Below are positions 1 through 60,733 of a stretch of DNA of 60,733 nucleotides, one piece after another. The DNA lies in the IMG/VR virus record IMGVR_UViG_3300021958_000021, positions 124,001 to 184,733 of that record. One strand, 5' to 3'. The position numbers and the translations under genes were made by a program. This stretch comes from an uncultured virus (IMG/VR IMGVR_UViG_3300021958_000021). Taxonomy: Duplodnaviria > Heunggongvirae > Uroviricota > Caudoviricetes. Positions within the stretch are counted from its first letter, which is position 1. Each line of letters begins with the position of its first letter. Under the pieces are notes generated by a model. It saw only the letters and a program-made list of their open reading frames with translations, did no database searches and was not told where the DNA came from.

Positions 1-1
1 T

Positions 2-442
2 CTCAAAGAAACTGATAGAGAACTAATGGTAGAATTATTGAAGGTAAATAAACCAGCAGATGTCCAAATTTTAACTTGGTTGAATGAAAACATGCACCCC
101 AACAAATTAATTTTTGTTGATGGCGTGGTAAAGAGAAGATGGGGACAAGATTATTTTTATGAGATGCTAGCATATTCTCATTCCGGTAATTCTTATGGAA
201 GATTGAATATGCCCAAACGGGGAACCTATTCTAAAATTCCTTCTCTATTGAGAAGGCTAGGTATCAAGAATGCTGATTTGCGTATTTTTAAACAAATGAA
301 AAAAGACGAAGCGTTTGTCAAATATGCTAAAACAAAATTAAATAACAGCGATTGCAGGATTCTTGGTTTAGGCGAAAAGAAACGCCGTAAGAAAACAGAC
401 CCAATCGTTGTGAAACAAAATTCGCTGGAGGAATACATTTGA
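2..442 (+). CDS. 5'-truncated protein ending in a PIP box; probable RFC large-subunit-like C-terminal part
   Basis: The frame is open from position 2 (LKETDRELM...). It has a basic tail ending QNSLEEYI (PIP-box-like) and lies near the RFC small subunit gene. Confidence 0.5.
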   Translation, partial: LKETDRELMVELLKVNKPADVQILTWLNENMHPNKLIFVDGVVKRRWGQDYFYEMLAYSHSGNSYGRLNMPKRGTYSKIPSLLRRLGIKNADLRIFKQMKKDEAFVKYAKTKLNNSDCRILGLGEKKRRKKTDPIVVKQNSLEEYI

Positions 443-681
443 GAAATGTTAGAATTATTGAAAAAATAGAAGAAATTTTAAACGGGGAAACTATGACGAC
501 GGCTCGTATTTATGATAAACTTCAAGATGCAAAAGCCAAGGTTAAGGGAACAAGAGAGAAAAGATGGAAACATACGCCGTCAAAAGGGCAGGTCAAAAAT
601 ATATTGTCTTCCTATTCTCAGTTTAAAAGAGTAAATGATGGCTCTCCTGCTATTTGGACTTATGAAAATGAAGAGGAATAA
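439..681 (+). CDS. Small winged-helix-like DNA-binding protein
   Basis: 80 aa basic protein with pattern LNGETMTTARIYDKL...QVKNIL...F...W; similar to the neighbouring 684..899. Confidence 0.55.
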   Translation: MRNVRIIEKIEEILNGETMTTARIYDKLQDAKAKVKGTREKRWKHTPSKGQVKNILSSYSQFKRVNDGSPAIWTYENEEE

Positions 682-683
682 CT

Positions 684-899
684 ATGGGAATAAGATTAAA
701 AAACAAACTAAAAACTGTTTTGAACGGTAAAGAATTAACTGTTCAAGATATAATGATAGAATTGAAAAAGGAAGACAGAAGAAAATATTCCTTTACAAGT
801 AATTCTATTGCTCAGACTCTTACCAAAAAGAAAGAGTTTGTAAAATGCGGCTTTGATTCTAAGAGACAAGTTGCAATATGGACTATAAGTGGTGAATAA
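684..899 (+). CDS. Small winged-helix-like DNA-binding protein
   Basis: 71 aa with LNGKELTVQDIMIEL...NSIAQTL...F...W; appears paralogous to 439..681. Confidence 0.55.
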   Translation: MGIRLKNKLKTVLNGKELTVQDIMIELKKEDRRKYSFTSNSIAQTLTKKKEFVKCGFDSKRQVAIWTISGE

Positions 900-901
900 A
901 A

Positions 902-1816
902 ATGCTATGGACAGAAAAATACAGACCTAAACAATTGAGCCAAATTGTCGGACAAGAACACTTTACAATGGATGCAGTTAATTGGGTAGAAGAAAATAAT
1001 ATGCCTAATATTTTATTGTATGGTAATGCTGGCTTAGGTAAAACTGCGGCGGCAATCGCTTTAGCAAAATCAATGTTAGGAGAATCTTTTGAAGATAACT
1101 TCTATGAATTGAATGCTTCTGATGATAGACGATTAGAAACGGTGAGGACTACAATTAAAGAAATTGCTCAAGCAAAAACTTTGGGAGGAATGCCGTTTAG
1201 GATTCTTCTTCTTGATGAAATGGGCGGCATGACAAAGGATGCTCAAAATTCTTTGAAGCGCATTATGGAAAGATATGCAGGTAATATTAGATTTATTATT
1301 ACTTGCAACGATAGGAATAAAATTATTTTTCCTCTCCAAAGCCGGTGTGCTAATTATCGTTTCAAGCCTTTGGCTAATGAAGTCATTTTAGAAGTATTGC
1401 AATCAATCATTCAAAAAGAAGGTTTGAGAACATTTGACGATGATGAATTGTCGTCTTTTATATATGACTTAAACGGTGACTTGCGTAGGGCGATTACTGA
1501 ATTACAGGCGGCGAAAGCCTCTAACTTCACATTGTCTAAGCAAATAGAAGAATCAAATAAAGAATACATAGAAATACTAAACCACCTACAAGAACGCAAT
1601 TCCAACAAAGCCTTAACTATCCTCCATCAAATGATTTATGATGGCCGTTCAGTTAAGGAGATATGTAACGGATTGCACAATTCTTTGCTTAATATGCAAG
1701 GATTAGAAGTGGGAATCAAATTTAAATATCTTAGAGTTATAGGAGAAACAGAATGGCGTTCCCCAACAATGACACCAAGAATTATTTTATCTTGGATGGT
1801 CGGTCAATTAATTTGA
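902..1816 (+). CDS. rfcS: Replication factor C small subunit (clamp loader)
   Basis: WTEKYRP, Walker A GNAGLGKT, ELNASD, Walker B LLDE, SRC motif (LQSRC), GDLRRAI. Confidence 0.95.
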   Translation: MLWTEKYRPKQLSQIVGQEHFTMDAVNWVEENNMPNILLYGNAGLGKTAAAIALAKSMLGESFEDNFYELNASDDRRLETVRTTIKEIAQAKTLGGMPFRILLLDEMGGMTKDAQNSLKRIMERYAGNIRFIITCNDRNKIIFPLQSRCANYRFKPLANEVILEVLQSIIQKEGLRTFDDDELSSFIYDLNGDLRRAITELQAAKASNFTLSKQIEESNKEYIEILNHLQERNSNKALTILHQMIYDGRSVKEICNGLHNSLLNMQGLEVGIKFKYLRVIGETEWRSPTMTPRIILSWMVGQLI

Positions 1817-1820
1817 CGGG

Positions 1821-1848
1821 AAAAACAAAAAACAAAAAACAAAAAAAA
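1821..1848 (+). repeat. A-rich short tandem repeat (AAAAAAC-like x3 plus A-run) in the leader of the SSB/RPA-like gene
   Basis: aaaaacaaaaaacaaaaaacaaaaaaaa read directly. Confidence 0.8.
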
Positions 1849-1861
1849 GGAAGTGTAATAC

Positions 1862-3070
1862 ATGGACGAAAAAATTAAGAACGAAATTGAAAAGAGTTTG
1901 CAATACTTGGGAATTGCTTTTGATGATGCTTATCAAAAGTTTTTGAGTATTTGTGAAGAAAACAATGTGGAAGAAACTGACCCATCAGCAATCGGTTGTT
2001 GGAGAAGTTATGTTTCACAAGGAATTAGAGCCAATAAGCGAGGTGGCGAAAGCAAGAGCAATAATCTGACAAAACAATGTTTTGGTGCTTTTATTGCTCT
2101 TGAAGCCCCAAGAGATACGATGGCTTGGAACAGAACGAAAGCAAAAGAGGAATATATTCGTGATGCGGATAAAGCCCTTGAAGAAGGAATTGTAGCCTTG
2201 GCGACTCAAAACGCTTTGGGTAAGTGGACAGTTTCTCGCTATTTCAAGGGAGATTATCAAGAAAAGGTTGTTTCCGAATTGCCCGAAGGTGCTGAAGAAG
2301 TGGAAGATGCGATGATTATTCCTCTTGACACGACTGAACGCTATATGAATGGTGGTGAAAATCGTAACTTTGGAAAGCCTTTGCCCGCTCAACAAATGCG
2401 CCGTAGTGGTATTTTCTATGGTTCAGTTGAAGGCGAAGACTTTTATGTTTATCAGTTTTCTTATAAAAATCAAGGAGGCGTAGATTTTCAACCAAATACT
2501 TTTGATTGGGTGCATTTTACTGCTATTCCTAGTGAAGACGGCAATAACATTTACGGTATGACAGATGTTACCTTGAAGACATTAATTGCAAATGACGATT
2601 TAGACCCTGAAAATTCGGCCTATCGTAACATGGGCCATTTTAATTTTCAAGACCTCTTGGTTGAGTCATTCAACGAAAATGTTTGTGCCTTGGTTGATAT
2701 TGACCGAAAGCATATCCAAATGCAAACTTTGCCTTCAAGCCAAAGATTTGTTGTAACTGATGGAACGGTCTGCAATATGAATATGACTCCGACTTCAAAC
2801 GGAAACCGTATTCTTAATATTACTGACCTCAATGCGGAGTTTGATTATGAAAACGAAGCAGGTATGGTTACATGTTGGATTCCCGAACATTTGAATATTG
2901 ACTTTGGAATTGGTTCAAACATTATTGTGATTGGTCGCACATCTCAAAGAATTGTTGATGGTGAAGCAGACCCCGTTACAATCAATGTTTCTTCAATTCT
3001 AGTTACAGAGAAGAAGGGTTCTCCTATTGAGTCGGCTCAACCTGTGGAGGAAAACTACGATTGGTTCTGA
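1862..3070 (+). CDS. RPA/SSB-like OB-fold ssDNA-binding protein
   Basis: C-terminal OB-fold-like segment (ILNITD...VTCW...GSNIIVIGR), acidic-aromatic tail (EENYDWF), replication-module context. Confidence 0.6.
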   Translation: MDEKIKNEIEKSLQYLGIAFDDAYQKFLSICEENNVEETDPSAIGCWRSYVSQGIRANKRGGESKSNNLTKQCFGAFIALEAPRDTMAWNRTKAKEEYIRDADKALEEGIVALATQNALGKWTVSRYFKGDYQEKVVSELPEGAEEVEDAMIIPLDTTERYMNGGENRNFGKPLPAQQMRRSGIFYGSVEGEDFYVYQFSYKNQGGVDFQPNTFDWVHFTAIPSEDGNNIYGMTDVTLKTLIANDDLDPENSAYRNMGHFNFQDLLVESFNENVCALVDIDRKHIQMQTLPSSQRFVVTDGTVCNMNMTPTSNGNRILNITDLNAEFDYENEAGMVTCWIPEHLNIDFGIGSNIIVIGRTSQRIVDGEADPVTINVSSILVTEKKGSPIESAQPVEENYDWF

Positions 3071-3140
3071 TTTGATTACCTTTCGGGGTTAGTGTAGGCG
3101 TTGGCGAAATGACGCTCGGTAAAGGTGCGAAGCCTATACA
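3071..3140 (+). other. Relatively GC-rich intergenic segment with predicted stem-loops (candidate structured RNA/regulatory element)
   Basis: Pairings GTGTAGGC/GCCTATAC, GCGTT/GACGC and AGG-TGCGAAG-CCT seen by eye. Confidence 0.4.
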
Positions 3141-3149
3141 GGTGATATT

Positions 3150-3596
3150 ATGATAATTAAAGATAAATTTATTGAAACAAGAAGAGCATTTGCTCCTTTG
3201 AACGGTATATCTCATATCTCTTGGTCGCATCATCAAGACGGAGAATATGATGTTAAATTACATTTAGGAAATGACCGAATCATTCAAAGGATGAACAAAG
3301 AAGAATTAGACGAATTAATTCTAGAATTTAAGTCTGTGGATAGAAGTAACATTAATCCCGATAGGCCAATTCTACAAGATTCTATCGGAAAACTATACAT
3401 GGAGAATGGTTTTTTAGAACATTCTCGTAAATGGTCTGTGGACTTAACAGAAGTAGAATTTATTTCGTATAAACAGAATGAAGAAAATTTTACATATTTT
3501 GTTAAACTTCACATTATGACTAAGGAAGTGCGTATTTATTTAGATACGATAGAAGAAGTTGAGCAATTAATTCAAATTTGGAAACAATATAGGTGA
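3150..3596 (+). CDS. Hypothetical protein made of two tandem similar domains
   Basis: Halves align: F(I/L)E..R...I.(H/F)IS(W/Y)...Y.VKLH...EE(L/V)..LI; GGTGA RBS upstream. Confidence 0.7.
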   Translation: MIIKDKFIETRRAFAPLNGISHISWSHHQDGEYDVKLHLGNDRIIQRMNKEELDELILEFKSVDRSNINPDRPILQDSIGKLYMENGFLEHSRKWSVDLTEVEFISYKQNEENFTYFVKLHIMTKEVRIYLDTIEEVEQLIQIWKQYR

Positions 3597-4411
3597 TAAA
3601 AATGGGACTAGCAGATAAAAAAGGAAATGCAAATACAATGGACTTTGGGGCAAAACAAGAAGAATTTAATAATCGCTTTCGGGCGTTGATGGAAGAGAAA
3701 AGAAAGAACCGTAAATCTCGTCTTGTTCTTGGTCTTTGGGGAGAACCGAAAACTGGAAAGACGGGGATTGCTCTTGATTTTCCCGACAGAAAGATTTATG
3801 TTCTTGATTGGGATAGCGGCGTGGAATCTACATGGATTGAATGTCATGATGCAACAGAGCGAATTGAAGTTTTTGACCCCATCGTTCAAGATAAAGATAA
3901 CAAAATTGATATTACTGTTTCGGAAAACAATTCACATGATTTTATCCGGTATGTTCGTGGTAAAATTGAAGAGGGAGAAAATCCTATCTTTGTCATGGAT
4001 GGAGTAGATACATGGTTTGATAAGTGCATTTATAAGGTTAATCCTAATCCAACGACAGTAACGAAAATGATGCCCTTTCAGTATGGTGCTAGGAATAAAA
4101 CCTTTTATCATTTGCTTGAGGCAATTTTTCAATTGAAGTGCGATGTTATCTATATTACTCACGAAACTGAAAAATATGTAGATAATACTCCTGCTGGTAT
4201 TCAGCCAGCATGGAAAGATTGGGGCGGTAAATTGGAACAAGAGATTTATTGTTCTAAAAAGAAAATCAAGGGCGAGATTCATTTTATTGCTGAATTGATT
4301 GGTTCAAGGACTCACGGAAATAAAGTCGGAACTCGCTGGACTGTTCGTGAAGGAACGCCACCTAATATCGTTTGGAACGGTATTCCCGATTTGCAGGAGG
4401 GTAAGATTTGA
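3593..4411 (+). CDS. RecA-fold P-loop ATPase (AAA_24/Sak4-like recombination protein)
   Basis: Walker A GEPKTGKT, Walker B FVMDG, YITHE motif; next to the SSB-like gene. Confidence 0.75.
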   Translation: MIKMGLADKKGNANTMDFGAKQEEFNNRFRALMEEKRKNRKSRLVLGLWGEPKTGKTGIALDFPDRKIYVLDWDSGVESTWIECHDATERIEVFDPIVQDKDNKIDITVSENNSHDFIRYVRGKIEEGENPIFVMDGVDTWFDKCIYKVNPNPTTVTKMMPFQYGARNKTFYHLLEAIFQLKCDVIYITHETEKYVDNTPAGIQPAWKDWGGKLEQEIYCSKKKIKGEIHFIAELIGSRTHGNKVGTRWTVREGTPPNIVWNGIPDLQEGKI

Positions 4412-5148
4412 CTGTTAAATATAAATTAGTGGAAATTAAACCTACCGATAAGGTTTCTTTTCTAAAAGGAAATAGAGAAGTAAATGAAAAAATGGTAGGA
4501 AAAATTATGAAGAGCATGGCCGAATACGGCATTCTAACTTGTATTACCGCAACAAAATATAATGGGAGATATTTCATTATTGACGGCCAGCACCGCTTTA
4601 GTGCGGCTAAAAAATTAGGGGCGAGTATTCCTGCTATTATTATCCCAAGACAAGCAATCAATGTTATTGTTGATTTAAATACAATCCAAAAGAATTGGGG
4701 ATTGGATGATTATGCTGACTTTTTTGCTTCAAATGACGATAAAGACTTAGCCCTACCCTACGCCACGCTTAAGCAAATTAGAGAACAAACTGGATTAAAC
4801 TATACTGCGTTAGTCAAAATATACAGCACAGTAAGCATGGCTAAGTTTAAGCGAGGAGAATTAGTTCTTGATAGTTTTGATTTTGCAGAAAGATTTATGG
4901 GTTATCTTATGGATATTTCGGATTATGTTCCGTTCTTTAATAATGCTAGATTCATTCTTGGATATATTCATATTGCGAAGCATGAGCAATATAGCCACGA
5001 AAGAATGATGGCGAAGTTGAAGTTGAACGATAAGAAGAAAAAATATCTTTTGGACGGAGAATCAAAACCGACTTCTTATGGTCGCCTAATGCAAGACATC
5101 TATAATATGCATCAAAAGAACGATTTGGTTATGTTTAGGAAGTGGTGA
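4408..5148 (+). CDS. ParB/Srx-like N-terminal domain protein
   Basis: GNR...YFIIDGQHRFSAAKKLG motif; TTG start overlapping the previous stop. Confidence 0.7.
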   Translation: MTVKYKLVEIKPTDKVSFLKGNREVNEKMVGKIMKSMAEYGILTCITATKYNGRYFIIDGQHRFSAAKKLGASIPAIIIPRQAINVIVDLNTIQKNWGLDDYADFFASNDDKDLALPYATLKQIREQTGLNYTALVKIYSTVSMAKFKRGELVLDSFDFAERFMGYLMDISDYVPFFNNARFILGYIHIAKHEQYSHERMMAKLKLNDKKKKYLLDGESKPTSYGRLMQDIYNMHQKNDLVMFRKW

Positions 5149-5149
5149 A

Positions 5150-5917
5150 ATGAAATTTACAACAGAACACCCAAATTTAATTTTTGACGCTATTAAAAAA
5201 ATGGAAGTCAAAGGAAAATATTTGAAAGAAGGAGGACTCCTATCTGGAAAACTAAAGGACTATTTCTATTGTAGTCTTAAAGGAAACTTGCTTTCTTTTT
5301 GGAATGGAAATACCACATTCGTAGTTAATTATGATGTGCAAGTTACAGGAGAAGAAGACGGTGAATTTTTTGGTAGTGTATCTAAAATACTAGATTATAT
5401 GAAAAAGTTTGAAGGTGAAACACATTTTCATGTAGGAGACTTTATTTCTATCAAGGATTCTAGAAAAGTTGCGTCTTTACCAAAAGTTGTTAATCATCCG
5501 GATTGGGCTTCTATTGAAAGAACAAAAGGAATGCTTGCTCATATTTCATATGAAGCAGAATTACAAAACAAGTTTTCTTTTGGGAGCAAAGAATTTGAAG
5601 GAGTATTTCAGACCTTTGGAAAAGACTTCAATGAAAGCATTTCATTTCTTGAATTATGTAGGAGCGGAGTCTATCGTTTAGATTTTGATGGAGAAGGTTG
5701 CACCTTTGGTTCTTCTTCTGGAATCCAAAATTCAACTTGTAATCTTGAAATAATTCAGGCAATTGGCGAAGCCGCCACGCTAGAATACACTAGCCCTTTA
5801 CATTCCTTCTTTGATAAGAACGAATTAATTAACTTTTATGTGCGGGATGATTTCCCAATCTTAATTGTTTCCCACAATAAAAAAGTATTGAAAGCCCCAT
5901 ATACGGCAGGTAATTAA
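5150..5917 (+). CDS. Probable DNA sliding clamp (PCNA-like)
   Basis: 255 aa beta-rich protein ending DFPILI...VLKAP, directly upstream of polB. RFC and PIP-box proteins are in the same module. Fold is inferred. Confidence 0.6.
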   Translation: MKFTTEHPNLIFDAIKKMEVKGKYLKEGGLLSGKLKDYFYCSLKGNLLSFWNGNTTFVVNYDVQVTGEEDGEFFGSVSKILDYMKKFEGETHFHVGDFISIKDSRKVASLPKVVNHPDWASIERTKGMLAHISYEAELQNKFSFGSKEFEGVFQTFGKDFNESISFLELCRSGVYRLDFDGEGCTFGSSSGIQNSTCNLEIIQAIGEAATLEYTSPLHSFFDKNELINFYVRDDFPILIVSHNKKVLKAPYTAGN

Positions 5918-5918
5918 A

Positions 5919-7541
5919 ATGATAATTAGTAGATGTTTAGACAACCAAACCATTTATACTTCTTGGAGAGAAAACGGAGAAAAGAAAATCGCAGTTGAAT
6001 TATTTCAACCGTATTTTTATATTCCGGAAAATGCACCAGAACCTTCTTCCTATAAAATTGGAAGAGCGGCCACCCGCCCCTTTTCTTATGAAAGGGGAGA
6101 CTGGGTAAATCTCAATAAAGAAAAACTTAAGCGAGTTTATGTTGAACAATCAACAGATATTTATGCCGCTAAGAAAATGTGGCCTAAAACATACGAAGCA
6201 GATGTTCCTTATCATTTCCGATATGCAGTTGATAAAATCAATGAAATGCCCGAATACGATATGAGAAAGTGGTATTGGGATATGGAATGGCAACAAGGTG
6301 GAGAACACCACGATAAAATTACTACTATTGTAATGTATGATAATTATGATAAAGAATACTATCAATGGGCTTGGTTTCCTAATTATGAAGGAGAAGAATA
6401 TTTGTTCTTTGATAATGAAAAAGAAATGATTGAATCCTTTATTCGGGTTATGGTGGAAAAAGACCCCGATATGTTAATTGCTTGGTTTGGTAACTTTGCA
6501 GATATTCCCGTTTTGCTCAAGCGATGTTGTGCGTTGGGAATTAACCCTTTGCAATTGTCACCTATCGGGCGAGTAGAGGGCATTAAAAAGACCTCTACGG
6601 GCTTTGAATACACTAAGGGGAATGAAGGGTTCTCATCTATTCAACAACCCATAGGGGGGCGCATAACCCTCAATTTAGACCATGCTTTTGAAAGACAATG
6701 GAATGATTCACAACGAGGAAGTTTGCCTTCTTTGGCTTTAGATTATGTTGCGTCTTTGTTGTTTGAAGAAGGAAAACACCATGAATCTAAATTCACCGAC
6801 CCTAACGAATTTTATCGTAGGGCATGGTTGGAAGATACAAAGAATTATCTTGACTACGCATTAAAAGATGTGGAACTTTTGGTTAGAATTGATGAAAGTA
6901 ACTTTTGTAGTGAAGCAATTATTTCACTTCAGCGATTACTAAAAGCCCCATTTGATGCCTGTTTCTTTGCTTCTCATATGGGTTCAATTTATTTTATGAG
7001 AAACGCTTGGTGGAAAGCACCAACAGGAAAGAAAGTTGAAAAAAGACAAGAATATGAAGGTGCTATGATTTACGACCCACTAAGCGAAGGAACCAATGGT
7101 TTGCACCTTAATGTAGCCGCTTTTGATTTTGCTGGTCTATATCCTTCAATGATGATTGCACGAAACATTTCATGGGAAACTAAATCTGAAGAACCTACTG
7201 AGTTTGCAGTAAATATTCTAACACCTAGAGATTTCAGCGAAGTTAAGCACGAAAAAATGCTTTACTACAAAACTGATAAATTGGGTCTTTTACCAAAAGC
7301 GGTTCTTGAGTTAAAAGAATTGAGAAACGAATACAAAGCCAAAATGAAAGGGGCAGAAACTTCTTTAGAATATCAAAAGTGGTATAACAATCAAATGGCG
7401 GTTAAGCGTTTAATGGCTTCTTTTTACGGTATCGTTGCCTTTCAAGGGTTTGGTTGGGCTGATGTTCCTTTAGCCGCTTCAATTACTGCAAGTGCTAGAG
7501 AAGCGATTAGAGCCGCCGCATTTAAGGCTAAGGAGATTTAG
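5919..7541 (+). CDS. polB: Family B DNA polymerase, N-terminal part (3'-5' exonuclease plus motifs A and B)
   Basis: ExoI WDME, ExoII AWFGNFAD, ExoIII YALKD, YEGAMI, motif A DFAGLYPS, motif B KRLMASFYG; ends before motif C. Confidence 0.92.
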   Translation: MIISRCLDNQTIYTSWRENGEKKIAVELFQPYFYIPENAPEPSSYKIGRAATRPFSYERGDWVNLNKEKLKRVYVEQSTDIYAAKKMWPKTYEADVPYHFRYAVDKINEMPEYDMRKWYWDMEWQQGGEHHDKITTIVMYDNYDKEYYQWAWFPNYEGEEYLFFDNEKEMIESFIRVMVEKDPDMLIAWFGNFADIPVLLKRCCALGINPLQLSPIGRVEGIKKTSTGFEYTKGNEGFSSIQQPIGGRITLNLDHAFERQWNDSQRGSLPSLALDYVASLLFEEGKHHESKFTDPNEFYRRAWLEDTKNYLDYALKDVELLVRIDESNFCSEAIISLQRLLKAPFDACFFASHMGSIYFMRNAWWKAPTGKKVEKRQEYEGAMIYDPLSEGTNGLHLNVAAFDFAGLYPSMMIARNISWETKSEEPTEFAVNILTPRDFSEVKHEKMLYYKTDKLGLLPKAVLELKELRNEYKAKMKGAETSLEYQKWYNNQMAVKRLMASFYGIVAFQGFGWADVPLAASITASAREAIRAAAFKAKEI

Positions 7542-7543
7542 AA

Positions 7544-7771
7544 ATGAATAGTTTTTGTAAAAAATGGATATTGGAGACTATTCCAGAAATGGGTGAATTT
7601 TTTAGTGCTAGAGAAATCCAAGACCGATTACATGCTAAGAAAACCAAAACTAATTACATAGAGAATGCCAGTTCAATCGGGGCGTTCCTATCAAAACAAA
7701 AGCACTTGACTACGATTGAAAACACAGATGGAAAAAGAATATATAAAAGGAGGAAATATTATGACAGATGA
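7544..7771 (+). CDS. Small winged-helix-like protein between the polB halves
   Basis: FSAREIQDRL...SSIGAFL...KRIYK pattern; resembles 439..681 and 684..899. Confidence 0.55.
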   Translation: MNSFCKKWILETIPEMGEFFSAREIQDRLHAKKTKTNYIENASSIGAFLSKQKHLTTIENTDGKRIYKRRKYYDR

Positions 7772-7955
7772 TAAAGTTTATTTTGAAACATTGAAAGAAA
7801 TAAAAGACATGAAAGAATATGTAAAGGGGGAGATTGATTCCCTGTTTGTGGAGTTACAAAAACTTCGTAATATGAAAGGAGCAATTGCAGAACTACAAGA
7901 AGAAGTGGCGAAACTTGCGGGTGAACCTGTCGGTATGCTTTTTACTAAATATTAG
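7761..7955 (+). CDS. Small coiled-coil protein between the polB halves
   Basis: AGGAGG RBS before ATG at 7761; heptad-like E/K/L pattern. Confidence 0.65.
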   Translation: MTDDKVYFETLKEIKDMKEYVKGEIDSLFVELQKLRNMKGAIAELQEEVAKLAGEPVGMLFTKY

Positions 7956-7965
7956 GTGTGATTAA

Positions 7966-8919
7966 ATGAAAGTAGTTTATGGACATACTGATTCTATTTA
8001 TGTTCAAATAGATTCGGTAGATGAAGCAAAAGAAAAGATTAAGGTGATAGAAGATGAAGTCAGAAAAAGTTTCCCGAATGTTCTCGGACTTGAACAACAT
8101 CCCGTCGTTTTGGAATTTGAAAAATTCTATTCGGCTCTGGGTGTCGGCACTACGAAAAACAGAAACGCAGGATTAATTACTTGGGATGATGGAAAACATC
8201 TTGATACTCCAAAATTCACAATGACTGGCTTTACTGCTAAAAGGGTAAGTGAAACAAAGTTGGCGAAAGAAACCCAAGCAAATGTGTTAAGAATGTGGGT
8301 AGAAAACAAGGATGAGACAGAAATCATTCAGTATCTACACACTATGTATTCTAATGTTTTGGCTGGTAATGTTGAATTAAGTTCAATCGCAAAGAAAAGC
8401 AGACTTAAGAAAGAGCGATTTAAGGTTCGTTGTCCAAATTGCAAAAAACAATTTGACATGAGAGAAGAGTTACCTGTTGAGTCACATATTAGGCGAATTG
8501 AAAACGGCATTCCCGAATTTTGCGATACTCATAAAAAATATTTTGTTGGACAAGAAGCAACAAAATTTGACAAGAAAAAACAAAAGAAGGTAAAATATAA
8601 CAAGAAAGTTTCTGTTGCTTCCGGCGTAGCGGGAATTTTGTTTGCATTACAGAACAGAAACTTGAAGTTTGACGATTCCTATGTGTTTATTAGAACATCA
8701 GATGATTTGACTTTTACCCACCCGTTGACAGATGAGGCGAAATCAGCCGACTACATTTCCGGCGTAACCTTACAGGATTTGACTCCTTATACGCCCGACT
8801 ATCAATATTATGCAGAACAGGTTAAGAAGAAGGCCGAACCCGTCTTTAATGCTATGGGATGGGACTTAACCGCTATTAAAACAGGCCGAATACAGAAAAC
8901 ATTGGAGGAATGGTTTTGA
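7966..8919 (+). CDS. polB: Family B DNA polymerase, C-terminal part (motif C, thumb, PIP box)
   Basis: Starts MKVVYGHTDSIYV (motif C), has LEFEK and KNRNAG, ends QKTLEEWF (PIP box); own GGTG RBS. Confidence 0.9.
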   Translation: MKVVYGHTDSIYVQIDSVDEAKEKIKVIEDEVRKSFPNVLGLEQHPVVLEFEKFYSALGVGTTKNRNAGLITWDDGKHLDTPKFTMTGFTAKRVSETKLAKETQANVLRMWVENKDETEIIQYLHTMYSNVLAGNVELSSIAKKSRLKKERFKVRCPNCKKQFDMREELPVESHIRRIENGIPEFCDTHKKYFVGQEATKFDKKKQKKVKYNKKVSVASGVAGILFALQNRNLKFDDSYVFIRTSDDLTFTHPLTDEAKSADYISGVTLQDLTPYTPDYQYYAEQVKKKAEPVFNAMGWDLTAIKTGRIQKTLEEWF

Positions 8920-9821
8920 ATACAGACGAAAAATACGATGCAGTTATTACTGCTATGAGAGAATACACTTATCAATGGAATCACGAAAATTATGATGACC
9001 CATCAAAGCCAATTTTGAAGATTACTAAATCTTCTTTAGGAACATTTGATTGGTGTCCTAAAAAATATGACTTTTCATATAAACAAAGATTACCTCAAGA
9101 CCAAACAGAAGCCATGCTTAAGGGAACAATCTTACATAATATTAGAGAAGACTTCTTTAATGATTTTGATTTAAAGAAAGCAGAAAATTTATCAAGTGAC
9201 GAATTGTATGATTATTGTGTTGGGCTGATGCCTATTAATGATTATATGGATTTATCATTAACGATGGCGGCATTTGAAGCGCAAAGGTATATTGAAGCAA
9301 GAGCAGAAAACAAAACAGATGAGTTTTTGCCGGTATGTAATGAAGGAAAGTTTGATGCAGAAATAGTAATTCGTGCAGACACAAATCCTAAGTTTCCATT
9401 AACAAGGGATTATAGAATCCATATTCAAGGTATTATTGACCGTATCTTCCGAGAAGATGCGGGCTATATTCCCTTTGAGTTTAAAACAGGTGGCTGGAAA
9501 GATTATAAGAAAACTTCAATGAGAAAAGAGATGGCGTTTTATCAATTGCTTATTGAGAATGCTGAACCAGAAGTTCTAATTAAAAACGGACTTGACCCAG
9601 AAATAGGAGTATCGCATTGGGGCTGGTATTATCCTGCATCAAATTATGTTTATGCAGAAGAAGCAAAAACAAGAACCATGACTTCTGTTATGAATAATAT
9701 TGCTAAACTGATTTATTCGTATGAACAACAACATTTTCCTACGAAGTTTTTCTTTAAGACTTGTTCTCATTGTAGTTTCTTCGGTATTTGTGATGCGGCT
9801 CAAACTGATACTTGGGTGTGA
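8910..9821 (+). CDS. Cas4/AddB-like PD-(D/E)xK nuclease with Fe-S cysteines
   Basis: N-terminal WCPK, GTILH, GIIDRI, EFKTG, EMAFY, C-terminal CSHCSFFGIC. Confidence 0.85.
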   Translation: MVLNTDEKYDAVITAMREYTYQWNHENYDDPSKPILKITKSSLGTFDWCPKKYDFSYKQRLPQDQTEAMLKGTILHNIREDFFNDFDLKKAENLSSDELYDYCVGLMPINDYMDLSLTMAAFEAQRYIEARAENKTDEFLPVCNEGKFDAEIVIRADTNPKFPLTRDYRIHIQGIIDRIFREDAGYIPFEFKTGGWKDYKKTSMRKEMAFYQLLIENAEPEVLIKNGLDPEIGVSHWGWYYPASNYVYAEEAKTRTMTSVMNNIAKLIYSYEQQHFPTKFFFKTCSHCSFFGICDAAQTDTWV

Positions 9822-9825
9822 TTAA

Positions 9826-9963
9826 ATGCAAGATACTTTATTAGCGGTTGCTTCTGATGCAATTAAAATCATTAATACAATGGGAAGAAAAGATGTTGGG
9901 GATATTCTTCAAAAAAGAATTGAAGCCATCATGGGGTGGAATAATGAACAGAGATTTAATTAA
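9826..9963 (+). CDS. Small hypothetical protein (45 aa, not in ORF track)
   Basis: MQDTLLAVASDAIKIINTMGRKDVGDILQKRIEAIMGWNNEQRFN; GGTG RBS; fills the gap after the nuclease gene. Confidence 0.55.
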   Translation: MQDTLLAVASDAIKIINTMGRKDVGDILQKRIEAIMGWNNEQRFN

Positions 9964-10318
9964 GATAAAAGTTTTATCTAAGGCATGGACATTTGCTGAA
10001 ATTTCAAACCTCAAAGAAACCATTAACTATATCTGTGAAGAAGTTTATAATGAATCTACAATTACTGAACGATTTGAAATGGTTAGAGATTTGAAAATAA
10101 ACGATGTATTTATTGGGAAGACTTTTGAAGATGCGTTTAGAGAAGCAATTAAAATACAATTAAGTGGAGACATAGCGGGAGTTATAACCGAAATGTTAGG
10201 CGAAGCAACAATTAATTTTGGAGGAAATAAAAATGAAATATCCGAGAGAAGTGTGGGCGGGAAGTCACATTCCAAACGCCCCTCAAATGAAAAGAAAGAT
10301 AGTGTTCTCAAAGAATGA
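9944..10318 (+). CDS. Hypothetical protein
   Basis: Likely ATG at 9944 after GGGGTGG; overlaps the primase start. Confidence 0.55.
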   Translation: MNRDLIKIKVLSKAWTFAEISNLKETINYICEEVYNESTITERFEMVRDLKINDVFIGKTFEDAFREAIKIQLSGDIAGVITEMLGEATINFGGNKNEISERSVGGKSHSKRPSNEKKDSVLKE

Positions 10319-11294
10319 ATATGTTCAATTTGTTCGGGCGCAGAATAACCGAACAAATGTTTATACGACAGTTTATGATTTTGAGCAATTTACTGATAGC
10401 GCAAAAATAGAATCTTCTGTTATTTTAGACAGAATTTTCTTAGACTTTGATGGACATGAAGATGATTTGAAAATGGTATATAGAGATGTTAAATATGTTA
10501 TGGATTGGGTAAATATGAATGATTATCAACATACACTATTTTTTTCTGGTAGGGGATTCCATCTGTTTATTTTTGGAGAACCTACAAACAGCATTCGTTC
10601 TATACAGGCTTTCTTTAGATACATCAAGAACAATTTGACAAATACATTTGGGAAAAATACGCTTGATGATAGAGTCGGCCAAACCACAAGACTTAGAAGA
10701 GTTCCAAATACAGTAAATATGTCCTCAATGGATGAAAATGGTAATCCTTACTTTTGTGTTCCTTTGTTTTATAGCGACCTAAAAGAACCACTTCAAAGGA
10801 TTCTTTCCCTTGCTAAGAAACCAAGGCAAATCCCCTTTAAAATAAGCGGAAAAAGAAAGGCCACTTTCCCCGAAGCACCCCCTATTGAGAGCGTAGAGGG
10901 TGAAGTTTCTGTGCCTCGCCACGATGGAAAACTCCCAATATTGCCTTGTTTGCATAATGCGGTTATGTCGGAGAATCCTTCCCATATGGCTAGAGCATAC
11001 CTCGTTTCTTGGTATAGAGACATTTTGTCACAAAGGCAACCACTATTGGCTCTTGAAGATAAGCAGTATGTTTTAGATAGAACGGTTGAAGAAATCAAAA
11101 CTGTTTTTGGAGAAAAAGAAGAAGTGTGGCTAGATTGGGATGAAGCCACTACAAGAAAACATGCTAAATTTACAGTTTTCAATAACTATAAAACACCTAA
11201 CTGTAAAACAAAATTAATCCCAGAAGGGTATTGCATTGGAAAATGCTGGAGATACCCAGACTATTTAGATGGTGAAAAAAATGTTAATAATTGA
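10233..11294 (+). CDS. Archaeo-eukaryotic primase: PriS catalytic domain fused to a PriL-like Fe-S domain
   Basis: FLDFD, FSGRGFH, RLRRVPNT; C-terminal LPCL...SHMAR...PNC...YCIGKC; GGAGG RBS before ATG 10233. Confidence 0.88.
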   Translation: MKYPREVWAGSHIPNAPQMKRKIVFSKNEYVQFVRAQNNRTNVYTTVYDFEQFTDSAKIESSVILDRIFLDFDGHEDDLKMVYRDVKYVMDWVNMNDYQHTLFFSGRGFHLFIFGEPTNSIRSIQAFFRYIKNNLTNTFGKNTLDDRVGQTTRLRRVPNTVNMSSMDENGNPYFCVPLFYSDLKEPLQRILSLAKKPRQIPFKISGKRKATFPEAPPIESVEGEVSVPRHDGKLPILPCLHNAVMSENPSHMARAYLVSWYRDILSQRQPLLALEDKQYVLDRTVEEIKTVFGEKEEVWLDWDEATTRKHAKFTVFNNYKTPNCKTKLIPEGYCIGKCWRYPDYLDGEKNVNN

Positions 11295-11976
11295 TAGTAG
11301 AGAAAAAGAAGGGTCTAAATTAGTTAGACTTGTTGAAACAAAAGCAAGAGGATTAAATATTCCTTTTGAAAAGAAATGGATTGAGATTGGAGATTATGTT
11401 TATGACGACCTTTGCTTTGAAGCAAAATCCGCTACGGATTTTTTGTCATCGGTCATGTCTAAGCGTATTTGGACTCAATTAGATAATATGGATAGACATT
11501 ATAAAACAAATATTGTTATTATTTATGGTAGTGTAGAAGAAGCAATTTTTAATGCTAAGAGATATAGCAAATCTAATATTCCCGAACCTGCTAGAAGCAT
11601 AATGTTAAACAATAAGTTTTTTGCGGCTATTGGAAGAATTGCATTAGACACAGATATAAAGCCGTTTTGGGTAAATAGTGAAGAGGAAGCCTCTTCTATT
11701 ATTACTGCAATCTGCAAAATGAAACCGATTCAAAGAGACACTATTCGGCCTGAAATTTTTAAAAGAATTACTACCGATGATTTAAGGTTAGACATGCTAA
11801 CTTGTATTAAAGGAGTATCAATTAAGAAAGCAAAGGCTCTGTTGAAACAATTTGGTTCAATTATGGAAATCGGAGAATGTTCCGAATTTGAATTGCAGGT
11901 TGTTGATGGTATTGGCGAAACCATAGCAAAAAGAATCTTAGCCACTTTAAGTTCCGAGAGGAAGGTGAAAATATGA
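11281..11976 (+). CDS. ERCC4/XPF (Hef-like) structure-specific nuclease with HhH motifs
   Basis: IIDSRE, GDY, EAKS..DF..S; C-terminal IKGVS and VDGIG HhH motifs. Confidence 0.9.
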   Translation: MLIIDSREKEGSKLVRLVETKARGLNIPFEKKWIEIGDYVYDDLCFEAKSATDFLSSVMSKRIWTQLDNMDRHYKTNIVIIYGSVEEAIFNAKRYSKSNIPEPARSIMLNNKFFAAIGRIALDTDIKPFWVNSEEEASSIITAICKMKPIQRDTIRPEIFKRITTDDLRLDMLTCIKGVSIKKAKALLKQFGSIMEIGECSEFELQVVDGIGETIAKRILATLSSERKVKI

Positions 11977-13460
11977 ATGAAGAATTTGATGAAGAAGAAT
12001 ACATGTCTGAATATTCGGAAAATGTTGAGAAGGCTACTGATATTTTACCTTCTATTGTTAGTGGGTTTATTAAAGACGCTTGCGAAGTTTCTCACATGAA
12101 TGAAATTCCTGCGGCCTTATCCTTTTTTACTATTCTAGGCCAAGTAGCAAAAGACTTTGTTTTTATTCCTAATGGTAAAAATATTGAAGATTCTAGAATA
12201 CATTTCTTGCAAATTCAAACTTCCGGAACAGGAAAATCTACTCTTTACAATTTTACTGGGCCAGTAGCAAAAAGAACATTTGAGGGTATTGATGCTAAAG
12301 GAGTCCACCCTACTAATATGCCTCTTGGAGAAATTACTGGAGAATTTGAAGGTGCTAAAAAGTTTGATGTGATGTCTGTTGTTGATTATACAGATGCAGG
12401 TCTTTTGTCGGGTATGGCGGAAGTTGAAGTAGTAGAAGACGATGGAGAAAATATACAAAGAAGAAGAGAAACACAAAGAGTCGCCGGTATTCTTGAAGGA
12501 AGCGGTTTAGCCCATTGGGACGAATTTGAATACTCTGGGGTATTTTCTACTTCGGAACACAAAAAGAATGCTATCGTTTATTTGAATACTTTCATGAATA
12601 CTCTTGCTGGTGAAAACTGGAAAATCAGTAAAAAACTAAAGGATGGAAATATTGAATATACTTTATGCGAAAGGTCAGTTTTGGCTATGACTTATCCGCC
12701 AAAGAAACTTGAAGAAGTTATGACGCATAAGGGTGTTTTACAAAGAATGATTGTATATGTCTGGGATGTTCCTGAATTTATTCAAGATAAGATGCGTCGT
12801 TCTCAAATCTTAAAGGCAGGAAAGATTGAAGAAATTAACCAGCCAATTGATAAATATGTAAAGGCTATGCTTAAACTATATGATGATTTGTATGAAAGGT
12901 ATCAAGAGGTTGGTAGAAACCCACTTCAAACAATTCAGTTTGCAGATGATTTCACCGATGCTTATATGTTTAGATATGAACAAATGCAAGCATTCATTGA
13001 AAGAGAAAAGCCCCAAGTTAGAGAAATTGCGAGCAATTTTACTACCCGTTTACTTAAAATGCTTTTAAAATTGTCTGTTCTTAATTGTATTGCTGAAAGC
13101 CCTCAATACGAGAAAGACGAAGATAAATTCATTGTTAATAGTCGGCATGTCTCCCAAGCGGCCTTTCTCATCCAAAACTGTTATAGCAGACTTACGATGT
13201 GGTTAGGTTCAGCCCTGCGGCTCCGCCGTGATGAGGCCTTAGTTAATTCCAAAAAGCCTCGTTTGTTGCTCGTTTATGCAGAAATGAAAGAAAAAGACGA
13301 AGAGGGTTGGGTCAGCAAAAAACTATTTTTGGACACATATATCAAAAAAGAAAAAGTATCACAAGTCCAAGCATATCGTGACTACAAAAAATATCCAGAC
13401 CTTTTTGAAGAAGATAAAGTTGGGCGTTCAGTATTTATTAGAGTAATAGGAGAGGAATAA
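11973..13460 (+). CDS. MCM-like AAA+ helicase (divergent)
   Basis: Walker A TSGTGKS, TDAGL, GILEGSGLAHWDEFE (Walker B), VLQRM arginine finger, TTRLL sensor-2-like motif. Confidence 0.75.
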   Translation: MNEEFDEEEYMSEYSENVEKATDILPSIVSGFIKDACEVSHMNEIPAALSFFTILGQVAKDFVFIPNGKNIEDSRIHFLQIQTSGTGKSTLYNFTGPVAKRTFEGIDAKGVHPTNMPLGEITGEFEGAKKFDVMSVVDYTDAGLLSGMAEVEVVEDDGENIQRRRETQRVAGILEGSGLAHWDEFEYSGVFSTSEHKKNAIVYLNTFMNTLAGENWKISKKLKDGNIEYTLCERSVLAMTYPPKKLEEVMTHKGVLQRMIVYVWDVPEFIQDKMRRSQILKAGKIEEINQPIDKYVKAMLKLYDDLYERYQEVGRNPLQTIQFADDFTDAYMFRYEQMQAFIEREKPQVREIASNFTTRLLKMLLKLSVLNCIAESPQYEKDEDKFIVNSRHVSQAAFLIQNCYSRLTMWLGSALRLRRDEALVNSKKPRLLLVYAEMKEKDEEGWVSKKLFLDTYIKKEKVSQVQAYRDYKKYPDLFEEDKVGRSVFIRVIGEE

Positions 13461-13461
13461 A

Positions 13462-13680
13462 ATGAAGTGGGAAAACACGAAAGTGGTATTTGATGTATCT
13501 AAAGGGCCAAATGTGATTATTGAAACTTTAAATAGTCATGGGGAAGATGGTTGGGAATTGTGTTCTATGTTAAATGTAGCAGGAACAAAAATTGTAGCCT
13601 TCTTAAAACGCCGTATTGATGCAGAAGAACCTGTGAGCAAAGAAGAAGAAAAACTTAGTAAGTTGTGGGCTGGTGAATAA
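13462..13680 (+). CDS. DUF4177-like small protein
   Basis: MKWE...LNSHGEDGWEL...FLKR signature. Confidence 0.75.
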   Translation: MKWENTKVVFDVSKGPNVIIETLNSHGEDGWELCSMLNVAGTKIVAFLKRRIDAEEPVSKEEEKLSKLWAGE

Positions 13681-14273
13681 TGTCAATTTTGGCCTTAGAC
13701 ATTGAGACAAAAAACATGTCTCATGAAATTGGAGGCTTTGGTAATACCCATATGTTTCAAGTTTCAACGGTGGCTACATGGGATGGCTCAAATGGAACAA
13801 TTTATGCAGATGTCCCTGCTGATTCATTGTCAAAGTCTGAATATATAGTTAAGCCATTGTCTGAATTAAAATATGATTTAGATGAGCATTTGACAAAAGG
13901 AGGAAGCATTTTGGGGCATAATATTGCCGTGTTTGATTTAGCAATTTTAAGAGATTCAATGGACATTCATTGTATTAATAAATGTATTTCAAACAAGCAA
14001 TATATTGATACAAGCAAAGACTTGCTTTCTTTACATGGTGAAAGAATCCCATTGAATAATTTGGTGAAATGTTCTTTAGGAGATACTAAACTGATGAATA
14101 GCGCAGATGCTCCTAAATTATGGAAAGCAGGTCGCTATGAGGAAGTAGTTGAATATTGTATGAAAGATACTAAACTCGTTTATGACCTGTGGAAATACGG
14201 TCAAAAAAATGGTATTGTAAAAGCGTTCTCTATTGAAAAAGAGGAATTTGTGGAATTGGAGGTTGATTGGTAA
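13680..14273 (+). CDS. DnaQ/RNase H-like 3'-5' exonuclease (YprB-like)
   Basis: LDIET, GHNIAVFD and YCMKD DEDD-type motifs. Confidence 0.85.
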   Translation: MSILALDIETKNMSHEIGGFGNTHMFQVSTVATWDGSNGTIYADVPADSLSKSEYIVKPLSELKYDLDEHLTKGGSILGHNIAVFDLAILRDSMDIHCINKCISNKQYIDTSKDLLSLHGERIPLNNLVKCSLGDTKLMNSADAPKLWKAGRYEEVVEYCMKDTKLVYDLWKYGQKNGIVKAFSIEKEEFVELEVDW

Positions 14274-14428
14274 TGTCTACTTGGGAATGGTTTGGATTGT
14301 TTGTATTCTTAGTTGTTTTAACTTTGTTGTTTTTTGCTGCATTTGGCGGGTCTAATTTAGACGGACAAAACATTGAAGAATACATGGACAATCTTTTAAA
14401 TGATAAGAAAAAGGAAGGAAATAAGTAA
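14273..14428 (+). CDS. Small single-pass membrane protein (51 aa, not in ORF track)
   Basis: MSTWEWFGLFVFLVVLTLLFFAAFGG...; TAATG coupling at both ends. Confidence 0.75.
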   Translation: MSTWEWFGLFVFLVVLTLLFFAAFGGSNLDGQNIEEYMDNLLNDKKKEGNK

Positions 14429-14583
14429 TGTCCTTGAAGCAGACCTGCAAATATTGTAAGGTTGCTACTTTAGCCGTTAGGCTACATGGGTTTTATATTG
14501 GTTCAACCGAACAGGTTAAATTGTGGGAATGCAGGAATTGTTGCGGCATTTGGTCTAATAAGACCAGCGAAGGGTTATCTTAA
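14428..14583 (+). CDS. Small zinc-ribbon protein (51 aa, not in ORF track), TFS/TFIIS-C-like spacing
   Basis: MSLKQTCKYC-x24-CRNCCGIWSNKTSEGLS; TAATG coupled to the previous gene. Confidence 0.7.
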   Translation: MSLKQTCKYCKVATLAVRLHGFYIGSTEQVKLWECRNCCGIWSNKTSEGLS

Positions 14584-14621
14584 TTGATAGCCCTTCGCTC
14601 CCCTTTTTTGGTTTTTATTTT
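14566..14621 (+). terminator. 14-bp hairpin plus T-tracts at the convergence of the two transcription blocks
   Basis: AGCGAAGGGTTATC (14566-14579), loop TTAATT, GATAGCCCTTCGCT (14586-14599), then CCCCTTTTTTGGTTTTTATTTT. Confidence 0.75.
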
Positions 14622-14694
14622 CACCAAAATTGAAGATTTATTAGCCGCTATTTTTTTAGTTCAGGCTTTCCTTAATTCTTCTCAACAGATGCTC

Positions 14695-16047
14695 TCACAA
14701 TTTATAAGCCATCCATTCTGTCCCGCTTAAACAAATAACTTCCCAAATATCGCCAGCCGCTCCTGTTGGAGTAGTTTGTGATAAAATTTCATAGGGAGTA
14801 ATTACTGGAGTTCTAGTAACATCATACAATTGGTCGCCACTTTGAACATCAATTGTTAAACTACCTGTTCCAGTAACAGGAAGAATTAATCTGTAAATTT
14901 GTCCTTGTCTGGTTAAAGAAGCAGAAGGTAAATTTAAAGTTAAGTTATTTCCTATGGGGTCTAATGAAGCAAGAATAATATAATCTTCATCTGTAATATC
15001 ATAAGTATTAAATGGAGGTGGGGCGGCCACTTGTTCAACTAAATTCACAACTAAGCCTTTTGTTTTAGAAACACCGGCAACATGGAGTTCTGCATCAGGA
15101 GCCGCTACATTAATTCCTACTCCATCTTGACTTCCATCAACAACCAACATATTTACATTATTATTTGATTCTACTCTAAAATCAACGCTAGCCCCTGCTT
15201 CGTTAAAAACTACCCCGTTAGCAACAGTTAATGCCCCTGTTAAATCTAATGTTGATTCTCCTTCAACTGCTGATATTGCTCTAGCAGTAGTATGATATAA
15301 ATTAGTTGAACCTTCGCTTAAATCGTCAGTATCTTGCGTAGCGAGCCTAGTATCAAAGTCTGTATTAAATGAAGTATATGCTGATAAATCTGCAATACTT
15401 TGCGGAGTAGCAGTTTTTAAAGTATTATTTGTTGCATCCTTAATATATATTCTATCGTTTGTTCCGTCTAAAGTAACATCCGTTGGCCCAGTAATTAAAA
15501 TACCGTTAGCATCACCAGTAATGCTACCCATTTCAGTATAAACTCCAGAAACATCTCTAGCCACACTTAAAGAGTTTTTTGTTTTAGAAGATGTCAAAAA
15601 TTGAATTTTTCTTGAACCCCATGCGGTATCGTCTGCAATTTCAAGCATAGCAATAATTGTATCGCCATTAGAATGATTTGCTACTCTATTTGCGGCAGTT
15701 GGGATTCTTAAAGAAACGGTTCCCGAAGAATCAATGACAATAAGATAATATGCTTTGCTTGTCGTAAATGTAAAATCCGCAATATTGAATGTAGCGGAAC
15801 CGCTTGTGGTTTTCAATTCGCCATTATCTAAATAACTTCCTACTGCAACAGTAACAACGGGATTGCTTCCAGATTGTGTAATATCAAAATCGTTAGTGTT
15901 ATTTTTAACTACAAAACAACCTGATGCGCTTTGCATTAATGCCTTAAATAATCCGGTATGTGGATAATCTACGCTATCTTGAATATGGGTCATAGTTGCC
16001 CCAGTATTAAGTTCTGAAATATAGTGCGGGTTTAATTCAGCCATCAT
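14695..16047 (-). CDS. Probable tail fibre / receptor-binding protein
   Basis: T/S/G/D-rich with TDDLSEGSTNLYHT and DFRVES..N.NML.VDG fibre-type motifs; last gene of the tail operon. Confidence 0.7.
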   Translation of the reverse strand: MMAELNPHYISELNTGATMTHIQDSVDYPHTGLFKALMQSASGCFVVKNNTNDFDITQSGSNPVVTVAVGSYLDNGELKTTSGSATFNIADFTFTTSKAYYLIVIDSSGTVSLRIPTAANRVANHSNGDTIIAMLEIADDTAWGSRKIQFLTSSKTKNSLSVARDVSGVYTEMGSITGDANGILITGPTDVTLDGTNDRIYIKDATNNTLKTATPQSIADLSAYTSFNTDFDTRLATQDTDDLSEGSTNLYHTTARAISAVEGESTLDLTGALTVANGVVFNEAGASVDFRVESNNNVNMLVVDGSQDGVGINVAAPDAELHVAGVSKTKGLVVNLVEQVAAPPPFNTYDITDEDYIILASLDPIGNNLTLNLPSASLTRQGQIYRLILPVTGTGSLTIDVQSGDQLYDVTRTPVITPYEILSQTTPTGAAGDIWEVICLSGTEWMAYKL

Positions 16048-16382
16048 TCCACCTCAATAATCATTATAATCTCTAAGGTTTCCGTTGAAGAAAATGGGCC
16101 TACTCCATCAAAATTGACTCTAGATAATAGATTTGAAGATGAGTCAAAAATACCTGCTTCTCTAATTGTCATTCCTGTAATGTCGCCACCAGCAACAGAA
16201 ATTTTAACTTCCATAACATTTTCATCTGTTGAAACTTTAGTAATTGTAGATGTAGCCCCGCTAGGGACATCTAAAGTGTCAGCATTAGGTGAAGAAGAGT
16301 TTCCACCTAAACCCACCTGTCCCGTATCAATAAGGGTAACTATTTGGTTTGTTAGCAATTCTTTTAACTTGTCAGTAATCAA
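16044..16382 (-). CDS. Small tail-tip/baseplate-associated protein
   Basis: TIREAGIFDSSSNLLSR resembles tail-fibre-collar/baseplate domains. Confidence 0.6.
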   Translation of the reverse strand: MITDKLKELLTNQIVTLIDTGQVGLGGNSSSPNADTLDVPSGATSTITKVSTDENVMEVKISVAGGDITGMTIREAGIFDSSSNLLSRVNFDGVGPFSSTETLEIIMIIEVE

Positions 16383-19300
16383 TATTCTTCCTCCAATAAA
16401 TCTGTTAAAGTGATTGCCGCCCCTGTCCCAAATCCAAGTGTAAAGGTTCCCGTATTTAATGGTGTTGAAAAGCCCAAAGTATAGCCGCCCGTTGCCGTTC
16501 TTTTCCTAACTAGTAACTTGCGAATATTAATCTTAATATCTTCTAAGAAATAGTATTGGTCTTCATTTGTGTCTAAATTCTCAGAACGATTATCTTTTTC
16601 ATTTTTTCTAGTAGATGAAACCAATTCGGCTAAAGTGTCCTCTAATAATTTACTATATTTGCCTAATTGTAATTTAATAAGTCCTGTCAATTGATGTTCC
16701 ATTTGTAATACTAAGAAAGTAGATAGTTGGATATTTTCTTGTGCAATTTCAACATTGACAATATCTCCTACTTGAAGGGTTGAAATATTTTCATGGTTCA
16801 CAAGCAGTTCAATTTTGAAATTATTTTTGTTGTATAAAGCAAATAATTCTCTGGCTTTTGCAATCACTTCACTTTCAGTAGTAAGTGCTTTATCTGAAAA
16901 CTCTAATGATTTTCTTCCTACCTTTCTAATGCTTTTAAGGCCTTTTCTTATAGATTTATGGATATTTCCGTAGACCGCAATATCATTATAGAAATTAAAG
17001 ATAGAAGAAGATTTCTCAAATCCAAACACCTTAACATTTGATTTGTCCCCAATAGTAATATTAGAAGAGTATAAGTCATCGGACTGATTATCCTTTAATG
17101 CATAAGATTCTCCACTTATAAAAATAGTTTTATTTATTTTCTTTAAAACTGTATTGATAGCGGAAAACAAATCAATGCTTTTAAAATTAGGTGCTAAGTA
17201 ATAAGAAGTGCTTCCGTCTGTTTCATATTGTAGGTTCTCACTTTCCAATAAATTATTTACAATATCTTGGGCTTCATATCCAATTTGAACGCCTGTTCCA
17301 ATCATTGTTCTTTTATGTTCTGAAGTAATATCGCCATTAACGACCAAATCAATTGTTTCAGAAACAGAAACAATTCCTAAACTTTCTTTTATTTCGCCAA
17401 AAGACAAATAATGTCCAATTGCATCACTATTTGTTAAATATTCAACAGAAGTAATATAAGAGTTTTCTCCGTCACTAATTCCCATTTCTAACTTAGTATT
17501 TCCAATTAATGAGTCAAGACTTGTGTAGTCTTTAACATAAATTGTGTTTTCCAAATCTGGCTGATTATCAGTATCTAACAAAACATACATTGAGAGGACT
17601 CCCTCGTTATTACCGTCATCGCTGTGATTTCCTTTAGTATTTCTATATTGGTAAGCATTTATGGACTCATACATTTTATCTTCATTTCCCATCTTAGTAT
17701 ATCTAGAAGAAAGAGTATTTAGTTGAATTTCCTTTGGAGAATAAGAATAAAAGCAAGTGTGATTTGGTTGCATAATTCTACAAGTTTTTCCGTTCATATT
17801 TGTATCTAAAGTTAAAATGTGATAATGTGCAGAATTAGTATGGTCTAACTCATGGGAAATCACATAAGCCATGTCCGTGACAGTTAATTCATTCATTGAT
17901 TCACCAATAGCAGAATTTTGTATAGTCCCATCTCCATCATAGTATTTCCCCTCTGCGCTCACTAAATAAGTCCCAGTTAAATCTACAAAATTTAAAAATG
18001 TATTTTCACCATTTGCTTGAATAGAATAATGATAAACGCTTCTATTTCCGCTAGCCTTATTGGAGGTTGGTGAAGGTAATGTTATTTGTGGTTTAAAGCC
18101 CATAAATGTTCCATCTGCTGTGGTAGCACTAGAACCTCCGCTTTTATTTCGGCTTTCATTTTCGCCAAAATTACCATCGGTTTTAATGAAAATTAATCCT
18201 ATATCGTTTTGACCGCCCCCAGTATCTTCACTAAAAGACATTCCTGTAATTTTACTACTTACCATACCTTTATCAACTAAATCTGTCCCCTCTTCAATAG
18301 TATATCGGTCAAAGAAAACTGCTTTAAATCCTGTTAAGGCTAAGTCTTCATTAGCAAATGCTGATGCTAAATTATGGTCGTTAATGCTTTCAACAAACAT
18401 ATTTACTACTTCACTTGAATACCTAGTATTGCTATTTCCTCTTGAGTTAACTCCTAAATCTACAGGTAAAAATAAATTTGGTTTTCTTGCAGTAGCGGCT
18501 CCATTACTTAATGTTGCGCTATAATATGAATCCCATGCAGAAGAAGCCGCCCCACCATATTCCCCACTACCAACAGTATTTACTGCAAATGATTTTAGCA
18601 TATGGATTTCACCATTTAATATAACTGTATCTTCTTCACCATGTCCTTTAATTTGGTCTGAATCTCTTTGAGTAGCGGGGGTCATTTTTAAATGTGGAGT
18701 TTGAGCCAATTGGTTTCCATCGGTGTGAATTACCCCATCTAAATTTAGTGTGTCATTTGTAATAGTGGTGGTGGTTACTCCTAATGCACTCACTTCTCCA
18801 ATTTTTCGGCCATAGTCATCAAAAATAATATCTAGGTGTGAGGCAGAAATAGCAGTATCATATTGTATAGTGGTTGCCGAAGAAGCAATAACATTGGCTG
18901 AACCAGAGGCCAAAGTAGAAACTCTATAATCAGATTTTGAAAACTTTTTAAGGTTTCTGTCTTTGGAAACAATATTCTCTGGGTCAAACTGATTAAAATG
19001 CCAATCATAAACTACTTCGGTTAACCGAAAAATTCCAAACCGCTTAAGACTTGAAATAGTTTTATTTGCAGAAATAATAGAAGCAGAAATGTAAGACTCA
19101 TCTGTTGAATTAATAGTTTCTGATTGTCCTAAAATTAAGTCTTTTGCGTCTGCTCTCCCCGCATTTTGTGGAGATTTGAGTGCAAATAAAGAATAATTTT
19201 CAATTGTTTTAGAATAGGGAGCCGCCGCCAGAAGGCTATCATATCTTTCAGAACTATACGGAAGTAAGTCACAAGTAGAAAAAATAAACATTCTGGCTAT

Positions 19301-22300
19301 TTTTGGGTCACGCTGGTATAAGAAATCCTTTACATAATACCCGCTATCACTATCTATGAAGCCTTCATAACTCATTTTATTATATGATTCGCCACTTGAA
19401 AGAATATCCAAATCAAAGAAATTAGACCCTCTTACAGAAGTTACTCCTCTAGTTTCTGGCATTTTGTGATTTGCAATTTCTTTAATATCTGTTCCAACAA
19501 TATTATTTACAAGAGAGCCTCCAGTAATATAGTTTCCATAATTCATTTTATACCCAGACGCATAGTATTTAATTTTGGACAATTTGTCAGTATAATAGTG
19601 GGTTCTTTTAGATTGATTATGGGCAGTATCGCTATATAGTGATTTTATAGAATTAATGTTTCCTTTTTCAATATTAAATATTCTATAAATACTAGGCCCA
19701 AACCTTTCGGTGTGAGTTTTAGGATTTGAACCCATAGTATTATAATAAAGAGGATAATCAAATAAAATTGGTTTTCTCTCTAAATTTAATAGTGGGCTAA
19801 CTAGACAAATATATTTTCCTGTATGTAAATGAGCGGCATTTAATAAATGCATTTCATGTGTCAATTTAGAAGATTCTTCATAAGTAGCAGAATAACTTAA
19901 TACTTGTAGTTTATCGCCACTAGAATATGAAACTTTTCTATCTAAATAAACTCTAACTGTGGAATAATCTGTTTGGAATTGCGCCCCTATAATAAAACCT
20001 ACAAACTGTTCTTCAATATATAATGGTTTATTATGATATTTTCTTTGAATAGCAATAGTAGATAAATATGACTGACTAGTAGTTTCAACATATCTAATAT
20101 CGGTTTGTGTGGAAGAAGCCGTTCCCAAGTCACTAAATGTAGTGTCTTGAGTATTTGCATAATTTACTTCTACTCTCCCTAAAGTCAAAGGAATATAGGG
20201 GGCTACCTTAACGATTTTATTTACTCCAGATTCTCTAACATTATAAATTGTAAAGTCAATTAAAGTATTTACTACATCAAAACTTTTATTGTCAAGTATT
20301 CCTTGAAACGCATTATCGTTTTCTATATTCATGCAATTTGAAATATTGTAGCCTAAATCTGAACCGTTTCCAGATTCTGAAGTTCCTGCTAATGTCTCTG
20401 CAAAAGTAGCCCTAGAAATATTTCTTCCCGAAGTAAAAATTATGCCTTTATCAGATGCTCCTGATAATGAGGTTGTTGATGACAATAATGGGTTTGAAGC
20501 AAGGGCTTTATTAAAAATTAAATTTTTATTCGTAGATTTATATGCAGTTAAAGTGCTTCCCTCTACTTTAGGAGTGTCGTATATGCTATGCGTTGTTCCG
20601 GTATTTGTGGCGGATATTTCCCCTACAAATCCTATTGTTCCGCTATCATATTGTGCATAAATGTGGTCGCCTTCATTTAAAGTAAGTGACCCCGAAAAAG
20701 TTAGAGCATTTATAGCGGTATCAAAATTACAGGTTAATGTTTCAGATAGCACTTCTAATTTATTATAAGGACTTCTACTACTATAAATAATGTCTTCGCT
20801 AAACAAAAAGTTTTTATTTACAATTGGAGACAAAAGTTTATTAAACTTATCTCTTCCTTCTAATTCCATAAAAGTTTGTCCATCCTGCTTATACGATTTA
20901 ATAGCCTCAATTTCTCCATCAATTCTTTCAATTTGAATAGAATAGGGGCCAACCAAATATTCTAAAACATCATTTAGAGTATCATAGTAATTTATTCCAT
21001 CGTAACTTAATGCTAATAGTTTCTTTTCGGGATATGTATTAGAAACGCTGGCTATTAACTTAGTAAATCCTAGTCCCATAAATTCAACAAAAAGATTTGT
21101 AAATCTATCTTCCATCATCACAAAATTAGTTAAAAGAGTATTTGTTGTTCCATTATGAGTAGCGGTTGCTTTAAATGCTCTCCGATAAATAATTTCTCCT
21201 TCCGTAGCCGTAAATGTTCCTGTTGAAAATACGGATTCATTAGTCGTTCTAATTCTAGAATTACAATTAATTTGTTGAGTTTTTGTTCCCGAAAAAGTTC
21301 CGATTCCATCAATAAATAAATGCGTGTTTCCAATTTTAATTTCATCTTCCGCAGATAAAAAATCTTTGAGGTCAAAATCTGATTTAACTCTATAATCATT
21401 AGACCCTAAATCTGCTTCAATTGTAGCGGGAAGAGGAAACCATTCTTGAATTGTTCCTGAATGCACCGAATGCCTAACTCTTAAAGAATCAAACTCGGAA
21501 ACTTTTTTAGGCATAATTCTAAAAGAATCTCCTAATTTAATTTGAGCAAACCCTCCTCTTTGTCCGATAGACTGTTGAATATTAGCATCAATAACATTAT
21601 ATAAAGTATTATTTTTAGTAGGAGAATATGAATAAAATGCGTATCTTTTTTGACCATTTCTTGTATATGTTATAGTGCTATCATCTAAATCTGTTCTTGC
21701 ATTTGGGAAGACATTGTTATAGTCACTATAATTTTTTGTAATTGTGACTCCTTCATTTGTCAGATATGGGCTATTTGAAGGGTCATCTAAATCCCTCAAA
21801 TTGTCAAATAACTCTAATTTCATAGTATATTTACTATAATCTACAATTGTATTTGCATAATCTTGAACTGTTAAAATAGTGGTTTCGTGAATCGTTCCAG
21901 TAAAATTAATTGTAGTGCTAGCATTTTCATTTTTCAATCTAACAAAATATTTTGTGTTATGGTCTAATTCATTATTCTTATCTAACTTATCATTGTAAAA
22001 ATAAAACAGAGGGCGGGAAACATATAATGTATTTTGTAATTCACTTTTAATTCCTGCGGAAATTGCAATCGCTGGCGTAGTTTTATCAATGCTAAATATC
22101 ATAAATTTGGTGTTAGCGGCCACTTCATTTCCTAATTTTGGAGAAAATTCAAATCCATCTCCGGTTGAGTCCATATCTAAAATTTCAGTAATTTTAGCAA
22201 AGTGATGTTTATTATGGTCGTCAGCATGAAGCAATACAAAATAATCCTTTGTGTCCCAATCGGCTGGATTAAATAAAACTCCCTCTTCTGAAGCACTATC

Positions 22301-22531
22301 GTAGCATTTAATTCTAAAGCCTTCTGTATTTTCTAAATTATTATACGGATTATTTGCTACTCCACCAAACTCAGTAATGTCCTCATCTGTGGTGTCATCG
22401 GGATAAATAATTGTGTATAGCCTAGTATTAGAAAAAGTAGATTCTGTAGTTAATCTAGGATTTGTAGGAACATTCCAACCGTAGTCAGAAGTAATAGTGG
22501 TTGCCCCTGCTTTATATGCTTTTACAACCAT
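16379..22531 (-). CDS. Very large (2050 aa) tail tip/hub protein
   Basis: Beta-rich and downstream of the TMP; MELEGRD and a C-terminal LQVGDIVNV...FLVLQMEH hub-like segment. Confidence 0.7.
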   Translation of the reverse strand: MVVKAYKAGATTITSDYGWNVPTNPRLTTESTFSNTRLYTIIYPDDTTDEDITEFGGVANNPYNNLENTEGFRIKCYDSASEEGVLFNPADWDTKDYFVLLHADDHNKHHFAKITEILDMDSTGDGFEFSPKLGNEVAANTKFMIFSIDKTTPAIAISAGIKSELQNTLYVSRPLFYFYNDKLDKNNELDHNTKYFVRLKNENASTTINFTGTIHETTILTVQDYANTIVDYSKYTMKLELFDNLRDLDDPSNSPYLTNEGVTITKNYSDYNNVFPNARTDLDDSTITYTRNGQKRYAFYSYSPTKNNTLYNVIDANIQQSIGQRGGFAQIKLGDSFRIMPKKVSEFDSLRVRHSVHSGTIQEWFPLPATIEADLGSNDYRVKSDFDLKDFLSAEDEIKIGNTHLFIDGIGTFSGTKTQQINCNSRIRTTNESVFSTGTFTATEGEIIYRRAFKATATHNGTTNTLLTNFVMMEDRFTNLFVEFMGLGFTKLIASVSNTYPEKKLLALSYDGINYYDTLNDVLEYLVGPYSIQIERIDGEIEAIKSYKQDGQTFMELEGRDKFNKLLSPIVNKNFLFSEDIIYSSRSPYNKLEVLSETLTCNFDTAINALTFSGSLTLNEGDHIYAQYDSGTIGFVGEISATNTGTTHSIYDTPKVEGSTLTAYKSTNKNLIFNKALASNPLLSSTTSLSGASDKGIIFTSGRNISRATFAETLAGTSESGNGSDLGYNISNCMNIENDNAFQGILDNKSFDVVNTLIDFTIYNVRESGVNKIVKVAPYIPLTLGRVEVNYANTQDTTFSDLGTASSTQTDIRYVETTSQSYLSTIAIQRKYHNKPLYIEEQFVGFIIGAQFQTDYSTVRVYLDRKVSYSSGDKLQVLSYSATYEESSKLTHEMHLLNAAHLHTGKYICLVSPLLNLERKPILFDYPLYYNTMGSNPKTHTERFGPSIYRIFNIEKGNINSIKSLYSDTAHNQSKRTHYYTDKLSKIKYYASGYKMNYGNYITGGSLVNNIVGTDIKEIANHKMPETRGVTSVRGSNFFDLDILSSGESYNKMSYEGFIDSDSGYYVKDFLYQRDPKIARMFIFSTCDLLPYSSERYDSLLAAAPYSKTIENYSLFALKSPQNAGRADAKDLILGQSETINSTDESYISASIISANKTISSLKRFGIFRLTEVVYDWHFNQFDPENIVSKDRNLKKFSKSDYRVSTLASGSANVIASSATTIQYDTAISASHLDIIFDDYGRKIGEVSALGVTTTTITNDTLNLDGVIHTDGNQLAQTPHLKMTPATQRDSDQIKGHGEEDTVILNGEIHMLKSFAVNTVGSGEYGGAASSAWDSYYSATLSNGAATARKPNLFLPVDLGVNSRGNSNTRYSSEVVNMFVESINDHNLASAFANEDLALTGFKAVFFDRYTIEEGTDLVDKGMVSSKITGMSFSEDTGGGQNDIGLIFIKTDGNFGENESRNKSGGSSATTADGTFMGFKPQITLPSPTSNKASGNRSVYHYSIQANGENTFLNFVDLTGTYLVSAEGKYYDGDGTIQNSAIGESMNELTVTDMAYVISHELDHTNSAHYHILTLDTNMNGKTCRIMQPNHTCFYSYSPKEIQLNTLSSRYTKMGNEDKMYESINAYQYRNTKGNHSDDGNNEGVLSMYVLLDTDNQPDLENTIYVKDYTSLDSLIGNTKLEMGISDGENSYITSVEYLTNSDAIGHYLSFGEIKESLGIVSVSETIDLVVNGDITSEHKRTMIGTGVQIGYEAQDIVNNLLESENLQYETDGSTSYYLAPNFKSIDLFSAINTVLKKINKTIFISGESYALKDNQSDDLYSSNITIGDKSNVKVFGFEKSSSIFNFYNDIAVYGNIHKSIRKGLKSIRKVGRKSLEFSDKALTTESEVIAKARELFALYNKNNFKIELLVNHENISTLQVGDIVNVEIAQENIQLSTFLVLQMEHQLTGLIKLQLGKYSKLLEDTLAELVSSTRKNEKDNRSENLDTNEDQYYFLEDIKINIRKLLVRKRTATGGYTLGFSTPLNTGTFTLGFGTGAAITLTDLLEEEY

Positions 22532-23640
22532 TATAAATCAGTCTCCTCAAATCTAAGATATAATAAGGTGTCATCGTAATTTGGCATAATATTTAAAATA
22601 TATGGAAATCTTTTTCTTTGAACGGAAGTAATAGCCAATTCATGCATTTCTCCCATAAATTGTTTGTTCGTTGTTGCTGAACCTGCTCCTGTTGAATCAC
22701 TACCGTTTGAACCTAAGTAAATATCTGTTCTATCAAAAGAAAATATTCCACTATCACTATGAGTATTTTTTGAAATTAAATTACCATTTAAATAAATTGC
22801 AAGCATTTTAGAAGATTGGCTAAAAACACAAGCAATATGAAATGAGTCGTTTATGTAGGTTGGTTGATAATAAGCCTGTAAATATATTGGGGTTGATGGA
22901 CTTAAACTAACATTATCCGGATTAGTTATAGTGAGCGTAGAGCCACTTATTCCTGTGACCTCTCCGAGAGAGGGAAAATCAAATCCATCACGATAGAACA
23001 CCTCTTGAACGCCTCCTGTCACAAATTGAGTAGGCGACCCTACGGTTAAGGTCGTATTCCCTGCTCCCGATGTGTAGCCAGTTGTCACATATCTTTTTTT
23101 CAATTTTCCAGTTTCGTCAAAACCAGACCAAGTGTATGAAAAATCAGAATAATTATATGTTTTACCTTGAATGGGTAAAATGACAGAATCCGTAGTATAT
23201 GTGTCTGTTGTTGAACCTAATTTTACTCTTACCCTAATTTTATATTTTGCGGGCTGATTGTATAAATGTTCCGTAGCATTCACTAAACTGACTTGAAAAT
23301 TAGTATTGTAAAAAATCATCATTTCATGTGTAAGCCTCGCAGATTGAGACAAATAAATATTGCTTTCTGAATAAGCAGAAGAAGCATTTTGCATAATTTT
23401 GTGTGAGCGATTTGTGTCGGGATAAGTAGAAATAATACCGTTTATTTCATAAGGAGTAATTATAGATTCAAAAGTAAATGTGCCGGTATGTCCCCAAATA
23501 CCAAATGCGGTATCATCCGTTGTGTCTGATGGAGTAGTTTCAATATCAGGAATATTGTTTGAATAGTCCATTTTAACTCTCGCATTACACATAACAGGAA
23601 ACACTAAAGAGCGTTGTTTTCCCGTTAAAATATTATACAT
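22531..23640 (-). CDS. LamG/concanavalin-like tail protein
   Basis: FTFESII...FHIACVF...IYLNG...IYLGS...FMGEMHELAI motifs. Confidence 0.75.
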   Translation of the reverse strand: MYNILTGKQRSLVFPVMCNARVKMDYSNNIPDIETTPSDTTDDTAFGIWGHTGTFTFESIITPYEINGIISTYPDTNRSHKIMQNASSAYSESNIYLSQSARLTHEMMIFYNTNFQVSLVNATEHLYNQPAKYKIRVRVKLGSTTDTYTTDSVILPIQGKTYNYSDFSYTWSGFDETGKLKKRYVTTGYTSGAGNTTLTVGSPTQFVTGGVQEVFYRDGFDFPSLGEVTGISGSTLTITNPDNVSLSPSTPIYLQAYYQPTYINDSFHIACVFSQSSKMLAIYLNGNLISKNTHSDSGIFSFDRTDIYLGSNGSDSTGAGSATTNKQFMGEMHELAITSVQRKRFPYILNIMPNYDDTLLYLRFEETDL

Positions 23641-23649
23641 TTATTCACC

Positions 23650-24294
23650 TCAAGGAATAACGGTAGCGATTTCAAAATCTAAACTAAAAGAAACATCCAC
23701 GGATTCGGATTCAAGATTAAAAGAAAAACTTCTAATGAATCCTGTTAATCCAACATCATTTATAGAGTCTGGAAAAACAGAAAGCGGCAAGGGAACACCT
23801 TCGTTATCCTTTGAATTTCTAGTTCCTCTTGAAGAAAAAGTTAGTGGAATTAAATCTCCTCTTGCTCCAATTCCTGTTGAAAAATCTCTATCTTGCCAGA
23901 CAGAATCAACATTAGAAGGAATCAAAATAACCAATTCACTAAAGGCTTGCTTTTTAGCAAATCCAGTAGAGTCCACACCTGCGGCAATCATTTGAGCAAT
24001 TTCTTGTGCGGTAAAAAACTTAGTTGCAGTAGTGGGATTGTCTTCTTCTCCAAAAGTTTTTGTAATATATGCGTCTTGAATAAATCCACTTAAATTGACT
24101 GATTTTGAAGCCATACCTAAATCAAGGGCGGTAGTAATAGATTCTCCCGTAGCGACTCCGGAAAGAGGAATAGGGAAAGAAGGAATCGTTTTAGATACAG
24201 ATACACCAGCACTAGTAACATTCAAAGGAATTGTGTTTTGTGAAATAGGGTCGTCTTCTGCGAAACTTTGCGTTTTTAAATAAACATATGACAT
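23650..24294 (-). CDS. Probable distal tail (Dit-like) protein
   Basis: Immediately after the TMP; beta-rich 214 aa; assignment mainly positional. Confidence 0.5.
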   Translation of the reverse strand: MSYVYLKTQSFAEDDPISQNTIPLNVTSAGVSVSKTIPSFPIPLSGVATGESITTALDLGMASKSVNLSGFIQDAYITKTFGEEDNPTTATKFFTAQEIAQMIAAGVDSTGFAKKQAFSELVILIPSNVDSVWQDRDFSTGIGARGDLIPLTFSSRGTRNSKDNEGVPLPLSVFPDSINDVGLTGFIRSFSFNLESESVDVSFSLDFEIATVIP

Positions 24295-24298
24295 TTAA

Positions 24299-26284
24299 TC
24301 AGCCCCCAAATGTTGTTGATGGTGTGACTCTATTAATTTTTGTGTTCACCATCTGTCCGATTTTATCTGCAATTCTGCGTAATTCTTGGTCGGAAGTGTC
24401 TCTTGCATTAATTGTAATGTTGAAATTATTTACTGTTCCGCCCATCATTTTCTTAGAATCAGAATTAGAATTGACTCTTGCACCTGCGGGCAAATTAACT
24501 AATTCTGGGCCTCTTTCCCCAACAACTGCTAATCCTCCCTTAGATACTCCGCCATTTGCAAATCCTGGAAGTTTTCTTATTTTTCTTCCAAATCCTGAAA
24601 TTGTATCTCTAACTCCTTTTAAGAAGTCTATCATTTTCCAAACCCCATCAATCAAAGGTTTAAATTTGTCAGATAATTTGTCTCCAAAGTATTTAGCAAT
24701 CGTAAATCCTGCGGCGAGGATAACAATTCCAAAAGCAATCGGTAAAGCAGCAATACCCGCTAATAAGACTAATTGGGCAATAATATATTTAGCAATAATA
24801 AAACCCCCAATAAATAATCCTAACACTTTAAGTCCTTTAAATATTTTTTCTCTAAAAGCAGGGTCGTCTAAGAATTTGACAATAAAATCACCCACTAATT
24901 TAAAACCCGCTACTAAAGCAAGGAATCCAACATCTAATAAAACTCCAAGAGTTTTTAATAAGAAAAGAACTCCTTTGTCAAATATTCTTTCTAATAACGG
25001 AACAATTTTCTCATAATCTCCTTCAAAGAACGCACTTACTACAGAAAATACATCTCCCAAAATGCTCATTAAGTCTGAACCTAAATCTTTAATTCTATCT
25101 ATTACGCCCATTTCACTTAAAATCCCATATAATTCTTGGAAGTATTTCATGCCTACTAAAATTGCACCTGCGACAATAATTCCTAACATCATGTATTTAA
25201 ATAAAAAATCTGTAACCTTTACAATGCGAGTCCCGAACCGTAAAATTTTAATTCTTGCTTTTCTAGCATCCTTTCCCCACGGAAGAAGCGCACCTTTGGT
25301 TAATTTAAATAATCCTGAAAGTGGGCGTAACCCCACCGCTACCGGCATTAATGCAGTAGCAAAATTTTTCTTACTGAAAATTTTGCGGGCTGATTTTAAC
25401 TCATCTTTTCTTAACTCAACTGCCGCCCCTTGGTCTTTTCTCATTTGTTTTCTTTCTTCTTTTGCTCCTTTTCTTGTAGCAAAGAAAGTTCCTATTTTGC
25501 CCTTTCCTTGCCCCTTAGCAGTTTCTTTTGCTATTTTTCTTGCTACATCTAATCTAGATTCATCAAACGCATAGTTTTCTCTTAATTCTCTAGCAACCAG
25601 TTTCATTTGTTTTCTTTGGATTTCCATTTGTTTATTAATAGCAATTGTAGCAGCCACTTCTGCTTTTCTGTTATCATTGGAAGCCATTAAAACTTTATTA
25701 TATTCCTCTGTATTTTTGATGTTTTTAAGCAATTCTTCATTTTTCTCTTTAACATTTTTAAAATTAGTTTTAAGATAGTCGGCCCTTGCTTCCAATAGTC
25801 TCTTTTCTCTGCCTAATGTTTGTAATTTCTGAAGATTTGCCCTTGAACCCTTTCTTGCCTCAGCATTATATTTTTTCTCTATTTTTGATTTCTTTTCCAT
25901 TGTTTTATTATATTCGGATTCGCTTCTTATTTGAAGGTTTGAAATTTTAGAAGCATCTTCAACTTCTTTTTTAAGAGAACGGAATCCTTTAATTTGATTA
26001 ACGACTTTTTCATTTTGCTCTTTCATAGTTGCAATATTTGCTTTACTTGTTTCTTCAAACTCTCCTAAAACACCCAAAACTCCTCTAAGGTAGTTTTGTA
26101 ATTTCCATAGCGGTGTGCCGGAAACAAGACGACTAAAAATAGTCCATCTCTTTGAAGCCGCATTTGTGCTGTTTGCGGCCTGTAACAAAGATTTTTTAAA
26201 TCCTTGAAACTCAATTGCACTATAAGAAGTTACTTTACCTAATTCATTAATTGAAGAAATAGTTTTATCAATTTCATCGGCCAT
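24299..26284 (-). CDS. Tail tape measure protein
   Basis: Helical/coiled-coil with hydrophobic segments and GFANGG...VGERGPELV motif; follows the frameshifted chaperone. Confidence 0.85.
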   Translation of the reverse strand: MADEIDKTISSINELGKVTSYSAIEFQGFKKSLLQAANSTNAASKRWTIFSRLVSGTPLWKLQNYLRGVLGVLGEFEETSKANIATMKEQNEKVVNQIKGFRSLKKEVEDASKISNLQIRSESEYNKTMEKKSKIEKKYNAEARKGSRANLQKLQTLGREKRLLEARADYLKTNFKNVKEKNEELLKNIKNTEEYNKVLMASNDNRKAEVAATIAINKQMEIQRKQMKLVARELRENYAFDESRLDVARKIAKETAKGQGKGKIGTFFATRKGAKEERKQMRKDQGAAVELRKDELKSARKIFSKKNFATALMPVAVGLRPLSGLFKLTKGALLPWGKDARKARIKILRFGTRIVKVTDFLFKYMMLGIIVAGAILVGMKYFQELYGILSEMGVIDRIKDLGSDLMSILGDVFSVVSAFFEGDYEKIVPLLERIFDKGVLFLLKTLGVLLDVGFLALVAGFKLVGDFIVKFLDDPAFREKIFKGLKVLGLFIGGFIIAKYIIAQLVLLAGIAALPIAFGIVILAAGFTIAKYFGDKLSDKFKPLIDGVWKMIDFLKGVRDTISGFGRKIRKLPGFANGGVSKGGLAVVGERGPELVNLPAGARVNSNSDSKKMMGGTVNNFNITINARDTSDQELRRIADKIGQMVNTKINRVTPSTTFGG

Positions 26285-26288
26285 AGTA

Positions 26289-26872
26289 TCACTTCACTTT
26301 ATTTTTAGCCTTTTCTATTTCTTCAAACTTAATTTTTTCCATTAGTCCATGAACCTTTAGTAAATCCTTAACTAGCGTCATAGGCATTTGATATACCTCT
26401 AAGGGACTTATCCCTAACGCTTTAGAAAGCGTATAAACTAAAATTAAAGATACCGAAGTCGGGTCATTTTCCCTTCCTCTTAAGGTATCTTCAATTATTC
26501 GTTTTTTTCCTCATCCTCCTGCATCATAGACATAGGATTCGGGAGGATTTCTTTAATTTGATTGCCGACATAAGGACTTAATCTCAGCATATCAACACTT
26601 GAAAGTGATGGTTCTGTTTTTGAAATGAAATTTTCCACCATGTATCTATACATGGCGTTCAAATCAAGGTCAAGGCTTTGAGTCCGTGAATCAATTTTCA
26701 TCACGGCATTTAAAGCCTTTTCAGCCTCAAGCCATGTGGGTTCTTTTACCCAGACTTTGAGGTATTCTTCTTTTTCTGGTGCTACACGAATATAGTGTAG
26801 TTTTGGCTCGGTTAGTGCAAATAGCACACTTTTATCTGATATAACTTTTTTATCGTTCAACATATTATCCAC
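26289..26872 (-). CDS. Tail assembly chaperone, -1 frameshifted long form (gpGT-like)
   Basis: Slippery A_AAA_AAC at 26501-26507; the -1 frame stays open to TGA at 26289 (KRIIEDTLRG...LSKALGISPLEVYQMP...KVK). Confidence 0.8.
26495..26872 (-). CDS. Tail assembly chaperone, short form (gpG-like)
   Basis: 125 aa between tail tube and TMP; ends GAA AAA AAC GAA TAA. Confidence 0.8.
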   Translation of the reverse strand: MDNMLNDKKVISDKSVLFALTEPKLHYIRVAPEKEEYLKVWVKEPTWLEAEKALNAVMKIDSRTQSLDLDLNAMYRYMVENFISKTEPSLSSVDMLRLSPYVGNQIKEILPNPMSMMQEDEEKNE

Positions 26873-26878
26873 CTTCTA

Positions 26879-26907
26879 TACCAACAAACAAACAAACGGT
26901 GTTGGTG
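26879..26907 (-). promoter_or_regulatory. Inverted repeat enclosing (TTTG)n upstream of the chaperone RBS
   Basis: ACCAACA...TGTTGGT arms around CAAA repeats on the + strand; function unknown. Confidence 0.3.
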
Positions 26908-26912
26908 GAATA

Positions 26913-27011
26913 TTATTCTGCTAATTTAGATTCTTTTGGAGTTACTTTTTTTGCTTCTTTCTTAGGCTTTTTTGCTTTTGCATAAAGGGCTTGCTTTTCG
27001 TATCTATCCAT
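26913..27011 (-). CDS. Tiny lysine-rich peptide (32 aa, not in ORF track)
   Basis: MDRYEKQALYAKAKKPKKEAKKVTPKESKLAE with GGGGTGA RBS. Confidence 0.55.
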   Translation of the reverse strand: MDRYEKQALYAKAKKPKKEAKKVTPKESKLAE

Positions 27012-27015
27012 AAAA

Positions 27016-28563
27016 TCACCCCTGTAAAATCCAATGAGTCTTGACGGTGCAAGATTGAAGGGTTCTCGGCATTAATGTGCCTTCAACAACAACTGGCCCT
27101 TTATCATCAGGAATGGGGAAATTGTTTGCAGATAAATAATAATCTGTAAATTTGAGTTCAAATTCTTCTCCGTTATCTTTAGTGAATTTTAACTCAATGT
27201 ATTGTCCCGAATCATTATTTTCGTCTTGATTAAGTAATTCGGTATAAAGTAAATCATCGGTTACATGCCCTGTAAATGTAATCTCATAGGTTCTTTGAGC
27301 AGGGATGCCCTCTTTAATAGATTTACTTCCAACCCCAATAAATCGTCGGTCTTGAAGATTATTGTTCATAGTCAAAGTCATAGTGTTAATCTTCAAAAAT
27401 TCTTGTCCGAAAACTTTGAAAGAACCAGAAGAAAAGAAGAAAGGCTCTAAGAAAGTAGGGGCAGACCCATAATTAAAGAAAGAAGTTTCATCTGTAACGC
27501 CTCTTCTAGCCACATAATCTTCTGTTTGCTCAAGCGAATGAACGACTCTTGTATTTAAGTCTAGAGTCATTTTAACTTCTTCATTTTCGTTTGCCGTCAA
27601 AGTTAGCGTATTAACTCGGTTTCCTCTTGCAATTTTTACGAAGTTTAAATCTTCTGCGGTTGAAGTAGCATCTGTCCGATAAGTGTCACTTGATGGTAGT
27701 TTGCTAAGAACCTGCTCAATAGCAAATGAAGGCAAGTTATCACTATCTAATTCTGTAAAGGTATATTCAATTGGATTTGTGATTGCCCCTGCAACTTCTG
27801 TTGGTAAAGTCAATTTATCCATATCTGCTAAAGCATCCTGTCCTTTCAAAATGGGAGGACAAATAACAGTTCCGACAGAACGATAGAAAATTGGGCCAGT
27901 TCCAACAAAAGCCCCATCATCAATATAAACTGCATTTGCCGTTTGAGCAGTAAATTCATCACCAGCCGCTAAACTTTCCGTTGCCGTAGTAGCAGTAATA
28001 GAAGAACAATTTCCTAAGAAATAATATAGCCAAGCCGCATGATTTGACACTAATCCTAAGTTTCCTCCAGAAGCAGTTTCAATTCCTTTGTATTGTAAAG
28101 TAAAGTTTCTTGAGCCACCAAGAGAAGTATTTAATTGCTTCATTTCAACTTCGGTTGTCGGGAAAGTGGCGGATTCAAGAATACCTAACCATTGGTCGGA
28201 TAACAAAACTGCCGAAGCATCTGTGTTTTGTTGGTCTGTTGGGACAGGTGCGCCATATCCAAGAATATGAAAATAATCGTCGGCGGCAACAACAGTAATA
28301 GATGAAGAAATTGCAGGAGAAAAAGTAATGGTATTGTGGTCGTTTGATGTAATGCGGTGCGAAGAGGTATATGTTCCATTATCATAAAATTCAATAACGC
28401 ATCCCACATATAAATCTTTAACCAATCTAAAATCATCGGCAAAGGCCGTTGATACTGTAATTGTTTCTTGTGATGCAATTGACGCAATAGGCACATATAA
28501 TGTGACTTCTGGCACAAAAGTTAAACTCGCTCCGCTTCCTAAAAAAATGTCTCTATTCACCAT
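27016..28563 (-). CDS. Major tail tube protein with inserted beta domains
   Basis: Precedes the chaperone and TMP; C-terminal TLTMNNNL...RTYEITFTG tube-like segment. Confidence 0.75.
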   Translation of the reverse strand: MVNRDIFLGSGASLTFVPEVTLYVPIASIASQETITVSTAFADDFRLVKDLYVGCVIEFYDNGTYTSSHRITSNDHNTITFSPAISSSITVVAADDYFHILGYGAPVPTDQQNTDASAVLLSDQWLGILESATFPTTEVEMKQLNTSLGGSRNFTLQYKGIETASGGNLGLVSNHAAWLYYFLGNCSSITATTATESLAAGDEFTAQTANAVYIDDGAFVGTGPIFYRSVGTVICPPILKGQDALADMDKLTLPTEVAGAITNPIEYTFTELDSDNLPSFAIEQVLSKLPSSDTYRTDATSTAEDLNFVKIARGNRVNTLTLTANENEEVKMTLDLNTRVVHSLEQTEDYVARRGVTDETSFFNYGSAPTFLEPFFFSSGSFKVFGQEFLKINTMTLTMNNNLQDRRFIGVGSKSIKEGIPAQRTYEITFTGHVTDDLLYTELLNQDENNDSGQYIELKFTKDNGEEFELKFTDYYLSANNFPIPDDKGPVVVEGTLMPRTLQSCTVKTHWILQG

Positions 28564-28592
28564 GCTTTTCTCCCCCTATCCTAACAAACTTA

Positions 28593-29111
28593 CTAGGGAA
28601 TACTAATTGCAAATCTTTTCGCTTCTAATGATATTTTATAACCAAAGAGTCTTTTACTTCTATCGTTGCTTTCTGTTCTAGAACCTACGAATAACTGATT
28701 AATTCTCGTTCCATCGGAAGCGGTGTAACCTCTTCGGCTTGTCTCCAATGCGTGAATCGTTATCAAGTATAAATCCCTTAGCCTGTCCCGCCCAAAATTG
28801 GGGTCTGTTGAACCTACCCCAACGGCTCGCTCATCGTGAATTGTTCTTAAATGTAAGGTAAATCCATAAGTTTCATTTCTAATATCATAATGAATTGTAG
28901 GATATTCAATGTTTTGAGAATCTTCAAATACCACAATAACATCTCCTGCGGATAAATCGTATCTTACGCCACGATTTTTTTGTAATGTTCTGACATCTAC
29001 AAGAGTCGGTAATGCAGGGGTTGAACCTAACTTACCGGCGGCATTTAATGTGCTTCTTGAAGTATTCCAATTATTTTCAAGAATATCAATAATAAGGCTA
29101 ACTTCGTCCAA
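28593..29111 (-). CDS. Probable tail terminator/neck protein
   Basis: Position upstream of the tail tube; size and alpha/beta pattern. Confidence 0.5.
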   Translation of the reverse strand: MDEVSLIIDILENNWNTSRSTLNAAGKLGSTPALPTLVDVRTLQKNRGVRYDLSAGDVIVVFEDSQNIEYPTIHYDIRNETYGFTLHLRTIHDERAVGVGSTDPNFGRDRLRDLYLITIHALETSRRGYTASDGTRINQLFVGSRTESNDRSKRLFGYKISLEAKRFAISIP

Positions 29112-29286
29112 AACTACTCACCACCTTATCAAATTCTTTTTTAACCGCCTTAGCATATTCATCTAGGGCATTTTTCATAATTTCATCTTCACTAAATGTA
29201 AAATCCATTCCTAGCATTTCGGACAATTCTTGCATGGCTTTCGCTCTTTCTTTTTGAATGCTTAGAAACGGCTCAAGAGACAACAT
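29098..29286 (-). CDS. Small hypothetical neck-region protein
   Basis: 62 aa ORF in the operon. Confidence 0.55.
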   Translation of the reverse strand: MLSLEPFLSIQKERAKAMQELSEMLGMDFTFSEDEIMKNALDEYAKAVKKEFDKVVSSFGRS

Positions 29287-29291
29287 TTAAA

Positions 29292-29954
29292 TCATAATTT
29301 ATTTTTTGCTTTAAAGGCTTCTAATTGCTTTAGTTTAGCATTTAAAGCATCAAGGTTTTTCTTTTTATCAAAAACTTCCATGCCTCTTATTTTTTTATTT
29401 TGCTCGGCCTGAATTTTTGATTTAAGTTGGGCAATAGCATTATTAATTTTTGTAGAGGCATCATTATTAATTTTTGTAGAGGTTATTTCTGAAGGGGGAT
29501 TTTCATTTGGTGGAGGCGAAGGAGGCGGTTGTTGAGGATTTGGTGGGGCAGGAGGCGGTTGTTGGGGATTTGGTGGGGCAGAAGTCGTTGTTTGTGTTGG
29601 TGTTTGTCCTTTTGGTTTGAATATGTTTGATGACCTTATAGGTTTTTGATTTGGATTATTTTTAATAGGAGGTAAAGGAGATACTGCGTCTTTAATTCTC
29701 CTTGCAACTCCCCTAAATCTATCTGTTAGATTTTCTTTTTCGTTATCTGTGTTACCAGATGGAGGCAAATCAATCATTGAAGGGACTTCAGTAGATTGAT
29801 TAGGAGCCTGTGAATTGCTAGGATTTTGTATGATTTTTGCATTTTGTCGTAATTCTTCTTCTGCATTTTTTACTTTTCTGCTCCTATACCTAAGTTTAAG
29901 AATTTCATCTTCAGTCAATTCTCTTTTAGAAATAACATTCATCCAATCATCCAT
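29292..29954 (-). CDS. Pro/Gln-rich protein with W-tag-like N-terminus (MDDWMNVISK)
   Basis: PPNPQQPPP repeats; inserted among neck genes. Confidence 0.65.
   Translation of the reverse strand: MDDWMNVISKRELTEDEILKLRYRSRKVKNAEEELRQNAKIIQNPSNSQAPNQSTEVPSMIDLPPSGNTDNEKENLTDRFRGVARRIKDAVSPLPPIKNNPNQKPIRSSNIFKPKGQTPTQTTTSAPPNPQQPPPAPPNPQQPPPSPPPNENPPSEITSTKINNDASTKINNAIAQLKSKIQAEQNKKIRGMEVFDKKKNLDALNAKLKQLEAFKAKNKL
29438..29580. repeat. In-frame direct repeats: 21-bp x2 (29438-29458, 29462-29482) and 30-bp x2 (29521-29580)
   Basis: Encode STKINN x2 and APPNPQQPPP x2. Confidence 0.85.
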
Positions 29955-29960
29955 GTTTCA

Positions 29961-31277
29961 TCACTCCACCAAAAATACAATGTCTCCCTTTCCTTTAATA
30001 ATTTCCATAGCCTCATTTCTAAGAATATCATATTTTTCCTTTGTTGTGATATTTGCCCCAGTTTCAGCCACAAGGATAGTTTGGTCGTCATGTCGTAAAA
30101 TCTCTGCCGCCGCTAATTTTGTAGCGGCTTCGTGAATAACCGAAGGGACTCTTCCATCACCAGCAATATAAGAAATAATAATTGAATTTTGTGTATGGTA
30201 AGGATAATCTCGCAAAAAGAAAATTCTAGATTCATCACTAATATTCCAATATGACCCTAATCTCTTTAAATCTTCTTTATCTGTAAATCCTGTTACATTA
30301 CAAACAGTAGGGATAGAAGTCTCAATCGCAGTAAAAGTTCCTGTTCCTGAACCTGTATTTGTTGCATTTTTGGACATTGTAATTGTAGTCGCATCAACAA
30401 TAGCAGAAATAGTTGTTCCCGAAGGAATGTGATTATTGTTGTCCTCAATTTCCATACCTACGACTAATTTAGATGAATCTGCAACAGTTAAAGTAGGACT
30501 TCCATTTACATGAGAAATTGCCTGTTTTAGTCGGACTTTTAGCACACAATCTGAGCCATCTTCGCCGGACAACAGGGATGAGAGAAGAATGTTAGCCCCA
30601 TTTTCTGAGTCCTTTTGAGCAAAGAAAAAGTCAGAAATAGAAAGATTAGAAGAAGTGAGGCTTTTTGCTGCATTTGCATTCGTAAAGGTAGAAGTTTTGG
30701 ATGGAAACTGTTCATTAACAAGAGCAACTATTTCTTCATTTGTGGTCTTGATTCCATAAGCATTGTTAAATTCATCGTTGCCTAAAGACCCGCCAACACC
30801 AGATTCCGAAACCATTTCAAATTCAGTCCCACTATTCGGCAAAGCAAGAACAATAGAATAAATGTCTCTATAATTAGACAACAATTCCAGTTGCGCTTGA
30901 GCAGATGCTAACTCAATATATCTATTTCCCTGCCAAACTCTCAAAGAGACCACTTTTTTTAACTTTAATGTAGTCAGTTGAATAAAGCCAACATATCCAC
31001 CATAATATGTTTGCATTGGGTGATTCATAAATTCAAAATTATAATATTCATTTTTATACAATAGTGGCCTAAAAGAACGCTTTACCTTTTCATCTATCAT
31101 TCCTTCAACCCTTTTTATAATTTCTCCGACTTGGGATTGACTAGGGTATGTGTCTGCGGTAAAAGCAGGAACTTGTAATAAATTAGAAATTGCATCCTTG
31201 TCAGTATAATACCCAGAACCAGTAGTATAATCTACTGCAATTGTGGTATAGTCGCTAGGTGAACTGCTAATCGGCAT
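29961..31277 (-). CDS. Head-tail adaptor-like protein with inserted beta domains
   Basis: N-terminal VGEIIKRVEGMIDE and C-terminal ISYIAG...VPSVIHEAATKLAA, typical of gp6/gp15-like adaptors. Confidence 0.7.
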   Translation of the reverse strand: MPISSSPSDYTTIAVDYTTGSGYYTDKDAISNLLQVPAFTADTYPSQSQVGEIIKRVEGMIDEKVKRSFRPLLYKNEYYNFEFMNHPMQTYYGGYVGFIQLTTLKLKKVVSLRVWQGNRYIELASAQAQLELLSNYRDIYSIVLALPNSGTEFEMVSESGVGGSLGNDEFNNAYGIKTTNEEIVALVNEQFPSKTSTFTNANAAKSLTSSNLSISDFFFAQKDSENGANILLSSLLSGEDGSDCVLKVRLKQAISHVNGSPTLTVADSSKLVVGMEIEDNNNHIPSGTTISAIVDATTITMSKNATNTGSGTGTFTAIETSIPTVCNVTGFTDKEDLKRLGSYWNISDESRIFFLRDYPYHTQNSIIISYIAGDGRVPSVIHEAATKLAAAEILRHDDQTILVAETGANITTKEKYDILRNEAMEIIKGKGDIVFLVE

Positions 31278-33718
31278 TATCGTAGCCTCCTAATTGTTTT
31301 TTGTAAGTCCGGAATAGCGGCAGAAATAGAATCTAGAAAAATAGCATAATCTCCTTTTTTTGCAGTTTTAAACTTAGTCATACCTAATTTTGTTCTAGGC
31401 TTAGGTTTGTATTTGTCTTCCTTATCTGTTGCAGAAGGAAGAAGTTTGGTTTCTATTTCTTTATCTACTTGTAGTCTAAAACTGCTAATTTCATAGGTAG
31501 GCTTAGGATTGTTATTCTTATCTAATCCCATTCCTTTATTTATAATAATAGTAATGGTGTGCAATAAATTAATTTGTTTTAAGGAGTCTTTGATTGGTGA
31601 CTTTTTAACTAACTGTAATATTTTGTTAATATTATTTTCTTTTGCAGCATCATAATATTTTTTGGCTTGTTTATGTGCTAAATCAAATTTTTGTTCTCTT
31701 TGCTTTTCTCTTTCAATAGCAGGGCTTCCTGTATATTGGTCTATTTGTTTTTCTTTTTCTGCTAAAAATGCACTAATCATAATTTCTTTTGTTGAAATAG
31801 AGGAAGAGTAAATTTTCTTTACGAAGTTTAATTCTTTCTTATAGGTAGAAATATTTGTTTCTTTTCGCTTAGTCATAAAATTTTCTTTTAATAAATCCAA
31901 AAGTTCTAACTTATCCATATTTTCGGATTTTTGGGCAAAACCTCTACCGAGTAAAATGTCTTGCATATTTTCAAAAACTGTTAAAAACTCTTTTTTACTT
32001 TCCTCAATGTCTTCGTCAAACATTTTTCTAAGGTCGTCTAAAAATTCCATTGTATAGCCATCATCATCTAAATAGCCAACTCTTCTAAATACATCTGAAA
32101 TGTTGAATTTTTCGTAACTTTCTAAGCGACTAAGCAGGAGTTTAATTCTAGATTTAAGAGAGCCTTTATTTTTTTCCTCTGCTTCTGTTAAAAATTTCTG
32201 ATTTTCTAATTTATCTAATTTAACATCTAATTCATCTAATTCTTTTTCTATGTTTTTTATTTCTTTATTTGTTCCTTTCGCAGAAAGTAAATCCGGATTC
32301 CTAATTAATTCACCTAAAGTTATTGTAGATTTTCCTTTAAGTTTTCCTTTTACTGGTATTTTTTCTTTAGTCGGCTTACCTTTTTTATCTTTTTTAGGTT
32401 TTTTTGTGTAAAGTTCCGGAGTAAATTCAAATTTATCAAAAACTTTTGTATCTTGGTTATATACCATTTCTTTTAATTCTTTAATAAAATCAGTAAGTTT
32501 TTTCATAGCCTTTTTATTAATAGATTCAGTTTTATTAGTTTCTTTTTTGTATTCTTTGTATGTTTTAAGCGCATTTTGTAGGGGCTTGACGATTTTAGGC
32601 TTAATTAAGACATCACTATCTCTAAGACTTCTCATCAATTCTCTAACATCCCCTATGATTATTTCTCCTTCTTCGTCCTTAGTAGTAAAATATTCTTTAG
32701 CATCAGCAGATAAGGTGTAAAACATTTCACTTATTTCTTTTAAGTTTTCATCTTCAAAAACCTTTGAATAATCTTCAGATAATTGATATAGTGCGTCAGG
32801 TGAACTTTTAAATCTTTCATATACTCTATCATATAAGATTTCATTTGTTTTGATGGCGGCTAATAATGTAAGCATAGTTTGAATAGCAACAAGTTCATTT
32901 TTTTCTCGTAATAAACTTGTATATACAGGTGCAAACTCCTTCTCTAAAATCTGTCCACGGATTTTTGATTCTTTATCCTTCAGAAGAGAAGAAGGATTTT
33001 TATTAGCCATTAAGTCCAAAGTTGCCTTTGGTTTATCTGCTAGTTTCGCATCAGTAAAACCAAGAGTAAAAACTTTAACAATTTTAGAATGGACTTCCTT
33101 TATTTCTGAAAGCCTTTTAATGTTTTCAACTCCACTTAAATCAACATCTTCATTGTCTGATTTAAGGTCAGCCAAATTAGCATTTGTTTCTTTAATTGTG
33201 ATAGTAATTTTTTCTTTGTCTTTTCCTGTAGCCTTTTCTTCAATATTAACTGCGTGTTTTTCTAATTGTTCTAAATACCTGTTCAATTCTCTAGCGTCTA
33301 AAAATCCAGATACGCTAGAAATTGAAGATTCAATGTCAGCCGGTTCTTCTAAAAGACGAGTCCTAACTGTTCCTTTAACTTCTTCAATATCTAAATTAGG
33401 ATGAAGTGACTTAACGCTTTCTAAAATTTCTTTTCCTTTTGGGGTAGGAGATGGAAGATTTAATTCTTGAAAAGTCATCTTTTTAATTTTATTCATCGCT
33501 TTTTTGAGAATTTCTAAAAACTCTGATTTATTTTCTGTCTTAAGATAGGTTTTTTTGAAATTTTCTGGAATAGTGTAATACGGTTGGTAATTATCAGGAT
33601 TAATAAAATCTTCAAAAATATATCTAAGCATTTCAGCAATCGCAAAATCCTCATCAAATTCAATTGGTGCAGGGTCACGCGCCTTTGAAGTTTGCTGGCG
33701 ATAATAGATAATATTCAT
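31277..33718 (-). CDS. Large K/E-rich helical hypothetical protein
   Basis: 813 aa ORF; no recognised motif. Confidence 0.7.
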   Translation of the reverse strand: MNIIYYRQQTSKARDPAPIEFDEDFAIAEMLRYIFEDFINPDNYQPYYTIPENFKKTYLKTENKSEFLEILKKAMNKIKKMTFQELNLPSPTPKGKEILESVKSLHPNLDIEEVKGTVRTRLLEEPADIESSISSVSGFLDARELNRYLEQLEKHAVNIEEKATGKDKEKITITIKETNANLADLKSDNEDVDLSGVENIKRLSEIKEVHSKIVKVFTLGFTDAKLADKPKATLDLMANKNPSSLLKDKESKIRGQILEKEFAPVYTSLLREKNELVAIQTMLTLLAAIKTNEILYDRVYERFKSSPDALYQLSEDYSKVFEDENLKEISEMFYTLSADAKEYFTTKDEEGEIIIGDVRELMRSLRDSDVLIKPKIVKPLQNALKTYKEYKKETNKTESINKKAMKKLTDFIKELKEMVYNQDTKVFDKFEFTPELYTKKPKKDKKGKPTKEKIPVKGKLKGKSTITLGELIRNPDLLSAKGTNKEIKNIEKELDELDVKLDKLENQKFLTEAEEKNKGSLKSRIKLLLSRLESYEKFNISDVFRRVGYLDDDGYTMEFLDDLRKMFDEDIEESKKEFLTVFENMQDILLGRGFAQKSENMDKLELLDLLKENFMTKRKETNISTYKKELNFVKKIYSSSISTKEIMISAFLAEKEKQIDQYTGSPAIEREKQREQKFDLAHKQAKKYYDAAKENNINKILQLVKKSPIKDSLKQINLLHTITIIINKGMGLDKNNNPKPTYEISSFRLQVDKEIETKLLPSATDKEDKYKPKPRTKLGMTKFKTAKKGDYAIFLDSISAAIPDLQKTIRRLR

Positions 33719-33727
33719 GTATTTTCC

Positions 33728-34393
33728 TCACATTAACCATTTAGCCCAAGCCGCCCCTTTTTGAATAGCAGAACCCAAATGTAATCCGCTTGAAGGTGGC
33801 TCATAACTCATTTGTCCCGTTTGTGGGTCAATCCAATAAGGACGGCCATAGCCGTCCTGCCCCGATGGAGGAATAGGGTAGCCCGAACCATTGTTCATAG
33901 CACCCTGCATTTGCTGATATTGAGCCGTTGTTCCGGTTGCGCCAGCGATAGCCATACCAGCAGAAGGTTGAGCCATACCGCCACCAAAACCTTGAGATTC
34001 AAGGTATTGTTGTTTAGCCATTTTTCGTTGGGTTATAACCTCGGCATTTAGAGCCTCTCCCAAAATCTTTTGAATGTCTAAATCAATGTTTTCTTGCGTA
34101 ATTCTTTCAAATTCCCTCATAGCATCGGGATGAATTTTTAATCCTCCGGTAGTAGAGTCAGTTGTAAAGGACAGTTTTCCTAACATTTGGGAAACTACTC
34201 TTTCAATGACATCTTCCATCAGTTTTTCAAATGCGACTAAAAACCGTTCACCGTGATATTGAAAAAATTCTTCAACATGGTTATCTTGCAAAGAAAGCAA
34301 GTTATTTACTGTTTTAAATTGAGCGTCATTTTGCGATTGAACCGCATTTAATACTGTGCCGTTACTTGTTCCAAAAAGTCCCATATCATTCAC
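33728..34393 (-). CDS. Hypothetical protein with G/Q/P-rich tail and terminal amphipathic helix
   Basis: Helical N-half and low-complexity C-half ending LGSAIQKGAAWAKWLM. Confidence 0.7.
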   Translation of the reverse strand: MNDMGLFGTSNGTVLNAVQSQNDAQFKTVNNLLSLQDNHVEEFFQYHGERFLVAFEKLMEDVIERVVSQMLGKLSFTTDSTTGGLKIHPDAMREFERITQENIDLDIQKILGEALNAEVITQRKMAKQQYLESQGFGGGMAQPSAGMAIAGATGTTAQYQQMQGAMNNGSGYPIPPSGQDGYGRPYWIDPQTGQMSYEPPSSGLHLGSAIQKGAAWAKWLM

Positions 34394-35021
34394 CTTCCTT
34401 TGTTTTTAGTATTTCTTGAATCCTAACATTGGCGGTTTCAATTTCATTGACGAGTCGTTTTAACTCATCCATGCTCGTTTCCGTTTCTCTCATGTCGGGT
34501 GACTTTATCAACCATCCGATTGCCGAGAGAGAAGCAATATCATTTTGACTTAAAGTTGTCAATGGGCCAGATTTAATCATTTGAGGAAGTTTTGGTCTGG
34601 GAACAAATGCTTTGAAATCTAATCCATGTTCATCGGCCATAATTTGTTGTTGTAGCATTTCCATTTGTTTATGAATAGCCGCATGTTTTGGACAATATGT
34701 TCCTCTCAATGGTCTTCCCTTTTCTACTTTATCCAAAGGAATAGGAGGGCGCAAATAATCTCCTGCTTCCCAAATATGGTGCATACCACAAACAACGCAT
34801 CTATCTTTAAGATTGAATTTATATCCAAACTTAACAAAGAGAAACTTTTTCTTTTCGGGAAGCAAGACTTTCTTAATTTCTTTTAATTTTTTCTTAGGTT
34901 TAATTGAATCAAATTTATATTCTTCAATTGGCCCTGTTGCTCTAAATTGTTGCAGTTTTGGCAAAAAGGCCAACGCTGTTTGGCTGCTAATTAAACTCGG
35001 TTGTTGATACATAATAATCAA
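34386..35021 (-). CDS. Zinc-finger-like protein with coiled-coil C-terminus
   Basis: CVVC...CPKH; overlaps both neighbours. Confidence 0.7.
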   Translation of the reverse strand: MIIMYQQPSLISSQTALAFLPKLQQFRATGPIEEYKFDSIKPKKKLKEIKKVLLPEKKKFLFVKFGYKFNLKDRCVVCGMHHIWEAGDYLRPPIPLDKVEKGRPLRGTYCPKHAAIHKQMEMLQQQIMADEHGLDFKAFVPRPKLPQMIKSGPLTTLSQNDIASLSAIGWLIKSPDMRETETSMDELKRLVNEIETANVRIQEILKTKEGE

Positions 35022-35677
35022 TAGTCCTTTATCATTGTAGTGATTCCTTTATACACCATTTCGGGGTCAGATTTTGCAGATACAATATATTTAAAACACG
35101 GTATTCCTTTATCGTTTAGTTTTCTCATTCCATACTTAAATGGTTCAAAAATTTCATGTTTATCCATATCTTCTGTTGGGTATTTCTCTCCCCAAATATC
35201 ATATTTATTTGCCCATATTCCTATTGCTAACGGATAATCTATTTCTTTTTTCTTTTTATGGTTAGGCCAATAATCTGCAATAATGGTATCTACTAAAAAT
35301 TTCCATGCTACTTGGTGGTCTAAATTAGAAGGATTGTCTAAATGCCTATGGTCTATCATAAAGATAATATATTTTACTTTTCTATCTTTCATGTCTTTGA
35401 CCCACATTTTCCAATAAATTGCTTCTCCTCCTATATCTGCATTTTTAACTGTATGGGACTCTCCATCAATTTTAACTGTTTTTCTAGTCGCTCTATGTAG
35501 GCCAACCGTCCTTTCATTTATTTGATGCACTTCTCCCCTTGTTCTCAATTGATGACTAAGTGTTGTTTTACCTACCATTGTTGCCCCATAAACTCCAAAA
35601 TTAATTGCATGAACCTTTTTGTAAAAACCTAATAGTGCTTCTCCCACTAAAATAGCAAAGCCTGTCATTAGGGACAT
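35018..35677 (-). CDS. Ras-superfamily small GTPase (Arf/Sar-like features)
   Basis: G1 GATMVGKTT, G2 RTVG, G3 DIGGE, IIFMID, G4 ANKYD, G5 SAK; hydrophobic N-terminal helix; GGTGA RBS before ATG 35677. Confidence 0.88.
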   Translation of the reverse strand: MSLMTGFAILVGEALLGFYKKVHAINFGVYGATMVGKTTLSHQLRTRGEVHQINERTVGLHRATRKTVKIDGESHTVKNADIGGEAIYWKMWVKDMKDRKVKYIIFMIDHRHLDNPSNLDHQVAWKFLVDTIIADYWPNHKKKKEIDYPLAIGIWANKYDIWGEKYPTEDMDKHEIFEPFKYGMRKLNDKGIPCFKYIVSAKSDPEMVYKGITTMIKDY

Positions 35678-35678
35678 T

Positions 35679-35972
35679 TTATTCACCTATAAATACATCT
35701 AATCCAACAAATTCTCCTTCTATTTTCTTTTCGTAGTTCCAAAAAAGTTCTCCGTTAAATTCATCTTCATCGGCATATCTCATTTTCCAACCTAAATTGT
35801 TCAGTTTTCTATTTAATTCATCCCAATTCACATCTAATGGAAACAGTAAATCAATATCTTTTGGATTATCCTTTTTTCCGACAGAACCAACAATTTTTGG
35901 TTTAAATTCCTTTAAATCATCAAGCAAAGAATTAGCAATAGAAACATAGTTTTTAAGTATGCTAAACCACAC
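35679..35972 (-). CDS. Minimal Pol-beta-superfamily nucleotidyltransferase with W-x-x-ILK N-terminal tag
   Basis: IVGSV...DIDLL and LDVF motifs; begins MWFSILK. Confidence 0.7.
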   Translation of the reverse strand: MWFSILKNYVSIANSLLDDLKEFKPKIVGSVGKKDNPKDIDLLFPLDVNWDELNRKLNNLGWKMRYADEDEFNGELFWNYEKKIEGEFVGLDVFIGE

Positions 35973-35973
35973 A

Positions 35974-36189
35974 TTAATGCCCCCATCCGTTTAACAAATT
36001 GTCAAACAGGAAACCCATGATGTTGATGTCAAAAACACCAAGAATATTTCCAACGAGAAATCCCGCTACGGTAGCAGTTATTCCATAAAGCCATGCTTTT
36101 GCCTTAAGAAAAAATACATCAGCCGAATGCGCCCGACTTTGATTATACATGTAGTCGGAATCAGAGAACCCCAACAAATCATTAATCAA
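35974..36189 (-). CDS. Small membrane protein
   Basis: Hydrophobic stretch AWLYGITATVAGFLVGNILGVF. Confidence 0.7.
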   Translation of the reverse strand: MINDLLGFSDSDYMYNQSRAHSADVFFLKAKAWLYGITATVAGFLVGNILGVFDINIMGFLFDNLLNGWGH

Positions 36190-36197
36190 TTAATCAC

Positions 36198-36575
36198 CTA
36201 CTGTAAAGCGGCCAAAAACTCTTGAGAAATAGTATTTTCGGCTTCATAAGTAGGTTGTTGTTGAATAATATTTGTTTTATAAGTTTCTCTAATTTTTTGC
36301 TTTTGTTGCTCTTCTTTGGTTTTTCTTTCCCAAAAGGCTTTTATGCGCTGGTCTAATAAATACATTTCAATTTTATCATTAAGTGCAATATCAAATAATG
36401 CTTTCATTACCATGATTGCCCCGACTGTAATCAGTCCAAATAACATTGAATGCGCTAAAGGCCCATATGGGAAATTTGTTCCATAGTTTGCATAAAAGAA
36501 AACATTTGCGCCGCTAACGGTTCCGACAAAAAGGATTGTCATAACCAAACGAGTTTCTGTATTTAATGCTGGCAT
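36198..36575 (-). CDS. Two-TM membrane protein with charged C-terminal tail (holin-like topology)
   Basis: LVMTILFVGTVSGANVFF and SMLFGLITVGAIMVM segments. Confidence 0.65.
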   Translation of the reverse strand: MPALNTETRLVMTILFVGTVSGANVFFYANYGTNFPYGPLAHSMLFGLITVGAIMVMKALFDIALNDKIEMYLLDQRIKAFWERKTKEEQQKQKIRETYKTNIIQQQPTYEAENTISQEFLAALQ

Positions 36576-36585
36576 TTATCTCACC

Positions 36586-36867
36586 TTAAGCAAACTCAAC
36601 TGAACATGCTACTTGTCCACTTTGTTCTTTGAAAAATAAGCCATTTCTCGCTAAAACTCCATGCATATCAAATTCAATTGTTTGATTTGCGGCCAAGATA
36701 ATTCTAGCAATTTCAGTTCCGCTTGCACTTGTTCCGTCATAAATTCGCATTTCTGCTGAACTGCCCGCTACTTCACAAACATGAATTGATACCAAAAGAC
36801 ATTGTTCTGCTGAAATAATCGCATCGGAGGTTAATACTCCGCTTGACCTGCATGTTTGACCCGCCAT
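36586..36867 (-). CDS. Small beta-rich protein, probably structural
   Basis: 93 aa with IYDGTSASGT motif common in phage virion proteins; GGTGA RBS. Confidence 0.55.
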   Translation of the reverse strand: MAGQTCRSSGVLTSDAIISAEQCLLVSIHVCEVAGSSAEMRIYDGTSASGTEIARIILAANQTIEFDMHGVLARNGLFFKEQSGQVACSVEFA

Positions 36868-36898
36868 ATTCTCACCTATTGCTTCATAACAACCACCA

Positions 36899-36906
36899 CT
36901 ATTTAA
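36899..36906 (-). promoter_or_regulatory. Candidate archaeal TATA box (TTAAATAG)
   Basis: Lies in a rare intergenic gap about 30 nt upstream of ATG 36867. Confidence 0.4.
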
Positions 36907-36920
36907 GGGGTGCGTTGTAA

Positions 36921-37250
36921 TTATTCAGTCAAAGAAGACTTTTTGCTCGTTTTTTTCTTTGAAGAAGAAATAGGTTTAGGTAAAAGCAAATCGCATAAAT
37001 CTGCATGACTACCTAAATCTTGGCCCAATTCTTTAAAAGCCAAGCCTAAAATCTTTTCCGAAACATTCATCATGTTTTCTCTATCGCTCTCTTCAAAAGT
37101 GAACATTAGATTTTCAGACGATAATGCGGTCAATGCCTTCAAAACAGAAATAGAGCAAGAGTCATTCCGAGTAATCTCAGTCCTCCCGTCTAATCCCATA
37201 ATGGTAAATCTGCCGATAGACGAATTTTCTGTCAATTTAACAGATACCAC
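36921..37250 (-). CDS. Hypothetical protein with basic C-terminus
   Basis: 109 aa ORF with RBS in the capsid operon. Confidence 0.65.
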   Translation of the reverse strand: MVSVKLTENSSIGRFTIMGLDGRTEITRNDSCSISVLKALTALSSENLMFTFEESDRENMMNVSEKILGLAFKELGQDLGSHADLCDLLLPKPISSSKKKTSKKSSLTE

Positions 37251-37259
37251 CTAATCACC

Positions 37260-37619
37260 TCAAAGGTTCCCAAATACTCTAACTCTAACTGTTCCAACCG
37301 TAGTAGAAGAATCTGCTTCTTCTTCAAGCAATTGCGGTGCGGCGGAAGGTTGAAGGAAAAGAATATTAAAACTACTAGAAGAGGTATATGCGCCAGTTTC
37401 AGCAACACATTCAATTGTAGCAATTCCATTAACTTGCTCCTGTCCCGTCACATGAACGGCGGTAATCGTTGAAAGACCCAAATCCGAAGCACTAATGGTT
37501 TCTCCGCCATTAGTGTAAGAAGTGATGTCAATTGCCGCATCTACGACATATTCTGCACCATTCACCCTTGAACGGGTATATCCCTTATGGTCGCCTAATA
37601 AAGTAACTGAATAAGCCAT
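37260..37619 (-). CDS. Probable capsid decoration/minor head protein
   Basis: YTNGGETISASDLGLSTI motif; just downstream of the MCP. Confidence 0.6.
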   Translation of the reverse strand: MAYSVTLLGDHKGYTRSRVNGAEYVVDAAIDITSYTNGGETISASDLGLSTITAVHVTGQEQVNGIATIECVAETGAYTSSSSFNILFLQPSAAPQLLEEEADSSTTVGTVRVRVFGNL

Positions 37620-37628
37620 TCAATCACC

Positions 37629-37877
37629 TCAGTAACCAATAACCATCAAAGAACCTGTTGCGCCCGTAGTGGTAATTGCTAACGATGTTGCGGGAAAAGA
37701 GGTAGTTGTGCAAGAACCGCCACCACCGAGAGCAACCCCTTCAATTGTGGTTAATCCCGTTTGAGCGACGGCTAAAGTATCTGCGCCTGTTGAACCATTA
37801 GCGAAAGTCAAAAAGACAATTCTGCGGTTTCCTTCTAAAGTCATTTCCATCTGCGTTGTTCCTGTTAATGCTGCCAT
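37629..37877 (-). CDS. Probable capsid decoration/minor head protein
   Basis: Small T/G-rich protein; TGLTTI resembles the neighbour's LGLSTI. Confidence 0.55.
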   Translation of the reverse strand: MAALTGTTQMEMTLEGNRRIVFLTFANGSTGADTLAVAQTGLTTIEGVALGGGGSCTTTSFPATSLAITTTGATGSLMVIGY

Positions 37878-37904
37878 GTTTAATCATCTCCTTTGTTTTT
37901 TTCC

Positions 37905-39248
37905 TCATTGAAGGTTGGTGATTTTACCTTGTCCCTTGAAGAAAGAACAACCAACTTCACCAATAGTTCTGTATAAGGCTCTGTTTCCGAGACTCCCAAC
38001 GCCAAATGGATTTCCGTTTGCAATACCATCCTCAAAATATTGGGTTGGCTTCATAACGGATAACCACAAATGGTCGGTATCAAGGAATAATAGGTCAGAA
38101 AGTGGAGAAGTTACTCCCGCATTAGCCGTTTGCGTCATATCCTTGACGGGAATCAAGGGAATATCGTAATAAGTGGCGACTCGGAAACCGACTTCTTGAC
38201 CCTTTGTTCCACGAACACCATTAACGGTGGGAACAATTTCTTTTCTGTCCATAAATCTCTCTTGACTTTGCAAAAGGTCAGCCAATGCTTGAATTGTGTC
38301 ATATCCCGTAAGAATGACCTTTGGCGAACCACCAGCAAGACGAAGGTTGCGAATCATGTCATTTAAACGAGTTAGCGTAAAAGAACGCACATCGCTTGCA
38401 CCATAAGCCGAACCAAAATCTACTTCTGCATCAAGGAAAGATGCGGCAGTAAAACGCTCAGTCCCATAAATTTGACCTAATGCGTTAGAAGCAGAAGCGG
38501 TATCGGTAGCAATAGCCCCACCGTCAATAGCCAATAATTCTGCTCTAGAAGTAACGACCTTCAATAAAGAAGTGTAATTGTTTCCAATGTTAGGCATAGC
38601 CGCACTTTCACCGTAAAACTCCAAAGGCATAACAAGCATTTTATTCTGAACTTCAGCGTGATGCTTACCCATGTCTTCTCTCATTTGCGCTCTAATATCA
38701 CCGATACCATCGTCAATTTGAGCCATCTCCATAGCCAATTCGCTGAAATCAAACTGATGAGCAACAACTTTTGGACTCATGTTCAATTGAGCATAGGTTG
38801 GAGCAATTGGGCCTAAACCGTCTAAAGCGGTAGAAAGACCTGCATTTTCAGGAACACCACCAATTAAATCGGCTCTTGGATTATCCGACCCTAATTCTGC
38901 TAAAGTGGTATCGCCCGAAGAATCCACAGTAAAGAGGTTTCCAGAGCCACCAGCAGGACGGGACTTCAAAACACGCCAACCGCTTGAAGAATATGGACGC
39001 TTTGAAATCATTGAAAGAGCATTGACTTCACGGTTAAGCATAGACCAAACCTTTTGTCCATAAACAATGTTATAAAGGGCAGAAACATCAGAAATGCCGC
39101 TTCCCGAAAAAGAAGGAGAACCGTCATGTCCTGTATGAATACCGCCAACTGCCCCTGCTTGCTTCAAAAGAGCGTTTCCAGCAGGGAGGTTGTTAATTCC
39201 GTAAGTTTGTGCTTCTAAATCTGCAATAGTGTTAATATATCCTACCAT
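37905..39248 (-). CDS. Major capsid protein (HK97 fold)
   Basis: 447 aa directly after the protease-scaffold gene; PKVVAHQF, YYDIPLIP and LFLDT segments are typical of HK97-type MCPs. Confidence 0.85.
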   Translation of the reverse strand: MVGYINTIADLEAQTYGINNLPAGNALLKQAGAVGGIHTGHDGSPSFSGSGISDVSALYNIVYGQKVWSMLNREVNALSMISKRPYSSSGWRVLKSRPAGGSGNLFTVDSSGDTTLAELGSDNPRADLIGGVPENAGLSTALDGLGPIAPTYAQLNMSPKVVAHQFDFSELAMEMAQIDDGIGDIRAQMREDMGKHHAEVQNKMLVMPLEFYGESAAMPNIGNNYTSLLKVVTSRAELLAIDGGAIATDTASASNALGQIYGTERFTAASFLDAEVDFGSAYGASDVRSFTLTRLNDMIRNLRLAGGSPKVILTGYDTIQALADLLQSQERFMDRKEIVPTVNGVRGTKGQEVGFRVATYYDIPLIPVKDMTQTANAGVTSPLSDLLFLDTDHLWLSVMKPTQYFEDGIANGNPFGVGSLGNRALYRTIGEVGCSFFKGQGKITNLQ

Positions 39249-39259
39249 CTTAAATCACC

Positions 39260-40480
39260 TCAAAGGTTTCCTCCGACCATTTTATGAATATCGCTCCAAT
39301 CCATTGTAGCGATTTCATCAACCGTGGGAACATTAATTGCACTATTTTCCTGTGCTTTGCGAATTTCTGCCTTTTCCGAAGTTAAGGCCTTTCTTAATTC
39401 GCTAAACTCATTCTTAAGAGAAGCAATTTCCGAAGCCGCATCATAGTTTTGCTTTGCAATAACATTTTCTCGGCTGTTCACTTCTTGAGCAAATCTATGC
39501 TCAAAAGACTTCTTGAGGTTATCGTAAGCCAAAGCCTCTAATTGCTCTTGGCGGAAAGCCTCATAAGCCTTCTCAATGTTTCCAACGCTCAAATCAAGCG
39601 TTTGCAATTCATTGTTTTGAAATGCCTTAACAACAGGCATATCGGAAGAAGTGGGGCGACCATTGTTAATAACGATTCTATCAGCAGGTTCACCGATTTG
39701 GTTTCCTGCACCGTCAAGGGTTCGGAGATAGGCTTTGTTTTCGGCCATAGACCTTTCATAGTCCCCTTCTTCCATTTCGTCCCCGTTATCGGCCCTTTCA
39801 GTTTCAGGCATTTCGGGCATTTCGGTGTCCATGTATTCGCCCGATTCAATGTCTTCTTCTTCTTCTTTTCTTAACGAATTGACTTCCTTCAAAAGTTCAT
39901 CCAATTCGCCTAATGCTTTTTCCAGTTTTTCTTGTGTCATAACATCACCTGTTTTTTCTTGTTTTAGTATGTCAAATCTCGCTTCGGGGTTAATTCCTTT
40001 TTCGCAGATGGTAATTTCATGCAACTCTAATTTGCTAATTTCGTTGTATTCTCCCATCCTTTCGTGGCTTTTCTTCACTTTTCTCAATGCTTGTCCACCA
40101 ATGCTAAAACTTCTTAACGAACCTTTGCGAATGCCTCTTCCTACTTCTTTTGCTTTTTCTATGTCGTCCCTTAATTTAATCACAACAAAGAATCCGACAT
40201 CATCTACTTCTGATTTCCATAATCTTCCGTTTTTATCTCGGTATGAATCTACTACTTCTCCCACTTGAACATTTGAATGATTTGTCATTACATTTCTGAA
40301 TCTTGGTTCTTCCATGAATTTTTTAACTGCGTCTTGTAAAGCATCTAATGTGATTAAATCATTTTGTTTATCCACGATTTCAATGCTCGCATATCCTCCA
40401 ATCATAAGGTCGTCGCCGCTTTTTAGAATGTTGAAATCATCATTCCTTTGCGCCACGATGCCCCCGTTCATGTGTTTCAA
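39260..40480 (-). CDS. Prohead protease (HK97 family) fused to a scaffolding domain
   Basis: GYAS...VDKQND, NHSN, RSFSIGG, EITIC..GINPEA; acidic/coiled-coil C-half. Confidence 0.92.
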   Translation of the reverse strand: MKHMNGGIVAQRNDDFNILKSGDDLMIGGYASIEIVDKQNDLITLDALQDAVKKFMEEPRFRNVMTNHSNVQVGEVVDSYRDKNGRLWKSEVDDVGFFVVIKLRDDIEKAKEVGRGIRKGSLRSFSIGGQALRKVKKSHERMGEYNEISKLELHEITICEKGINPEARFDILKQEKTGDVMTQEKLEKALGELDELLKEVNSLRKEEEEDIESGEYMDTEMPEMPETERADNGDEMEEGDYERSMAENKAYLRTLDGAGNQIGEPADRIVINNGRPTSSDMPVVKAFQNNELQTLDLSVGNIEKAYEAFRQEQLEALAYDNLKKSFEHRFAQEVNSRENVIAKQNYDAASEIASLKNEFSELRKALTSEKAEIRKAQENSAINVPTVDEIATMDWSDIHKMVGGNL

Positions 40481-40499
40481 CTCCCTCTTTTCTCTTCAA

Positions 40500-40507
40500 G
40501 TATATAA
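40500..40507 (-). promoter_or_regulatory. Candidate archaeal TATA box (TTATATAC) upstream of the protease/MCP genes
   Basis: In the intergenic gap between ligase and protease genes. Confidence 0.45.
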
Positions 40508-40517
40508 TGGACTCGCA

Positions 40518-43022
40518 TTATTTGGTCGGAAGGGGCAATTCATTATACCCGTCCTCATAAATATTCCACAAACCCTTGTCTTTGTCTTTATCTGCGGGAC
40601 TTTGTTTATATCCAGTCCAAGCAATCCACATTTTACCATCATTAGCAGGAACAACCCTAAAATGAATTTTAGTTTCAAATTTATTACCTTCTAAGAAATA
40701 TTCGTGGTAGCCTGACCTTTGAACACCTAACTTTATTTTTCCTTCATCAATCACTTTTTTCTTGTTAATATCCTTTGCGACCATAGCAGGATATTTTGTA
40801 GCCTTTCCGAATAAATTAAAAATGTCTTCATCTTCTTCTAAGTCAATGAACCAGTTAAGGGTTTCTTTCTTTAGTTTAATGACTAGATTTAAATTTTCAT
40901 CATCTCTTAAATAAATTTTAAATTCTCCCTCTTGATATTCTTCCGGAGTTTCATATTTTTTGATTTCCGCCATAATTTTATTCGGGTCATGCACAAACTT
41001 ATTATTTCTAAAGAGAACACCGTGGTCTTTTCCTCTATCTTCCAACCAATCTTTAAGTCTTGCCGATTTAGATTCTAACAAATCTTCATAGAGGTCTTTT
41101 GTGAATTTATTTCCAATTAAATACTTATGTAATTCTTGTGGAGTTTTGTCTCCTGTTTTCTTTAGATAATTAAAAATTGCTACAATAATTTTACTTTGCT
41201 TGGTTTTCATAATTTCTTCGGCCTGTGTTTTCCACATATCCAAATCAGCCAAAGCATTCTTTGACATTAAATTATGTTCTTCAAACCCATAAATAGTAAA
41301 ACCGTTCATGTCCCCTTTAATAATAACTGAGGCTTCACCGTGAATATGGTCTGTAATTTTAATTCCCTTTGTTAATGCCTCAACAGAATAATTTAATGAT
41401 TTCTTAGTATCTTTAGATAACATTTCTAAAGTTACGATTTTTTCAGGAGCATCCACTTCAGGGACTTCAATTACTTTTGCTGAAAAAACAGTATATTTTC
41501 CATTAGATTCCTTAACTTCATCTACCTTTACACGAACAATATCTCCAATGCTAACAGAGATTTTAGTGTTAAGTGCTTTTCCTACATTCATATATTTTTT
41601 ACCATTTAATTCTTGACCTTCCTCTTCATCATCAATTGGGCCAGCACCTAATGTATAGGAATATAATTTACTTTTTGTTTTCTTTTTATCCAAAACAATA
41701 AAATCTAAATCAACAAACTTTTTCCACTTAATCCATTTGGGATTCTTTTTAGTGCCTTGAAAATAAGTAGAAGTAGCATCTTTGATTACAACTCCTTCAG
41801 AAGTGGGCATTTCCATAATTATCTTTGCATATTCTTCAATATCCTTAAGACTATCAGCCATCCTAGTGTCTTTCTTAGAAGGAAAATTAAGAGCATCACT
41901 TGAATGAATTGAATAATTATTAAACATAGTGTTTAATCTTTGTTGAAGAGGCTCATCTAATAATGCTTTATCATTATGTCGCATAATGTCAAACATATGC
42001 GCTTTAAGTGTTGCTTCAGGATATTTATTTTTAAATACATGGGAAATTGTGTCGGCTCTATGTAAAGCCTCATCACCATCAAATAAAATCAATTCTCCGT
42101 CAAGAATACAATCTCCGAAATGTTTCTTTTTCATTTCATTTACAATCTCTTTACATTTATTAGTGATGTCTTTTTCATTATAAGAATACACCGTAACCTT
42201 TTTGTCAATTTTATGAATTTGTATTCTCATACCGTCATATTTTTCTTGAACGATATATTCTCCACTAAATCCTCTTAATTCATTCATATCCTCAATGTCA
42301 AAAATTCTATACATTGGTTTATTGGGGATAATAAAATCAGACTGAGATTTTTCTTCTTCGGACTTAGTTAAATCCACACCATCAATATCAACTAAATCGT
42401 CCCATTCTTCTTCTTGGTGCTTAGATGAATATAATAATTCTAAAAACTCAATGGCTGTCTTTACTTTCTTTTCAACTGCCTTTGAGTCTTTTCCGTCCCC
42501 ATATTGCTCAATAATATATAGGGCGATGTCCTCTTCTTGTAGGTCAAGTCCTTGAAGGCCGCCTGTAATATCGTCAGGTTCCATGTCTTTAATGTCGTAA
42601 ATGTCTGGAGATAGGGCTTTATTGTCTGAACGCATAGCATAATGAACGAATTTAATCATTAACTCTGGTGAGCCAAGTAATTCTTCAAGAACATTCCCTT
42701 TTAACTTTTTAGCGAAAGGGTCACTAACATAATCTGAAGCCATTCGCATATTCTTAATACCTTCATATACTTTTTCAGCCGTATTTGAAGTAGGGTCTGC
42801 CGCTTCTTTATTTTCTATGTCGTCCTTTTCAATAAAATTTTTTAATTCTTCTCCTAATTCACTTGAATTGTCATAAAGGTCTTGAATATCCTCAATTGAC
42901 TTACGCCAACGACCCCCGTATTCTTTGGGGTCTGTTCTTGCAGAAAGATATGCGACTCTTGTTTTTTCAAAGAGTCGCAATATTTCTTCCGAAGGACTGT
43001 CCTTCTCAATGAGATAAGCCAT
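40518..43022 (-). CDS. lig: ATP-dependent DNA ligase with N- and C-terminal extensions
   Basis: Motif I EKYDG, III LDGE, IIIa FDIM, IV EGVVIK, V WIKWK, followed by an OB domain. Confidence 0.92.
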   Translation of the reverse strand: MAYLIEKDSPSEEILRLFEKTRVAYLSARTDPKEYGGRWRKSIEDIQDLYDNSSELGEELKNFIEKDDIENKEAADPTSNTAEKVYEGIKNMRMASDYVSDPFAKKLKGNVLEELLGSPELMIKFVHYAMRSDNKALSPDIYDIKDMEPDDITGGLQGLDLQEEDIALYIIEQYGDGKDSKAVEKKVKTAIEFLELLYSSKHQEEEWDDLVDIDGVDLTKSEEEKSQSDFIIPNKPMYRIFDIEDMNELRGFSGEYIVQEKYDGMRIQIHKIDKKVTVYSYNEKDITNKCKEIVNEMKKKHFGDCILDGELILFDGDEALHRADTISHVFKNKYPEATLKAHMFDIMRHNDKALLDEPLQQRLNTMFNNYSIHSSDALNFPSKKDTRMADSLKDIEEYAKIIMEMPTSEGVVIKDATSTYFQGTKKNPKWIKWKKFVDLDFIVLDKKKTKSKLYSYTLGAGPIDDEEEGQELNGKKYMNVGKALNTKISVSIGDIVRVKVDEVKESNGKYTVFSAKVIEVPEVDAPEKIVTLEMLSKDTKKSLNYSVEALTKGIKITDHIHGEASVIIKGDMNGFTIYGFEEHNLMSKNALADLDMWKTQAEEIMKTKQSKIIVAIFNYLKKTGDKTPQELHKYLIGNKFTKDLYEDLLESKSARLKDWLEDRGKDHGVLFRNNKFVHDPNKIMAEIKKYETPEEYQEGEFKIYLRDDENLNLVIKLKKETLNWFIDLEEDEDIFNLFGKATKYPAMVAKDINKKKVIDEGKIKLGVQRSGYHEYFLEGNKFETKIHFRVVPANDGKMWIAWTGYKQSPADKDKDKGLWNIYEDGYNELPLPTK

Positions 43023-43026
43023 TCAA

Positions 43027-43413
43027 TCACAAACCATATGAAGAATTTACTAATTTTTTAACTTGGCTAACAATTTCTTTAAGGGGTTCAATATCCGGCA
43101 AGGTGTTTCTTTTCTCTGCTAAATTAATTGTAAGTTGGATTTCCATCTCAATTTTCCTCAAAAGTTCTCTTGAAACAGAAACCATTTTATCTTCCTTTTT
43201 TAAAGTCTCACCAGCCAAACCATACCCTTCTTTCTTTTGGGTTTGGTTTTTAATTTTTACATTTTGTGCCTTGGGTCGCTTAATTTTAACCACCTCTACT
43301 TTGTGGTCGTAAGGCATAATTTGTGTAGATTCATAAAGTGCGCTCTTGACTTCTCTTGCCTTCTTAATCGCCATAGCGATAATTACTTCTTCCTTTGTCA
43401 TCTTTTCGGGCAT
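43027..43413 (-). CDS. Hypothetical head-region protein
   Basis: Likely ATG at 43413 after GGAGG. Confidence 0.6.
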   Translation of the reverse strand: MPEKMTKEEVIIAMAIKKAREVKSALYESTQIMPYDHKVEVVKIKRPKAQNVKIKNQTQKKEGYGLAGETLKKEDKMVSVSRELLRKIEMEIQLTINLAEKRNTLPDIEPLKEIVSQVKKLVNSSYGL

Positions 43414-43414
43414 A

Positions 43415-43657
43415 TTATTGTCCTCCTGCTTTCTTAACCAATTCATGAATATCTGTCCAATCCATTTTAGCAATATCCCCTGCTTGAGACATTGGCGTTC
43501 CATTATTAATATGCGGAGTTGGAGTATTTGCTACAACAAAGCCCGACTTCATTAGCAGATTATCGTCATTATATACTGCTTTTTCCAATCTTTCAATCTT
43601 ATCTGTTAGAGCCTTAATAATCTCCAACAGGTCTTTGTTAATGTCCGAATCTGTCAT
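43415..43657 (-). CDS. Small scaffold-like protein sharing the scaffold C-terminal motif
   Basis: Ends DIAKMDWTDIHELV, compared with scaffold EIATMDWSDIHKMV. Confidence 0.65.
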   Translation of the reverse strand: MTDSDINKDLLEIIKALTDKIERLEKAVYNDDNLLMKSGFVVANTPTPHINNGTPMSQAGDIAKMDWTDIHELVKKAGGQ

Positions 43658-43658
43658 A

Positions 43659-44021
43659 TCAATCGCCTTTTTTTCTCTTTGGTTGTGGATAAATTAAATC
43701 TCTAATTTGACGATAGAGCAATTCATACTCCTTACGAAGTTTTGTAGCCGTGGCGACAATATCAAGGTTGCGCTCATCCATGCTTTTGACTTTCTTCGTT
43801 AATTTTTTATCAGCCTTAGTAAAGTCTAAATCTTCAATCATTCTAAGTAATTCACCTAATTTAGTGAAGTCTTGCCCAAAAAACTCGGTTGGCTCTGCTG
43901 CTTGCAGCGTCTTTTTCAAAGCCTTTTTTTGTTTTGGGTCAAGGGAATTAAGAATAGTTTCAGACTTCTTAGCCTTCTCTATTTTAATTTCTCTTCCGTC
44001 ATCATAAAAATCCCATGTCAT
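43659..44021 (-). CDS. Hypothetical head-region protein
   Basis: 120 aa ORF in the operon. Confidence 0.65.
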   Translation of the reverse strand: MTWDFYDDGREIKIEKAKKSETILNSLDPKQKKALKKTLQAAEPTEFFGQDFTKLGELLRMIEDLDFTKADKKLTKKVKSMDERNLDIVATATKLRKEYELLYRQIRDLIYPQPKRKKGD

Positions 44022-46171
44022 TCTTTTTCCTCCTTTGATTTTTCTTGAATGTCGCCGCCAAGAAGTCCCAACATACTCAGATATTTTTTAGTTTGCTTAT
44101 TTTTAAAAACTCTATTTATTTTTTTTCCTAATTTAGTATTAGGTGCAGACATAAGTAATCTACTTAAATATCTCTCGTTTTGTGCTATATCTCTGTCATC
44201 AAAAGTTTCTTTGTTGGGATTTTCAATATAATTCACTAGGTTTTCAAAGCCCGCATTGTCTAAAACTTTAGAGCCGCCGTCCCAAGTCGGTTCTTCTTCT
44301 AATCCTTTTTGGTTTAATTTTTCTAAAAGAGGAAGCAAATTTTTAGACAAATGTCTTCTAGCACTATACAGATATTCTTCAGAAGATAATGCTTCCGATA
44401 ACTTCCGACGCTTAATTCTTCCTCTTGTAAGTCTTGAATCAATAAATCCAGCAGAATCTAAAATCTCATTAATTTTCTCATAATACTTATCATATTTACG
44501 AGCGTTGTCTCCTAAATCATTATTTAGTTCTTCTTTTAATTCTTTAATTGCATCTACCAGAAGATTATCTTCTTTTTCACTAAAGTTCTGGTCATAATAA
44601 ATATTATAGTCTTTATCGTATGCTCTTGTTTTAACAAATCTTTCTAAAGATGCATCCGAAACTCCCATAATAGCATTGATAATATCCATTGTAATTATTT
44701 GTAAATTTTCATTAATTTTTAACTTGGTGATGAAATCGCTGAGTTTTTGTTCAACTTCTTCATAAACTTTGCCCTTATCTCCTAAATCTGCTAAATCTTT
44801 TTCTTGGGACTCAGTAAGGTTTAAATCTTTTAACATGTCTTCATATACTTCTAAAGTGGAAGCAAATAGATTATTGGGAACAATTTCTTTTTGTTTAGAA
44901 GTTTCTCCAATTTCAGTTTTTTTGTTGTTGTCTCCCCATTGAGAATATCCATACACCTTAAAATTATCTAAATCTTTAATGGCTTGAATCAACTTTTCTG
45001 ATAATTTGTATGCTAATTTAGAGTCTTTTTCGGAAACGCTTTTGTCATAATAAATATTTTGTAATACTTGAGAAATTCTTGCAATTGCTCCTCTATGTTC
45101 AGAATGAATCCAATCAAATTTATCCTTAACATTACTTTTTCCTCTTGCAGTTGAAACCTTTTTAGTATCTAAAATATTTCTAAAATATTCTCTAGAATCC
45201 CCTTCAAAGGATAGGAGCCTATTTGCTTCTGTAAGAGAATCTAATAATGGCTTATTTTCTTTCACTAATGATTTTAGTCTTCTAACATAGTTTGCACTTG
45301 TAACATTCTCAGTTAAATCCATAATTGAAAACTTTTTGGAATTTAAATCGTTTTCTTTTCTAGTCTTAATATTATCTAAAACTAATTTTGCGGTCTTACC
45401 TGTTCCGTCCCATCCTAGTGCTTTTAAATCTGCATCTAATTGGGTTTTATTAAATTGAGAAGGAGCCTTATCTTTTATTTCTGTTTTACCTTTCTCAGAA
45501 TCCTTAACATCTAATAATTGTCTAGTTGAGAAAAATAAACTTTGAAAGGCAACAAGGTTCTTATCTGTTGGGGACTTCAGGTAGTTTCTAAGAGCAGTTG
45601 TTCTTTGATTTTGCCTATAATTTACTTTTAATTCTTCTATTCTAGCCTTGATTTTTTTTCTTTTTTCATCATTTTCTTTAATATCATCTGTAATTTCTTT
45701 AGTTTTTTCATTTGCTTCCTTGCTTTGAGAAAGAGTTTTGCTTCTATTATTAGCCTGTATTTCTGATAATTTTGACCTCAATTCTTTTGCTCGTTGAGTA
45801 AGTTTATTTTTTTCTTCATCAGAAACCTTACCCGCCCTTAACTGCATATTAATATCTTTTAGTTCCTCATTTATTTTATCAGTAGGCTCATATTGAGTTT
45901 CTTTGCGCTTTTCTGCGGTCTTTAATTTAGCAAGCAATTTTTTATTTTTTTCAGTCAATTCCTCAATTTCTTTATTTAAAGGAATAAGTTTTCTTTTCAT
46001 GTAAGAATTTAATTCTTCATGTGAAACATTCATTAACCTAATTAATTTAACTACTGAATCTTCTTGTTTAGGCTTAGCCGCCTTCAATAAATCACTTTCT
46101 AGCGATTCCGCAAAGGTTTTAAGAAGATAATAAAAATCATCTTCCTTTTTAGCGATAATCGCTTTCCACAT
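44018..46171 (-). CDS. Large coiled-coil protein with W-tag-like N-terminus (MWKAIIAK)
   Basis: 717 aa, K/E-rich. Confidence 0.7.
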   Translation of the reverse strand: MWKAIIAKKEDDFYYLLKTFAESLESDLLKAAKPKQEDSVVKLIRLMNVSHEELNSYMKRKLIPLNKEIEELTEKNKKLLAKLKTAEKRKETQYEPTDKINEELKDINMQLRAGKVSDEEKNKLTQRAKELRSKLSEIQANNRSKTLSQSKEANEKTKEITDDIKENDEKRKKIKARIEELKVNYRQNQRTTALRNYLKSPTDKNLVAFQSLFFSTRQLLDVKDSEKGKTEIKDKAPSQFNKTQLDADLKALGWDGTGKTAKLVLDNIKTRKENDLNSKKFSIMDLTENVTSANYVRRLKSLVKENKPLLDSLTEANRLLSFEGDSREYFRNILDTKKVSTARGKSNVKDKFDWIHSEHRGAIARISQVLQNIYYDKSVSEKDSKLAYKLSEKLIQAIKDLDNFKVYGYSQWGDNNKKTEIGETSKQKEIVPNNLFASTLEVYEDMLKDLNLTESQEKDLADLGDKGKVYEEVEQKLSDFITKLKINENLQIITMDIINAIMGVSDASLERFVKTRAYDKDYNIYYDQNFSEKEDNLLVDAIKELKEELNNDLGDNARKYDKYYEKINEILDSAGFIDSRLTRGRIKRRKLSEALSSEEYLYSARRHLSKNLLPLLEKLNQKGLEEEPTWDGGSKVLDNAGFENLVNYIENPNKETFDDRDIAQNERYLSRLLMSAPNTKLGKKINRVFKNKQTKKYLSMLGLLGGDIQEKSKEEKE

Positions 46172-46180
46172 ATTTACACC

Positions 46181-46408
46181 TCAAAAGGGAATGTTTTCTT
46201 TCTTTCCTCTTCTTTTTTGTGGAGGAAGAATCACATCGGGAATATCTCTTGAAGAAAGACTCGCTTTATGTGTTGTATCGGGAGGCAATCCACCAACCGA
46301 AAAATCCCGACTTGGGCGTGTTTTTCTCATTTCATTTGCGTTCTGTGAGCGCACTTGTGCTAATTCTTTCTTCAACCTAATTTCTTTTTGTCTCGTATCT
46401 TCTGTCAT
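46181..46408 (-). CDS. Small basic hypothetical protein
   Basis: 75 aa with GGAG RBS. Confidence 0.6.
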   Translation of the reverse strand: MTEDTRQKEIRLKKELAQVRSQNANEMRKTRPSRDFSVGGLPPDTTHKASLSSRDIPDVILPPQKRRGKKENIPF

Positions 46409-46447
46409 ATTATCTTCTCCATCTTTAGAATGACCTTCATCTTCTGC

Positions 46448-46942
46448 CTATTCGTCTTTCAATAATTTAGCGGATTCTATATTAAAATAAAAGTCGCTGT
46501 TGTTAAACACTTGGTTTATTGCCATATCTGTTAATTTATCATACCTATATTTTGAAAATAATACTTCGGGATTTTCGCTGACTTCTTTTTCAAATTTATC
46601 TACTATCAAATCGTAAATTTTGTCTCTAATTTTTTCAGGGCTATTATTTTCAAGATTACTAATAATTTCTTTTTGTGCTTCTACCATTTTTGAATCTCCC
46701 CTTTGTTCGGCAAATTTGATTTTGTCCTTCATATTCCCAAGTATTTTATCATATTCTCTTTCTATCATTTGCAGGACTTGATTGGACATATAAGATTTTA
46801 ATGAACGAATTTTAGTTCCCCTTTGATTTTTTATTGTTTCTTTATTAGGGTCGCTGGTTTTTTTACCGTAGCCATAATTGGGGGTATTTACTGAATCATT
46901 ATTGTTTCTTTTTTTCTTAAGTATGGTAATCCAATCCATCAA
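46448..46942 (-). CDS. Hypothetical protein with W-x-x-ILK tag (MDWITILK)
   Basis: Coupled to the portal stop codon. Confidence 0.65.
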   Translation of the reverse strand: MMDWITILKKKRNNNDSVNTPNYGYGKKTSDPNKETIKNQRGTKIRSLKSYMSNQVLQMIEREYDKILGNMKDKIKFAEQRGDSKMVEAQKEIISNLENNSPEKIRDKIYDLIVDKFEKEVSENPEVLFSKYRYDKLTDMAINQVFNNSDFYFNIESAKLLKDE

Positions 46943-48582
46943 CCAACCCTCCTTTCACTTCTTCTATCTACATTTTGATTTCCAGCATCTTCAGGTAATC
47001 CCGTCATTCGCTTATCTGGCCCTACGCTCATTGAGGGTTTATTTCTTGTGGCTGGCGGATTCTCTTGTGGGGTAGTTTCTTGCCCCTGTAAAGCCTGTTC
47101 TTGCATTTGCCCTAATTGGGAAGCATCAATATTTGTTCCCGCATAGGGGTCTTTCTCAACCTGTCCTTCTTGTTGAGGTTGTTCCCCTTGAGGTTCGGGT
47201 TCGGGCTTTGAATAGGTAAATTGTCCGTCTTCATCCATGTCAATTTCAAATCCTAAATTCTTAATTGATGCTGCAATATTGACTTCAATTTCTCTTTTAC
47301 GAAGAACCGCAATTTCATCCTCTTCTTCACTTGGGGGCAGTTTTAAGTTCCAATCTGTAATACCAAATTGTTTTGTTAAAAAAGGAAATACATATTCATT
47401 ATAGACATTTTGGGCCATTTGAACGGCTCTGTTAGTTACGAGGATTTGCATACCTTCATTGTTTAATCCACCGCTTGTAGTGTTATCAGCCATGAATACT
47501 TTACTTACTCCATAGAATGCTGAAATTCTATCTCGCAAATCATCTTTAACAGATACATAATCCATTTCTTTTAGACTGTCCATGAATTTAATCCATTCAA
47601 CTGAACCTTTTCCATTATCTGCTTCAATACCCATAACAGGAATAAAATGGGGGTCTTTCTCCATCTTTTCTTTTACTGAACGCCAAAAGGCTCTCATTGA
47701 ATCCATGTTTCTAGTTTGAACCGCTAAAAGACCTCTCGGCATTCGGCTCTTAGTATAAGAAGAATTGACATAATTTTCCATAGCAATAAGAGTCATAATA
47801 TGGTTGTATAAAGTAATTACAGGGGAAAAACCATAAAGTCGGGAAGGGCTATATTTGCTAAAATGAAGCACTTCTCCTTCAATAAAATATTGTTCTTCAC
47901 CATTTGCACGATTAACATAATGCACAGGAAATAACTTACTATTGCAAGATTCGCAAGTTTCGTATGCTTCCGCAGAAATAAAATCTCTATGATTTACACA
48001 TGTAAAACCTTTTGTTCCTTTAACGCCATTTTCATCGGCATAAATAAACATAGTAACTGGGTCGCCACGATAAATTTCTTTAATACGATGCATTCTAATT
48101 TTTCCGTTTCCGTCTAAGAAATATTCCTTAACGAAAACAATATACGCATCATCCATTGTATTAAGGTCGTCTTCTAATTCCTTGAGAACATCAATAAATA
48201 ACTGTTCGGAAGGATTGATGTAGCCTTCAAGAAAATTTTCAGCATATTGAAGTTGTTTTTCATCTGGAATCCGTAAATTAGAAGAACCACATCTTGAACA
48301 TTCTGTTACCGCCATTTTATGTTTTTTCTTGCAATCATTACAATATGCTTCGTATGCCTTTTCCCAAACATAGCCTCTTCGGAAAATTTCTTGCTTTAAT
48401 TGAGTAATACAAGTCCTAACAATAACCGATTGCTGAACCATTGAATAAATGATTGGGGCGGTCATCATGTAGTTATTTTGCCGTTCTTGAATACCCATGT
48501 TAAAAATATTCCTATCGGCAGGTTTAGGCGTTGAACGCCTAAATAAGTTGGTGAAGGAAAAACGCCGCTTTTGTTCTACCAT
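46939..48582 (-). CDS. Portal protein with two zinc-ribbon insertions
   Basis: EVLHF...YGFSPV, PRGLL, ISAFYGVS portal motifs; CNDC..CSRC and CVNH..CESC. Confidence 0.88.
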   Translation of the reverse strand: MVEQKRRFSFTNLFRRSTPKPADRNIFNMGIQERQNNYMMTAPIIYSMVQQSVIVRTCITQLKQEIFRRGYVWEKAYEAYCNDCKKKHKMAVTECSRCGSSNLRIPDEKQLQYAENFLEGYINPSEQLFIDVLKELEDDLNTMDDAYIVFVKEYFLDGNGKIRMHRIKEIYRGDPVTMFIYADENGVKGTKGFTCVNHRDFISAEAYETCESCNSKLFPVHYVNRANGEEQYFIEGEVLHFSKYSPSRLYGFSPVITLYNHIMTLIAMENYVNSSYTKSRMPRGLLAVQTRNMDSMRAFWRSVKEKMEKDPHFIPVMGIEADNGKGSVEWIKFMDSLKEMDYVSVKDDLRDRISAFYGVSKVFMADNTTSGGLNNEGMQILVTNRAVQMAQNVYNEYVFPFLTKQFGITDWNLKLPPSEEEDEIAVLRKREIEVNIAASIKNLGFEIDMDEDGQFTYSKPEPEPQGEQPQQEGQVEKDPYAGTNIDASQLGQMQEQALQGQETTPQENPPATRNKPSMSVGPDKRMTGLPEDAGNQNVDRRSERRVG

Positions 48583-48614
48583 GCTAACGCCCCCTGTGTC
48601 TTTGAGTTTCTATC

Positions 48615-49022
48615 TCACTTAAGAATATGCCTATCATCATACTTAAGAGAAGCGAACCATGCCTTTCTAACGCCTTCGCATCTTTCTAAGTCTTTTAAAA
48701 TTTCTTGCGCTCTAAGAACATAAGGGTTTATTTTTTTATTTTTAGGAGTAGGGATGTTTTCCCCATATTTTTTTCTTTTTGAAATTTGCATCAAATACTT
48801 TCTAATAATTTCGCAAGGAGGATTATCCTGTTTTAACTCATTTAATGCTCCCTTAAAATTTTTTACCCTTCCGCCCTTACTTTCATAATAGCCAATAATA
48901 TCTTCTAGTAATTCAATAGTTTCTCCATGTGCCTTTTTACAACAAAAATCCTTTAAAGCATCTTCGTCTGTTTGGGCAACCTTTTGTTTTGACTGTTCTT
49001 GTTCTTCCAATAGGTTTTTCAT
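48615..49022 (-). CDS. Cys-containing hypothetical protein with C-terminal WFASLK
   Basis: 135 aa with GGAGG RBS. Confidence 0.6.
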   Translation of the reverse strand: MKNLLEEQEQSKQKVAQTDEDALKDFCCKKAHGETIELLEDIIGYYESKGGRVKNFKGALNELKQDNPPCEIIRKYLMQISKRKKYGENIPTPKNKKINPYVLRAQEILKDLERCEGVRKAWFASLKYDDRHILK

Positions 49023-49034
49023 TTCTTTTCCTCC

Positions 49035-49199
49035 TTAGTATGGCTTTGTCCAAAGTTTCGCTTCATCAGTAATACAGGTAAAACATCTATCTGATATTTT
49101 TGGGGTTCTACATTTTCTGCAAACGGTAGCAAATCTAATTTTCTTTGGTAGTTTTGTTCTTACCTTGTGCTTAAAAACATCGTAGTGTTGGCGAGGCAT
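49035..49199 (-). CDS. Small basic zinc-finger protein (54 aa, not in ORF track)
   Basis: MPRQHYDVFKHKVRTKLPKKIRFATVCRKCRTPKISDRCFTCITDEAKLWTKPY; TGATG-coupled to the upstream gene. Confidence 0.7.
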   Translation of the reverse strand: MPRQHYDVFKHKVRTKLPKKIRFATVCRKCRTPKISDRCFTCITDEAKLWTKPY

Positions 49200-50545
49200 C
49201 AAATGTCCTCCACTATTGTTCCAATTTGTTCCATAGAATCCATAACAGACATTTTACAATTATTTTTGTATTTTTGAATATTGTCAAGATAGATTCCTTC
49301 TTTAGCAAAATCAAAACCAACATGGTCTTTATGATTTTCCCACTTCATCAATTTAAAAATTTCTTCACATCTATCCTTATACCAAGATTGTTTTTTGAAT
49401 CCTTTTTTCATCCTAACTAATTCAAGAAGCAATTCTGCATTTCCTTTTTTCATTCTAAGATGAGGTAAGCACTTGGTTAATAAATTATACACATCGTCTT
49501 GAGAATAAAAATTTAGACGATTAACGGGTCGGGTATCTTGAGGAGACTTTTGATTTAAATGTAATTTTCCAAATCCAATGTCTTTATGAATTTCTTCCAT
49601 AAATACTCTTCCTCTATCACCTGTGGCGACTAATCCGACTCTTGGGTTGTGGCTTCTATCCATTGTAATATAACCATCTGAATCAATAAATGCTGCCGTA
49701 TATGCCCAAATATTTTTCTTAAGCATATCTGGTAGTTTGTAGTGGGAACCTTCTACTTCTCCTACTTCCATTTTTTTAATCATGCCTTTAATAATTCTAG
49801 GGGAAGCACTTTTATGTAGGCTATTTGGTAGCCTGTCATAGATTTGATTAATTCCAATTCCGGGATTTTCACAAATTGTGTCCAATACAAAATCATAAGT
49901 CCTATTTTTCTTAGATTTAACAAGCGATTGGTCGGAAACAGATTTAATGATTTCTCTAAACTCTTTTCTTGCTAGACGGATTTCTTTTTCCAATTTAGCA
50001 TATTCTTTTGAAAGAGCCATCCCATCTTGATTTAATGAGGCTTCCCACATTTTACAAAGAGAATCTACGATTTGTCTCCTAGTGCTTAAATCGTCAATTT
50101 TATTTAATTTGTTTAAGTCCTTTTCATTAAATTTCATTTTAAGTAAAGGAACCTTATATGGGGAAATCCAATAAATTGAATCCACGCACTTAGAAATATG
50201 TTCAGAGTAGGCTTCAATAATGGTATCAATAGATTTAGCCATTTTAACTCTATGTTCTCCTTTTAATTGTCGTCGTGCTTTTCTCATTTTTTTGATGAGG
50301 TCGGGAATAGTTTGTCCATCAACCGTATATTCGGATGGAAAGGTCTGAAGTTGCTTTCTTGCTTCAGTAGCATTAATATTAAGTCTCTTGGAAAGATTTG
50401 TAATGGCTTCATAATCGGACATAACATGGGTAAAAGCCTTATTTGCAAGCGTGTCTTTCAGTTCTTTTTCCTTTCCTGCTAATTCTTTAATTTTATCGGC
50501 TACTTCTTCTTTTTCTTCGGGGCTTTTATCCTTTATATTCATCAT
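49199..50545 (-). CDS. Protein with helical/HTH N-terminus and C-terminal LAGLIDADG endonuclease-like domain
   Basis: AYTAAFIDSDGYI motif, later LPHLRMKK. Confidence 0.8.
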   Translation of the reverse strand: MMNIKDKSPEEKEEVADKIKELAGKEKELKDTLANKAFTHVMSDYEAITNLSKRLNINATEARKQLQTFPSEYTVDGQTIPDLIKKMRKARRQLKGEHRVKMAKSIDTIIEAYSEHISKCVDSIYWISPYKVPLLKMKFNEKDLNKLNKIDDLSTRRQIVDSLCKMWEASLNQDGMALSKEYAKLEKEIRLARKEFREIIKSVSDQSLVKSKKNRTYDFVLDTICENPGIGINQIYDRLPNSLHKSASPRIIKGMIKKMEVGEVEGSHYKLPDMLKKNIWAYTAAFIDSDGYITMDRSHNPRVGLVATGDRGRVFMEEIHKDIGFGKLHLNQKSPQDTRPVNRLNFYSQDDVYNLLTKCLPHLRMKKGNAELLLELVRMKKGFKKQSWYKDRCEEIFKLMKWENHKDHVGFDFAKEGIYLDNIQKYKNNCKMSVMDSMEQIGTIVEDI

Positions 50546-50557
50546 GTTATATCCCCC

Positions 50558-51988
50558 TCAAAAATTTAGACCTATGAAGCCATTAGAACGCCCGTATTTG
50601 GGCGTTGAGACAGGCTCAAATAAACCCATATCGTCAAGCAATATGAAGGTTTCACTTAGCGTATGGGTGGCCGCATTCGCTAAGGCGAGGCTCATAACCA
50701 TGTCGTCATGTGCGCCGATTCCCTCAAACTTTCCTCTTTCGGTGATTGCGAACATAGACAACTCTTCAATCAAAGAAGCAGAAACCCTTCTGCTCTCTTC
50801 GTTGCCGTAGGGCAAGTTAATTTTCTCATTCTCAAAATTCATTTGAAGGCTAAGAATAATCTCTTCTTTCTTCTTTCGGGTGGTATTAAAATCATGAACA
50901 TTCAAATCAGAAACATTTCTCAATTCTTGAGTAAATGATTTTGCAAATGTATTTGTTTCAAAGAGGACGGCTTCAGGATGGAAAATTTTTCCAATCAATT
51001 TAACTTTTTGAATATTTTCTCTAAATTCCACATTTTTTGCTCTATCAATATATACGATGGATTTGTTATCGTTTTCATCAACTTCTAAAACAGTAATAAC
51101 ATTGTAGTCACCATCTGTTGAAATTGCAGGGTCTACACCAACATAATATTTATACCCCTCTCTTCTCTGAGGCCTAAGAATATAGTTTTTATTTTTTGCT
51201 TTTTCTAAATATTCTGGATTAAAGAGAGAAGTCCCTGTTGAAATCGGCACACACATATATTCTCTTGTGAACATCAAAGAGCCGACTTCAGCCTTACGAG
51301 CCATTAATGCATCGTAATCCCAACGGTCAGGCCAAAGAGGTTCATTTAGAGAATTAAGGCAAGGATAGGTTCTAACAGTATATGCCTCGTTTTCGGATAA
51401 CTGTTGGTAAATATCAGTATATGAAAAGGGAGTCCCAATAACTCTTAATGAAGCAGTATGGTGAAGAGTCGGAATCATGTCACCATAAAACCAATCCGTG
51501 ACTTTTTGAATACCAGCAATACTAAACTCTTTCAAAGGGTCGTCAATAATAATTTCTTGAGGATGCAAACCACGAATCTGTGAACCAACAGAACGCTCAA
51601 GGATTTGATTTCCATTAGTTAATGTGATGTTTCCAATAGCCCAACCTCTTGCCGGTTTGAATTTTTTAAGCATTGGATGGGTGAACATTTTATCAATATC
51701 TCTCATGTGAACAAGAGTCTGCTTTTGGTTAGATGAAATGTAAAGCATTTGATATGGGGGTTCGGAGAAAATTAATTTCCATACAACCCACGAATGCATA
51801 AATACAGATTTTCCGTGGTCTCTTGAACAAATAATAACGGTTCTTTGTGTATCGTTCATTAATTCGTGCCATTCTTGAATATAGGAAGGAAAGTCAAAAC
51901 CTAAAACATTTTGAAAAAAATATGGGAAGGAGTTTTTAGATAACTCCATATCCATTTGATGTTCAAAATTAAAGGTATCTAATTCCAT
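50558..51988 (-). CDS. terL: Terminase large subunit
   Basis: Walker A SRDHGKS, Walker B IIIDD, GTP motif, RNase H VGVDPA and HDDMVMSLA; likely ATG at 51988. Confidence 0.95.
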   Translation of the reverse strand: MELDTFNFEHQMDMELSKNSFPYFFQNVLGFDFPSYIQEWHELMNDTQRTVIICSRDHGKSVFMHSWVVWKLIFSEPPYQMLYISSNQKQTLVHMRDIDKMFTHPMLKKFKPARGWAIGNITLTNGNQILERSVGSQIRGLHPQEIIIDDPLKEFSIAGIQKVTDWFYGDMIPTLHHTASLRVIGTPFSYTDIYQQLSENEAYTVRTYPCLNSLNEPLWPDRWDYDALMARKAEVGSLMFTREYMCVPISTGTSLFNPEYLEKAKNKNYILRPQRREGYKYYVGVDPAISTDGDYNVITVLEVDENDNKSIVYIDRAKNVEFRENIQKVKLIGKIFHPEAVLFETNTFAKSFTQELRNVSDLNVHDFNTTRKKKEEIILSLQMNFENEKINLPYGNEESRRVSASLIEELSMFAITERGKFEGIGAHDDMVMSLALANAATHTLSETFILLDDMGLFEPVSTPKYGRSNGFIGLNF

Positions 51989-52497
51989 TTTAGAACCCCC
52001 ATCCATTCAGGATTAAAATACTGCATCCATTTTTGCACTTGGTCTGGATAATTTGTCCCTTCCAATTCATCTCGTAATTCTTGGGGCAGTTTATCCATTT
52101 CCATATCTTTGAATCCTTTTCTTCTAAATGAGCCTGAGATTTGAGGATTAGCGATATTAACAAGAAGAGTCTTATTTCCCTTTTCCGAAATAATTTTATC
52201 AAGGAGAATTGAACCTAATCCTCTTCCTCTAAACTCTTCTCTTACATGGACTCCTGCATCTAAAAGAAATCTTTTGTATTTGGCGAAACCAATAACTGCA
52301 ACAGGCTTATTGTTGTAATGTGCTACAAACATAGTAGCGGGTGCTTTAGCCCACAAAGAATCAGGAGAGAGGTTTTTTCCATACCTCATTTTTCTTTTTT
52401 GATAATCAAAGTAACCGTCCTTTTCAAAAGTTTCCACCGCCTGTTCTTCCGACATTTCTCGGAAAGTAATTTCATTAGCAGAAATCTTCTCCGGCAC
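51979..52497 (-). CDS. GNAT family acetyltransferase
   Basis: VHVREEFRGRGLGSILL acetyl-CoA motif, FRRKGF; ends EWMGVLKWN. Confidence 0.85.
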   Translation of the reverse strand: MPEKISANEITFREMSEEQAVETFEKDGYFDYQKRKMRYGKNLSPDSLWAKAPATMFVAHYNNKPVAVIGFAKYKRFLLDAGVHVREEFRGRGLGSILLDKIISEKGNKTLLVNIANPQISGSFRRKGFKDMEMDKLPQELRDELEGTNYPDQVQKWMQYFNPEWMGVLKWN

Positions 52498-52501
52498 TTA
52501 A

Positions 52502-52855
52502 TCACGACCCTTTACGCCAGTTCTTATTCTTTTTCTCTTTGGTCTTTCTTGGACTCCATTTGACCTTATTAGCCCAATAAGCCGCCGACATTTTACCACG
52601 CTTGATGTTCTTTTCGTGGCGATTATAGAATGCCTGTCTTTGTCCGGCAGTTTGATTTGTCTTAACTCCCTTTTGTCCAAAAGGCATATATTTGTATTCT
52701 CCACCTTCGGAAGCCATAACATGATGAGATGCGGTTTTATGGTTTTTTAATCTCTTCGGTTTATTTAATCCTTTAAGTCCCTTTTTCTTAGCCCTTTCTA
52801 CTGCCCTTGACCTTGCGCTCTTAGGCTTCTTTTTGAGAATATCTTCCCATGTCAT
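52502..52855 (-). CDS. Small basic protein with MTWEDILK tag (common marine-phage family)
   Basis: FGQKG...RQAFYNRH...SAAYWA motif. Confidence 0.7.
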   Translation of the reverse strand: MTWEDILKKKPKSARSRAVERAKKKGLKGLNKPKRLKNHKTASHHVMASEGGEYKYMPFGQKGVKTNQTAGQRQAFYNRHEKNIKRGKMSAAYWANKVKWSPRKTKEKKNKNWRKGS

Positions 52856-52859
52856 AATA

Positions 52860-53237
52860 TTACCTCATAATCAAATCGCCATGCTTATGCTTATAAATTA
52901 TCTTTTTACGCATCATGGCATCTAACATTCTATTGAGTTCCTTTGGCGGCGCAATTGATTTTAAATTCTTCATACCCAATGCACCTCCTTCTTTCTTGAA
53001 CATAGCGATAATTTCTTTTTCAATTTGAGAGTCGCTTTTAACAGCCTTTTTCTCTTCGTCTGACTCGTTTAAGATTTTAAAATCTTCTCCTGTAATCTTA
53101 CCATCATTATTAGCATCAATTCTCTTTTGATTTCCAACGAGTTTCTTTTCAAAATCCTGCTTTTGACAAGAAGAACAACCAGCGCAACCGCTTTTCTCTC
53201 CACTACAATTTGCCTTTAAAACCTCTTTCCAACTCAT
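52860..53237 (-). CDS. MSWKEVLK-tagged protein with Cys cluster, EF-hand-like loop and wHTH-like end
   Basis: CAGCSSC; DANNDGKITGED. Confidence 0.7.
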   Translation of the reverse strand: MSWKEVLKANCSGEKSGCAGCSSCQKQDFEKKLVGNQKRIDANNDGKITGEDFKILNESDEEKKAVKSDSQIEKEIIAMFKKEGGALGMKNLKSIAPPKELNRMLDAMMRKKIIYKHKHGDLIMR

Positions 53238-53497
53238 CTTCCCTCAATCCTTCTATATACTTTTTTAGCGGTCTTTCCTCTAGGAACATTTTGTTTTCCT
53301 TTTCTAGTCCCTTCTCTTTTCTTTTTGCTCTCGTATCTTCTTTGTTCTGGCGTAAGAGAATCTTTTACGGCTTGAGGTGCATATCTCCCGCCTTCGGTAG
53401 TAAGGTTTGTCCATTTTTCATTATCCCATTCTACCATATCTTTTTGCTTATCGGTTAAACCTTTAATGGTGTTCCACCAATCATTTTTTATTGACAA
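53234..53497 (-). CDS. Small basic protein resembling the C-half of DUF5872-like phage proteins
   Basis: Likely TTG start after GGTGGTG; KNDWWNTIK, then QKDMVEWDNEKW...GRYAP...KGKQNV. Confidence 0.6.
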   Translation of the reverse strand: MSIKNDWWNTIKGLTDKQKDMVEWDNEKWTNLTTEGGRYAPQAVKDSLTPEQRRYESKKKREGTRKGKQNVPRGKTAKKVYRRIEGR

Positions 53498-53720
53498 AGC
53501 CACCACCTGCCTTTTGATATAGCCTATTAAGTTCTTGTGATTTACGAGCAGACCATTGATATTTGCCTGTTCCATGAGTATTTTTTGCCCACAATCTTCT
53601 ATGAATTTTTGCTCTTAATTTAGGTTTTGTATATACTCCTTTAGGAACTTTATAGGTATATTCTCTTTTTTTCCTTTGGCTTCTTGAAGGTTTCTTTTTT
53701 AGAATATCTTCCCATGACAT
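53481..53720 (-). CDS. Small basic MSWEDILK-tagged protein resembling the N-half of DUF5872-like proteins
   Basis: YTKPKLR...QWSARKSQ...YQKAGGGF; ATG at 53720. Confidence 0.7.
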   Translation of the reverse strand: MSWEDILKKKPSRSQRKKREYTYKVPKGVYTKPKLRAKIHRRLWAKNTHGTGKYQWSARKSQELNRLYQKAGGGFVNKK

Positions 53721-53722
53721 AA

Positions 53723-54487
53723 TTATTGCTCCCAATCAATAACATCTGGATGGTCGGTTGGGTTTAACTGAATTGACCTAAGACCATCATCATAATTACT
53801 GTGCTTGCCTGCTTTATATTCATTTGGTTTTATGAATAGAACAAAATCCCTTCCTTCAACTTCAAGTTTATTTCCGCAAACCCGACATTTTTTAGGGACA
53901 ACTGGAGAAGGTATTGAATTGTTGCCGCATTCCATACAAGATATAACTCCGTATTTCTCTCTTTCCTTTTCTGCAAACTCTCTAATTTTCATGTTATTTT
54001 TATATTCAGTAGTTTTTTCATATTGTTCTCTTCTCTGTCTATTCTTTTCAGCCTTATCCTTAGCCGCTTTTTCCTTTCTTTCTCTCTCTTCCCTTTTCTT
54101 TTCTCGGTCTATTTGGATTTGAGGCTTAGTATATGTAGAATAGGCGTAGTTTCTTTTAGGCTCTTCTTTTCCTTTTTTCTTCTTTAGTAGTGTGAACCAT
54201 TCACTTTTAGCAAATCCTTCTCTAATTTCTCCCCGCTTATCTGAAACCATAAATGGTCTTCCGCTTGGTTTAGATAATCGGGTTTTTCCCATTTGTTTAA
54301 ATCTATCTTCTGCTTTAGGCATTTGGCTTGTGGCGACTTTCTTTTCACCTCTTGCCTTTCTTTTCCTATTCATTTCTTTGGCATCGGCTTGGGCTTTTTC
54401 TCTTGAAGCAAATCCGCCTCTTCTCTTTCCATCAAGGTAATAGTAATATCCATCGCTACCGCCATAAATCTTAACCATTTTCTTCAT
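53723..54487 (-). CDS. Basic protein with internal EWFTLLK motif and zinc ribbon
   Basis: ATG 54487 after GGTGA; CMEC...CRVC. Confidence 0.65.
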   Translation of the reverse strand: MKKMVKIYGGSDGYYYYLDGKRRGGFASREKAQADAKEMNRKRKARGEKKVATSQMPKAEDRFKQMGKTRLSKPSGRPFMVSDKRGEIREGFAKSEWFTLLKKKKGKEEPKRNYAYSTYTKPQIQIDREKKREERERKEKAAKDKAEKNRQRREQYEKTTEYKNNMKIREFAEKEREKYGVISCMECGNNSIPSPVVPKKCRVCGNKLEVEGRDFVLFIKPNEYKAGKHSNYDDGLRSIQLNPTDHPDVIDWEQ

Positions 54488-54491
54488 AGTA

Positions 54492-57041
54492 TCACCTAAA
54501 GTTTGCTTTAATATAATATACTTCTTCCTTAGAAATACCAAATGCTTTTGAAATGCTATCAAAAGAATCCACTACTTCTACAATGCTATTTAATTCACTA
54601 GCACTAATATCAGTATTGAATTTATTATACATTTTACTAATCATATTTTGAATTGAATCATAATCGTCTAGATTGTGCTTTCCATAATACACAGGCTCTC
54701 TCTTTAAAATCCGAATATTGTCGTGAGCCTCTAGTAGTTTTTTCTGTATGGGGCTTCTCTTTAAATTCTTAATTTGGCTAGCAATTGTATTGATTGCCGT
54801 AAGAGCCGTGGATTTTTTCTCTCTTTCTCCCGATTCGTCTTGTTTATAGCCGCCAAAATAAAGTTCCGCAGAACGCTTGTTAAAGAATCTAATAAAGGTT
54901 TTTAATACTGACATATCAGCAAAATCTTCGTCATTTAATTTAGCATAGGCTTCATCAACATCTATGCCTTCTAATGTCATTTTTTCTTCATCGCCTGTTG
55001 TAGCCTTTAATGCGCCTAACATAGAAGCGGCTTCGCTAACAATTTTGTTATAATATGTATCGGTTTCCTCAACATCATAAATATCTGACATTACTTCAAT
55101 AAACTCAACAAACTGTTTTTTAGCATCATTTAGATTTGTAAAGCCCGTGTTAATTTTTTTCATAATTTTTGCTAGACTAACTAAGTCTTTAACTGCAACA
55201 GATTTAGTTCCTCGCCTAACCATTTTAGAATATAATCTATTTACTCCTTCAAACTTTACACTTTTTCCGTAGGTCATTAAAATATTAATAGCCCCAATAT
55301 CTGCAAAATCAAGGTCTATTCCGAAAGTGTATTCCGACTCACTAGGCCCATAAAAATAGGTTTCAATGTCTTCAATAATATCCTTAATGAAATCAACATC
55401 TTCTTTTTCTTTAAATTGCAAAGCGGGTTTATTTTCGGGCGTGACTTGCCTTTTGTATTGTGTAACTGCTCTTTGAGCCGCTTGCTCAGGTATAGGTATG
55501 GCTAGCCTTGCAGTATCGGAAAATCCTGTTTGGTCTGTTCCGAAAAGCCGCAAATCAATATTTTGAGGCAATACAGTATTATTTTTTTCTAATGCTCTTT
55601 GTAATAAAGCAAAAAAGGTTTGAAGTTTTGTCCCCAAATCCTTTGCATTTGAAGCAAACTCAGAATAATGTTCCAATAATTCTGGACTATCGGCCATAAA
55701 AATTGGAAGGAATCCAGAGCCTTCTTCCTCATATTCATCTAAATTTATCATAAAGTCTGTAAAGTTTCTAATGTCTTCTTCGGTAAATGGGATTCCTTGT
55801 TTGGCGAATAACTGCATAACATCATTCATTTTCATATCGGCTAAACTTTTAAAGAAATCCACCTCAATGTCCGTCGTAAAGGTTCTAAGTGACCTTTTAG
55901 AAGCAATAATTGCTAAAGGCCCAAGAGTCATTTCTTCTGGGTCTAATTCAATTTCTTCAGAAATATTAGATAAATCCAGAGTTGCAGAACGCCGTTGTCC
56001 TTGTTCTCCTTCGGGTAGGCTGGATTGATTGTCTATTCTATTTTGAATTTCTTCATCCATTTGGTCGCCAGTTGCAGTTCTGGCATACTCAGAAGAATAG
56101 ACATCAAACTCTTCTTCTGCCTTTGATTCTGAATAATCTGCCATAGGCCCAGTAACTGCTTCAACAATATTATATACTTCCAAATAGTTATAAATAAAAT
56201 CATTTACTCTTTTATCCATATTAGCCATTTTAATATTTTTTGAAGGATAATCAACAACATACCTTAAAAAATCATATTTTTCCTTTTTAACAAAATCAAG
56301 ATATTTTTTAGCGTCAGGGTCTTTTTCATCTAACATGTCTTCAAGTTTCTCTAGTTTGTTAACGAAAGAAGAAATACCTTTACTAATATTTTCCCAATAA
56401 TCGTGCGCTCTAGAAATCATTTCTGGTTTAATAATTGAAGATGCATCAAAAAAGATTTCTCGGTCTTGAGTAGTGAATTTTATGGCTTTACTTTTTTTGC
56501 CTTTAGGAATGTTAGTTTTAAGTAAAGCATGAAGTTGATTCAAATGTGTGATTTTGATTTTACTTACTTTAAATCCGGGCGTATCTCTTTCAAAAATCTT
56601 AATAAAGGTTTTGATATGCTTAGCCGCAGTATTGACATTAAAGCCCTTGTTAATTCTTACCTTACTAATATTAAAGCCTCTACCTATGTCGGCCAGTTTT
56701 AAAGGCCGGTTTTCATAAGAAAAAATGTTGACATTTTTTAGCATTAGAACTGCGGCCATTTTATCTGCTTTAGCCCCACTAAAATATTCTTTTAATTCTT
56801 TAACAATTTCAAGCGTTACGGTAGTTAAGTCTCCTAATTCAGAAAGACCATCAATTTTTCTAATTGCTCTAAGTGTTGCCTTTTGATTTAAAAAATCTAA
56901 ATCTAAGTCTTTACTAAACTCCGAAGGTTTTAGATTTTGCAACTCTTGAGGAATAATATCTGCTAATCCGCCAGTAAATTTAAAACCCGTGTTTTTATCG
57001 TAATCAAACAACTTAGAGAGATTAAGGAATTGCTGGCTCAT
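54492..57041 (-). CDS. Large hypothetical protein with HTH-like C-terminus
   Basis: 849 aa; ends FDSISKAFGISKEEVYYIKANFR. Confidence 0.7.
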   Translation of the reverse strand: MSQQFLNLSKLFDYDKNTGFKFTGGLADIIPQELQNLKPSEFSKDLDLDFLNQKATLRAIRKIDGLSELGDLTTVTLEIVKELKEYFSGAKADKMAAVLMLKNVNIFSYENRPLKLADIGRGFNISKVRINKGFNVNTAAKHIKTFIKIFERDTPGFKVSKIKITHLNQLHALLKTNIPKGKKSKAIKFTTQDREIFFDASSIIKPEMISRAHDYWENISKGISSFVNKLEKLEDMLDEKDPDAKKYLDFVKKEKYDFLRYVVDYPSKNIKMANMDKRVNDFIYNYLEVYNIVEAVTGPMADYSESKAEEEFDVYSSEYARTATGDQMDEEIQNRIDNQSSLPEGEQGQRRSATLDLSNISEEIELDPEEMTLGPLAIIASKRSLRTFTTDIEVDFFKSLADMKMNDVMQLFAKQGIPFTEEDIRNFTDFMINLDEYEEEGSGFLPIFMADSPELLEHYSEFASNAKDLGTKLQTFFALLQRALEKNNTVLPQNIDLRLFGTDQTGFSDTARLAIPIPEQAAQRAVTQYKRQVTPENKPALQFKEKEDVDFIKDIIEDIETYFYGPSESEYTFGIDLDFADIGAINILMTYGKSVKFEGVNRLYSKMVRRGTKSVAVKDLVSLAKIMKKINTGFTNLNDAKKQFVEFIEVMSDIYDVEETDTYYNKIVSEAASMLGALKATTGDEEKMTLEGIDVDEAYAKLNDEDFADMSVLKTFIRFFNKRSAELYFGGYKQDESGEREKKSTALTAINTIASQIKNLKRSPIQKKLLEAHDNIRILKREPVYYGKHNLDDYDSIQNMISKMYNKFNTDISASELNSIVEVVDSFDSISKAFGISKEEVYYIKANFR

Positions 57042-58945
57042 TCTTCCACCTCAATAAAAGATACACTATTTCCCTTAATATCCAACGAAAAGAATTGACT
57101 GGGCAACGATTCCTTTAAATCTTCACTAACTGTTTTGTCTGCTTTAATCTTGTAGAGAGCCGGATATTTATAAGGATTGCTAATAATGTCCAAAAACTTC
57201 TTTTCAATTCCTTCTTTAAACAAATCTTGTAATAGCGTAATTTCTTCATCAAGAGCATTTAGGAAAGGCTCTATCGCTTCGCTATTGACCCCTTGCTCTT
57301 TATCCTGTTGGTTGGGGGTGTAGATTTTTTCAGCCAAATCGTCAGACCTGCCCGTAATATACTTTTCAAGGAGTCGCAAGAAGGATAAAAGATTATATTC
57401 ATTTTTATCCGAATCTAATTTGGGACTTACCTTATCTCCATACATTAACTCAACAATAGTTTCATTTTCTTCTTTAGCCAAATCAATAAGAGCACCTAAA
57501 ACGCCCTTAACATCTTCTTGAATCCCGACAGATTCATTAATTGTAAATATTTGCCAATTATATTTTTCTGGGTCAAATTCTGAATTTAGTTCCATAAGAG
57601 CGTCATCATCAGCGAATTGCTTTTCCATAATAATATATTCTTTTAATTGTTCAGTTAGTTTTACTTTATTGCCGTCAATTTGCAATTTTTTTCTTTTGTT
57701 TGGGTCAGTTGTGATTTCTAATACATCTGTAACTTCTAAAGGAATATATTGAATAAAAGCAGTTTCTTGAGTATCTTCTGCTTTATCTGATACCTTGACA
57801 CTTCTATCGCCTTCTGAAATTGTAACTTGATACAAACTTTCTCCTCTAGCACCGCTTAAAGTGGCTTTTTCGGCACTTGCATAGGCTTTTAGGCCAGTAT
57901 TAGCAGTAACTAAAACCCCATATACAAAATCATTGGGAATATATTGGTTTCCTGTGGGAATAACTATACCAAATTCTTTATCTGCTATAGAGTCTCCTTT
58001 GATTCTAAACAATAATTCCTTGGTAATTTCCTTATTATTGTCACCATAATTAGTTCTGAGTAATTTAAAATACCCTTCTACTACCGAATTATCCACTTCT
58101 GCGACTTTATATTGCCTTTTAATGGATGGTTCTTTGAACTTAAAATCTTTAATTTTCTTATATTTTGGGTTAAATTCAGTAGTATTTTTAGATATATAAG
58201 TTTCAATTTTAGCATTTTCATCGGATAATCTGAAAGATTTGTTCTTTTTTTGCAGTTTTTCTTGTATTTTATCAATTTTTTCTTGAAATTGTGAGGTAGG
58301 TTCTTTGTTTTCATCTAATTTAAACACTAATTTAAACACCGTTGCAAATTTAGTTGGCCCCTTTTCACTTTCAAAGCCAGAAATTGACTCTAATGGAGAA
58401 TCTATAACAGTTACCTTTAACTTAGCATAATTATAGTTGAGGGTTTCGTCAAATTTGTCATAATTTTCTGGTTTTTTGGCATATTTTTCAAAAAGTTTCT
58501 TCATTTTTGTCAATTGAGCGGCAGTCGCACCCCTTACTAATTTTTTAAGAGAGGCCTGTCTGTGGTTATTATATAAATAGGTCACAATTTCTTTATCATC
58601 CACTAAATATTCATCTAAAGTTTCAAAATTATGCCTTTTTCTGGACATGCGACTAGCAATTTCTCGCTTAACTCTTTGAAAATTTTCAAAAATTGTATCA
58701 ATTTGGTCTTTTACCATGTTTTGAGTAGATTTTTCCATTGAATTTAAAAAGGATTCGGGACTGACATCATCAAATTTTTTAACCAATTGATTAAATTTTT
58801 TCTTTCCTGTGCCTCTTTTTCCAGAGTCTTCTTCTTTATTAATTAACTCAATTAAAATATTCGTAGTCGCATCCGAACCAAGCATTGAAATTAAAGCAAT
58901 CTCCGAAGTAGGGAGAGTTTGCTTTAAAATTGCTCGCCAACTCAT
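57038..58945 (-). CDS. Large MSWRAILK-tagged hypothetical protein
   Basis: 635 aa; preceded by the 22-bp junction repeat. Confidence 0.75.
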   Translation of the reverse strand: MSWRAILKQTLPTSEIALISMLGSDATTNILIELINKEEDSGKRGTGKKKFNQLVKKFDDVSPESFLNSMEKSTQNMVKDQIDTIFENFQRVKREIASRMSRKRHNFETLDEYLVDDKEIVTYLYNNHRQASLKKLVRGATAAQLTKMKKLFEKYAKKPENYDKFDETLNYNYAKLKVTVIDSPLESISGFESEKGPTKFATVFKLVFKLDENKEPTSQFQEKIDKIQEKLQKKNKSFRLSDENAKIETYISKNTTEFNPKYKKIKDFKFKEPSIKRQYKVAEVDNSVVEGYFKLLRTNYGDNNKEITKELLFRIKGDSIADKEFGIVIPTGNQYIPNDFVYGVLVTANTGLKAYASAEKATLSGARGESLYQVTISEGDRSVKVSDKAEDTQETAFIQYIPLEVTDVLEITTDPNKRKKLQIDGNKVKLTEQLKEYIIMEKQFADDDALMELNSEFDPEKYNWQIFTINESVGIQEDVKGVLGALIDLAKEENETIVELMYGDKVSPKLDSDKNEYNLLSFLRLLEKYITGRSDDLAEKIYTPNQQDKEQGVNSEAIEPFLNALDEEITLLQDLFKEGIEKKFLDIISNPYKYPALYKIKADKTVSEDLKESLPSQFFSLDIKGNSVSFIEVEE

Positions 58946-58957
58946 TGTAATCTCTCC

Positions 58958-59200
58958 TTAAAAACCCATAGAATCTAAGTATTCTTTTAATTGCTGCGCT
59001 CTATTTCTATCAACTTTAGGATGAGTAACTAATTCATCCATAAGCATAGATATTTTCTTTTTACTTTCATCTTCATTACCATATTTACCAGAGTTATATG
59101 CTTGATTAAACTTGGTTCTATTGCCCATTAATTTATCCATTTCAATAGTAATGTCGTTAAGCGACTTAAGATTAAACTTTAAAATATCTTTCCAACTCAT
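58958..59200 (-). CDS. Cassette protein, MSWKDILK tag
   Basis: 80 aa between junction repeats. Confidence 0.8.
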   Translation of the reverse strand: MSWKDILKFNLKSLNDITIEMDKLMGNRTKFNQAYNSGKYGNEDESKKKISMLMDELVTHPKVDRNRAQQLKEYLDSMGF

Positions 59201-59499
59201 TATAATCTCTCCTTCATCGCATACAAATCGTATAGATGGCGTTCAAAACCATTTTTCTCACGAAGTAATTTTTGTCCTTCTTCACTATTGTTATCAACGC
59301 TACTCAATCGTGTCTTTATGTCTTTAATATCGCCTTGATAAAATTTTATCATTTTTCTAAGATATGCGTTTAGTCCCATGCTCCTAGCAGTTTCTAACAT
59401 CAAATCCACATATTCTTTTCCTTGTATTGGTTCTATAAAACGCTCAAGTGAGGTTTTTAATTCAGCCAAATCATTTTTCAGTATATCTTCCCAACTCAT
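59200..59499 (-). CDS. Cassette protein, MSWEDILK tag
   Basis: 99 aa between junction repeats. Confidence 0.8.
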   Translation of the reverse strand: MSWEDILKNDLAELKTSLERFIEPIQGKEYVDLMLETARSMGLNAYLRKMIKFYQGDIKDIKTRLSSVDNNSEEGQKLLREKNGFERHLYDLYAMKERL

Positions 59500-59981
59500 G
59501 TTAATCTCTCCTGCATTTTTTTAGCGTGTTGTATTCTTTCTTCATTTGAGTAAAACTGAGCAGTAGTTTCCATCAATTGACTGAATTGTTCGGGTAAAGC
59601 ATAATTGACCCCATTACTCTCAAAGTCATCATAACCGATAAACTCTAGTTCTCCAATCAATTCATCTATTGCTTCCTTAACTTTTTTATCGGAAACCAAA
59701 GTATAGTCTAACTTACCCATACCCGCCATTGTGTATTCAGGGTCATCTTCCAAATCAATGTTTTCTTTAGTTTCTTTTGCTTGCTTTATTGTAGGTTTTC
59801 CTATATCTTTCATAGGTCTTTTTGCATTGACTCCGGAACCATAGACAGAATAAACTACGGCTTGATTAAAATAAGGAGTCCAATAGTTCGTATCTTCTTC
59901 TGATTGGCTTCCTTGATATAAAAAGGGAGTTTCTGTCCCGCCAATAGAATATGGAGATTTCAAGACAGTTTTCCAACTCAT
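59496..59981 (-). CDS. Cassette protein, MSWKTVLK tag
   Basis: 161 aa between junction repeats. Confidence 0.8.
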   Translation of the reverse strand: MSWKTVLKSPYSIGGTETPFLYQGSQSEEDTNYWTPYFNQAVVYSVYGSGVNAKRPMKDIGKPTIKQAKETKENIDLEDDPEYTMAGMGKLDYTLVSDKKVKEAIDELIGELEFIGYDDFESNGVNYALPEQFSQLMETTAQFYSNEERIQHAKKMQERLT

Positions 59982-59983
59982 TG

Positions 59984-60343
59984 TTATCTCTCCTCTAATT
60001 TTTTCTTATCTTCGTAGCCGCCAACCATAACAGGGTAAAACTGTATTTGGCCTTGAATACCCCGAATGAAATCCCTAAATCTCGTAATTTCATCGGGATA
60101 TTTTTCTTTATATTCTTGATACATTTTTCTTGGATTTTCTTCAAATCTTTCCGCTAATCCCAATAACTTTTGATAAATATAACTATCTTCTAATGGGAAA
60201 TTTTCTTCTTTTGCAAAACTTTTTGCTCTTTCTATTTGCATTCTAAAATAACTATTTGTTTCGCTAACATATCTTTTTTCATATTTAGCGTCTTGCTCGT
60301 CGGGACTCAATTTTTTTCTTTTTAAGATGATTTCCCAACTCAT
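59984..60343 (-). CDS. Cassette protein, MSWEIILK tag
   Basis: 119 aa between junction repeats. Confidence 0.8.
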   Translation of the reverse strand: MSWEIILKRKKLSPDEQDAKYEKRYVSETNSYFRMQIERAKSFAKEENFPLEDSYIYQKLLGLAERFEENPRKMYQEYKEKYPDEITRFRDFIRGIQGQIQFYPVMVGGYEDKKKLEER

Positions 60344-60360
60344 TGTTATCTCTCCTGCAT

Positions 60361-60597
60361 TTAATTATTTCCATACTTTAAATTAAGATGAACACTTTCT
60401 ACATATTTAGCGGCTTTATGTATGTCTAGCATTGGTGTCATAATTTGGTCTTTAACTTCACTAGGAACATTCTCATCTCTCAATACTTCCCTAAAGTCTT
60501 CATGTGCTTTATTTAATATCTTTAGAGCAGTTTCTAGGTTTTCTTCATCAGTTCCGAATTTTTCATTAAATTTTAATATTTCATCTTTCCAACTCAT
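60361..60597 (-). CDS. Cassette protein, MSWKDEILK tag
   Basis: Start placed at ATG 60597 inside the repeat rather than at 60633; 78 aa. Confidence 0.8.
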   Translation of the reverse strand: MSWKDEILKFNEKFGTDEENLETALKILNKAHEDFREVLRDENVPSEVKDQIMTPMLDIHKAAKYVESVHLNLKYGNN

Positions 60598-60613
60598 TGT
60601 AATTTCTCCTGCA

Positions 60614-60733
60614 TTAAAATCTTCCTTTAGCATGAAGTAAATCCTTTTTCTTTAATTCAAACCTTAGTGCTTCAAATGTATCTTTATCATATTTATCTTC
60701 TAAGGACTTGATATAAAATCTAATTAATTTTTT
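60614..60733 (-). CDS. 5'-truncated ORF at the window edge (probably the next cassette)
   Basis: Open frame KKLIRFYIKSLEDKYDKDTFEALRFELKKKDLLHAKGRF* ends just before the repeat. Confidence 0.6.
   Translation of the reverse strand, partial: KKLIRFYIKSLEDKYDKDTFEALRFELKKKDLLHAKGRF

Follow-up and report, generated by a model that had tools for sequence, protein, structure and literature searches.

Encapsulins load diverse cargo into an HK97-fold shell through short terminal peptides, which are usually C-terminal. The scaffold of 80alpha has a short terminal segment for procapsid incorporation, and CpmB of SaPI1 copies that segment; Duda et al. reportedly showed in 2013 that procapsid incorporation is mediated by a terminal segment of the protease in HK97 gp4. 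The internal proteins of T-even phages are described as having only an N-terminal packaging leader in common and as being encoded at genomic hotspots (PMC12373910; PMC9026906). At least 10 types of these proteins (Ip) are reported across the T-even phages (PMC12373910), and their genes are characterized as non-essential, accessory and located in hypervariable loci (PMC9026906; PMC12373910). The capsid-targeting sequence (CTS) of T4 is presented as a leader of about 10 residues that ends in a prohead-protease site, with a site of the same type in the capsid protein (PMC9026906; PMC7411985). Phage P1 is described as injecting anti-restriction proteins; a signal in the first 30 residues of its DarB protein sends a reporter into the capsid, and the same source reports no consensus among the N-termini of the Dar proteins (PMC9024508). 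A C-terminal capsid-targeting tail has been argued for the prohead protease gp245 of SPN3US (PMC7411985). The T4 leader is the closest known counterpart of the motif analysed here, and we claim this likeness for the mechanism alone.

Among the commonest marine archaea is the host of the magroviruses, which are abundant but uncultured; most magrovirus genes are without known function. The window (the whole stretch of 60,733 nucleotides) belongs to a 184.7 kb record in which two related magrovirus-type genomes are joined, and it makes up the second of them; the two genomes have little DNA in common across the regions of tagged genes. Eleven genes of the window start with the tag M-(S/T/D)-W-x-x-(I/V)-L-K, one of them with a one-residue insertion and one in a shorter form (Table 1). 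Every strict copy reported in a preliminary description of this DNA was recovered at its reported start on the minus strand. The three looser copies proposed there (MWKAIIAK at 46171, MDDWMNVISK at 29954 and NDWWNTIK at 53497) proved weak by a tag profile built from 176 tag families and scanned over all 73 window proteins: the last two score -2.7 and 1.3 bits, compared with 17-29 bits for real tags, and the first falls outside the best 32 profile sites listed. The TerL, portal, MCP, tail tube and tape-measure-like proteins are all without a tag.

Table 1. Tag copies and structural genes in the window (positions are those of the window).
Feature	Coordinates	Strand	Gene and remarks
Tag MSWKDEILK, one-residue insertion variant	60571..60597	-	Heads 78-aa ORFan, gene 60361-60597
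Tag MSWEIILK	60320..60343	-	Heads 119-aa ORFan, gene 59984-60343; profile 25.7 bits
Tag MSWKTVLK	59958..59981	-	Heads 161-aa ORFan, gene 59496-59981
Tag MSWEDILK	59476..59499	-	Heads 99-aa ORFan, gene 59200-59499; profile 29.2 bits
Tag MSWKDILK	59177..59200	-	Heads 80-aa ORFan, gene 58958-59200
Tag MSWRAILK	58922..58945	-	Heads 635-aa ORFan, gene 57038-58945
Internal copy WFTLLK, then KKKK	54182..54199	-	279-aa ORF 53723-54562
Tag MSWEDILK, then poly-basic linker	53697..53720	-	79-aa basic protein, gene 53481-53720; phrog_17747
Tag MSWKEVLK	53214..53237	-	Heads 125-aa Cys-containing protein, gene 52860-53237
Tag MTWEDILK	52832..52855	-	Heads 117-aa protein, gene 52502-52855; phrog_7595
C-terminal copy WMGVLK, then W-N-stop	51988..52005	-	GNAT acetyltransferase, gene 51979-52497, just upstream of terminase
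Large terminase subunit (TerL)	50558..52006	-	Untagged; marks start of morphogenesis genes
Portal protein	46939..48582	-	Untagged
Tag (M)MDWITILK, start 46939/46942	46916..46939	-	Gene 46448-46942; profile 16.9 bits
Prohead protease (Peptidase_S78) fused to scaffold domain	39260..40480	-	406 residues
Scaffold C-terminal motif MDWSDIHK	39281..39304	-	Residues 393-400 of 406, protease-scaffold
Major capsid protein (MCP), HK97-type	37905..39248	-	Untagged
Tag MWFSILK, GTG start	35952..35972	-	97-aa protein, gene 35679-35972, within head-tail module

The distribution of the motif was surveyed in 80 related IMG/VR loci together with the whole record, a set of 2032 called proteins with 493,739 aa in all. 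Of the matches to the core W-x-x-[IV]-[LIV]-K, 502 lie within the first 13 residues, 115 at internal positions and 15 within the last 20, as against 12.8 matches anywhere in composition-preserving shuffles of the same proteins, which excludes chance and places the enrichment at N-termini across related loci far above it. In 443 of these proteins the third residue is W. There are 699 start-anchored tag matches, a count that includes nested alternative starts and a few false matches. After removal of the tag, the 646 distinct tagged proteins (median length 117 aa) fall into 207 BLAST families. No position is conserved beyond the Lys of the tag, and together with the number of families this ruled out a paralogous family whose members have an N-terminal domain in common. 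Of 150 family representatives, only 2 match Pfam at E <= 1e-4, and one of these passes Pfam's cut-off. Copies are also conserved at the C-terminus of GNAT, at fusion junctions and in tandem (MWFDILKWEEILK). Relatives of the GNAT protein keep the C-terminal W-x-x-[IV]-[LIV]-K with different residues, and some of them are fusion proteins in which the motif stands between this protein and an added downstream domain. The tag works at more than one position within a protein, and the motif is a short portable peptide tag on a large, fast-changing accessory protein set of this magrovirus clade.

We tentatively regard the tag as, most likely, a capsid-targeting leader analogous to that of T4. In both systems a short leader is common to otherwise unrelated proteins, here with 8 residues and 207 families, and as in T4 the tagged genes are accessory and lie in hypervariable clusters, 127 of the 207 families having been found in one source only. 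There are also differences. The host is an archaeon, the S78 protease is of HK97 type and fused to the scaffold, copies stand at C-termini and junctions as well, and the magrovirus consensus has no obvious relation to the T4 CTS. The partner that the T4 CTS reportedly binds is the scaffold core, whereas the magrovirus tag resembles the scaffold's own tail. Each genome has 13-16 tagged genes, about 15% of its genes, compared with 3 in T4; a cargo list of this size counts against the capsid reading. In contrast to P1 DarB, the magrovirus motif is a strict consensus common to hundreds of proteins. Unlike the segment that CpmB takes from the 80alpha scaffold, the one copied here would stand at the N-terminus of many putative cargo proteins and not on one size-determination factor. 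Encapsulins differ in their consensus and are without scaffold, protease, portal or DNA, and we claim no membership in that group.

The resemblance between tag and scaffold C-terminus that the preliminary description had pointed out is real: MDWSDIHK is the best non-N-terminal site of the profile among the 73 window proteins, with 10.5 bits compared to 1.7 for the runner-up. A tail of the form (M/L)-S-W-x-(D/E)-(I/V)-H is kept in homologs of the protease-scaffold down to 25% identity. Among 16 homologs with 25-55% identity its consensus is M-S-W-x-E-x-H-x-L, W395 is one of few residues at least 90% conserved outside the protease domain, and the tail motif is anciently conserved. That MDWSDIHK is invariant in 79 close homologs reflects ascertainment in part, because the peptide was one of the six search patterns. 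In relatives with 30-44% GC, scaffold tails such as EMSWGDIHNL and EISWSDIHSI are paired with tags like MSWQDILK at the same loci.

In the AlphaFold2 model of the tagged 79-aa protein (53481-53720), residues 3-7 form a helix, and a linker of low confidence leads from there to a core modelled with confidence from about residue 30. In the predicted model of the protease-scaffold a helix at residues 395-405 follows a low-confidence linker. The tag is predicted to be a small amphipathic helix on a flexible tether, and its predicted shape is similar to that of the scaffold tail. A complex prediction of the MCP with the tagged 79-aa protein, run without controls, gave a score of 0.00 in both runs and speaks neither for nor against binding. 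Under the capsid-targeting reading we infer procapsid docking, encapsidation, cleavage and ejection. As the procapsid assembles, the tag would occupy the docking site of the scaffold's conserved C-terminal helix; its carrier proteins would end up inside the head and would be delivered with the DNA to the next host cell.

The genomic distribution of the tag is strongly asymmetric. In the record, 23 of 130 ORFs on the minus strand and none of 142 on the plus strand are tagged, which bears out the claim that the tag is restricted to the minus strand and absent from the replication block. The DNA pattern ATGNNNTGGNNNNNNRTHNTNAAR has 18 matches on the minus strand and none on the plus strand, and a reversed-pattern control has 0. 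In five complete related genomes 61 tags lie on the structural strand and a single one on the opposite strand, and the corresponding counts in five more divergent genomes are 46 and 1. The commonest DNA form of the tag has 1 match in 596 Gb of prokaryote genomes, approximately the chance expectation, compared with at least 130 in IMG/VR, where the comparison covers this one AT-rich DNA spelling of the tag only.

It is conceivable, although we consider it unlikely, that the tag docks a different common partner, such as a host hub (a chaperone, a protease or a factor associated with the ribosome) or a viral protein that is non-structural. Such docking would serve to degrade accessory proteins at a set time, to localise them or to activate them, again with low probability. 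The scarcity of tags among replication-strand genes and the near-chance frequency in prokaryote genomes argue against such a partner, as does the fact that the best internal match of the tag is the scaffold tail, part of a protein of procapsid assembly. On the other hand, a portable short linear motif found at N-termini, C-termini and junctions is what a common partner could recognize. A large part of the cluster of tagged genes lies a long way upstream of terminase, adjoining the divergent-transcription region at the start of the leftward transcription unit, a position also typical of early accessory or host-takeover genes, and this weakens the capsid reading and favours a common partner. One tagged gene stands directly after the portal gene (the MDWITILK-tagged protein of 163/164 aa, 46448-46942) and another among the head-tail genes, positions that we counted for the capsid reading.

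A GC-rich sister lineage bears on both explanations. Its tag is F-D-x-A-W-x-V-L-K (e.g. FDAAWAVLK), its scaffold keeps the tail MSWEEVHQL, and the two match only at W-x-x-hydrophobic. Strict scaffold mimicry is not general, since here the same scaffold motif accompanies a different tag; the resemblance previously proposed holds in the window and in other AT-rich lineages, and in the sister lineage it shrinks to the W-x-x-hydrophobic positions. That the tag type differs between lineages and the scaffold tail does not is a point in favour of a non-scaffold common partner. For the capsid-targeting reading, the docking partner may have diverged between lineages, the scaffold body being one such candidate. 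The 11 tagged proteins of the sister lineage have no BLAST matches to one another. The 117-aa MTWEDILK protein of the window has a homolog in a sister genome (G004; 50% identity over 70 aa, E 7e-16) whose domain is preceded by ...ADLAWVVLKA..., a tag of the sister-lineage type, and in this pair the tag follows lineage and not cargo. A candidate homology between the tagged 79-aa basic protein of the window and a tagged 53-aa protein of the sister lineage was dropped (hhalign probability 0.2).

Judged by its MCP (about 24% identity), the halovirus HVTV-1 belongs to the closest cultured relatives. No N-terminal Trp tag was found in its proteins, and the tail of its protease-scaffold is different. 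Its replication proteins have a common C-terminal x-L-D-F tail, possibly for a clamp-type hub, and archaeal viruses thus do use shared tails, a point in favour of a common partner other than the capsid.

We also considered whether selection acts on the peptide or on the nucleotide sequence. All six Leu codons are used in the tag (TTA 22%, CTA 17%, CTT 14%, TTG 12% and CTC 8%), with C, T and A as the first base in 29%, 35% and 26%, and the Lys codons AAA and AAG (66% and 30%) match the background (68/32). The motif is therefore selected as a peptide, and the preliminary description's alternative, in which synonymous sites would be as conserved as non-synonymous ones, does not hold. Some nucleotide-level or recombinational constraint is nevertheless indicated alongside: codon 2 is biased to A-N-T (AGT 28% vs TCT 4%), and the right-end tagged cluster has the common upstream sequence GGAGAGATTACA. 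Codon 4 is N-A-A, and six adjacent window genes (58945-60597) have a common GGAGAGAT(T/A)A(C/T)A upstream of ATGAGTTGG.

These features are what would be expected if the motif were a DNA- or RNA-level element with the peptide as a by-product, whether a translation-initiation region, a recombination cassette that shuffles gene starts or the operator of a translational repressor. Modular shuffling could be driven by gene starts conserved in this way, and mobile regulatory cassettes have been reported in T4-type phages (PMC2839356). Given the codon usage, we find this explanation highly improbable; moreover, the peptide is retained in the C-terminal and internal copies, which have neither a start codon nor a ribosome-binding site, the analogous tag of the GC-rich sister lineage is written in other codons, and the upstream SD-plus-ATTA spacer is present before untagged genes too.

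The last position of the tag deserves separate attention. It is K in 97-98% and R in 1-2% of cases, although Arg is one mutation away, and both tag types end in hydrophobic-hydrophobic-Lys. The MCP N-arm contains an invariant L27-L28-K29 (39162-39170), and the sister-lineage MCP has G-S-E-L-L-K at the same place; in both lineages the flanks of L-L-K are variable. As in T4, leader and capsid protein would both carry a putative cut site, here hydrophobic-L-K: under the capsid-targeting reading the near-invariant Lys may be where the S78 prohead protease removes the tag, and the L-L-K of the N-arm may be the matching site. The same observations would suit a motif that is mainly a processing or modification signal and has no need of a packaging role. 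In one form the prohead protease or a protease of the host would cleave after Lys and remove the motif as a propeptide; in another the Lys would be modified, for example acetylated by GNAT, which has its own C-terminal copy and adjoins the terminase gene. We judge the processing explanation improbable. GNAT was not found in the sister lineage by tblastn at E <= 1e-5, and tags are present there nonetheless. The invariant Trp and the conservation of the helical W/I/L face point to docking and not only to a cut site. The processing explanation overlaps with the capsid-targeting reading, as cutting and targeting go together in T4 (PMC9026906).

In the published magrovirus literature, covered by titles and starts of abstracts and in some cases by text on N-terminal, motif or scaffold, nothing on the tag was found; likewise no paper was found on capsid targeting in archaeal viruses and nothing relevant on conserved N-termini in Poseidoniales. 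A label on about 15% of the genes of a genome sorts those ORFans into one functional class. Should the label prove to address proteins to the capsid, archaeal viruses would have their first described injected-protein system, and the label would offer a natural minimal 8-residue handle for protein loading into HK97-fold shells. The tag alone would then mark injected host-takeover or anti-defence proteins among dark-matter genes. One could go further and speculate, with considerable doubt, that this is the largest known capsid cargo-loading system, in which a lineage-specific eight-residue label derived from the scaffold tail directs more than a dozen effectors per virion to be injected into Poseidoniales. 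That hundreds of ORFan families supply these effectors, and that GNAT, a PAP2-like phosphatase of soluble type and a protein resembling nucleotidyltransferases are among them, is a similarly doubtful possibility. Even with a non-capsid partner, a pervasive portable tag with lineage variants on orthologous cargo would represent unusual evolution of a viral short linear motif.

Some further observations concern individual proteins. Tagged proteins of the window and of the sister lineage gave only sub-threshold matches to Pfam at E<=0.1. The 635-aa ORFan (57038-58945) has no Pfam family at E<=0.01, with LPD11 and SesA appearing only below the cutoff at E<=0.1, and the EF-hand matches of the 125-aa Cys-containing protein (52860-53237) are weak and under the curated cut-off. 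The 97-aa protein (35679-35972) has a G-S...D-I-D stretch similar to a nucleotidyltransferase signature and a single weak Pfam match (DUF6932, E=0.05). Two F-x-I-L-K stretches of the protease-scaffold, at residues 16-20 and 180-184, were set aside as candidate autocleavage sites because they are conserved across aligned homologs and lie in low-confidence regions of the model. Isoelectric points of tagged and untagged small proteins are alike, with medians of 9.15 and 9.12.

Self-comparison of the 184,733-base virus record, of which the window is bases 124001–184733, shows two related genomes of ~91–94 kb joined head to tail (G000:C1 1–184733), with patchy alignment at 74–96% identity and a constant offset of ~90.6–91.5 kb. 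Rather than a single 185-kb genome, the record is probably a heteroconcatemer or the product of an assembly that joined two co-occurring strains. The + strand of the window carries a replication set consisting of an RFC-like clamp loader, a split family-B DNA polymerase, a PD-(D/E)XK nuclease, primase-like proteins and an ERCC4 nuclease, and the − strand carries tail genes and the genes listed in the table. The polymerase occupies two ORFs (5919–7541 and 7966–8919, +), which are separated by the small ORFs 7544–7771 and 7716–7955. The closest cultured relatives of the major capsid protein (MCP) belong to haloarchaeal tailed viruses (~24% identity), and the gene content of the window agrees with that of magroviruses of Marine Group II archaea as described in PMC5434244.

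Structural-strand genes of the window
Feature	Position	Strand	Remark
Terminase	50558–52006	−	
Portal	46939–48582	−	
Large 834-aa protein with ATP-dependent DNA ligase domain	40518–43022	−	Pfam E 7e-30
S78 prohead protease fused to scaffold	39260–40480	−	
HK97-type MCP	37905–39248	−	

The preliminary description proposed that a short peptide of the form W-x-x-(I/V)-L-K heads many unrelated proteins of the window. All strict copies of this tag are present at the start codons reported for them, and three looser copies proved weak in a scan with a tag profile. Removing three nested alternative starts, two internal MCP sites and one spurious + strand site from 35 raw matches leaves 29 distinct tagged starts in the whole record, of which the first genome has 13 and the second has 16. 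A start-anchored search of the record and of 80 related IMG/VR loci, retrieved through the terminase (81–96% identity), gave 699 matches, a total that includes nested starts and some false positives. The matches correspond to 646 distinct proteins. Without the tag these proteins fall into 207 BLAST families (E ≤ 1e-5, coverage ≥ 50%), 127 of them single-source. The consensus of the tag is M-(S/N/T)-W-(K/E/Q/F)-(D/N/E)-I-L-K. When each family is represented by one sequence, the Ile is found in 81%, the Leu in 64% (Ile in 25%) and the Lys in 97% (Arg in 2%), with no conservation at any position beyond the Lys. In 2032 called proteins the tag core occurs 502 times within the first 13 residues, 115 times internally (many of them miscalled starts) and 15 times near the C-terminus, compared to a shuffled expectation of 12.8 in total, and residue 3 is Trp in 443 of these proteins. 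The commonest DNA spelling of the tag has at least 130 matches in IMG/VR and a single match, approximately the chance level, in 596 Gb of prokaryote genomes.

Confinement of the tag to the structural strand, also part of the initial proposal, holds throughout the record, where 23 of 130 − strand ORFs and none of 142 + strand ORFs are tagged. The pattern ATGNNNTGGNNNNNNRTHNTNAAR is found 18 times on the − strand and not at all on the + strand or in the reversed control. Within the same clade, five complete genomes contain 8–16 matches each (61 on the structural strand, 1 on the other); five genomes that are more divergent, complete or nearly so, contain 6–13 each (46 and 1). The terminase, portal, MCP, tail tube and tape-measure-like protein are untagged. 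Most tagged genes are clustered upstream of the terminase, in clusters that extend over the genome end to the strand-divergence region, and lone tagged genes follow the portal (46939) or lie among the head-tail genes (35972). The large ligase-domain protein, located between the portal region and the protease-scaffold, is likewise untagged; haloviruses also place large proteins at this position.

Codon usage bears on whether the tag is a peptide or a purely nucleic-acid element. Conservation of synonymous sites had been named beforehand as an outcome that would speak against a peptide, and the opposite was found. The Leu is encoded by TTA (22%), CTA (17%), CTT (14%), TTG (12%) and CTC (8%), its first base being divided among C, T and A; the Ile by ATT (40%), ATA (31%) and ATC (7%); and the Lys by AAA (66%) and AAG (30%), with a background of 68/32. 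Because synonymous sites are not conserved, selection acts on the amino acids of the tag, and in view of this codon evidence we consider it very improbable that a nucleic-acid element alone underlies the tag. Codon 2 is mostly A-N-T (AGT 28%, AAT 15%, ACT 6%; TCT 4%), and six adjacent tagged genes at 58945–60597 have the upstream sequence GGAGAGAT(T/A)A(C/T)A in common, with a similar SD-plus-ATTA spacer ahead of untagged genes. We read the codon-2 bias and the upstream element as a result of common descent or gene-start recombination, combined with a general start-context preference.

The proposed likeness between the tag and the scaffold C-terminus was confirmed by scanning the 73 called proteins of the window with a profile to which each of the 176 families with Trp at residue 3 contributed one tag. 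The scaffold tail MDWSDIHK (39281–39304, −; residues 393–400) was the best site after the true N-terminal tags, with 10.5 bits compared to 1.7 bits for the next-best internal site. The motif M-(D/E)-W-S-D-I-H-K is present in 79 of 79 close protease-scaffold homologs, an invariance that is partly due to ascertainment because the MDWSDIHK peptide was one of six search patterns. In an independent test, a whole-library search with the full protease-scaffold protein, 17 of 19 homologs examined (31–60% identity over the matched stretches) had a related C-terminal motif (e.g., MSWDEIHGL, MSWEEVHQL, MSWDEVHSL, LSWEEVNEL, MDWNDINAL, MSWEELNS, KAWEEVRKL, TPWIEVHKV), which was absent from the remaining two homologs, P0013 and P0044. 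In an alignment of 16 sequences (25–55% identity), few residues beyond the protease domain reach at least 90% conservation, and W395 is one of them; the tail consensus is M-S-W-x-E-x-H-x-L. In other AT-rich lineages, scaffold tails like EMSWGDIHNL occur at the same loci as tags like MSWQDILK. In the predicted structure the scaffold motif is located in a helix (395–405) behind a low-confidence linker, a layout that matches that of the tag: for a tagged protein of 79 aa, AlphaFold2 predicts a short helix at residues 3–7, then a low-confidence basic linker and, starting near residue 30, a confidently modelled core.

The tag is portable and occurs at N-termini, at C-termini and at domain junctions. 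The GNAT acetyltransferase encoded directly upstream of the terminase has the C-terminus ...PEWMGVLKWN. Among its relatives, W-x-x-[IV]-[LIV]-K is retained at this end with different residues, and several are fused to a downstream domain, the motif then lying at the junction. Tandem and terminal copies were also seen at G000:C1 96241–96262 (−) and 97310–97340 (−), where one protein begins with two tandem tags, MWFDILKWEEILK, and another ends in ...SEWFNILKRDD, followed one codon later by the MWFDIVK start of the next gene.

We tentatively interpret the tag as a capsid-targeting leader, an interpretation to which we assign slightly less than an even chance. During procapsid assembly the tag would dock as the scaffold tail does, and the cargo would thereby be enclosed in the capsid and later delivered along with the DNA. 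The proposed use, with leader-directed targeting and cleavage by the prohead protease, would parallel phage T4. In T4, a 10-residue leader directs the internal proteins into the core of the prohead and is removed by gp21; Ip1–3 have only this leader in common, and the Ip genes lie in variable hotspots (PMC9026906, PMC12373910, PMC7411985). DarB of phage P1 provides a second known case (PMC9024508). Among the observations that argue against a capsid leader, the position of the main tagged clusters fits early accessory genes as well, and 13–16 types of cargo per genome is a large number.

A second lineage of GC-rich relatives (54% GC), with a protease-scaffold ~36% identical to that of the window by tblastn, shows that mimicry of the scaffold tail is not a general rule. 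The window tag pattern has no match in four near-complete genomes of this lineage. Two of the GC-rich genomes have a different common start (MRAFDAAWAVLKA, MSGAFDAAWAVLKM, MFEKAWRFLKA, MTPMQEAWLLLK and others), with a C-terminal copy on one protein (...SSFRDAWSVLKS), and the 11 such proteins that were compared have no BLAST matches among themselves. The scaffold of this lineage still has the tail MSWEEVHQL, and its tag therefore has only W-x-x-hydrophobic in common with its own scaffold tail. The MTWEDILK-tagged 117-aa protein of the window has a homolog in one GC-rich genome, G004 (50% identity over 70 aa, E 7e-16), where it makes up the C-terminal part of a 477-aa ORF as a domain that is preceded, at the corresponding distance, by ...ADLAWVVLKAQKRDP... 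Orthologous cargo thus bears the tag of its own lineage, indicating that tag type tracks the virus lineage and not the cargo. That the scaffold tail is kept while the tag differs favors docking to some other partner, which we regard as unlikely overall but deserving of serious consideration. The tag may dock to a component that differs between the lineages through divergence, for example the scaffold body, or to a non-capsid component.

If the tag is a capsid leader, its near-absolute Lys may represent the P1 residue for the prohead protease, since both tag types end in hydrophobic-hydrophobic-Lys and since L27-L28-K29 in the N-arm of the MCP is invariant between variable flanks; the sister lineage has E-L-L-K at this place. 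Such cleavage would leave mature N-termini directly behind [IV]-L-K and an MCP that begins with residue 30. A signal for processing or Lys modification alone appears improbable, and against it, tblastn at E ≤ 1e-5 detected no GNAT in the second lineage. The capsid leader is the interpretation we favor, with docking, enclosure, cleavage and ejection of the tagged proteins all inferred.

T4 and P1 already exemplify the principle; what is new is the archaeal setting, together with the scale, the resemblance to the scaffold tail, the independence of position and the variants specific to each lineage. The magrovirus literature yielded nothing on the tag by title or abstract start, and in three magrovirus papers a search for N-terminal motifs, scaffolds and internal proteins found nothing relevant. 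A literature search on capsid targeting in archaeal viruses found no paper, and one on conserved N-termini in Poseidoniales found a single unrelated paper.

The tagged proteins have a median length of 117 aa, the longest reaching 811 aa, and the small ones are not more basic than untagged small proteins. At E ≤ 0.001, seven of 150 family representatives matched Pfam and 143 did not. The curated cut-off was passed by one representative only, a PAP2-type phosphatase without transmembrane character, and by none of the tagged proteins of the window. This ~190-aa protein of the PAP2 superfamily (locus L033:8875–9447 and 14 relatives; Pfam E 1e-13) has the signature K-x6-R-P / P-S-G-H / S-R-x5-H-x3-D and lacks hydrophobic segments, and judging from its sequence it appears to be a soluble form. 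A tagged 97-aa protein (35679–35972, −) contains G-S-V-G-K-K-D-N-P-K-D-I-D-L-L, which we take to resemble the G-S...D-x-D signature of minimal nucleotidyltransferases, the sole database support being a sub-threshold DUF6932 match (E = 0.05).

Giant ORFs are present in the tail region, with 2050 aa in the window (16379–22531, −; no match in Pfam or PHROG), 5576 aa in the GC-rich genome G003 (44166–60896) and 5660 aa in G004 (52186–69168). In the GC-rich lineage, the replication strand carries tandem small genes that start with M-I-D-T-D-K-Y-E-G-H, seven in G003 (L247, 90542–92735, −) and two in G004 (L237, 14917–15536, +); they may be paralogs, or the common start may be a second leader. Acidic C-termini such as G-E-E and E-E-E are found on many + strand proteins of the window (e.g., 439–681, 684–899, 11973–13460 and 13462–13680) and on proteins in G003 and G004 (L237–L248). 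The codons of these tails coincide with the GGAGG/GGTGA ribosome-binding site of the gene that follows, and the tails therefore look like a by-product of tight translational coupling, unlike the Trp tag. In the halovirus HVTV-1 (NC_020158.1; loci L161/L162), x-L-D-F or V-L-S-W forms the C-terminus of several replication-module proteins, namely an ORF of the clamp loader region, a methyltransferase, the ORF adjacent to it and the DNA polymerase, and may be a shared clamp-binding tail.

Follow-up and report, generated by a model that had tools for sequence, protein, structure and literature searches.

The window, that is, the whole stretch of 60,733 nucleotides analysed here, is the end of a record made of two related genomes of ~92 kb joined head to tail. 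An earlier note on this DNA had described six copies of a 22-bp repeat near its end, spaced so that each interval holds one unrelated ORF. When the whole window was searched with the repeat pattern AGGAGARATWAHMATGAGTTGG, we obtained six matches, all without mismatches and all on the minus strand, against a chance expectation of 0.00 (100 shuffles). The copies lie at 58937, 59192, 59491, 59973, 60335 and 60589, and their spacings of 255, 299, 482, 362 and 254 nt agree exactly with the earlier description. A repeat search extended the unit to 38 nt, at 63–100% identity. Each interval contains one minus-strand ORF (80, 99, 161, 119 and 78 aa), and the lowest copy forms the start of a 635-aa gene. 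The features are as follows ('tagged' refers to an N-terminal peptide described below).

54492..57041, minus strand: 849-aa untagged gene, downstream of the array
57038..58945, minus strand: 635-aa tagged gene (MSWRAILK..), closing the array; no Pfam or PHROG matches
58937..58958, minus strand: repeat copy 1, Shine-Dalgarno sequence, spacer and ATG AGT TGG of the 635-aa tagged gene; 0 mismatches
58958..59200, minus strand: 80-aa cassette (MSWKDILK..)
59192..59213, minus strand: repeat copy 2, start of the 80-aa cassette and ..MKERL* of the upstream gene
59200..59499, minus strand: 99-aa cassette (MSWEDILK..)
59491..59512, minus strand: repeat copy 3, start of the 99-aa cassette and ..MQERLT* of the upstream gene
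59496..59981, minus strand: 161-aa cassette (MSWKTVLK..)
59973..59994, minus strand: repeat copy 4, start of the 161-aa cassette and ..LEER* of the upstream gene
59984..60343, minus strand: 119-aa cassette (MSWEIILK..)
60335..60356, minus strand: repeat copy 5, start of the 119-aa cassette
60361..60597, minus strand: 78-aa cassette (MSWKDEILK..)
60589..60610, minus strand: repeat copy 6, start of the 78-aa cassette
60614..60733, minus strand: seventh cassette, 3′ part, cut by the record end

All six array genes open with ATG AGT TGG (M-S-W) in the layout AGGAGA-7 nt-ATG AGT TGG, and the repeat had rightly been said to supply the Shine-Dalgarno sequence, the ATG and the AGT TGG codons of the downstream gene (6/6 genes). 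At three junctions the upstream gene runs through the Shine-Dalgarno sequence and stops inside the repeat (..MKERL*, ..MQERLT* and ..LEER*), again as described. The gene borders range from −4 to +17 nt; because the genes abut or overlap, their spacing suggests that the array is probably one operon. As to the supposed continuation of the array past the window edge, this edge is the record end, so that the array cannot be followed beyond it; synteny with the sister genome adds one cassette and then a conserved 66-aa gene. The truncated seventh cassette is the orthologue of a 68-aa tagged gene in the sister genome.

Searches of Pfam and PHROGs with the six array genes gave no matches. Their common N-termini and similar small size could mean that they are diverged tandem paralogues of one gene. 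However, when 21 proteins were compared all-against-all by BLASTP after removal of the first 10 residues, the only strong pairs were orthologues between the two joined genomes; the best within-genome pair had an E of 0.17, and no similarity extended past residue 10, in keeping with the claim of unrelated ORFs. Orthologues of the 161-aa cassette keep 74–98% identity, so that real relatedness would be visible, and tagged proteins in the wider set fall into 271 clusters. We give descent from a single tandemly duplicated gene almost no credence.

By its gene content, the virus is a magrovirus-type tailed virus of marine archaea. We identified TerL, the portal, an S78 protease and the major capsid protein (MCP) in the record, together with RFC, a split PolB, an ERCC4 nuclease and a ligase in the structural module, a gene set matched by published descriptions of magroviruses (PMC10768690 and the accessible part of PMC5434244). 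These two sources characterise Magrovirales by a tailed-virus genome of 90–100 kb, an archaeal-type replisome, a structural-module ligase and opposed modules. The record agrees in these respects, with genomes of ~92 kb, RFC and a split PolB, a ligase lying within the structural module, and modules for replication and morphogenesis that oppose each other; we found nothing that sets it apart from Magrovirales (e.g. Aoguangviridae) at the order level. Its MCP is nearest to haloviruses, as in magroviruses; it matched haloviruses only, at 24%, in an annotated phage collection that holds no reference magroviruses. Magroviruses, as yet uncultured, are abundant and infect an archaeal group that ranks among the commonest in the surface ocean.

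The N-terminal peptide tag

The 22-bp repeat represents, at the DNA level and in this region, a peptide tag of much wider occurrence, M-x-W-x-x-I-L-K, a point that the earlier note had missed. About 30 genes of the record begin with this tag (31 regex matches, all on the minus strand), which amounts to about 16 per genome. All are confined to the virion-module strand, and none is on the replication-gene strand. In the record and 80 related IMG/VR loci we counted 488 distinct tagged proteins, which form 271 unrelated clusters including 185 singletons; the IMG/VR loci alone contribute 465, with I at W+3 in 364/465 and K at W+5 in 433/465. Pfam matches were obtained for 3 of 150 representatives. 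The I-L-K codons vary synonymously, indicating that selection acts on the peptide. Tagged or tag-like genes of the window outside the array include the following.

46448..46939, minus strand: tagged head-module gene directly after the portal gene (MDWITILKK..)
51979..52497, minus strand: GNAT acetyltransferase with a tag-like C-terminal motif (..EWMGVLKWN*)
52502..53720, minus strand: three more tagged genes (MSW 79 aa, MSW 125 aa and MTW 117 aa), without the 22-bp repeat

Within the record, the 22-mer is carried by 10/11 array genes and by 0/20 other tagged genes (upstream 18-mers, compared by eye). Since the same tag is encoded with other ribosome-binding sites and spacers outside the array, the 22-mer is not forced by function. 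Among 59 anchored loci, AGGAG stands at −15..−6 in 130/201 array tags and in 18/221 tags elsewhere, a count biased by the way the loci were found. The AGT codon is used in 125/142 unascertained MSW genes, compared with 28% of Ser codons in gene bodies; one of the three genes at 52502..53720 encodes Ser by TCA. Position 2 of the tag is occupied by residues with A-first codons (S, T, N or K), and a preference for A after the ATG can thus explain AGT, so that its near-fixation is no clean sign of gene conversion.

The main texts of the magrovirus literature searched, as far as accessible, make no mention of the tag, the array or its recombination, and a literature search with the motif strings and for capsid targeting in archaeal tailed viruses returned no description of the tag or the array.

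Cassette variation and its breakpoints

The earlier note proposed that recombination between the short homologies inserts, deletes or shuffles cassettes. The two joined genomes have only two cassettes in common, and both homology blocks end in repeats. The DNA of the 161-aa cassette is 95% identical to that of the sister genome, its block ending in the flanking repeats, while the 119-aa cassette is absent from the sister array and the 78-aa cassette matches an 84-aa cassette there in only the first ~27 nt. The 635-aa gene has no homology to its positional counterpart there, a 759-aa tagged gene, and the C-terminus of the 849-aa gene is alike, by eye, in the 818-aa gene of the sister genome. 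The 99-aa cassette family has different neighbours in two further loci (L029 and L048).

Across 68 loci, homology blocks ended at 0..+40 nt from a tagged ATG in 892/1184 cases, compared with 48/1242 random positions. For close relatives we used 49 locus pairs of at least 88% identity, with 37 gap events: upstream-block ends fell at 0..+40 in 47/74 cases (3.1% of random positions) and downstream-block starts at −30..+5 in 37/74 (3.0% of random positions). Between two loci that are 96% identical (L068 and L070) there are four cassette indels, whose crossover zones measure 21, about 9, 10 and 8 nt; one indel is clean between two 21-nt identical stretches, and the 8-nt zone adjoins an untagged gene. 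The comparison with relatives thus upheld cassette presence and absence, with breakpoints in the shared start region. As read from these alignments, related viruses exchange, gain and lose whole cassettes at the shared start sequence, with breakpoints there, and the region is a hypervariable accessory-gene array. The recombination claim fared well as regards gain, loss and replacement of cassettes and breakpoints in the ribosome-binding site, start and tag, and less well in that the zones measure just 8–21 nt and one lies beside an untagged gene.

All the relatives are contigs assembled from short-read metagenomes, and the mosaics could mostly be artefacts of assemblers jumping between co-occurring strains at shared sequence. 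The record itself is two genomes joined where sequence is common, which means that assemblers switch strains here and that some mosaics could be chimeras. One IMG/VR contig begins exactly at the 635-aa gene. Logan contigs break at repeats, 9/10 'joints' having sides of only 22–31 nt. Against this, repeat copies are exactly identical over no more than about 21–27 nt, below the usual final k-mers. The sister arrangement was found again in another IMG/VR contig, where 6,337 nt are 100% identical, and also in a Logan contig whose joint is flanked by 150 nt on the shorter side. Two arrays are common to contigs of different datasets (L020/L055 versus L057/L035), and allele switching cannot create cassettes missing from one strain. 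An artefactual origin for most of the mosaics is therefore, in our judgement, improbable.

A further alternative accepts the exchanges and denies the repeat a causal role. The sequence would be kept only for a strong start and the tag, joins would arise by random illegitimate recombination, and selection would keep those at gene borders, so that the repeat marks breakpoints rather than causing them. Homology blocks must end where conserved sequence ends, and breakpoints at the repeat are therefore no proof of crossover there. The selected tag peptide with its synonymously variable I-L-K codons, the A-first second codons that account for AGT, and the zone of merely 8 nt next to an untagged gene all fit this account, as does the abutment of the genes, which requires every viable join to fall at a start. 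It is less easily reconciled with the 22-mer being found in 0/20 non-array tagged genes and 10/11 array genes of the record, with the clean indel between two 21-nt identical stretches, or with the PeSL repeats of T4-type phages, which were shown to recombine likewise (PMC2839356, accessible part). We regard a marker-only repeat as rather unlikely, and consider it probable that the repeat is a recombination substrate.

As for the enzymes, the following genes of the window are candidates for the virus's own recombination functions.

3593..4411, plus strand: AAA_24 (RecA-like) protein
8910-9821: PD-(D/E)XK nuclease
11269-11976: ERCC4 nuclease

The array had been called integron-like, and as a repeat-flanked series of presumably promoterless one-gene cassettes it could be taken for a true integron-type system with site-specific recombination. 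Integron arrays likewise consist of tandem, mostly promoterless one-gene cassettes of unrelated functions and variable content. The expected lack of a dedicated integrase was confirmed: the 184.7-kb record gave no matches to the tyrosine recombinase family PF00589 (controls matched in 14/14 genomes) and none to PF00239 in the search for resolvases and serine recombinases, with positive controls. Among the 23 inverted pairs listed by the repeat search in 56800-60733, none lies at the six junctions. Unlike in integrons, there is thus no integrase, no attC hairpin and no attI site; the crossover points vary within the repeat, and the repeat lies inside coding and translation-start sequence. With neither an attC-type structure nor a site-specific enzyme, the term 'integron-like' had to be dropped, and we hold an integron-type system to be extremely improbable.

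The process looks more like general short-homology or microhomology recombination, as for the PeSL cassettes of T4. According to the accessible part of Arbiol et al. 2010 (PMC2839356), PeSL is a short repeated expression signal on either side of ORFans in hyperplastic regions; insertions, deletions and replacements distinguish close relatives, their crossovers being located in the repeat, from the SD/ATG to the −10 box, and an inserted gene acquires expression signals. Here, too, an expression-signal repeat surrounds ORFans, and close relatives differ by indels and replacements with crossovers inside it. PeSL consists of an early promoter and a stem-loop terminator in intergenic DNA (PMC2839356, same part), whereas the present array lacks both intergenic space and, at its junctions, stem-loops. 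Excised mini-circles are a further mark of PeSL cassettes; in the Logan contigs, the two 'goes back' joints have sides of 31 nt. The repeat of the present array comprises the Shine-Dalgarno sequence, the start codon and the first tag codons, so that a protein would gain an address besides expression.

The protease tail and possible capsid targeting

A sequence resembling the tag occurs in the head module.

37905..39248, minus strand: major capsid protein
39260..40480, minus strand: prohead protease (S78) with an acidic coiled-coil C-half
39263-39304, minus strand: last residues of the protease, ..MDWSDIHKMVGGNL*, tag-like

An ORF ending in [ML]-x-W-S-D-I-H-[KR] lies just upstream of the MCP gene in 73/74 loci, the conserved form of this protease/scaffold tail being M-[DE]-W-S-D-I-H-K. 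The protease of halovirus HVTV-1 has no such tail. We built a PSSM from 413 IMG/VR tags and scanned 93,118 six-frame positions of the record. All 33 matches above 8 bits were on the minus strand; 30 were tags or tag variants, and ranks 31–33, the best non-tag matches, were C-terminal tails, belonging to the prohead protease/scaffold and to one further head-module protein.

In the HK97 protease and in herpesvirus and phage scaffolds, the C-terminal tail is the part that binds the capsid protein. With the prohead protease and scaffold tails of HK97 (gp4), herpesvirus and P22, as with the cargo-loading peptides of encapsulins, some 10 terminal residues suffice to bring a protein into an HK97-fold shell. 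The tail conserved here is C-terminal while the tag is N-terminal; capsid binding by either is putative. The similarity between tag and tail, like the confinement of tagged genes to the virion-module strand, is indirect support for the serious possibility, which we stop short of calling probable, that the tag directs proteins to the capsid, with the MCP as the candidate receptor of tail and tag. That the tagged cargo would be injected and act on the host, as the virion-delivered effectors of the earlier note would, is less certain still.

An alternative keeps this account of how the array evolves and takes the tag for a short amphipathic helix (W, I and L sharing a face) by which the proteins dock to another hub: a host protein, the chaperonin of the virus, a membrane, or a protease that would remove them at the right time. 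Such a hub would suit the roughly 16 genes per genome, which include early-region genes far from the head module, and the motifs at internal positions and C-termini; in the accessible part of the literature searched, the string WKDILK occurs only in frog antimicrobial helices. However, the best non-tag matches of the profile are the head-module tails, the corresponding tails of HK97, herpesvirus and phages bind the capsid protein, no tagged gene is on the replication-gene strand, and head-module genes carry the tag. We consider docking elsewhere conceivable, if hardly probable.

Three observations count against capsid targeting: some 16 tagged genes per genome would be many for capsid cargo, a few proteins have tag-like motifs inside or at their ends, and the HVTV-1 protease lacks the tail.

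Capsid targeting has a counterpart in T4, where a capsid targeting sequence directs internal proteins into the prohead, from which they are injected and block host restriction (accessible parts of PMC3012670 and PMC12373910). In the same parts, the Ip/IP proteins of T-even phages are unrelated, non-essential small proteins with only a short N-terminal sequence in common, their number and kind varying between related phages. The present genes likewise combine a short conserved N-terminus on unrelated proteins with a gene set that varies among relatives. They differ in their archaeal host, tag sequence and much larger scale (about 16 tagged genes per genome, 271 clusters); packaging, cleavage and injection are putative here, and the tag resembles the protease/scaffold tail. 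We know of no such likeness for the T4 targeting sequence, which the prohead protease cuts off. By analogy, the system works like the PeSL cassettes and the internal-protein locus of T4, not like an integron.

Overall, a recombining tagged array with a tail-related docking tag is the best explanation, and on the whole a likely one. Every array gene has the same translation start region and the same N-terminal tag, and whole genes would be exchanged, gained and lost between related viruses by recombination across short shared sequence, most likely through viral or host general recombination proteins rather than a site-specific integrase. A gene landing at the shared sequence would automatically receive a Shine-Dalgarno sequence, an ATG and the first part of the tag, as the earlier note had foreseen. 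Most likely, the tag would serve as a docking peptide, akin to the conserved tail that forms the C-terminus of the prohead protease/scaffold, and would load proteins into the procapsid, as the T4 capsid targeting sequence does for diverse internal proteins.

Most magrovirus genes are without known function, and a recognisable tag places about 16 genes of each genome in a single functional class and offers a testable idea of its function. Were the tag to address proteins to the capsid, sequence alone would suffice to list virion cargo and probable injected counter-defence proteins, and foreign proteins could be brought into the capsids of archaeal viruses by means of the tag. A more specific reading, which we put forward tentatively and with some doubt, is that magroviruses use a portable W-x-x-I-L-K docking tag, six to eight residues long, which derives from or mimics the capsid-binding tail of their own prohead protease/scaffold, to load hundreds of unrelated protein families into the capsid for co-injection into Poseidoniales. 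The Shine-Dalgarno, start and first tag codons would double as the recombination site, so that a captured gene would be expressed and addressed to the virion in one step. This would constitute a self-tagging effector-capture system in archaeal viruses, and metagenomes would then reveal injected effectors directly. Gene shuffling guided by repeats, described until now in T4-type phages, would here extend to archaeal viruses, with a repeat that reaches into coding sequence.

The repeat and the genes that it heads

A degenerate pattern for the 22-mer AGGAGARATWAHMATGAGTTGG was matched exactly by six copies in the window, all on the minus strand; in shuffled sequence of the window, none is expected by chance.

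58937, minus: copy of the 22-mer (pattern match)
59192, minus: copy of the 22-mer (pattern match)
59491, minus: copy of the 22-mer (pattern match)
59973, minus: copy of the 22-mer (pattern match)
60335, minus: copy of the 22-mer (pattern match)
60589, minus: copy of the 22-mer (pattern match)

A repeat search returned a family of six copies (38 nt, 63–100% identity) with spacings of 255, 299, 482, 362 and 254, in agreement with the pattern match. The copies, spacings and genes are thus as the earlier note had described them, except for the strand, as the genes lie on the minus strand. Each of the six copies gives one gene on that strand its Shine-Dalgarno (SD) sequence, its ATG and the Ser-Trp codons AGT TGG, as that note also stated, with a 7-nt spacer ahead of the ATG; the gene thereby receives the beginning of the N-terminal peptide M-x-W-x-x-I-L-K (hereafter referred to as the tag). 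At three junctions the upstream gene ends within the repeat, its stop codon being reached after read-through of the SD sequence. The array genes encode, in the direction of transcription, proteins of 78, 119, 161, 99, 80 and 635 aa, and the distances between them (17, 2, -4, -1 and 12 nt) leave no space for separate promoters.

The intervals were said to hold one unrelated ORF each. In an all-against-all BLASTP comparison of 21 proteins from the region, from which the first ten residues had been cut, no within-genome pair was better than E = 0.17; this result upholds the claim and makes diverged tandem paralogues very improbable. Neither the array genes nor ten neighbouring genes (sister genome and start of the present genome, locus L124 of the record) had a match in Pfam or PHROGs. 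Searches of the ESM Atlas with the 635-aa protein and an 849-aa protein gave a top score of 0.85 or no usable match. Only 15 relatives of the 161-aa cassette protein were found among 5.8 billion proteins, all metagenomic and 74–98% identical, and an AlphaFold2 model of it (14 sequences) was unusable, with a mean pLDDT of 37.

The record, its virus and the probable exchange of cassettes

The right edge of the window is the end of the 184,733-base record. Self-comparison of the record revealed two colinear genomes of ~92 kb, 70–96% identical and arranged head-to-tail, of which genome B holds the array studied here. The join falls in sequence common to both genomes, as is expected when an assembler meets two strains whose genomes are circular or circularly permuted. 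The 184.7-kb record is rated 100% complete in IMG/VR, yet it consists of two genomes joined at a shared segment, and genome B is short of ~300 nt at the record end.

Record 1 to ~93922: genome A; the rest is genome B (self-comparison)
A 92716–93242 = B 183467–183992: shared cassette, 161-aa gene, 95% identical (self-comparison)
A 93460–93623 = B 184571–184733: shared cassette, 68-aa gene, 96% identical (self-comparison)
Window 5919–7541 and 7966–8919, plus: split family-B DNA polymerase, two ORFs with a gap of ~420 nt
Window 40518–43022, minus: ATP-dependent DNA ligase domain in an 834-aa protein, whose gene is flanked by those for portal and protease

The window encodes a large terminase, portal, S78 prohead protease and HK97-type major capsid protein (MCP), together with an RFC-like clamp loader, the split family-B polymerase, and ERCC4 and PD-(D/E)XK nucleases; a DNA ligase domain lies in the structural module. 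The closest annotated relatives of the MCP, with 24% identity, belong to haloarchaeal tailed viruses. Magroviruses have been characterised by their genome size, opposed modules, a split PolB and a structural-module ligase (PMC5434244; PMC10768690), and the polymerase split is known from magrovirus group B1 (PMC5434244). The 834-aa protein corresponds to the ligase embedded in the magrovirus structural module. On these features we provisionally assign the virus to Magrovirales.

The two cassettes listed are the only ones common to genomes A and B in the array region. Both blocks of homology end inside repeats or within ~30 nt of them, and the large tagged genes of the two genomes (759 and 635 aa) are unrelated. 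Among 68 loci, 892 of 1184 homology-block ends fell 0–40 nt past the ATG of a tagged gene; of 1242 random positions, 48 did so. Much of this signal comes from the border of the conserved 66-aa gene with the first cassette. A stricter set of 49 locus pairs, limited to blocks that were 88% or more identical and 200 nt or longer, contained 37 gap events, of which 10 were indels and 27 were replacements. Upstream blocks ended at 0 to +40 in 47 of 74 cases (3.1% at random) and downstream blocks began at -30 to +5 in 37 of 74 (3.0% at random); the other block ends were at starts missed by the regular expression, in gene interiors or where the conserved module has its border. The clearest case is a pair of loci, L068 and L070, that are 96% identical and differ by four cassettes or cassette pairs present in one only. 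The crossover zones seen in the junction sequences measure 21 nt (AATTACAATGAGTTGGAAAGA), ~9 nt, 10 nt (ATTACAATGA) and 8 nt (TAAAATGA), and the 8-nt zone adjoins an untagged conserved gene. These results bear out the expectation that close relatives would differ in the presence of cassettes, with breakpoints in the shared start region. Breakpoints at conserved sequence are not proof of crossovers within that sequence; we consider the pattern of cassette shuffling to be well supported and its mechanism plausible.

All of the relatives are short-read metagenome contigs, and the record itself is evidence that assemblers can switch strains here, so that the cassette mosaics might be taken for a pure artefact of assembly. 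Against this, another contig carries the arrangement of genome A over 6,337 nt at 100% identity, contigs from different datasets have two arrays in common, and the exact repeats are short; we regard such an artefact as very improbable. Logan contigs of four runs on the array (window 58900–60650) end at repeats or continue into unlike sequence. One of them matches the replaced cassette of genome A, and the shorter side of its joint measures 150 nt; the remaining nine of ten joints have sides of 22–31 nt, no longer than the repeat, and were not counted, since they are unable to show recombinant molecules or circles. Differences in cassette depth derive from summed contigs and were not used. Independent assemblies are thus interrupted at the array, and the first position of one IMG/VR contig (L009) coincides with the start of the 635-aa gene.

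The array had been likened to an integron lacking a dedicated integrase. The record indeed contains no tyrosine or serine recombinase, and no hairpin site was found at the array junctions; as both are defining features of an integron, we reject that comparison. Among the genes of the window are those for an AAA_24 RecA-like protein and for two nucleases. AAA_24 RecA-like proteins and nucleases of such kinds form phage recombination modules, and a role in recombination may be envisaged for those encoded here.

The tag within and beyond the array

We scanned the starts of ORFs of at least 35 codons in six frames of the record with M-x(0,1)-W-x(2,3)-[ILVM]-[ILVMR]-[KR]. There were 31 matches (30 genes), every one of them on the minus strand; the strand that carries the replication genes had none. 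The matches include variants such as MW.., MNW.., MTW.., MDW.. and MGW... The I-L-K codons vary synonymously between copies, which shows the peptide itself to be under selection. In the record, the 22-mer precedes 10 of 11 array genes (one with a mismatch) and, as judged from upstream 18-mers, none of the 20 tagged genes elsewhere; the DNA repeat is a regional form of a wider peptide tag.

In IMG/VR, 114 stretches contain the exact 22-mer, and many of them belong to contigs of 90–96 kb. Eighty loci fetched with their flanks yielded 465 distinct tagged proteins, in which W is preceded by MS (254), MT (80), MN (51) or M alone (33) and followed by K, E or Q at W+1 and by D, N or E at W+2; W+3 is I in 364 and W+5 is K in 433. 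After trimming of the tag, 488 proteins (including the record's own) fell into 271 clusters, 185 of them singletons. Of the 261 cluster representatives, 150 were searched against Pfam and three had a match: one to PAP2, one to a pentapeptide repeat and a weak one to a zinc ribbon. Pentapeptide-repeat folds are able to mimic DNA.

L027:9112–9876, minus: tagged pentapeptide-repeat protein
L058:1388–2287, minus: tagged PAP2 phosphatase
L124 9708–10385, minus: conserved untagged pair of ~154-aa (RKRCGLCQ-type Cys motif) and 66-aa genes, no Pfam match, with an equivalent in 59 of 68 loci

This untagged pair, whose 66-aa member forms the upstream border of the array, always lies immediately upstream of the first cassette and could hold a promoter or regulator of the array. 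Arrays comprise 0–9 tagged genes and usually end with a large one (590–840 aa). As a secondary point, in the 59 loci with the 66-aa gene, AGGAG was present at -15 to -6 of 130 of 201 tagged genes downstream of that gene and 18 of 221 upstream of it, a contrast inflated by the finding of the loci via the 22-mer.

Position 2 of the tag (loci L010–L123) is, with few exceptions, S (as AGT), T, N or K, residues that have A-first codons, and it varies among these four residues in the family of the 161-aa cassette. The first Lys of the tag is AAA in 99% of cases, compared with 73% in gene bodies. Both biases suggest that selection may act on the mRNA immediately past the start codon. The near-fixed AGT codon is not taken to prove gene conversion, since the preference for an A-first second codon accounts for it. 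The back-translated tag gave 41 single matches in 185,579 species genomes, in scattered taxa and none titled Poseidoniales, with ~13 estimated by chance, and hence no sign of a cellular origin or host link.

Some genes carry the motif in the interior, in tandem or at the C-terminus. A 693-aa ORF of genome A (L124 1483–3564, minus, equal to record 85482–87563) has two interior tag-like motifs, ..EKSWKDILKW.. and ..APAWFNLLKY.., and resembles the outcome of a fusion of tagged genes into a single reading frame. In the early region of genome B, a 283-aa gene (record 95411–96262, minus) has the motif twice in tandem at its start (MWFDILKWEEILK..). A 251-aa gene (97311–98066) has it at the C-terminal end (..EWFNILKRDD*), and the next tagged start follows just after.

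The tag and the tail of the prohead protease

The 406-aa prohead protease consists of an S78 domain and an acidic coiled-coil half that ends in ..MDWSDIHKMVGGNL; its orthologue in genome A ends in ..MDWADIHKMVGGNL, and a 107-aa head-module protein of genome A in ..MDWSDIHKMVSKME. An end of the form [ML]-x-W-S-D-I-H-[KR] was found in 73 of 74 IMG/VR loci with an ORF ending just upstream of the MCP gene, in a survey that drew on 80 of at least 597 MCP-bearing contigs. We then scored a profile built from 413 IMG/VR tags only at 93,118 six-frame positions of the record. All 33 matches above 8 bits were on the minus strand; 30 were tags or evident variants, and ranks 31–33 were the three tails. M, W, D, I and K are common to the tag (M-x-W-x-D-I-L-K) and the tail (M-D-W-S-D-I-H-K), and their spacing is identical in the two.

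In the HK97 protease, as in phage and herpesvirus scaffolds, it is the C-terminal tail peptide that binds to the inner side of the capsid protein. The gene that follows the portal gene begins with MDWITILK, a 717-aa head-module gene starts with MWKAIIAKK, and a GNAT acetyltransferase has a tag-like motif at its C-terminus. Together with the likeness of tag and tail, these features make loading into the procapsid the best single reading of the tag, a tentative one to which we would give somewhat less than an even chance. Several observations weigh against capsid cargo: ~16 tagged genes per genome are many, many of them lie in the presumed early region, and the protease of the cultured halovirus HVTV-1, examined for a tag-like tail, has none, so that cultured halovirus relatives give no handle on the tail. 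A complex prediction for the MCP (42-row alignment) and the 80-aa cassette protein scored 0.00 in both runs, which were made without controls, and counts neither way. The capsid tag that the earlier note had supposed thus stays putative, and plausible from the sequence comparisons.

If the tag does direct loading into the procapsid, the array would work as the internal proteins of T4 with their capsid targeting sequence and the T4-type mobile regulatory cassettes (PeSLs) combined. T4-related phages are described as having at least 10 internal proteins recognised by a targeting signal, three of those of T4 each blocking a different GmrSD restriction enzyme (PMC12373910). In T4-type phages, PeSLs flank ORFans as repeated signals for expression, and recombination between them deletes, inserts and replaces genes, with crossovers mapped between the SD sequence or ATG and the -10 box (PMC2839356). 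The present repeat differs in being neither promoter nor terminator; it is made up of the SD sequence, the start codon and the initial codons of the tag, so that expression and address would move together. The magrovirus papers searched describe neither an N-terminal motif nor cassettes and are silent on recombination and mosaicism; literature searches with the motif strings returned only unrelated peptides, and the sole match for capsid targeting in archaeal tailed viruses was a paper on a giant Salmonella phage. The arrays would represent a variant of both T4 systems in archaeal viruses, with nothing similar described for the group in this literature.

A further tag-like stretch, ..EARFDILKQE.., with F in place of W, occurs in the protease (window 39260–40480, minus) at residues ~170–180, the end of the protease domain.
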